Virus record (IMG/VR): IMGVR_UViG_3300023283_000387
Coordinates: 1-24,776 of that record
Direction: 5' to 3' (one strand)
Origin: a virus
Taxonomy: Duplodnaviria > Caudoviricetes
Length of the DNA stretch: 24,776 nucleotides
The translations under genes and the position numbers were made by a program. The notes beneath the pieces were generated by a model. The model saw nothing but the letters and a program-made list of their open reading frames with translations, was not told where the DNA came from and did no database searches. Positions 1-24,776 of this stretch are shown here, piece by piece (position 1 is the stretch's first letter; every line of letters starts with the position of its first letter).

Positions 1-831
1 GTCGGTCACCGGATCACCCCCACCCCCGGAATTGTCGGAAGCGGACGCATTGACGGTGCCGGGGGTTTCCGGGGTCTGGGCCGCTGTCGGCGTCTTCGAC
101 GGCTGCGGCGTCGCATCTTGCGCCGATTCGCTTTTGGGCGCAGCGGCTTCGCCCTTGGAGTCGGAGGTTTGGGTGGTGCTTCCGGGGGCGGTCTGACCCG
201 CATCCTGCTGGGTGTCGTCCTGCGTGGCGGTGTTCTTGTCGTTCATGACTGCGTGTTCCTTCCGGGGGTTGTGCTGGGCGGCGATACGTGCCGACGTGGC
301 GGTATCCGCACCGCTGTCGACGAATGAGATCTCTTTGAGGATGGCCTTGCGGACCACGTGCAGCGGCCCGTCGAAGGTTCGACCGTTGACGGTGATGCGC
401 TGGCCGTTGGGCACGAACTCGGCGTCCACCACGGCAGCGCCGATGCTGGCCTGCCAGGGGAAGCCGTTCGTCCCGCTCTTCGCAACATCGCGTGCCCAAC
501 TGGTGTCGCGGCTGACCAGGCCCTCGGCGATGACCTGACCGCCCCCGGAACCTCCGGAAGTCTTCTCGATCAGCACACGCTGGGTGTGGCCCACGCCCTG
601 GCGCGGGTTGTGGTCGAGGCGGACGGGGATGTCCTGTCGTTCGATGGCCAGGCCTTCGAGATCGACCACGATCGGGTGCGGGAACCCGGTGATTCGCATC
701 AGCCCGCCGGTGTAGGCCACCATGCTGAACCTGGGCACCCCCGGAAGTTTGCCGTCACTTCCGGGGGCCGCTGCTTCGACGGTCAGCGGGCAGCGGAAGC
801 TGAGATAGTCAGGCTGCCTGGTCTTGTTCAT
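1..831 (-). CDS. Prohead protease (HK97-type), probably continuing as scaffold/capsid; 3' end outside window
   Basis: Absent from the ORF track because it has no stop in the window. Manual translation from ATG 831: MNKTRQPDYLSFRCPLTVEAA...FSMVAYTGG...VVDLEG...IPVRLDH...GVGHT...FPWQASIG...LKEISFVDSGAD, then a low-complexity T/Q/S/P linker. Open to base 1; lies directly after the portal. Confidence 0.85.
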   Translation of the reverse strand, partial: MNKTRQPDYLSFRCPLTVEAAAPGSDGKLPGVPRFSMVAYTGGLMRITGFPHPIVVDLEGLAIERQDIPVRLDHNPRQGVGHTQRVLIEKTSGGSGGGQVIAEGLVSRDTSWARDVAKSGTNGFPWQASIGAAVVDAEFVPNGQRITVNGRTFDGPLHVVRKAILKEISFVDSGADTATSARIAAQHNPRKEHAVMNDKNTATQDDTQQDAGQTAPGSTTQTSDSKGEAAAPKSESAQDATPQPSKTPTAAQTPETPGTVNASASDNSGGGGDPVTD

Positions 832-2290
832 TGACTTTTCTTCCGGGGGCGGGGGCATCCGTGTCGGTCTCCTCGTCTTCGTCCGTGTCGGGGGTGGGGG
901 CTGCGACCGAGTCGATCAGCCCAAGTTCCTGCATCAGCGCCCGCTCCTTGGCGCGCTGGCGCAGCTCGGTCTCCCAGTCTTTGCCCTGACGGGCATATTC
1001 CGCCGCGAGCGTGGTGGTGTTGCTCGAAAGCCGTGTCGCCTGGGCATTGGCCTCCTTAGCCGGGTCGACGTGTTCGGTGCCATCGAAGAACCACTGGTGC
1101 GGCACCGCCCCGGCCGTTCGCAGGAAGGCGAATTCGGTCATCAACATCGCCTCATGAACCCACGCGGCGAAGATGCGATCGAGCACCACTTCGGCCAGGT
1201 GCGCCTGCTCAACGCGGATGGACTTGAAGTAGGTCTGGTGGTCGAGGCGGCCGGAGGCGTAGTTGTAGCCGGCGCTGTTGCCGGCGGCGACGTTGAACGG
1301 CAGATTCAGGCATCGCGCGATCTCGTTGAGAATCTCGTGCTTGAACTCGCGGTAACCGGTGCTGGGCTGCTTGGCATCGACCTGGCCGAGCTTCCACCCG
1401 TCGGGCAGAACGGTGGCCATGCGCTTCTCAAGCTCGACCACGTCCATCGGTTCCAGCGCCTGCGCTTCGCCGTTGGCCGGAGCATCGGTGAACAGCACGG
1501 CCGCGAAATCGGCAGCGGTCTCGGCGGCGGCGATGACCGCCAGCGTGTAGCGTCGTAGTTGGGCGAACAGCGGCAGCGCCGGCGTGATCTCGGGGATGCC
1601 ACGGCGTTGGCCGGGTCGATCCACACGGAACCAGTGCACGACGGCGTCGGCGGGCACCACGTCGTACTGCGCCTTCCACGCGGTCAGGTTTCCGGGGTCG
1701 CCGGGGTGTTGACGCAGGACGGTGTATGTGTGGGGGTTGCCGTAAGGATCGAGGATGATGCCGTCGATGTCGTTGGTCGTCGGCAGGAACGACATGACCG
1801 GCGAGGCCACGCGGTCGGCCTCGACGAGTTGCACATCGAGTTGGACCGGCGAATCGATCACCGGGTTGGCCGTGAGCACGGCGAAGGATTCGCCGTCGGT
1901 GGCCTTGGCCATCCGCATGGCCCGCAGCTTCTCGGCCAGGTCGATCGCCCTGGCCCATTCCGCGAATGCGTTCTCGACCCGCCGGTTGATCCCGGCATCG
2001 TTGGTCAGAAGCTGCAGACGCGGCCCGGTGCCGATGGCGTCGTTGGCGATCGTCAGCACGATGCCCTTGGCATAAGAGTTGTTCGCCACCTCGTACCGTG
2101 TCCGTTCGCGCAGCTTCTTGCGGACATCCGCCGAGGCCGCGCCGTCTGCCGACATCGCATCGGCCATCGCCCAGTGCCGGGCGTTCTCGGCGGTGGTCTG
2201 CGCCGCGTCGTACCGCGCCCGAACGACGGCGGGCATCGTCGACCGATGACGCTGCGGCTTTGCGAGACTCTTCCGGGGGAACGGCCACAT
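809..2290 (-). CDS. Phage portal protein, lambda family
   Basis: 493 aa after the terminase; lambda-portal-like motifs LRERTRYEVANNSYA, RPGQRRGIP, NYASGRL, HVDPAKEA. Confidence 0.9.
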   Translation of the reverse strand: MWPFPRKSLAKPQRHRSTMPAVVRARYDAAQTTAENARHWAMADAMSADGAASADVRKKLRERTRYEVANNSYAKGIVLTIANDAIGTGPRLQLLTNDAGINRRVENAFAEWARAIDLAEKLRAMRMAKATDGESFAVLTANPVIDSPVQLDVQLVEADRVASPVMSFLPTTNDIDGIILDPYGNPHTYTVLRQHPGDPGNLTAWKAQYDVVPADAVVHWFRVDRPGQRRGIPEITPALPLFAQLRRYTLAVIAAAETAADFAAVLFTDAPANGEAQALEPMDVVELEKRMATVLPDGWKLGQVDAKQPSTGYREFKHEILNEIARCLNLPFNVAAGNSAGYNYASGRLDHQTYFKSIRVEQAHLAEVVLDRIFAAWVHEAMLMTEFAFLRTAGAVPHQWFFDGTEHVDPAKEANAQATRLSSNTTTLAAEYARQGKDWETELRQRAKERALMQELGLIDSVAAPTPDTDEDEETDTDAPAPGRKVNEQDQAA

Positions 2291-2499
2291 CAGACGGTCC
2301 CTCCCGCAGTTCCGGGGGGCGAGATCTTCGCGAGCTTGATGCCCAGGCCTTTGGCGCGGCTGGCCTTCTTCGACTCGAGGTACTTGTCGGCGGCGATCTG
2401 CTCAGAGAGCTTGTGCTGCTCGACGCTGCCCGAATCGCCGCTGGCTTTGGCCGGCCCTTCGGCGTTGGTCTTGATGGATTCGCTGATCTGCTCGGACAT
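2290..2499 (-). CDS. Small head-associated protein (gpW position)
   Basis: 69 aa from ATG 2499 with GAGGAG RBS (2511-2516); between terminase and portal, stop overlaps portal ATG. Function inferred from position only. Confidence 0.6.
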   Translation of the reverse strand: MSEQISESIKTNAEGPAKASGDSGSVEQHKLSEQIAADKYLESKKASRAKGLGIKLAKISPPGTAGGTV

Positions 2500-2520
2500 A
2501 GACACCACGTCTCCTCACTG

Positions 2521-2555
2521 TTGTCTTTTTGCAGGAGGCGGTGTTTTTTTGCGTG
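2521..2555 (-). promoter_or_regulatory. 35-bp conserved upstream element, copy A (head genes)
   Basis: Minus strand CACGCAAAAAAACACCGCCTCCTGCAAAAAGACAA; 31/35 identical to 18530-18564; directly upstream of an RBS. Confidence 0.7.
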
Positions 2556-2590
2556 GCTTGCAGAAAATCGAAAGAAAAACTTTCGCGGGA

Positions 2591-4870
2591 TCAACTGTCA
2601 CGCTGCTGCAGCGCCGAGAGTTTCAGTCTCTGGCGTGACTGGCGTCGGCCAGAATCCACCCCCGGTAGCATCGCGCCCTGAATCGACGCGGCCACCGCGC
2701 ATCCCACCAGGCAATCCAGCCAGTGGTTGTCGGGGCGGGTGGCGCGGAGTTTCCACTCATCGACCGTGCGGCCCTGTGCCATCGACTTCACGCGGTATTC
2801 AGCAGTCAGATGGTCGGCCAGGAGCCGATGGGTCTTGTCGTCATGTCCCGGCAGCGACAGGCAGCCCGGATCGCCCATGGCCACGGTCAGCCGGGCATGG
2901 ACGAATGTCTTCCAGTAGTTCGTGTCCACCAACACATGCCGCACCTGGCGTTTGCCGACGGTGTTGGGAATGCGCCAGTGCAGACCGACGCGGTCGCCAC
3001 GTCTGCGCTTGTATTCACTGAACGGGATACTGGACGCGCCGACGTATTTGCCGTGCGCCGGCAGCAGCAGTCCCGCGTGCGGGCTCTGGCGGCAGAACTG
3101 ATACACCACGTCCGTGCTCTGCCCCCAGTTGGCGTCGATCAGACAGCGGTCGATGCGCATCTCCGCGCCGTCCTCGCGCCGATAGGCACGTGAGAGCCTT
3201 TCAGCCGTCAACTTCTCCAGCCCGCCGAAGATCTGGCCCTCGAGGCCCGCACCGGGCGTCGCGCGGCCGAGCGTGGAGTGGACGTCCCGGAGCGTGAAGT
3301 AAGCCCGCTTCTGCTCAGGCCACGCGCCGTAGTCCATGATGTACCCCGTGAAGTCGTCCTCCCACGCGCAGAGCATCCAGAACAGCACCTTCTGCTGCAC
3401 GTCGATGAACATCGTCAGATGGCTGCAACCGATGGGAACCTCGCCGGCGCGGTAACCGTTGAGCTTGGCGGCGATCTGCTCGGCGGTGAGCATCTCCTCG
3501 CCGATCTCCTCCACGATCGGCTCGTTCTGGTACTCGGCGAAGAACGCGGCCTCGTCGCGGTAGCGCAGGTTCATCGCGTGCTGGATCGCGCTGACCTCGT
3601 CCTCGTTGAACCGCTGCGGCCAGGCGATCACCGCGCCCTTGTCCATCGCATCGCGATTGGCGACGTAGAACTCGGTGGCCTCGTTGCCATCGCCGTCATT
3701 GCGCAACGAGTCGGCGCGCAGCTCGGCATACTTCGCCCACAGCTTTTCGCTCGATGGGAAGGCGTAGACCATCTTCGTTCGCTCGCCTTGCCACTCCGGG
3801 TGCTTTTCGCGGTCGAGGATGTTGTCCGCCATGTCCGCCGGGCGGATCACAGTGCAGGCCATCAGGCCGGCGATCTTCCTGCCCGGGCCGGCCATACCCA
3901 GCACGTCGCCGGCCAGAATCGCCTCGCGACGTTGCGACTGCGACGGCGACCAGGCCGACTCGGTCGTCTGAGGGTCGTCGACAAGGACCAGCTGCGGTCG
4001 CACCACCTGTCCATCAGCGCGGGCATAGTTCTGCCCGCGAATATCGCTGCCCTTCATGCCCGAGCAGGAGATGACAACACCACTGGCTTTGCTGCCCTGG
4101 ATCGTGGGCAGCACGATGCGATCGGACGACCAGTCGATCCGAGTCGGCTCGCCTTTGTGCTTCTGCCCCTTCTGCCGGTTGGTGATCCGCTCCAGACACT
4201 GGATCGGGTAGGTCACCTCGGGAAAGTCGGCGTGCAGCAGCGGGTTCGTCTCGAGCCATATCTTGATGTTCTCAAGCAGGTCGCGGGCACGCTCGGCGCT
4301 GGCCGCGATCAGACAGACGAACGGCGTCGCGCCGTTCAGCGCCGACCACAATACAGCCGTCTGGCACAGGACTGTCTTGCCACTGCCGCGCGGCATGGCC
4401 ATGGCGAACAGCCCGCCGGTGCGGACCGCCTTCTCGATCTTGTCGATCACGCGCAGGTGATCGTCCGACCACGGCAGGTAGAACACATCGGCGAAGTATG
4501 TCTCGCAGAAGTCCCGGAAGGATTCTTCGCAGATGGCGCGGCGCTTGGAGTCGACGACCTGCGGAATCTCGCCGATGTCCTGGGCGGCGCGCACCAGTTC
4601 GGCGTTGCGCTCGGCCTGACGTCGCTTCACCTCGTCGTAACTGGCAGGCTCATCCCGGGGCTTGTGGTACTCGAGCGTGAGCCAGGCGGCGTAACGGAAC
4701 AGGTCCACGGTCTTCGCATCGCCGATCGTGTACCCGGCGCGGTTGCGATGCCGGTGGAGCTGGCGCTCGTTGATCACCTCGCCCTGACCCAGCGAGTTGA
4801 GCAGGCGCGCCAGCACGGCGGGCTTGAGGCGGCGCGGGTTGATCATTTCGGAGGTCGCTTCACTGGCCAT
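2591..4870 (-). CDS. terL: Terminase large subunit with N-terminal HTH-like extension
   Basis: 759 aa; Walker A AMPRGSGKT, Walker B LVLVDD, GpA-like nuclease motifs FIDVQ, CLIDANW, DNHWLDC; upstream of portal. Confidence 0.9.
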   Translation of the reverse strand: MASEATSEMINPRRLKPAVLARLLNSLGQGEVINERQLHRHRNRAGYTIGDAKTVDLFRYAAWLTLEYHKPRDEPASYDEVKRRQAERNAELVRAAQDIGEIPQVVDSKRRAICEESFRDFCETYFADVFYLPWSDDHLRVIDKIEKAVRTGGLFAMAMPRGSGKTVLCQTAVLWSALNGATPFVCLIAASAERARDLLENIKIWLETNPLLHADFPEVTYPIQCLERITNRQKGQKHKGEPTRIDWSSDRIVLPTIQGSKASGVVISCSGMKGSDIRGQNYARADGQVVRPQLVLVDDPQTTESAWSPSQSQRREAILAGDVLGMAGPGRKIAGLMACTVIRPADMADNILDREKHPEWQGERTKMVYAFPSSEKLWAKYAELRADSLRNDGDGNEATEFYVANRDAMDKGAVIAWPQRFNEDEVSAIQHAMNLRYRDEAAFFAEYQNEPIVEEIGEEMLTAEQIAAKLNGYRAGEVPIGCSHLTMFIDVQQKVLFWMLCAWEDDFTGYIMDYGAWPEQKRAYFTLRDVHSTLGRATPGAGLEGQIFGGLEKLTAERLSRAYRREDGAEMRIDRCLIDANWGQSTDVVYQFCRQSPHAGLLLPAHGKYVGASSIPFSEYKRRRGDRVGLHWRIPNTVGKRQVRHVLVDTNYWKTFVHARLTVAMGDPGCLSLPGHDDKTHRLLADHLTAEYRVKSMAQGRTVDEWKLRATRPDNHWLDCLVGCAVAASIQGAMLPGVDSGRRQSRQRLKLSALQQRDS

Positions 4871-5075
4871 GGGCCGCCTCCCGCACCAGGTACGCCACGT
4901 ACTCGAGAAGGTTGATCGTGCCGTCCGCCCTCACCAACCCGCCCGCCTCGGCGACAGCGCGCACCTGGGCCTCGGTCACGCGCCGGCCATAGGCCGAAGC
5001 CAGCACCTTGGCCGCATCCACGACGGAGATCGCCGTGATCTGCAGCTTCTGGGGTTGTTCATCTCTTTGCTTCAT
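4860..5075 (-). CDS. Small HTH-like protein, putative terminase small subunit
   Basis: 71 aa overlapping the terL start; ISVVDAAKVL...VTEAQVRAVAEAG...DGTINLLEYVAYL resembles a Nu1/MerR-like winged HTH pattern. Confidence 0.55.
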   Translation of the reverse strand: MKQRDEQPQKLQITAISVVDAAKVLASAYGRRVTEAQVRAVAEAGGLVRADGTINLLEYVAYLVREAAHGQ

Positions 5076-5200
5076 CGGGACTTACGGCAATGTTTCCGGG
5101 GGCTGAAGATTAATCGCGACATCTGGCCAACCGGCCTTGATGTTCTCGCGCAGCCATGGCTTCATGTGTGTGTAAAGCCAGCATTAACAAGGAAATAGCC

Positions 5201-5467
5201 ATGCGAACCAAGCGAATCGAACTCGAAGGAATCGCCGGGCACGTCGCCATCGAACGGCAGCGCGGCAGCGGCACCATCCGGATCGACAGCATCCTGCGCG
5301 AGCCAAAGAAGGAGCAGGCGTGGATGACTTGGGAGATTCCCGCCCGCACCAGCGAGGACGAGCTGTTCAAGATCGCCGAGACCATCCAGCGGCGCTGCGA
5401 CGGCGTCGTCGGCACCAACAGCATGATCCACGACTACTACCGCGAGCTGCAGCGCTTCGCGGACTGA
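5201..5467 (+). CDS. Hypothetical protein (accessory cassette gene 1)
   Basis: 88 aa from ATG 5201 with AAGGA RBS; protein-like composition; first of five tightly packed + strand ORFs. Confidence 0.75.
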   Translation: MRTKRIELEGIAGHVAIERQRGSGTIRIDSILREPKKEQAWMTWEIPARTSEDELFKIAETIQRRCDGVVGTNSMIHDYYRELQRFAD

Positions 5468-5479
5468 AAGGATAGCCAC

Positions 5480-5755
5480 ATGACCCGATCCCCATCCATC
5501 GAGATCACCCGCCGAGGCCGGAACCTCGTCATCCGTCAAGTCTGCAGTCGCTACGGCGAGGCATTCGACCATCTGGTCGAACGCCACGACGGGTCGCCGG
5601 AAAGCATGGTCGCCGCCGCCGAACGCGTCAGCCGACGGATGTTCGAGCTGTACGACGATGCGTCGAACATCAACAGCCGGCTCGTCGCGACCGATGAGCG
5701 TGGCCTGCCGCGATGGACCATCTCCCCGAACTTCCGCGTGATCACGGAACTCTGA
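5480..5755 (+). CDS. Hypothetical protein (cassette gene 2)
   Basis: 91 aa; AAAGGA RBS immediately after the previous stop. Confidence 0.75.
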   Translation: MTRSPSIEITRRGRNLVIRQVCSRYGEAFDHLVERHDGSPESMVAAAERVSRRMFELYDDASNINSRLVATDERGLPRWTISPNFRVITEL

Positions 5756-5770
5756 GAGGAGCGCACCACC

Positions 5771-6007
5771 ATGGCCAAGCAAACCGCCCGCGAACTCTAC
5801 GACGAACGCCGCGAGGACATCGCCCGCGTTCTCGACTGGATCGAGCTCGAACTCGACAAGCACAAGACCAACGCGAAGGCGAAGCCCAGGGACTGGGGCT
5901 ATGCCGGCGACCTCGGGCATGTCCGCGAGAAGCTGATCGAGACGCTCGCCTTTCTCTCCAACGGCGAGCCGCAAGAGATCGAAGACCTGCTCAGCGAATG
6001 TCGCTGA
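5771..6007 (+). CDS. Hypothetical helical protein (cassette gene 3)
   Basis: 78 aa; GAGGAG RBS; amphipathic helices flanking DWGYAGDLGHV. Confidence 0.8.
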   Translation: MAKQTARELYDERREDIARVLDWIELELDKHKTNAKAKPRDWGYAGDLGHVREKLIETLAFLSNGEPQEIEDLLSECR

Positions 6008-6043
6008 GCATTTCTGTTTCAACCTCCAACAAGGAGACACGCG

Positions 6044-6670
6044 ATGAAGAAGTCCGACGTTCAGATTGGCGCAACCTACCTCGTGAAGGTCGCCGGCAAC
6101 CTCGTGCCGGTCAAGATCACCCGTGAGCACGACAACGGCGGATGGGAAGGCACCAGCGTCAAGACCGGCAAGGCCATCCGGATCAAGAGCGCTCAGCGCC
6201 TCCGCGAAGAGACGAAGACCAACGCTGACGCGTCCCCGGCCAAGCGACCGGTGAAGAAGAAGCTGACCGCCACCGAACGCAGATCGCTGCAGGCTCAGCA
6301 CAAGGCCGACCAGGAGAACGCCCGCGTCCGTGACGAACGGGCCAAGGCGAAGGACGGCATGACCACCAGCGAACGGACGATGGCCGAGAGCGCGAAGGAT
6401 TCCAGGCAGGCCAAGGCCCGCACCACGAAGAAGCGCGAGGGCATGTCCTGCCTCGACGCCGCCGCCAAGGTGCTTGAAGAGGCCGGCGAACCGCTGAACA
6501 CCAAGGCCATGGTCGAGGCGATGGCCGCCAAGGGCTACTGGACCAGCGACGCGCCTACGCCTGCGGCCACGTTGTACTCCGGAATCCTCCGCGAGCTGCA
6601 GAAGAAGGGCGACGTCTCGCGCTTCACCAAGATCGAGCGAGGCCTGTTCACCTTGGCGAAGGGAGCGTGA
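6044..6670 (+). CDS. Basic protein with C-terminal HARE-HTH-type winged helix
   Basis: 208 aa; AAGGAG RBS; SH3-like beta-rich N-terminus, Lys/Arg-rich linker, C-terminal MSCLDAAAKVLEEAGEPL...TPAATLYSGILRE...RFTKIERGLFTL. Confidence 0.75.
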   Translation: MKKSDVQIGATYLVKVAGNLVPVKITREHDNGGWEGTSVKTGKAIRIKSAQRLREETKTNADASPAKRPVKKKLTATERRSLQAQHKADQENARVRDERAKAKDGMTTSERTMAESAKDSRQAKARTTKKREGMSCLDAAAKVLEEAGEPLNTKAMVEAMAAKGYWTSDAPTPAATLYSGILRELQKKGDVSRFTKIERGLFTLAKGA

Positions 6671-6673
6671 TGC

Positions 6674-7030
6674 ATGCCACGACCCCATCGACAGCGCGAC
6701 GTGGATTTCCGCGTGCTCGACGATCACCTCGAGATTACCGTCAGCTTCGCAGACCAATCGGATAGCAACTACACGCACCGATGCACGCGCGACGTGTTCC
6801 GCGAGGTGGCCTACGCCATCGAGGAACGGGCGGCGGGTGGTTCGACCCTCGAGGAACTGGTCGAGGCCATCGACGCGCCGTACACGCAGGTCAACGTCGC
6901 GCTGGCGTTCATGAAGGAACGCGGGTGCGTCGAAGTCAGGCGTCGTCGCACCTACCCCGCATCGGGCTGGCTGTACGAGGACGCCATGATCGAGTTCATG
7001 CACTTGGCGGAATGCCCGCAGACTGATTGA
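6674..7030 (+). CDS. Hypothetical protein, possible winged HTH (cassette gene 5)
   Basis: 118 aa; GGGAG RBS; TLEELVEAIDAPYTQVNVALAFMKERGCVE has a wHTH-like pattern. Confidence 0.7.
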   Translation: MPRPHRQRDVDFRVLDDHLEITVSFADQSDSNYTHRCTRDVFREVAYAIEERAAGGSTLEELVEAIDAPYTQVNVALAFMKERGCVEVRRRRTYPASGWLYEDAMIEFMHLAECPQTD

Positions 7031-7032
7031 TT

Positions 7033-7680
7033 TCATCTTCCCACCTCCTGGACAGCCCCGGCCTCGGTCGGGGTTGTCCCAGTCCGGACGGCACCGGCGT
7101 TCGCATCGAAGACCGCTGCGGCGAATCCTTTCGGCGTCACGCTGCGCAGATGCCCGCGATCCGGCGACGGGGGCATGCGGTGGATGATGCTCCCCATCAC
7201 CGGCTCGACCCGCCGCTTCGCCGGCATGATGAAACCGCCTCCGGTCCACAGGCACGTCTTCTTCGTCCATGGATCGCCGTAGTCGCACGGATCGAAGGTG
7301 AAGTCGGGCTTTCGATAGTGGCTGGAGATGACGGACACCGGGTTTTCTACCATCCAAGGCGCGCCGGCCCACTCACAGATGCGAACGCAAGCACCGAAAG
7401 TGTCGATCGCCTCCGATAGCGCCCGCAGCCCCTTGTATCGGAACCACCTCGCCCCGGATACCGCCAGATGAGTGCAGGGCGGGAAGGCGAACGCGATGGC
7501 GTACTCGACGCGGGGCGGCAACCAGTCCCGCACATCGGCACCGACGCGCACCAGGTTGCCGGCGCGGTGTTCACCGGGCTCGTGCCGGGCGTCCACGATC
7601 CAGCACTCGTAGCCCGCATCGAGCCACGGCTGGACCATGTTGCCGGTGTAGTCGCAGAGGCTGAGGACGATGCCGTTCAT
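7033..7680 (-). CDS. Putative DNA cytosine-C5 methyltransferase (short phage type)
   Basis: 215 aa; catalytic-like AFPPCT (motif IV), VENP (motif VI), atypical motif I LSLCDYTGN; ATGA-coupled to the upstream MTase. Confidence 0.7.
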   Translation of the reverse strand: MNGIVLSLCDYTGNMVQPWLDAGYECWIVDARHEPGEHRAGNLVRVGADVRDWLPPRVEYAIAFAFPPCTHLAVSGARWFRYKGLRALSEAIDTFGACVRICEWAGAPWMVENPVSVISSHYRKPDFTFDPCDYGDPWTKKTCLWTGGGFIMPAKRRVEPVMGSIIHRMPPSPDRGHLRSVTPKGFAAAVFDANAGAVRTGTTPTEAGAVQEVGR

Positions 7681-9089
7681 GCCGTCACCTCCGCTTCCTC
7701 AGACGCGGGAATGCGTTCGGCCTTGCGCCCGGTGAACTTCTCCCAGCGCTGCACGATCACGTCGCAGTACGCCTGGTCGAGTTCCATCAGGAATGCCCGC
7801 CGCCCGGTCTGCTCGCATCCGATCAGCGTCGAACCGCTGCCACCGAAGAGGTCGAGCACGTTCTCGCCGGGTTTGGACGAATACTGGATCGCATGCACCG
7901 CCAGATCGACCGGCTTCTCGGTCAGGTGGATCATGTTCTGCGGGTTGACCTTCTTGACGTGCCACAGGTCGGTGGCGTTGTTCGGGCCGTAGAAGTGATG
8001 GCCCGCGCCTTCTTTCCACCCGTAGAAGCAGATCTCGAACGCGCCCATGAAGTCCTTGCGCGTCAGCACCGGGTGCTGCTTGTCCCAGACGATCCCCTGG
8101 CTGAAATACAGCCCGCACGCCTTCAGTGGGCCGGGGTAGTTGCCGAGGTTGGCGTAGCCGCCCCAGATGTAGAACGAGCCTCCGGGCTTGAGCACACGCG
8201 AGGCATTGCCGAACCAGGCAACCAGCATCTCGTCGAACGCCTCTGCGGTGACGAAGTCGTTCGCCAGCGGTCGGTCCTTGGCCCGCATCTTCTTGTGCGT
8301 GCCCTTGGCCTTCTCCGGGTGACGGGCGAGGTCCAGCCCCTGGTGGTGCATCTGCGTCTTCTTGCGGCCGGAACGATGACCATCCTCGCCGCGATAGTCG
8401 ATCTTGCGCGTGGCCTGGAAGCTGGACAGGCCGGCGGCGATGGCGTTGTTGCTGCGCGGCTCGACCTTCACGTTGTAGGGCGGGTCCATGTTCACCAGGT
8501 CGATGGTCGTCCCATCCAGCAACCGGTCGAGGTCCTCGACGCTGCCGCTGTCGCCACACATGAGCCGGTGGCCATTCCGGGGGTCGCCAAGCACCCAGAT
8601 GTCGCCGCGCTGTGTGATCGGGGCATCGGGCGGCTCGGGCACTTCGTCCGGGTCAGTCAGTCCTTCGGTCACGCCCTCGGCGCTGCTGAGCAGCTTGCCC
8701 AGTTCTTCCTCGTCGAAGGCCAGCACGATCATGTCGAATCCGCCCTCGCGCAGGTCGTTCAGCTCGATGGGCAGGATTTCCATATCCCACTCGGCGATCT
8801 CGCCGGTCCTGTTGTCGGCGATGCGGTACGCCTTGATCTGTTCGGGCGACAGGTCGGTGGCGACATGCACCGGCACCTTGGCCAGGCCCAGCTTCTTCGC
8901 CGCTTTCCACCGCGTGTGACCGACGATGATCACGCCGTCGGTATCGACGACAATGGGCTGGCGAAAGCCGAACTCGCGCAGGGACTCGGCCACGGCATCC
9001 ACTGCTTTGTCGTTCAGACGCGGGTTGCGTTCGTAGGGGCGGATGTCATCGATCTTGCGAAGCTGGACGTCGTATGTGGCGGTCGTCAT
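7677..9089 (-). CDS. ParB-N domain fused to N6/N4 DNA methyltransferase
   Basis: 470 aa; ParB-like PYERNPR...FGFRQPI...GHTR...IADNR; catalytic DPPY; SAM-binding LDLFGGSGST; GGAGG RBS. Confidence 0.92.
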   Translation of the reverse strand: MTTATYDVQLRKIDDIRPYERNPRLNDKAVDAVAESLREFGFRQPIVVDTDGVIIVGHTRWKAAKKLGLAKVPVHVATDLSPEQIKAYRIADNRTGEIAEWDMEILPIELNDLREGGFDMIVLAFDEEELGKLLSSAEGVTEGLTDPDEVPEPPDAPITQRGDIWVLGDPRNGHRLMCGDSGSVEDLDRLLDGTTIDLVNMDPPYNVKVEPRSNNAIAAGLSSFQATRKIDYRGEDGHRSGRKKTQMHHQGLDLARHPEKAKGTHKKMRAKDRPLANDFVTAEAFDEMLVAWFGNASRVLKPGGSFYIWGGYANLGNYPGPLKACGLYFSQGIVWDKQHPVLTRKDFMGAFEICFYGWKEGAGHHFYGPNNATDLWHVKKVNPQNMIHLTEKPVDLAVHAIQYSSKPGENVLDLFGGSGSTLIGCEQTGRRAFLMELDQAYCDVIVQRWEKFTGRKAERIPASEEAEVTA

Positions 9090-9380
9090 GGATGCACCTC
9101 CGTGTGCGTTGGGGGCCGGGTGGGGTCAGAAGTGCCTCCGGCGAAAATCCGGACAGCGCAAACAAACTGTGTGCAGACAGCCGACGCGTTCCCGTGCCAT
9201 CTCGGGCAGGTGCGCCGGGAAGGAACCGCGACGCGCTGCCACAGTGGCAGACGGCGGGGCCTCGGCCCACGGTCGCCCCTGTCGGAGAGGGGCGTCCGGT
9301 GGCCGCGTCCGTACCACCGGGTTGGCCGGACGCGACACGGGCCAACGTGGGCGACGCGGGGGTAATCCGGGGGCGGCGTG

Positions 9381-9657
9381 GTTCACGTTTCACCCTTTCA
9401 CCCCCCGTCTCACGTACACACGCAGATACACACGGGCGGGTGTCGCGCGAGGGGGTGGGGGTGAAAGAGAGAAACATGAAGAGAGAGTTGTTGTTTCTCT
9501 CTGTATTCATGCTGTTTCCGCGTTTCTCACGTTTCACCCTGCGGAGGTGAAACGTGGGTGAAACCAGAGAAACCTGACCACCGATTCGCGGTCTTGCAGG
9601 CGCGCCATTGCTGTTCACGTTTCACCCCCGTCGCTGGTTTCACCGTCAGGTTTCACC
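9381..9657. repeat. Iteron-like cluster, putative replication origin
   Basis: GTTTCACC at 9387, 9531, 9619, 9637, 9650 and inverted at 9546, 9557; CTTTCACC variants at 9395 and inverted at 9460; 15-bp direct repeat at 9381/9613; three 11-bp inverted repeats. Confidence 0.7.
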
Positions 9658-12068
9658 CCCTGCGGCAGGCGGTACACCCGAAGCGCTGAACCTGCCCGGG
9701 GCACGGTGACCACCTCGATGTCGCCTTGCTGGACCAGCGTCTCCACGAGCATGCCGAAGCTCTTGGAGTCCATCTTCATCCGCTTGAGCAGGACGCTGTG
9801 AGGCAGTTCGTGCCCCGGGGCGCTCCGCAGCTTCTCCACCGCCTTCAGGCACTCGGCGTGAAAGGGGTTCTCCGCCACGTGGCCTGCCGCCATGAACAGC
9901 ATGCGGCGGGTCTGGTGCATCACGAAGCGCGACGCCCACCGCACGGCGTCGATCCCGATGGACGGGGACTCGTGGTCTTCGCTGATCGCGTACAGCAGCG
10001 CCAGCTTGCGCGTCTGCTCGCTGACGCGGCCCCACACGGTGGTGCCGACGGAATCGCTCTTCGCCTCCGCCTCGGCGTACTCGGCCTCGGCCTCCTCACG
10101 GGTCTCGATGAGCAGGCGTCGGGCTTCATCCGTATGCCCGACGATGGCGGGTACGGGGTGAACGTCGAGCAGGTTGGCGCGGTGCTCGCCGGGATGGAGT
10201 TTGGACCACCAGGTCGCCGTCTCTACCACGCGCTCGGGCAGGTCGCAGATGCTTGGTTCCTGACCAGAGTTCCGGGGGCCGGCTTCGAGGATGATCATGC
10301 GGGCGAAGAAGCCGTTGGTGAGCATCCGCTCGCTGAGCGCCTCGTAGTAGTGATTCGGGATCGCGGTGCCGAAGATCACCAGGCATGGCTGATCGATCAC
10401 GCCCGGCGATTCCTTGCCCGCCTTGCGCCGCATGGGGAACACGCTGTTGGACGAGGAATACATCGTCAGCAGCGTGCTCATGATCGCCTCGTGCCTGGCG
10501 TCCTTGGCCTTGTTGATCGACTGAAGCATGCCGTCGATCTCGTCGGTCTGAAAGAGCATGCTCGGCGTCTGGAACAGCGCGTCCTGAATGCCTTCACCGG
10601 ACGCGAAGCGCTCGCCCAGCGATTCGGCCAGGCCGACCTCGTGGAGGATGCGGGTGTTGATCTTGCGGGGCCAGTCCTTGCCCGAGGCCGAATGGGCCAG
10701 ACCCAGCAGGTAGATGTTGGTGCGGTTGTCCCCGCTGTCGCGGACCTTGCGCCCAGCCAGAAACGCCAGCAGCGACAGCGCCCCGGCGAACGCCATGACC
10801 TGGTTCGGGTACGGCGCGGTGGCCAGGCAGTAGTCCATCACCTCGCTGACGAAGCCCGGCACGCGCAGCATCTCGTCCGACATCGGCCCCGGATCGGTGA
10901 TGTCTGGGCGACCCTCGGAATTGTCGGCGTTCTCGGCCGCACACCGGCGAATGTCGGAATTGTCCGACGCACCATGGCCGATGATGCCAACCATGCCGGA
11001 GATGTCCACGCCATGGGCGTTGTCTGCCAGAGAACTTCCGGGGTCGCCGCCGTAGCCCGACAGTCGCAGAGAACGCGCCGCCTGTTCGAAGTCGCCGCCG
11101 TGGTTGAGCAGCGAGAACACCGCGAAGGGAGAATAAGCGCGATTCGGTTCGAACGGTGCGGCGTTCGACGAGAAGACGTAGAAGACGCCGTCCTTCAGCG
11201 TAGCGGACATGCCCGATTCCTTGCCGGGCCGTCGCCAATATTCATTCTCCCCGCCCTTGACCCGCACCCATCCGTGTTGTGCAAGCACAGCCCGCACATC
11301 TCCGCGCGTGTTGAAATCGTCGCCGGGCCTGTCAACGTTCTCTGCCAGAGAGCCGTATGGTCCGGCTGACATGGGCATTCTCTGGCCGACCATGCCATTG
11401 TTCGACGGACAATCGACCATGTGCGGCATGTCGGCCGACACTCGCCCATTCTCTGCCGATGATGCCTCGTGGTGGCCGACATTCGCCGATGGTGTCCCAC
11501 CCCGGGGGCCATTCACCACCGGCGGCAGATACTCGTTCAGTTCCCATGCCGCCTGGAGCAGTAAATCACGCTCCGTCTCGGTCAGGACCGGCGGATCGCG
11601 CAGGTCGCCATGGCCGAGGATGTAGCCCATGGTCGGGGCGCACAGAAACAACCCGCCCTCGCCGCGCGTCTCGATGAGGGTGACGACCTTGCCATCCACC
11701 TTTCGCTGCGCCAGTTTCAGGTTGCCGCAAACCGGCACCTCGCAGCGGTAGATCACGTGGTAGCCGCCCGAGGGCGTGACCTCGACCACGAGCCGATCGT
11801 GCAGGTCAGCTGGGATGCGGTTCCACCACGCCGAGAACAGTTCCCCGCCGGCGTCGAAGTCGATGATCTCGGTGTTCCCCGACACCGCGCCGCAGAGAAT
11901 GCAGATGGCGTCGGGATTGTTCGCCATCCACGCCGACAACTCGGCCTCGGTCGGCCTTGTCCGCCGATACCGCTTCCATGCACCGACAGCCGGGCGCTTC
12001 TCCGCCCGCCTGGCCGGGAGCACGCACAGGCCGGCGCGGTGATAGGACATGGCCGTTTCGGTCAGCAT
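9615..12068 (-). CDS. Bifunctional primase/polymerase (Prim-Pol) fused to DUF3987-type helicase/ATPase
   Basis: 817 aa; N-terminal IIDFD, TPSGGYHVIYR, IETRGEGG; C-terminal P-loop AHSASGKD, Walker B FQTDE, NGFFAR. Confidence 0.85.
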   Translation of the reverse strand: MLTETAMSYHRAGLCVLPARRAEKRPAVGAWKRYRRTRPTEAELSAWMANNPDAICILCGAVSGNTEIIDFDAGGELFSAWWNRIPADLHDRLVVEVTPSGGYHVIYRCEVPVCGNLKLAQRKVDGKVVTLIETRGEGGLFLCAPTMGYILGHGDLRDPPVLTETERDLLLQAAWELNEYLPPVVNGPRGGTPSANVGHHEASSAENGRVSADMPHMVDCPSNNGMVGQRMPMSAGPYGSLAENVDRPGDDFNTRGDVRAVLAQHGWVRVKGGENEYWRRPGKESGMSATLKDGVFYVFSSNAAPFEPNRAYSPFAVFSLLNHGGDFEQAARSLRLSGYGGDPGSSLADNAHGVDISGMVGIIGHGASDNSDIRRCAAENADNSEGRPDITDPGPMSDEMLRVPGFVSEVMDYCLATAPYPNQVMAFAGALSLLAFLAGRKVRDSGDNRTNIYLLGLAHSASGKDWPRKINTRILHEVGLAESLGERFASGEGIQDALFQTPSMLFQTDEIDGMLQSINKAKDARHEAIMSTLLTMYSSSNSVFPMRRKAGKESPGVIDQPCLVIFGTAIPNHYYEALSERMLTNGFFARMIILEAGPRNSGQEPSICDLPERVVETATWWSKLHPGEHRANLLDVHPVPAIVGHTDEARRLLIETREEAEAEYAEAEAKSDSVGTTVWGRVSEQTRKLALLYAISEDHESPSIGIDAVRWASRFVMHQTRRMLFMAAGHVAENPFHAECLKAVEKLRSAPGHELPHSVLLKRMKMDSKSFGMLVETLVQQGDIEVVTVPRAGSALRVYRLPQGVKPDGETSDGGET

Positions 12069-13798
12069 CAGAACGGCACCTCATCGTCGGCCCCCGGACG
12101 GGGCATGTATTCCGGTTCACCACCAGCCAGATCGCCGATGGTGATGGCGGGCGGTTTGTCGTCGAGCTGGTAGTTCACGATCCGGTCGTACTTCTCGCCG
12201 GTCACGCTGCGCACCGTGATGGCGTGCGTGGGCGCGAGCGCACCGGCGTCGGCCAGTTCGACCGCCTCGTCGGCGTCGGCCGGGCACGGGTCGTTGGAGC
12301 GCATCTGCCACCAGGCTTCCGCCTTTTGCCGGGCGTAACTGCCGGGCGGATGCTCGACGCAGACCCACTCGCTGCGGTGGTCGTTGAAGCCGACGCGGTA
12401 GTCGACACGCAGCGTGCGCGGGTGCCCCTCGGGGGCGTCGCGCTTGACATGGGCCGAGTAGTAAACGTCCTGGACCTCGTACTCGGTCTCCGTGACCTCG
12501 CCGGAAAGCACCCCGGCGGTCGACGCCTCACGCTCATGCTGGTCGCGCTGCGGCGGCGGGAATTCATACCCGCATTCAGGACAGACGCTGTAGGCGGCGT
12601 GGATGACCGCGTTGCACTGCGGGCATTCTTTGGCGGGTGCTTCGCCATTGCCCGGCGACCGATCCTCGACCTGCAGCGCATCGACCGGCCCGTGCCGCAG
12701 GATGTTGCCGTCGAAGTCGAGGACCAGGCAGTTCTCCTTCGACGGGTGCAGGCGGAAGCCCCGCCCGACCATCTGGTAGTAGAGGCCCGGCGAGTTCGTC
12801 GGCCGCAGCAGCGCCACCGCGTCGATGTTCGGCGCATCGAACCCGGTGGTCAGGACGTTCACGTTGACCAAGTACTTGAGGTCGCCGTTTTTGAAGCGCT
12901 CCAGCGTCTGCGTCCGCTCGAAGGGCAGCGTCTCTCCGCAGACGAACCCGCATTCGCGGCCCATCTCCTCCAGCACCTTCTGGATGTGCAGGGCGTGGTC
13001 CACACCGGCGGCGAAGATGAGCACGCTGTTGCGATTCTCGGTCTGATCGACAATCTCCCGGCACGCCGAGCGCACCAGTCCGTCCTCGTCCATCAGCGCC
13101 TCGACCTCACCGGCGATGAACTCGCCGCCCCGCAGGTGCAGCCCGGACGTGTCGGCCTTGCGCCGGCCGGCCTTGCTCTTGAGCGGGCACAGATACCCCT
13201 GCACGATCAGCTCGCGCACGCCCACCTCGTAGCAGACGTGATTGAGCAGCCCTTCCGGGGCAGGGGAACAGATGGTGCCCGTGGTCATGCGGTACGGCGT
13301 GGCCGTCAGCCCGATCAGCCGCACGTTCGGGTTGACGATCTTCGCCTCAGCGAGGAACTGCTGGTACATCCCGTCGCCCGCGGGCGGGATCATGTGCGCC
13401 TCATCTATAAGGATGAGGTCGAAGCGGTCCAGCTCGGCCGCCCGGCGGTACACGCTCTGGATGCCGGCGACGATGATGGAATGGTCGGTGTCCCGGCTCT
13501 TGAGGCTGGCGGAGTAGACCCCGATGCGGTGCCAGAGGTCGGGGGCCGTGGCGTGCAGCTTGTCCACCGCCTGTTCGAGCAGTTCCTTCACGTGCGCCAG
13601 GACCAGCACGCGGCCATCCCATTGCTGGACGGCGTCGCGGCAGATGGTGCTCATCACCGGCGTTTTCCCGCCGGCCGTCGGGATCACCACGCACGGGTTG
13701 TCGTCCCGCGTGCGCAGGTGCTGGTACACCGCCTCGACCGCCTCGGCCTGGTACGGGCGCAGCGTCATGGGGTTGGATGGCGCAACCGCCGTGGTCAT
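12068..13798 (-). CDS. SF2 DEAD/DEAH-box helicase with Zn ribbon (RadD/YejH-like)
   Basis: Likely start ATG 13798 (ATGA overlap), 576 aa; LRPYQ, PTAGGKT, DEAH, TATP, TTGFD, QMVGRGFR, CPQC...CPEC. Confidence 0.92.
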   Translation of the reverse strand: MTTAVAPSNPMTLRPYQAEAVEAVYQHLRTRDDNPCVVIPTAGGKTPVMSTICRDAVQQWDGRVLVLAHVKELLEQAVDKLHATAPDLWHRIGVYSASLKSRDTDHSIIVAGIQSVYRRAAELDRFDLILIDEAHMIPPAGDGMYQQFLAEAKIVNPNVRLIGLTATPYRMTTGTICSPAPEGLLNHVCYEVGVRELIVQGYLCPLKSKAGRRKADTSGLHLRGGEFIAGEVEALMDEDGLVRSACREIVDQTENRNSVLIFAAGVDHALHIQKVLEEMGRECGFVCGETLPFERTQTLERFKNGDLKYLVNVNVLTTGFDAPNIDAVALLRPTNSPGLYYQMVGRGFRLHPSKENCLVLDFDGNILRHGPVDALQVEDRSPGNGEAPAKECPQCNAVIHAAYSVCPECGYEFPPPQRDQHEREASTAGVLSGEVTETEYEVQDVYYSAHVKRDAPEGHPRTLRVDYRVGFNDHRSEWVCVEHPPGSYARQKAEAWWQMRSNDPCPADADEAVELADAGALAPTHAITVRSVTGEKYDRIVNYQLDDKPPAITIGDLAGGEPEYMPRPGADDEVPF

Positions 13799-14580
13799 GC
13801 CGCCACCTCCTTGCCGTCGGGCAGAATGCACCGGTCGTCCAGAATGGGAATCGTGTAGAGCGTGTCGCTGCGTCGGCCGAGGTAGCCGAGGATGAAGCCG
13901 TTGACCCACTCCACGGGCCGGCCGGTGCCGTAGAGCGGGATGGGCTGGCAAAGGCAGCCGCCGCTGCGGGCCTGGACGATCTGCCCGGGCGACCAGATGT
14001 TCTGGATCATGCTGGAGTCGGCGCGGTGGGTGTGGCCGTGAATGACGCTCTTGCCCTGGCTGATCTGCAGGTGGTTCTTCGTCGCGTGGCGGGCGAAGGA
14101 CCAGCCGTGCACGGCGATGATGCGATTGTTGATCGCGTAGTGCGGGTAGCGCGCCGTGGCCGACCCGTAGGGCACGTAAGTGAACTTCGAGCGGCCCTTG
14201 CTCAGTTGCAAACGCGGCGCGAGCATGGAGTAGGCCCCGCGCCCCTCGCTGGTTGCTGCCGCCCACCGATCGAGACGGTACTCGTGGTTGCCTTCGACCA
14301 TCACCAGCTTGTCGCAGCACGCCTGCACGCGGTCGAGCAGCGCGTTGGCGGTCTTCAGATCGTCGTGGTAGTCCGTCTCCGGCACCCCGTACGTCGGCGG
14401 ATGCGACGAGAACTGCCCGCAATCGAGCAGGTCGCCCAGGCACACGATCAGCTCGGGGCGGATGTGCTCGGCCGCGCGGCAGAACACCTCCACCGCCTTG
14501 GCGTTCTGATGCGGGATGTGCACGTCGCCGAAGGCGACCAGGGTCTTGCTTTTGGTTTTGGCGCGAGCGGTTTTCGCCAT
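13795..14580 (-). CDS. Calcineurin-like metallophosphoesterase
   Basis: 261 aa; GDVH, GDLLD, GNHE, VHG, HGHTH motifs. Confidence 0.9.
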   Translation of the reverse strand: MAKTARAKTKSKTLVAFGDVHIPHQNAKAVEVFCRAAEHIRPELIVCLGDLLDCGQFSSHPPTYGVPETDYHDDLKTANALLDRVQACCDKLVMVEGNHEYRLDRWAAATSEGRGAYSMLAPRLQLSKGRSKFTYVPYGSATARYPHYAINNRIIAVHGWSFARHATKNHLQISQGKSVIHGHTHRADSSMIQNIWSPGQIVQARSGGCLCQPIPLYGTGRPVEWVNGFILGYLGRRSDTLYTIPILDDRCILPDGKEVAA

Positions 14581-14581
14581 A

Positions 14582-15217
14582 TCACTCCACCCCCGCGACC
14601 ATGGCGGCCGTTCTGGCGTAGCCGGCGACGTCGACGAGGTTGTCCCGCTTGTGGCGGTGGGCCTGGCGGGCGAGTTTGACAGCGATCATGCACAGCGGCA
14701 CGTCCATCGCCGTGACCTCGGTGCCCTCACGCAGCTTGTTGGCCAGAATGCCCGACCACATGCGGGCGGTACGGGCAAAGTCGTCGGCGGGGTGGCCATA
14801 GTCGCCGTGGCGGGTGGTGGTGGTGATGCGCTTCGCTTCGTCGAGAACTGATTCGCCGTCACGATCACCGCCCAGCACCACCTTCGCGTCAGGCAGTGAG
14901 TCGAGCGACTGGAGCGTCTCGGTGTCGAAGATGGGCATCTGCAGTTCACGCGCCAGCAGGTATTCGAGCTTCGCGCCCAGCGACGTCTCCCATCCGGGCA
15001 GCACAGCCATGGCGTCGCACTGGAGCAGCAGCACCACGTCGGCCCGAAGGTAGCTGGACCGGGGCAGGTCAGTGCGTCCGCCGAAGTTGTCGGCCGGGTT
15101 CACCACCTCGCATCCCGCTTCGTGCAGCCGTCCGGCCGCCGCGTGGAAAGCCGGGAAGTTGTGCTCGGGATGCCCGGTCATCGGCCCGGCGATGTAGATT
15201 CGCTTCGGCTTGCTCAT
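14582..15217 (-). CDS. DUF4406 (nucleoside deoxyribosyltransferase-like) - DUF6378 fusion
   Basis: 211 aa; N-terminal RIYIAGPMTG...NFPAF...VVNPA...LPGWETSLGAKLE; C-terminal VLDEA...RHGDYGHP...VKLAR...DNLVDVAGYA. Confidence 0.75.
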   Translation of the reverse strand: MSKPKRIYIAGPMTGHPEHNFPAFHAAAGRLHEAGCEVVNPADNFGGRTDLPRSSYLRADVVLLLQCDAMAVLPGWETSLGAKLEYLLARELQMPIFDTETLQSLDSLPDAKVVLGGDRDGESVLDEAKRITTTTRHGDYGHPADDFARTARMWSGILANKLREGTEVTAMDVPLCMIAVKLARQAHRHKRDNLVDVAGYARTAAMVAGVE

Positions 15218-15219
15218 CG

Positions 15220-15636
15220 TCAGTTGTTCTCCGGGTTGGCTGGGGCACCGCAGAGCGGGCAGCGGCGCAAGGGCAGGTCATGGATGCCGACCTCGATCCG
15301 ACCGCCCGGCGTGATGCCGCAGCGGCGGGTGATCAGCAGATCGACCTGGCTGTCGTCCTCGTACACACCGCCGTGCTCGAGCGAGTCGAGCACCGCCTTC
15401 TGGATGTTGTCCAGGTCGCGCCGGCGTCGGTCGGGCGGGAACGCATCCATGTCCAGTGCAATGCGGCCGCCGGAAGGTGGCTTGCGGGGGCCGTTGCCGC
15501 CGCTTCCGGGGGCGGCCAGGAGGGCGCGGACGCGTTCGCGGTACGCCCGGCCCTCCCGGCTGATGACCATCCGACCCCGGTAGTGCCGCCAGTAGTGATT
15601 GACCGACGGCGGATAAGGAAGAACCAGTGCTTCCAT
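15220..15636 (-). CDS. rusA: RusA family Holliday junction resolvase
   Basis: LPYPPSVNHYW, PPDRRRRDLDNIQKAVLDSL, YEDDSQV; ATG 15636 in a TAATG overlap. Confidence 0.92.
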   Translation of the reverse strand: MEALVLPYPPSVNHYWRHYRGRMVISREGRAYRERVRALLAAPGSGGNGPRKPPSGGRIALDMDAFPPDRRRRDLDNIQKAVLDSLEHGGVYEDDSQVDLLITRRCGITPGGRIEVGIHDLPLRRCPLCGAPANPENN

Positions 15637-15869
15637 TACCACTTCGCCTCCTCGTCAGCCCAAGACATGGTGTGCAGCCACACCAGCAGTGCGATGAACC
15701 CGATGGCGACCAGGGCCGTTGGGCCACCGGCAACCGACAGGCACAGGCCGAAGAGGCGATCCATCTGCGTCCACTTGCCGAACTCGGCAACGTGGAACCG
15801 GCGCATGATCAGGTAGCACAGTGGCGCACAGATGATCCAGAGAATCAGCATCGTGATGATCAGTGTCAT
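15636..15869 (-). CDS. Small two-TM membrane protein
   Basis: 77 aa with two hydrophobic stretches; fills the gap between DUF669 and rusA and is coupled to rusA. Confidence 0.65.
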   Translation of the reverse strand: MTLIITMLILWIICAPLCYLIMRRFHVAEFGKWTQMDRLFGLCLSVAGGPTALVAIGFIALLVWLHTMSWADEEAKW

Positions 15870-15885
15870 GGTGTGTTTCTGTTGT

Positions 15886-16353
15886 TCAGCGTTTCCAGGG
15901 CGGGGTGTTGCTCGTGACAGGGGCCTGTTGCGGTTGTCCGCCCCCGGAAGTGACCGAGGCCTTGGGCTCGTAGCCCTTGACCTCGTTGCTCAGCTCGCCG
16001 GTGTCCTGGCGCTTCTTGCACTTGACGGTGATCAGCAGCGGGATGTTGTGAAGCTCGACCGAGTCGCGCGGCTGCATCACGCCAGTGGCGCGGCAGATGG
16101 CCGAGAGGTTGCCCCGGGCGATCTTCACCGTCGTCGCGTTGGGGTGGTTGATGCACAACCGGTCCCACACCTTGCGGTCCTTGAACTCACCTTCGAGGAC
16201 GGTGAACTCGAGCTGCAGGTAGCTGCCGTCGCCGTTTTTCGTCGGCTTCATCTCCGACGCGGTGACGGCCGCGAGGTACTTGCCCGCCGGCAGCGGGTCG
16301 AAGGCGGCATTGGGTTCGACTTCGTGCGCATTGAATCCGTTGAGGTTTGCCAT
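15886..16353 (-). CDS. DUF669 protein (phage SSB-like)
   Basis: 155 aa; FDPLPAGKY, YLQLEFTVLEG, NEVKGY, terminal PPW; AAGGAG RBS; follows the AAA ATPase as in Sak4-type modules. Confidence 0.85.
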   Translation of the reverse strand: MANLNGFNAHEVEPNAAFDPLPAGKYLAAVTASEMKPTKNGDGSYLQLEFTVLEGEFKDRKVWDRLCINHPNATTVKIARGNLSAICRATGVMQPRDSVELHNIPLLITVKCKKRQDTGELSNEVKGYEPKASVTSGGGQPQQAPVTSNTPPWKR

Positions 16354-16356
16354 GGT

Positions 16357-17202
16357 TCAGGACTCCTTGGTTGTTGCGGGTTGGGTGGTGTGATCACCGG
16401 CGAGGCGCAGGTTCGGTCTCGCATCGGGACTGGCATTCGTGGTGCTGGTCAGCGCCTGCATCAGCGCCGACCAAGAGAGGGGAAGCTCAGCGGGCAGGTC
16501 GTAGCGGTTCTTCGCCACGCAGGCCGGGCTGCCGACGGTGCGAAGCACACGCTCACCGCCATCCTTGCCCAGGCCAGCCGCGATGGTCCGATCGCGTCCG
16601 AACCCGCCGCCCCCGGACTCGGTCTTGGTGATGATCTTCCGCGTGGCGAACAGCACCGCGTCCGCCCATTCGGTGATCAGCGCCGTGGCGTGCTTGTGCA
16701 GGCGCGGCGAGTAGCGGTCGTAGGCCGCGTGCTCGGGATCGGCGAAGGTCTCGACCTTGGCGTGGGCGAGCAGGATCACGCACATGCCGCGCCGGTTGCG
16801 GAGCGTGTTGAGGTCGTGCAGCACCGAACGCCACTGCGTCAGGGCGTGCGTGTATCCGCGGGCGTAGCCGCCGTCGACCTTTTCGATGCTGGTGACGCCG
16901 TACTGCCGGCACAGGTCGTCCCAGATCAGCCGCTCGAGCCAGTCGACGCTGTCGATGACGACCGACTCGAAGTCGTGCTCGTCGTTGATCAGCGCCGCCA
17001 GCGACTCCTTCACCTCCGCGAACGTGGTCGCCAGGGGGAAACTGGCGCAGTCGATCTGGTCGAGACCGTCTTCGGTCTGGATGAAGATCGGGTTGGGTGC
17101 CTGGGCGGCGGCGGTCGACTTGCCGATGCCCTCGGTGCCGTAGATCAGCAGTCGCGGCGGCGAGTGGCGTCGGCCGGTGTGGATGCGTTCCATCAGTGTC
17201 AT
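16357..17202 (-). CDS. AAA_24 ATP-binding protein (Sak4-like recombination ATPase)
   Basis: LIYGTEGIGKS Walker A, VVIDSVDWLE Walker B, VAKNRY; ATG 17202 in an ATGA overlap. Confidence 0.85.
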   Translation of the reverse strand: MTLMERIHTGRRHSPPRLLIYGTEGIGKSTAAAQAPNPIFIQTEDGLDQIDCASFPLATTFAEVKESLAALINDEHDFESVVIDSVDWLERLIWDDLCRQYGVTSIEKVDGGYARGYTHALTQWRSVLHDLNTLRNRRGMCVILLAHAKVETFADPEHAAYDRYSPRLHKHATALITEWADAVLFATRKIITKTESGGGGFGRDRTIAAGLGKDGGERVLRTVGSPACVAKNRYDLPAELPLSWSALMQALTSTTNASPDARPNLRLAGDHTTQPATTKES

Positions 17203-17513
17203 GCGCATGCTCCGGTGCAGGTGGTGGGTGATTGTGTGAAGGGGCCGGGCAGCCAGGTCATCGCCTCTCGATCGCTGACGGTGCAGGTGCGTGCCGGCCC
17301 ATTGCGGACAAGGTTGGCTTTGCGGAGTTCAGGCAGACGCTTGTGCGCCTTGATGCCGAGTTCGTCTTCGATCTCGCGGGCGGTCAGACCGGGCAGCCGC
17401 TGAACGGCGTCGAAACACATGGCCCGGTGCCGTAGCGCCGAACCGCTGGACTCGATCTCCCGCCCGGCCATTGCGGAGGTGTGCGGGTCGGTGTTGCGGT
17501 AGTTGTGATTCAT
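17199..17513 (-). CDS. Small phage winged-HTH protein
   Basis: 104 aa from ATG 17513 with GAGGA RBS; RNTDPHTS...PGLTAREI...HKRLPEL pattern seen in phage wHTH proteins. Confidence 0.7.
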   Translation of the reverse strand: MNHNYRNTDPHTSAMAGREIESSGSALRHRAMCFDAVQRLPGLTAREIEDELGIKAHKRLPELRKANLVRNGPARTCTVSDREAMTWLPGPFTQSPTTCTGACA

Positions 17514-17548
17514 CGTGCGGGTCCTCATTGGCTTTGGGTTCGTGGGTG

Positions 17549-17668
17549 AAAAAGCGCCCGGGCGGTTGCGGAGAAGTCCGGAGCCGTCTGCCGCCCCCAC
17601 TCCGGGGGCCGGTCCACGCTTCCGTGCCTTTGCGGCACTCGGCTGCCGGGGGCAATCCGCCCGGGCGC
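17549..17668 (-). ncRNA. Candidate structured RNA / attenuator with U-tract
   Basis: 12+4 bp closing stem (17554-17569 with 17652-17668), nested stems inside, followed by T5 on the minus strand. Confidence 0.5.
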
Positions 17669-17677
17669 GAAGAGGGG

Positions 17678-18511
17678 CTATGCGACTTCCATCACGCGGA
17701 TGTCCTCGTACCCCGTCGGAAACGCATCGATCTCCGAGGCCCGACGCAGGCGAGCGATCGCCGCCTCGTTCTCCTGTCGCGCGATCGCCAGTGTGCTTTC
17801 ACTGACCTGCCACACGCCGCAGCGGAACGGCTCGATCTTTTCGATGGCGATCAGGTAGACAGGCACGTATTCGCCGATCATCTCGGCGAGCACCGCCTGG
17901 TAGAAAGCAAGCTGGTTGTGGTAGCGCCGGCGCTTGGTTTCGTTTTCAAACCAGGTGAGATCGGCGGTGGTCTTCAGGTCCACGATGCCCCGGTGCGGAT
18001 GCACCCAGTCGATCCTGATCTGACAAGGCGTGTCGCAGTACATGGCGCGAACGACGCCTTCGGATCGGCCGTAGAGCAGCAGGTCCACGGCCTCGTCGTT
18101 CATCGCCACGCCCGAGGCCATCTGCTCGATGAGGGCGACGTTGTCGTGCGAAAGCACCGGCTTGCCCTGGGCCTCGGCCCACTCGGCGAACGCCTTCGTC
18201 GTCGATCCGAACGGTTTGCCCGTCTTGAGATTGATCGGCCCGCCGATGGCGAATTGCGTCTCGTAGGCGTCACGGCCCTCGAGAATGCGGACGTGCGTCG
18301 CCCGGCCGATCAGCAGCGCCGGTGTGTCGCCATTCCGGGGGTCCTGGATCAGACCGAGTTGCTTCTTGCGATACAGCCACGGACAGGCCATGAAGTCGAT
18401 CAGCTGGTGGCTCGACAGATTCTCGCCGGCCTTCGCGTGGTATTCATCCGCCGGTTCGGCGGCGAGAACGCTGAGATCGATGGCCAGGTTGTCGTTGGTG
18501 TTCGTAGTCAT
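17678..18511 (-). CDS. PD-(D/E)XK exonuclease, DUF3799/RecE(ExoVIII)-like
   Basis: 277 aa from ATG 18511; YH...LSSHQL, IGRATH..ILE, RIDW, IVDLKTT, YHNQLAFY, IAIEK. Confidence 0.88.
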   Translation of the reverse strand: MTTNTNDNLAIDLSVLAAEPADEYHAKAGENLSSHQLIDFMACPWLYRKKQLGLIQDPRNGDTPALLIGRATHVRILEGRDAYETQFAIGGPINLKTGKPFGSTTKAFAEWAEAQGKPVLSHDNVALIEQMASGVAMNDEAVDLLLYGRSEGVVRAMYCDTPCQIRIDWVHPHRGIVDLKTTADLTWFENETKRRRYHNQLAFYQAVLAEMIGEYVPVYLIAIEKIEPFRCGVWQVSESTLAIARQENEAAIARLRRASEIDAFPTGYEDIRVMEVA

Positions 18512-19134
18512 TGCTGTGTCCTTCCACCTTTGTCTTTTTGCAGGCGGCACGGTTTTTTTGCGTGCGATCCCAGGAATTCAGAAAAACCCTCGCGCTTCGC
18601 GAGGTGACAGGCGATGCGCTTCATGGCGCGCGTCACGGTGGAGGGGGCCACGTTCAGTTCGCGGGAGGCACTGAAAGGTGAGTGCCCGGCCTTCAGCAGT
18701 TCGCAGAGCTGATGTTCGAAGTCCGAGCGACCGCGCATCGCGTGGTCGAGTTCGTCGCGCAGATCGACGCTGCGATGCGGGTTCTCGCCGACGGGGTCGA
18801 CAATCAGAACATCGAGCCCCGACTCGACGTCATCGAACCCCACTGTGTCGAGGGTATTTCCGAAGCCTTCTCGAATTCGGATCAGTCGGCGGACATGGTG
18901 CTTGTATCGCCGGTTGATCACCATCAGCACGAAGCGGTGCAACAGACATTTGTCCGGGTCGTACACCTGTCGCGCCTGTAGGATCGCGATGCAGAAATCC
19001 TGCTGCAGGTCATCGCCGTCGGCACGGCTCAGGCCGAACTTGCGGCGCAGCCGCCTGGCGGAGCCTTCGATGCGCCGCAGCACTTGGGGGGTAAGGAACA
19101 GTTCGGACGCGGGGAGGTCGGCTTTGGTAGCCAT
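18508..19134 (-). CDS. Phage-encoded sigma-70/ECF-like factor
   Basis: 208 aa; region-2-like DDLQQDF...YDPDK...FVLMVINR and region-4-like HTH SASRELNVAPSTVTRAMKRI; AGGAG RBS. Confidence 0.7.
   Translation of the reverse strand: MATKADLPASELFLTPQVLRRIEGSARRLRRKFGLSRADGDDLQQDFCIAILQARQVYDPDKCLLHRFVLMVINRRYKHHVRRLIRIREGFGNTLDTVGFDDVESGLDVLIVDPVGENPHRSVDLRDELDHAMRGRSDFEHQLCELLKAGHSPFSASRELNVAPSTVTRAMKRIACHLAKREGFSEFLGSHAKKPCRLQKDKGGRTQQ
18530..18564 (-). promoter_or_regulatory. 35-bp conserved upstream element, copy B (recombination/replication genes)
   Basis: Minus strand CACGCAAAAAAACCGTGCCGCCTGCAAAAAGACAA; 31/35 identical to 2521-2555. Confidence 0.7.
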
Positions 19135-19213
19135 CTGCAGATCTCCTGGAACGGAGGTTTCGAATCGCGACCCACGGCGGGCCGCTCCGACCTCCGGGCC
19201 GGTTGCAGATGGC
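19130..19213 (-). promoter_or_regulatory. 5' leader hairpin sequestering RBS and AUG of the sigma-like gene
   Basis: GCCATCTGCA/TGCAGATGGC (10 bp), CGGAGGT/ACCTCCG (7 bp) and GCGGCCC/GGGTCGC (7 bp) nest in one stem. Confidence 0.65.
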
Positions 19214-19270
19214 GGCGCGAAAACTTCTGCGAGCGCTGCAAGCGCCTCAAAAGCAGCACGTTGCGCGCAT

Positions 19271-19316
19271 AAAAAAAGCGATTGCAGTTGCAGCAGATCG
19301 CCGTAACTGCAATCGC
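19271..19316 (-). terminator. Rho-independent terminator after the 327-aa gene
   Basis: Perfect 12-bp inverted repeat GCGATTGCAGTT (19278-19289) / AACTGCAATCGC (19305-19316), followed by T7 on the minus strand, 25 bp after the stop. Confidence 0.8.
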
Positions 19317-19341
19317 GATGTCAGTGATTCTGTGAGTAGAC

Positions 19342-20325
19342 TCAGCGCCGGCGCTGGTAGTTCAGCACCGATTCCAGAGACTCCGCAGCGTCCCAAAGGA
19401 TGCGGAGCTTGACGGCACGCTTGTCATGACGGCAGCGTGAAACGGACGACGTCGTCATGCCGAGGTTCTTCGCCAGAACCTGCTGCTGAGGCAGAGGCAG
19501 CAACGTCGGCTCCTGCCCACGATCGATCTGGGTGTATGCGTGGTCGCGTGCGGCGAGCAGGTGCGACTCAAGGGCTCTTTCAAGCTTCTCGATGTCCGCC
19601 GTACGAGTGCCCCTTATCGGCGCTGACCGCTTGTTTCGGTAGTTGGCCAGTAGCGTCGTACCCACCAGCTGACAGAATGCCTGGAGATACTCTTCCCACG
19701 CGGGCGTTTCAGCGAGGCCATCGGAAACCGGCGTCAACACCTCGTTGAGTGTGACCAGCATGAGCTTCTGATCGCGCGCCCTGGTGTCGATGGCTTCGGT
19801 CCAGTTCGCGCGGGTCGGTGTAAGCAGGATCGCTCCCGGCTTCGCGTTGTTCGAACCGAGCTCGAGCACGGCATGCGACAGTCCGGACGCCTGCTGGCAC
19901 ATCACCAGGAACACCGGGAAACTTGCCGCCTTCTTCGGCTCCCAGTTGGCGATGCGAAAGCAGGTGGTCGCCTCATCGACCGGCGTCCGTGCGATGTTCA
20001 GGCAACTGAGCGTTTCACACACGACCTTCCGGATCGCACGCGGGTTGAGTCGATGCAGCACGATGTCGTCCCGTTGCAGCTGGACCCGCCGCTGCCAGTC
20101 ATCGGCATCCACGGCCGTGATCAGTCCATCGTTGTGACGAATGACCCGCAGCCACCGTCCCGGCCGCTGCAGGTCGGGGTATCTGGTGGCCATCTGCCCC
20201 GTCGGCGACAGCATCGGCTCGATGACGGGAAAGCAGTCGCCTGCGACACGCTTCCATTCAGCTGCCACCGCCGTGCGGCTTGGCCGGGATTCAAGCAGTC
20301 GCCAGAACGGCGTCAGCGTCGACAT
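19342..20325 (-). CDS. Hypothetical protein with C-terminal HTH
   Basis: 327 aa; GGAG RBS; overlaps the upstream gene by 35 bp; QQVLAKNLGMTTSSVSRC is HTH-like. Confidence 0.8.
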   Translation of the reverse strand: MSTLTPFWRLLESRPSRTAVAAEWKRVAGDCFPVIEPMLSPTGQMATRYPDLQRPGRWLRVIRHNDGLITAVDADDWQRRVQLQRDDIVLHRLNPRAIRKVVCETLSCLNIARTPVDEATTCFRIANWEPKKAASFPVFLVMCQQASGLSHAVLELGSNNAKPGAILLTPTRANWTEAIDTRARDQKLMLVTLNEVLTPVSDGLAETPAWEEYLQAFCQLVGTTLLANYRNKRSAPIRGTRTADIEKLERALESHLLAARDHAYTQIDRGQEPTLLPLPQQQVLAKNLGMTTSSVSRCRHDKRAVKLRILWDAAESLESVLNYQRRR

Positions 20326-21508
20326 CGGCCTGCTGCTCCTGTTCGTAACAGATGAAACCGCGCCGCGTCATCCACTCATGAATGATGGCGCTGTCCGATT
20401 CGCGGTCGAACGCCGCGATGTTCGGCGGTTCGATGGTCACGATCCGCTCTTTGCCCCCGACGAACCGCACGCGGAACTTGGCCCGGACCAGCCGGATCGA
20501 TGCCGACTCGTCAGCGAGATTGCGGCCCTTGTCCTTCAGTGCCCTGAACACATCGTGTGAGCGGCGGATTTCCAGATCATGCTGTTCACTGTCGTGCTCG
20601 ATGTGCAGTTCGATGAGGTCGATACCGTCAAGCCCATCCACGTCATTCCACAGCAGGGACTGCCGGCCATGGTCGATCAGCGGCTGGAGCGTGTACTTGG
20701 ATACGGGATCATCGAAGCGGAAGAACGCCTCGTCGCCGAACAGATGCTTCCCGAGGTAAAGGCAGAAGGCCTGGCGTTCGCCCTTGGTTTCCGTGTTGAT
20801 CGCCAGTTCACCTGACTGCGGGTAGAGGATCAGCACATCGAATTTCTCCGGTCGATAAAAGACGCTGCCGGATTCGCCATCCGCTTCCACGGTGCCCTCG
20901 CGTTTGATCCGCTGGCCGTGCCTGATCAGAAGCCAGACCCCGTCTTCCCGCACAAACGGGAACACGCGCGCACCGCGTCCCTTCTTCTTGAACTCGTACC
21001 ACCCGTTCAGATCGTCTTCGAGCTGTCGCAGCAGTTCATCGGACAGGTGAGGCATGTCGGGGCGCTGCACCATGGAGGTGAAGTACGACTCGAACTTCTG
21101 CGGCCGCGCCCGGTACTGTTCGGCGTGTACCCGCTCCAGGATGTTGGGGTCCGCCAGCCAGGCCAGCAGCGTCAGGTCTTCCGGAGACGGGTCGCCCGTT
21201 CCCAGGTCGATCTCCAGTTCCTGGCATTCATGCAGAATCCGCTCGTAGCAGTCCGGATCGGCCAGGTTGTCGACGAAGTACAGTGCATCGAGCAGTGCTT
21301 CGGGCGTATCCACGCCCGGCGACATCAGGATGCGGGCCAGATCCTCGAACTCGAACTGGTCCGGGTCGTGCGTCCATCGGAGCCCTCGCTCCTCAAGGAA
21401 GCGCCGGAAGACGGCCTGTGACTCGAAGAACCGGATGAGTAATGCGAAGTCGATCCTTTTGAGGATCGCCACGTTGGTGAAACGTTTGAGTCGGAAGCTC
21501 TGGGCCAT
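20291..21508 (-). CDS. Hypothetical protein
   Basis: 405 aa, globular-looking composition, AGAAAGGA RBS; no family recognised. Confidence 0.85.
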   Translation of the reverse strand: MAQSFRLKRFTNVAILKRIDFALLIRFFESQAVFRRFLEERGLRWTHDPDQFEFEDLARILMSPGVDTPEALLDALYFVDNLADPDCYERILHECQELEIDLGTGDPSPEDLTLLAWLADPNILERVHAEQYRARPQKFESYFTSMVQRPDMPHLSDELLRQLEDDLNGWYEFKKKGRGARVFPFVREDGVWLLIRHGQRIKREGTVEADGESGSVFYRPEKFDVLILYPQSGELAINTETKGERQAFCLYLGKHLFGDEAFFRFDDPVSKYTLQPLIDHGRQSLLWNDVDGLDGIDLIELHIEHDSEQHDLEIRRSHDVFRALKDKGRNLADESASIRLVRAKFRVRFVGGKERIVTIEPPNIAAFDRESDSAIIHEWMTRRGFICYEQEQQADVDADAVLATA

Positions 21509-21531
21509 GGCTGATCGGGTCCTTTCTGGAG

Positions 21532-21551
21532 TGTGAACGTGACGCTAAACG
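21532..21551 (-). promoter_or_regulatory. Putative operator 2 (CGTTTAG-N6-GTTCACA)
   Basis: Matches the site at 22704-22723 with identical spacing; 23 bp upstream of the 405-aa gene. Confidence 0.5.
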
Positions 21552-21575
21552 GTTGGGGTTAAAAAAACACGCCGA

Positions 21576-22274
21576 TCACCCGAACAGGGATGGTGGCGGC
21601 TGCCTTTCAAGGATCAGACCCATGCCCAGAAGCCGAATCTGCATCGCCTGGCCGGACACCTTGAAGGCATCCGCCATCCGGTGCGCGACATCGACCGTGG
21701 GGTAGTCATCTGCGCCGACGCCGAAACGCGCGCGGCGTTCAGCGAACTCGGCCTCGGCCACGTACGGCTCGGGGCTGCCGCTGATCCGGCTCCACCATTG
21801 CTTCATCAGTGGCTCGGGCATCAGCAGGTAGCTGGCGAACGCATCCGCCTGCCATTCGATCTTGGGCTTGCGCGATTTGGGCAAATCACGACAGACCACC
21901 GACGGCTCGGCCTTCGCGCCGAACAACCCCGCGCTGCGGGCCTCGATCAACTGGTGCCGATGCAGAACCCAGTGGCCGGTTTCATGAGCCATCGTGAAGT
22001 GGTATCGCCCCTCACGGTCAGGATGCTCATACGGATCGAGGGACTGGTCGATCAGCACCTCGCGATCCTCGACCCAGATCGCACCCAGCACATCCGGCCG
22101 TCCGAAGCGCCCGCACAGATCTTTGAAGTCCAGAGACAACCCAAGGTGACAATCGATGATTTCGGTCGCCGGCACGGGCGGCTCGTCGATGTCACCGAAC
22201 TTTGCGGCGTACTCGCCCAGCAAGCCGCTGGCAGCCCGCTCGATATGCGCTTCTGGAAGAAACTTCACGTCCAT
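21576..22274 (-). CDS. ImmA/IrrE family metallo-endopeptidase (antirepressor)
   Basis: 232 aa; RYHFTMAHETGH (HExxH), EWQADAFASYLLMP, FKVSGQAMQIRL; directly downstream of the XRE HTH. Confidence 0.93.
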   Translation of the reverse strand: MDVKFLPEAHIERAASGLLGEYAAKFGDIDEPPVPATEIIDCHLGLSLDFKDLCGRFGRPDVLGAIWVEDREVLIDQSLDPYEHPDREGRYHFTMAHETGHWVLHRHQLIEARSAGLFGAKAEPSVVCRDLPKSRKPKIEWQADAFASYLLMPEPLMKQWWSRISGSPEPYVAEAEFAERRARFGVGADDYPTVDVAHRMADAFKVSGQAMQIRLLGMGLILERQPPPSLFG

Positions 22275-22288
22275 CCGGTTACCTCAAT

Positions 22289-22657
22289 TCAGTCCTGTCG
22301 GCGGCGAAGCCGCTCGGTCAGTTTCCGCAATTGCTCGTCGCTCAGGTTCAGGTCGCGAGCCGTTCGGAGAAAATCCGCCATGGCTTTGGGCTGGTCCTGG
22401 ATGATCTCCTTCAGGTCCGGATCGACCCTGTTGGCCAGTGCAAGCAGTTCGTCGGCGTCGATGTCCAGCAGTTCAGCCATCTTCTTGATCCGCTTCGGGG
22501 CGGGTGGGGCGAACTCGCCCGTCTCCACCTTGCTCAGGAAGGTCGGGCTGACGCCAACGGCCTCCGCGAATTTCCGCAGAGAATAGTTGGGGTCGTCCTT
22601 CTTCCTGGCCTCCCGGAGCTGGCGTATCCGTCTTCCGAATTCCGGGTTGCCGGCCAT
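22289..22657 (-). CDS. XRE-family HTH repressor (ImmR-like)
   Basis: 122 aa; FGRRIRQLR...SLRKFAEAVGVSPTFLSKVETG; no S24 autoprotease domain. Confidence 0.92.
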   Translation of the reverse strand: MAGNPEFGRRIRQLREARKKDDPNYSLRKFAEAVGVSPTFLSKVETGEFAPPAPKRIKKMAELLDIDADELLALANRVDPDLKEIIQDQPKAMADFLRTARDLNLSDEQLRKLTERLRRRQD

Positions 22658-22671
22658 TGGTTCATCCCGTC

Positions 22672-22740
22672 TTTATAGTGTCTGGTCGTCCGCATGTCTA
22701 GATCGTCAACTTTATACTAAACGCCCATGCTGTGCGTCAA
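22672..22740 (-). promoter_or_regulatory. Tandem sigma-70-like promoters for the repressor operon
   Basis: TTGACG(22740-22735)-N18-TATAAA(22716-22711) and TAGACA(22700-22695)-N17-TATAAA(22677-22672). Confidence 0.6.
22704..22723 (-). promoter_or_regulatory. Putative operator 1 (CGTTTAG-N6-GTTGACG, imperfect palindrome)
   Basis: Overlaps the -10 of the distal promoter; repeated at 21532-21551. Confidence 0.55.
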
Positions 22741-23209
22741 GCCCCGCCCGTGAGTTTTCCACATCCCGGTCCGCCCGGACCCCCACCTCCTGCCACATCG
22801 CCCTCTGCCGCCGCCAGTCCACTTCAGCCGCGATTCGCCTGATCTGGCGTTCCACGATCGGGTCGCGCCCGGCCTGCACGCGCGGCAGCGCCAGCAGCGC
22901 CTCCTGAATGTCCGGGGCCAAGTGCAGGAAATTCATGATCTGCGTCACCCGTGCCCGGGTCACGTGACCGAGTTCAGCCAGTTCCGCCTGATCGCGGACG
23001 GCTCCGCGTTGCAGCAGGTGCTCGAACCGCAGCGCCAGTGCCATCAGGCGTGTGACGCGTGGCATCCGGCCGGGTTCCGCCTCGATCGATTCTTCCTCGA
23101 CGACCTGCTGCACGGCGCGACGGGCGTTGTGTTCACGGATGAACTTGAGCGAATGGCGCTGGGTGACTCCTGTTGCGGAGAATTCCGGGGGTTCCGGGGG
23201 TTCAGGCAT
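22712..23209 (-). CDS. Integrase-associated protein with ParB/KorB-like HTH
   Basis: 165 aa from ATG 23209 (GGAG RBS, overlaps integrase stop); QAELAELGHVTRARVTQIMNFLHLAPDIQEAL. Confidence 0.75.
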   Translation of the reverse strand: MPEPPEPPEFSATGVTQRHSLKFIREHNARRAVQQVVEEESIEAEPGRMPRVTRLMALALRFEHLLQRGAVRDQAELAELGHVTRARVTQIMNFLHLAPDIQEALLALPRVQAGRDPIVERQIRRIAAEVDWRRQRAMWQEVGVRADRDVENSRAGLDAQHGRLV

Positions 23210-24776
23210 GGCATGTCTCCATTTCGGCAAAGGCCTGCAGCCCCGCCGGGTGGTAGGTGATGGCGATCTCGTCGTTCGCCCCGTCGTACTCGATGCACTG
23301 CACGAGCAGATGGATCAGACGCGCGCGCTCATCCGGTCGAAGCCGGTCCCACATCGGGTCGAACGCCTCCAGTGCCCCGGTCAGTTCGTCTTCGTCGATC
23401 ATCCGGTGCTGCAGGTCCACTATCTGTCGATTCAGTTCTCCGATCTCCTTTTCCACCTCGACCAGTTCGTCCTGAAGGCGGGCCAGTTCGGCCGCCACCC
23501 CAGGCGTGGCATGCATGGCGGGGCTGCGGGTCAGATCGTTGATGTCTTCGCTGATGCGTCGCGCCCGGTTCTCGCGCAGCTTGCGGCGCTGCACCAGGTC
23601 CTGCGTCTCGCGGTTGAGCTGTTCGCCGGCCCGTGTGATCACGTCTTTCAGCAGATTTCTGTCGCCGGTCATCTCCTTGATCCGCTCGACCACGAACTGT
23701 TCCAGTTCGCCCGCGGGCAGTGACGGGTACGGGCACGACGACCAGCCCTTTTTCTGTGCGGTCTGGCAGACGTAGTAGCGATACCGGCGCTGGCCGCGCG
23801 AGGCGTAGTGGTGGCTCATGCCACAGCCGCAGTGCCGGCAGCGCACCAGCCCCTTGAGCAGCGCCCCATACTTGTTCCGCTGATACTTGCCCCCGCTGTT
23901 GCGGTTGCGGGCGAGCTGGCCCTGCACGCGGCCGAACAGATCTTCGTCCACGATCGCCTCGTGTTCGCCGTCGAAACACTGGTCGTTGTGGATAATCTTC
24001 CCGAGATAGAGCCGGTTGGTCAGCAGTTTCAGCAGTGTCGACTTGTCGAAATCCTTCCCGCCGCGAGGCACGCCCTTGCTCGTGGTGTACTGCTTGTTCC
24101 GCCAGCCCCGGGCATCCAGCCAGTGGACGGTCTGGAGGATAGACTGCAGTTCCAGGTACTTGCCGAAGATAGTGCGAACGCGCTTCGCCTCTTCCTCATT
24201 GACGACCAGCCGCGTGCCACGGTTGTCCCGCATCCGGTCATAGCCCAGCACCGGCGCTCCACCGGTCCACTTACCCCTGCGTCGGGCCGAGGCGATTTTG
24301 TCCCGCGTGCGCTCCGAGATGATCTCCCGCTCGAACTGGGCGAAGCTGAGCAGGATGTTCAGCGTCAGCCGGCCCATCGAACTGGTCGTGTTGAACTGCT
24401 GGGTGACGCTGACCAGCGATACCCCGTGCCGTTCCAGCGTCTCCATGATCCTGGCGAAGTCCATCAGACTGCGCGACAGGCGGTCGATCTTGTAGACGAC
24501 GATGCAGTCGATGCGTTCGGCCTCGACATCCGCCATCAGCCGCTGGAACGCGGGCCGGTCCACCGTCCCGCCGGAGAAGCCGCCATCGTCATAGCGATCG
24601 GCCAGGCACACCCAGCCCTGACTCTTCTGGCTGGCGATGTAGTTCTCGCCCGCGTCACGCTGGGCGTCGAGCGTGTTGAAATCCAGTTCCAGTCCCTCGT
24701 CCGTGCTCTTTCGGGTGTAGATGGCGCAGCGCACGGTTGGCGTATCTGCAGCCTGTTTGCTGTTCGACTTGTTCAT
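23202..24776 (-). CDS. Large serine recombinase (integrase)
   Basis: 524 aa; catalytic YTRKS, VYKIDRLSRS, AQFEREIISER, recombinase domain, Zn ribbon CRHC...YYVC...C, coiled coil. Confidence 0.95.
   Translation of the reverse strand: MNKSNSKQAADTPTVRCAIYTRKSTDEGLELDFNTLDAQRDAGENYIASQKSQGWVCLADRYDDGGFSGGTVDRPAFQRLMADVEAERIDCIVVYKIDRLSRSLMDFARIMETLERHGVSLVSVTQQFNTTSSMGRLTLNILLSFAQFEREIISERTRDKIASARRRGKWTGGAPVLGYDRMRDNRGTRLVVNEEEAKRVRTIFGKYLELQSILQTVHWLDARGWRNKQYTTSKGVPRGGKDFDKSTLLKLLTNRLYLGKIIHNDQCFDGEHEAIVDEDLFGRVQGQLARNRNSGGKYQRNKYGALLKGLVRCRHCGCGMSHHYASRGQRRYRYYVCQTAQKKGWSSCPYPSLPAGELEQFVVERIKEMTGDRNLLKDVITRAGEQLNRETQDLVQRRKLRENRARRISEDINDLTRSPAMHATPGVAAELARLQDELVEVEKEIGELNRQIVDLQHRMIDEDELTGALEAFDPMWDRLRPDERARLIHLLVQCIEYDGANDEIAITYHPAGLQAFAEMETCHA

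What the first reader, a model, noticed from the sequence alone, without database searches (positions are those of the whole stretch)
24..23199. Over-represented non-palindromic motif TTCCGGGG(G) written into phage genes as apparent in-frame insertions
Seen: 21 exact TTCCGGGG/CCCCGGAA copies, 17 of which extend to the 9-mer TTCCGGGGG. A rough zero-order estimate at about 65% GC gives about 2 expected 8-mers and under 1 expected 9-mer. 17 of 21 read CCCCGGAA on the minus strand. The motif uses all three frames (PRN/PRK, PGN/PGS/PGT, PE) and both orientations (SGG), so codon bias cannot explain it. It sits in termini, linkers and loops, in tandem (23183/23192, giving PEPPEPPE) and as an inverted pair (738-767). 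Several copies look like insertions: portal HPGD[PGN]L, small head protein ISP[PGTA]GGTV, protease EK[TSGGSGG]GQV. Inference: a sequence under DNA-level selection or an insertion process. Analogues are DNA uptake sequences, Chi/KOPS, cyanobacterial HIP1, or a nucleoid-protein site. I do not recognise it as a described motif. Its CCGG core is a classic C5-MTase target, and a C5-like MTase is encoded here.
Basis: partly seen in the sequence, partly recalled or inferred. Interest (0 to 1): 0.85.

Follow-up and report, generated by a model that had tools for sequence, protein, structure and literature searches.

The report
Nine-base word written into planctomycete DNA
One fixed nine-letter DNA word has been inserted or overwritten again and again in this prophage and across one family of planctomycete bacteria and their viruses, likely by an undiscovered template-copying enzyme acting at DNA breaks, much as telomerase leaves its repeats inside animal chromosomes.

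Summary
The motif is real: 21 8-mers and 17 9-mers against 1.2 and 0.3 expected under a third-order Markov model. Against homologues, 12 of the 21 copies are clear in-frame insertions of 6-21 bp, four of them exactly 9 bp of motif. Two overwrite the ancestral bases with no length change. It is not a phage trait. It is enriched genome-wide in 63 of 121 genomes of one Phycisphaerales family, 14 of 301 in the class and 3 of 251 in the phylum. It is denser in unrelated mobile elements and is also inserted in RNase P RNA and tmRNA genes. It shows no replichore polarity, is not concentrated in core genes, and arises largely by insertion, so Chi/KOPS, DUS and HIP1 do not fit. Best reading (0.45): a short fixed template, consensus CCCCCGGAAG(TT), is copied into broken or nicked DNA, and selection keeps only harmless placements. 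Neither enzyme nor template was found: RT, Ku, AEP, PolX and GxxExxY did not track it, and five structural RNAs lack it. Closest known: cyanobacterial STRR repeats and interstitial telomeric insertions. No earlier scan note on this motif turned up.

The parts
23..74 (.). Two copies (24, 67) facing each other with C-runs outward, in the low-complexity tail of the protease/head ORF; 67 is a +9 insertion; 24 is shared with three relatives and is +6 against one
180..188 (+). Copy in a variable linker of the protease/head ORF; alignment ambiguous
260..268 (+). +9 insertion, equal to the 9-mer, in the protease/head ORF; absent from 8 of 8 homologues shown
542..562 (-). +21 insertion: one perfect and one imperfect unit (encodes TSGGSGG); absent from 8 of 8 homologues shown
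738..767 (.). Inverted pair with C-runs outward around an ancestral spacer; 759 is a +12 insertion, 739 an overwrite with no net length change; shared with one relative (L122)
841..855 (+). Partial unit plus full unit at the portal C-terminus, about +21 to +24; relatives L144, L040 and L140 carry other motif insertions at this site
1690..1698 (+). +9 insertion in the portal gene (HPG-DPGN-L)
2271..2279 (+). Copy at the portal N-terminus, replacing ancestral codons; ambiguous
2307..2318 (+). +12 insertion near the end of the 72-aa head gene; L127 and L141 carry different 12-bp motif insertions at the same site
5094..5102 (+). The only intergenic copy; about +10/+11 against motif-less homologues
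8572..8583 (+). +12 insertion in the ParB/N6-N4 methylase gene; shared with L082 and L083, absent from 6 other homologues shown
10270..10278 (+). Overwrite without length change in the Prim-Pol gene
11036..11044 (+). +9 insertion (4-C form plus G) in the Prim-Pol gene
13253..13261 (+). +6 insertion in the helicase gene; relative L469 holds the same insertion with the motif decayed
15504..15512 (+). +6 insertion with overwrite in rusA; L483 has a different motif insertion at the same site
15941..15949 (-). Exact 9-mer insertion in the DUF669 gene; absent from 9 of 9 homologues shown
18333..18341 (+). +9 insertion in the PD-(D/E)XK gene; absent from 9 of 9 homologues shown
23183..23200 (+). Tandem pair (PEPPEPPE); +9 and overwritten against the single homologue found
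1..24776 (-). Carrier: temperate phage-like element (serine recombinase, repressor/IrrE-like pair, Prim-Pol, helicase, terminase, lambda-type portal); portal 88% identical to a prophage of Planctomycetales bacterium ZRK34

Best explanation
The word CCCCCGGAA is a lineage-specific insertion footprint in Phycisphaeraceae-type bacteria and their phages, likely written into broken or nicked DNA by a host enzyme that copies one short fixed template. Shown: precise 6-21 bp insertions and same-length overwrites at many independent sites; a fixed C-run end and a graded G-T-T tail; excess in unrelated mobile elements; survival in frame, in gene termini and variable stretches, or as paired arms in RNA helices. 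Inferred: a free 3' end pairs weakly with the GGAAG(TT) side of the template and is extended to a fixed boundary, giving ...TTCCGGGGG-3' in the manner of telomerase or prime editing. The new flap is then either joined in (insertion) or replaces the old strand (overwrite). Re-priming or later slippage makes the tandem arrays. Also inferred: the copies have no function, and mobile DNA collects more of them because it is cut more often or purged less. The enzyme and the template are unidentified.
For: Exact 9-mer insertions at separate sites: L144/L017 (44 of 44 flank bases identical), L126/L128, two in L083 against the window, L096/L102 and L005/L108, and window 15942. 160 of 420 clean indels of 5 nt or more among related loci carry CCCCGGA. 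Of 197 motif contexts with a motif-less homologue, 72 have no length change and 82 are +6, +9, +12, +15, +18 or +21. Block overwrites occur with clean flanks, e.g. L005/L093 with 6 of 10 motif bases changed and 2 of 60 flank bases. One-sided anatomy: 5-C form 286 vs 4 per Mb, 4-C form 104 vs 13, 3-C form 43 vs 46, CCCCCG without GAA 419 vs 447 (motif-rich vs motif-poor phage loci); 33 of 46 CCCCCGCCCC run straight into a full unit. Tail G 0.56-0.80, then T 0.34-0.46, then T 0.21-0.51, then about background, in four data sets. No excess of longer shared tails, so no donor flanks are carried along. The same word occurs in host regions of 51-67% GC, from genomes whose best-matching genes are 70-76% identical. 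A decayed copy in L469 shows that it need not be kept.
Against: No enzyme was found. In the 121-genome family sample, RVT_1 was over cut-off in 40 of 63 motif-rich and 17 of 58 motif-poor genomes (p = 2e-4), but the RTs read were of mixed kinds and none was over cut-off in G327, G328, G100 or G354, which are among the richest. Ku 14, AEP 8 and PolX 113 of 121 do not track it. No template was found in 16S, 23S, tmRNA, RNase P or 6S genes, or among all 35 12-mer sites of G001, G371 and G408. Several exact insertions have no pairing on the GGAAG side (G|T and G|A targets), which fits capture of a ready-made oligo better than priming. Where relatives share a copy, core positions differ at 0.04-0.18 against 0.17 in flanks; this is biased by how sites were chosen, but it does not exclude selection. 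Gain versus decay is not polarised for the 1-2-mismatch pairs. Related sites are not independent events.
Confidence: 0.45

Rival explanations
1. Self-copying micro-repeat of the STRR/SDR/REPIN kind: a trans-acting nuclease or transposase recognises an existing genomic copy and pastes 9-12 nt elsewhere, often next to another copy.
For: Clustering: 164 direct and 16 inverted neighbour pairs within 80 bp. Inverted pairs within 80 bp face C-runs outward 29 to 4 (rows not independent), the same orientation as the 9-bp repeats flanking GxxExxY genes. The distribution is patchy on the RecA tree. Copies lie in RNase P RNA helices, as STRRs do.
Against: No excess of shared flanks between unrelated sites. 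0 of 30 GxxExxY cassettes are flanked by the word. No recurring gene lies between inverted copies: 33 C-out and 37 opposite cases. There is no orientation bias beyond 80 bp. Most copies have no unit directly upstream (196 of 312 host, 285 of 379 phage).
Confidence: 0.2
2. Capture of an abundant ready-made oligonucleotide (abortive primer, excised piece or repeat cDNA) at breaks and forks, helped in phages by their own single-strand annealing proteins.
For: Exact blunt 9-mer insertions occur without microhomology. 32 of 45 insertion sites can start at or inside the C-run. The window and G653 encode exonuclease, single-strand-binding or annealing-type proteins. Mobile elements hold an excess of copies.
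Against: Abortive C-strand products should leave stand-alone CCCCCG, which is not enriched. No source locus was found.
Confidence: 0.15
3. A selected binding site for a host protein (uptake, protection from a nuclease, nucleoid organisation) that mobile elements gain because it helps them; ordinary mutation and slippage supply the copies.
For: The weight-matrix-like tail and the need for 4-5 C plus GGAA. Few single-mismatch variants at inner positions: 2-8 against 58 perfect copies. Higher density in several unrelated phages. 92 of 136 closest differing gap-free homologues are only 1-2 substitutions away.
Against: Selection alone should recruit mostly point changes from near-matches, yet most new copies change length and several are the exact 9-mer. 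Sister genomes lack it (G271, G400). Copies decay.
Confidence: 0.15
4. Methylation-directed creation around CCGG (HIP1-like), or a codon, low-complexity or assembly artefact.
For: The CCGG core. PPE/PGS linkers are common protein sequence: helix-hairpin-helix-type codons give one natural copy shared by two genomes, and a PPEPPE linker carries arrays in G654.
Against: It uses three frames and two strands, and non-coding and RNA-gene copies exist. It is present in closed genomes. The C5-like ORF was found in 4 loci, one motif-free, and masked CCGG ratios are 1.04-1.10. Same-GC relatives lack the word.
Confidence: 0.05

Closest known systems
Cyanobacterial STRR heptamer repeats (passage in PMC2670836; Vioque 1997 seen only as a title in the reference list of PMC2858038)
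   Same: Lineage-restricted short non-palindromic unit, dispersed and in tandem, able to form hairpins as inverted pairs, present inside RNase P RNA genes, function unknown.
   Different: The unit is 9 bp, mostly without an adjacent unit, in frame in phage structural genes and densest in mobile elements. Single-unit insertions and same-length overwrites are shown here against empty alleles.
Interstitial telomeric sequences inserted at double-strand breaks (abstract of PMC7215372; search listing of PMC2246262 and PMC8537989)
   Same: A fixed word with one G-rich strand, inserted at internal sites and inferred from filled versus empty orthologous loci.
   Different: Bacterial. No telomerase, template RNA or repeat-capped end was found (G653 ends checked). 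It is filtered by reading frame.
DRT10 (UG17) antiviral reverse transcriptase (passages of 10.1101/2025.10.16.682844)
   Same: A bacterial enzyme makes tandem cDNA with a 9-nt unit from a short RNA template.
   Different: DRT10 cDNA is protein-primed, its template loop is poorly conserved, and the text has no occurrence of 'integrat'. Here one invariant word sits in the genome and no RT tracks it.
G2L4 RT microhomology end joining (abstract of 10.1101/2022.03.14.484287)
   Same: A bacterial RT acting at double-strand breaks through microhomology.
   Different: The abstract describes no fixed inserted sequence, and no RT family is shared by the motif-rich genomes.
DUS/USS, Chi, KOPS, HIP1 (DUS from passages of PMC11893778; the others recalled)
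   Same: Short over-represented word, many copies inside coding sequence.
   Different: No replichore polarity, not concentrated in core genes, not palindromic, arises largely by insertion, and patchy among sister genomes.
REP/REPIN-RAYT (passages of PMC3116915), NTS-Ssn (PMC11893778), Nostoc SDR and Rickettsia RPE (both recalled), GxxExxY-flanking 9-bp repeats
   Same: Dispersed small repeats, inverted doublets, some in frame.
   Different: Those are hairpins of about 20 nt or more, or inverted arrays tied to a cassette gene. This word is 9-12 nt and no cassette bounded by it was found.

Membership tests
Chi / KOPS | Strong orientation bias with replication direction | tested here: not met
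   Mixed strands along G001 (54 of first 100 on +) and G371 (first 100 of 135); origin and terminus not mapped
DNA uptake sequence | Abundant in core genes rather than foreign DNA | tested here: not met
   G001 36/Mb genome-wide vs 514/Mb in its prophage locus; G002 79/Mb vs 389/Mb; hotspots are mobile elements
DNA uptake sequence | Promotes uptake through a receptor protein | not testable with these tools
   Needs an uptake assay
HIP1 | Palindromic and tied to a methylase of its core | tested here: not met
   Symmetric form 1-7 sites per genome, at or near control; C5-like ORF uncoupled; host methylases not surveyed
STRR | Short non-palindromic unit in dispersed tandem arrays, lineage-restricted | tested here: met
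   Arrays of three or more in 5 of 5 genomes, up to about 15 units; family-centred
STRR | Present in variable helices of RNase P RNA | tested here: met
   Inside rnpB in 3 of 5 genomes; the two inverted pairs fold as stems
STRR | 7-bp unit in filamentous cyanobacteria | tested here: not met
   Unit 9 bp (variants 10 and 12), Planctomycetota
REPIN / nuclease-cassette repeats | Inverted repeats bounding a small mobile nuclease or transposase gene | tested here: inconclusive
   GxxExxY 0 of 30; no recurring enclosed gene in fetched DNA; four-helix-bundle, DUF559, RAYT and GIY-YIG families not searched genome-wide
Telomerase / DRT10-type repeat addition | A reverse transcriptase present wherever the repeat is made | tested here: not met
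   RVT_1 over cut-off in 40 of 63 motif-rich genomes, mixed kinds, none in four of the richest; a divergent or lost enzyme is not excluded
Telomerase / DRT10-type repeat addition | A template RNA holding the repeat | tested here: inconclusive
   Not in five structural RNAs, nor at a conserved 12-mer site in three genomes; 9-10-mer sites, SRP RNA and tRNAs not surveyed
Telomerase / DRT10-type repeat addition | Primer extension to a fixed boundary, with re-priming | not testable with these tools
   Anatomy is compatible; needs biochemistry
Interstitial telomeric insertion | Filled and empty orthologous alleles | tested here: met
   45 sites with an empty allele; window sites

The most novel reading that the evidence does not exclude
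Phycisphaeraceae-type bacteria carry an unrecognised natural 'prime editor' or telomerase-like end-healing enzyme that stamps a conserved 9-12-nt templated word into breaks in chromosomal and especially invading DNA, leaving hundreds to over a thousand scars per genome and adding short Pro/Gly/Ser peptides to proteins.
Probability: 0.3. Interest if true: 0.93.

Novelty: new variant of a known kind. Interest (0 to 1): 0.74.

Why it matters
The origin of short dispersed repeats such as cyanobacterial STRRs is, to my recall, unexplained. Here the unit is invariant, many filled and empty allele pairs exist, motif-rich and motif-poor sister genomes are available, and a complete genome of a named strain (ZRK34) carries it, so the writing mechanism becomes directly testable. 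If it is a templated enzyme, it would be a bacterial counterpart of telomeric insertion at breaks and a natural short-sequence writer. Whatever the mechanism, the word marks host lineage: related phages split sharply into carriers and non-carriers, and 29 of 39 viral loci with the compound signature hold further copies (77 copies vs 2 control).

Tried and rejected
Replichore polarity: an all-plus listing was a truncation artefact, corrected. Purine|pyrimidine target rule: weak, a purine precedes the C-run in 92% of G653 copies vs 85% in controls. Writer candidates across 121 genomes: RVT_1, Ku, AEP, PolX, GxxExxY. The weak RVT_1 hits read were not RTs. A retron-like RT occurs in several motif-rich genomes but also in motif-poor G231 and G261, and no RT was over cut-off in G327, G328, G100 or G354. 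Phage-borne writer: no gene family separates 32 motif-rich from 43 motif-poor loci beyond lineage markers, and no RT was seen among 125 of 146 G653 proteins scanned. Template in 16S (3 genomes), 23S (5), tmRNA (5), RNase P (5) or 6S (8 hits in 15 genomes): not conserved there. Conserved 12-mer locus: only a shared protein-coding site; G399 and G320 sites were only partly examined (10 of 34 and 6 of 72 fetched). Telomere-like ends on G653: not seen. Fold-back origin of inverted pairs: arms rarely extend past the motif. Donor-flank carry-over: none. Population polymorphism from reads: only contigs of mixed relatives were available, uninformative. Close host genome pairs: none among ten tried. 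Literature: searches with the motif strings plus Planctomycetes terms, and with Phycisphaeraceae plus repeats, found no description. The library lacks most subscription journals, and supplements were not searched.


Full report
Observation. The window holds 17 TTCCGGGG and 4 CCCCGGAA, and 17 of these extend to the 9-mer. Markov models of order 0-5 expect 0.9-5.0 8-mers and 0.2-1.8 9-mers. The word ranks first among 9-mers, and its two overlapping 8-mers rank first and second. Twenty copies lie in ORFs, in all three frames and both orientations, and one is intergenic. The window is a temperate phage-like element. Its portal is 88% identical to one in Planctomycetales bacterium ZRK34 and has many relatives in Planctomycetota and neighbouring phyla. 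The host of the window itself is not given; it is inferred from this kinship and from the motif.

The copies are insertions and overwrites. Against homologues, 12 of 21 copies are clear in-frame insertions: 67, 260, 1690, 11036, 15942 and 18333 at +9; 759, 2310 and 8575 at +12; 543 at +21; 13253 and 15504 at +6. Four are weaker cases (24, 180, 841, 23183), two replace bases with no length change (739, 10270), two are ambiguous (2271, 23192) and one is intergenic (5094). Among related loci, 160 of 420 clean indels of at least 5 nt carry CCCCGGA. Of 197 motif contexts with a motif-less homologue, 72 show no length change and 82 show +6 to +21 in steps of three. After collapsing similar sites, 45 remain, 16 of them 9 bp long, and at least six can be read as exactly the 9-mer, one with 44 of 44 flanking bases identical. 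Same-length block replacements exist, for example 6 of 10 bases changed with 2 of 60 flank differences. Motif indels are multiples of three about as often as other indels (75 of 90 vs 167 of 210), so the frame rule is ordinary selection on genes. These loci are related, so the counts are sites, not independent events.

It is a host-lineage trait. Whole genomes behind four motif-rich or weakly motif-bearing loci hold 207, 583, 298 and 390 9-mers against 41, 19, 18 and 13 for the reversed control; a fifth holds 49 against 60. With a threshold of at least 100 copies and four times control, 63 of 121 genomes of G002's family pass, up to 1,643 copies in G327. In the class sample 14 of 301 pass (one row, G288, is unpublished and non-enriched), and in the phylum sample 3 of 251. 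The tool gives no family name; 'Phycisphaeraceae' comes from the record title of member G005. On a RecA tree of 30 genomes, rich and poor genomes are intermixed, e.g. G271 with G401 at 98/96 support. Some of this patchiness may reflect mobile DNA missing from bins.

Where it sits. Density is 686/Mb in the window, 514/Mb in the G001 prophage locus against 36/Mb genome-wide, and 389/Mb in twelve G002 prophage loci against 79/Mb. Host hotspots are mostly unrelated mobile DNA: Mu-like prophages, integrase and Prim-Pol elements, a serine-recombinase element, and a lower-GC secretion cluster. A 194-kb phage with its own replisome has 148 8-mers against 5 control, while a relative of the same GC has 1 in 22 kb against 19 in the matching stretch. 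Copies are inserted in RNase P RNA in 3 of 5 genomes and in tmRNA in 1 of 5, and the two inverted pairs in RNase P RNA fold as stems. Strands are mixed along two chromosomes. The window's 17:4 bias is not general.

Anatomy. The 5-C form is 65-fold and the 4-C form 8-fold enriched in motif-rich over motif-poor phage loci; the 3-C form and CCCCCG without GAA are not enriched. A partial unit stands directly before a full one in 33 of 46 cases. The tail after GGAA decays as G, T, T and then reaches about background, and longer tails are not shared between unrelated sites. The symmetric palindrome is not enriched. Arrays have periods mainly of 9, 10 and 12. Inverted pairs within 80 bp face C-runs outward 29 to 4, with no bias beyond. 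I cannot fully explain this; helix formation accounts for the RNA cases only.

Mechanism. Chance cannot insert the same nine bases at many sites, and selection alone should mostly recruit point changes, so a template is needed (inference). The absence of carried flanks points to a short fixed template rather than to copying from genomic donors. Because partial products always include the GGAA side and reach the full C-run, I favour extension of a 3' end that pairs at GGAAG(TT) and runs to a boundary, with the flap joined in or replacing the old strand (0.45). Against this, several exact insertions show no pairing at that side, no RT tracks the trait, Ku, AEP and PolX do not track it, and no template was found. 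Rivals are a self-copying micro-repeat (0.2), oligo capture (0.15), a selected binding site (0.15), and methylase or artefact (0.05). The cassette idea was prompted by earlier scan notes and by recall. GxxExxY genes in this family are flanked by other 9-bp repeats in the same outward orientation, but 0 of 30 by this word, and no recurring gene lies between inverted copies.

Comparison. It behaves most like cyanobacterial STRRs (passage; reference title) and like telomeric repeats inserted at breaks (search listing and abstract), and it is a member of neither. DRT10 shows that a bacterial RT can make 9-nt tandem repeats, but not that they enter the genome (passages). G2L4 RT was seen as an abstract; REPIN and NTS/DUS as passages. 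Chi, KOPS, HIP1, SDR and RPE details are recalled. Searches with the motif strings and lineage names found no description, in a library that lacks most subscription journals and without supplements.

Verdict. A real, family-wide, apparently undescribed insertion and overwrite signature, with an unidentified writer. New variant of a known kind, interest 0.74, with a 0.3 chance of a new telomerase-like or prime-editing-like enzyme.

Noticed in passing
window 9386-9657: A second over-represented word, GGTGAAAC/GTTTCACC, in seven direct and inverted copies at the end of the Prim-Pol gene; possible replication-origin repeats. A similar word tops several relatives.
   Followed up: no
G651 (L378-L380), G652 (L381-L384): Lower-GC phage records (50% and 48%) of unknown host carry the same triple array and related 9-bp units such as CCACGGAAT and CCACGGATA (21 vs 1 and 22 vs 5 8-mers); perhaps a wider family.
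   Followed up: partly
L386-L415: Most GxxExxY genes examined are bounded by inverted arrays of 9-bp units (CCACAGAGG, CCACGGATG and CCGCGAAGG types) and sit between housekeeping genes.
   Followed up: partly
G002:C1 (L003-L011, L013, L041, L042): Twelve related portal-bearing prophage loci in one closed chromosome, four of them holding group II intron-type RT genes.
   Followed up: no
L171, L172, L181, L186: Retron-like RT with a hydrophobic N-terminal segment in several Phycisphaerae genomes; relatives also occur in motif-poor G231 and G261.
   Followed up: partly
L296 (G371 RNase P RNA gene): An inverted array of 7-bp repeats inside the RNase P RNA gene, STRR-like and unrelated to the 9-mer.
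   Followed up: no
L210, L213 (G327): The motif sits in the loops of two REP-like hairpin families in several copies.
   Followed up: no
window 7033-7680: ORF with PC and ENP motifs recalled from C5 methylases but no Pfam or PDB match; found in 4 related loci.
   Followed up: partly
window 6044-6670: HARE-HTH gene on the opposite strand between the methylase and terminase genes.
   Followed up: no
L545-L552: 6S RNA candidates in 8 of 15 family genomes, 3 above the Rfam cut-off.
   Followed up: partly
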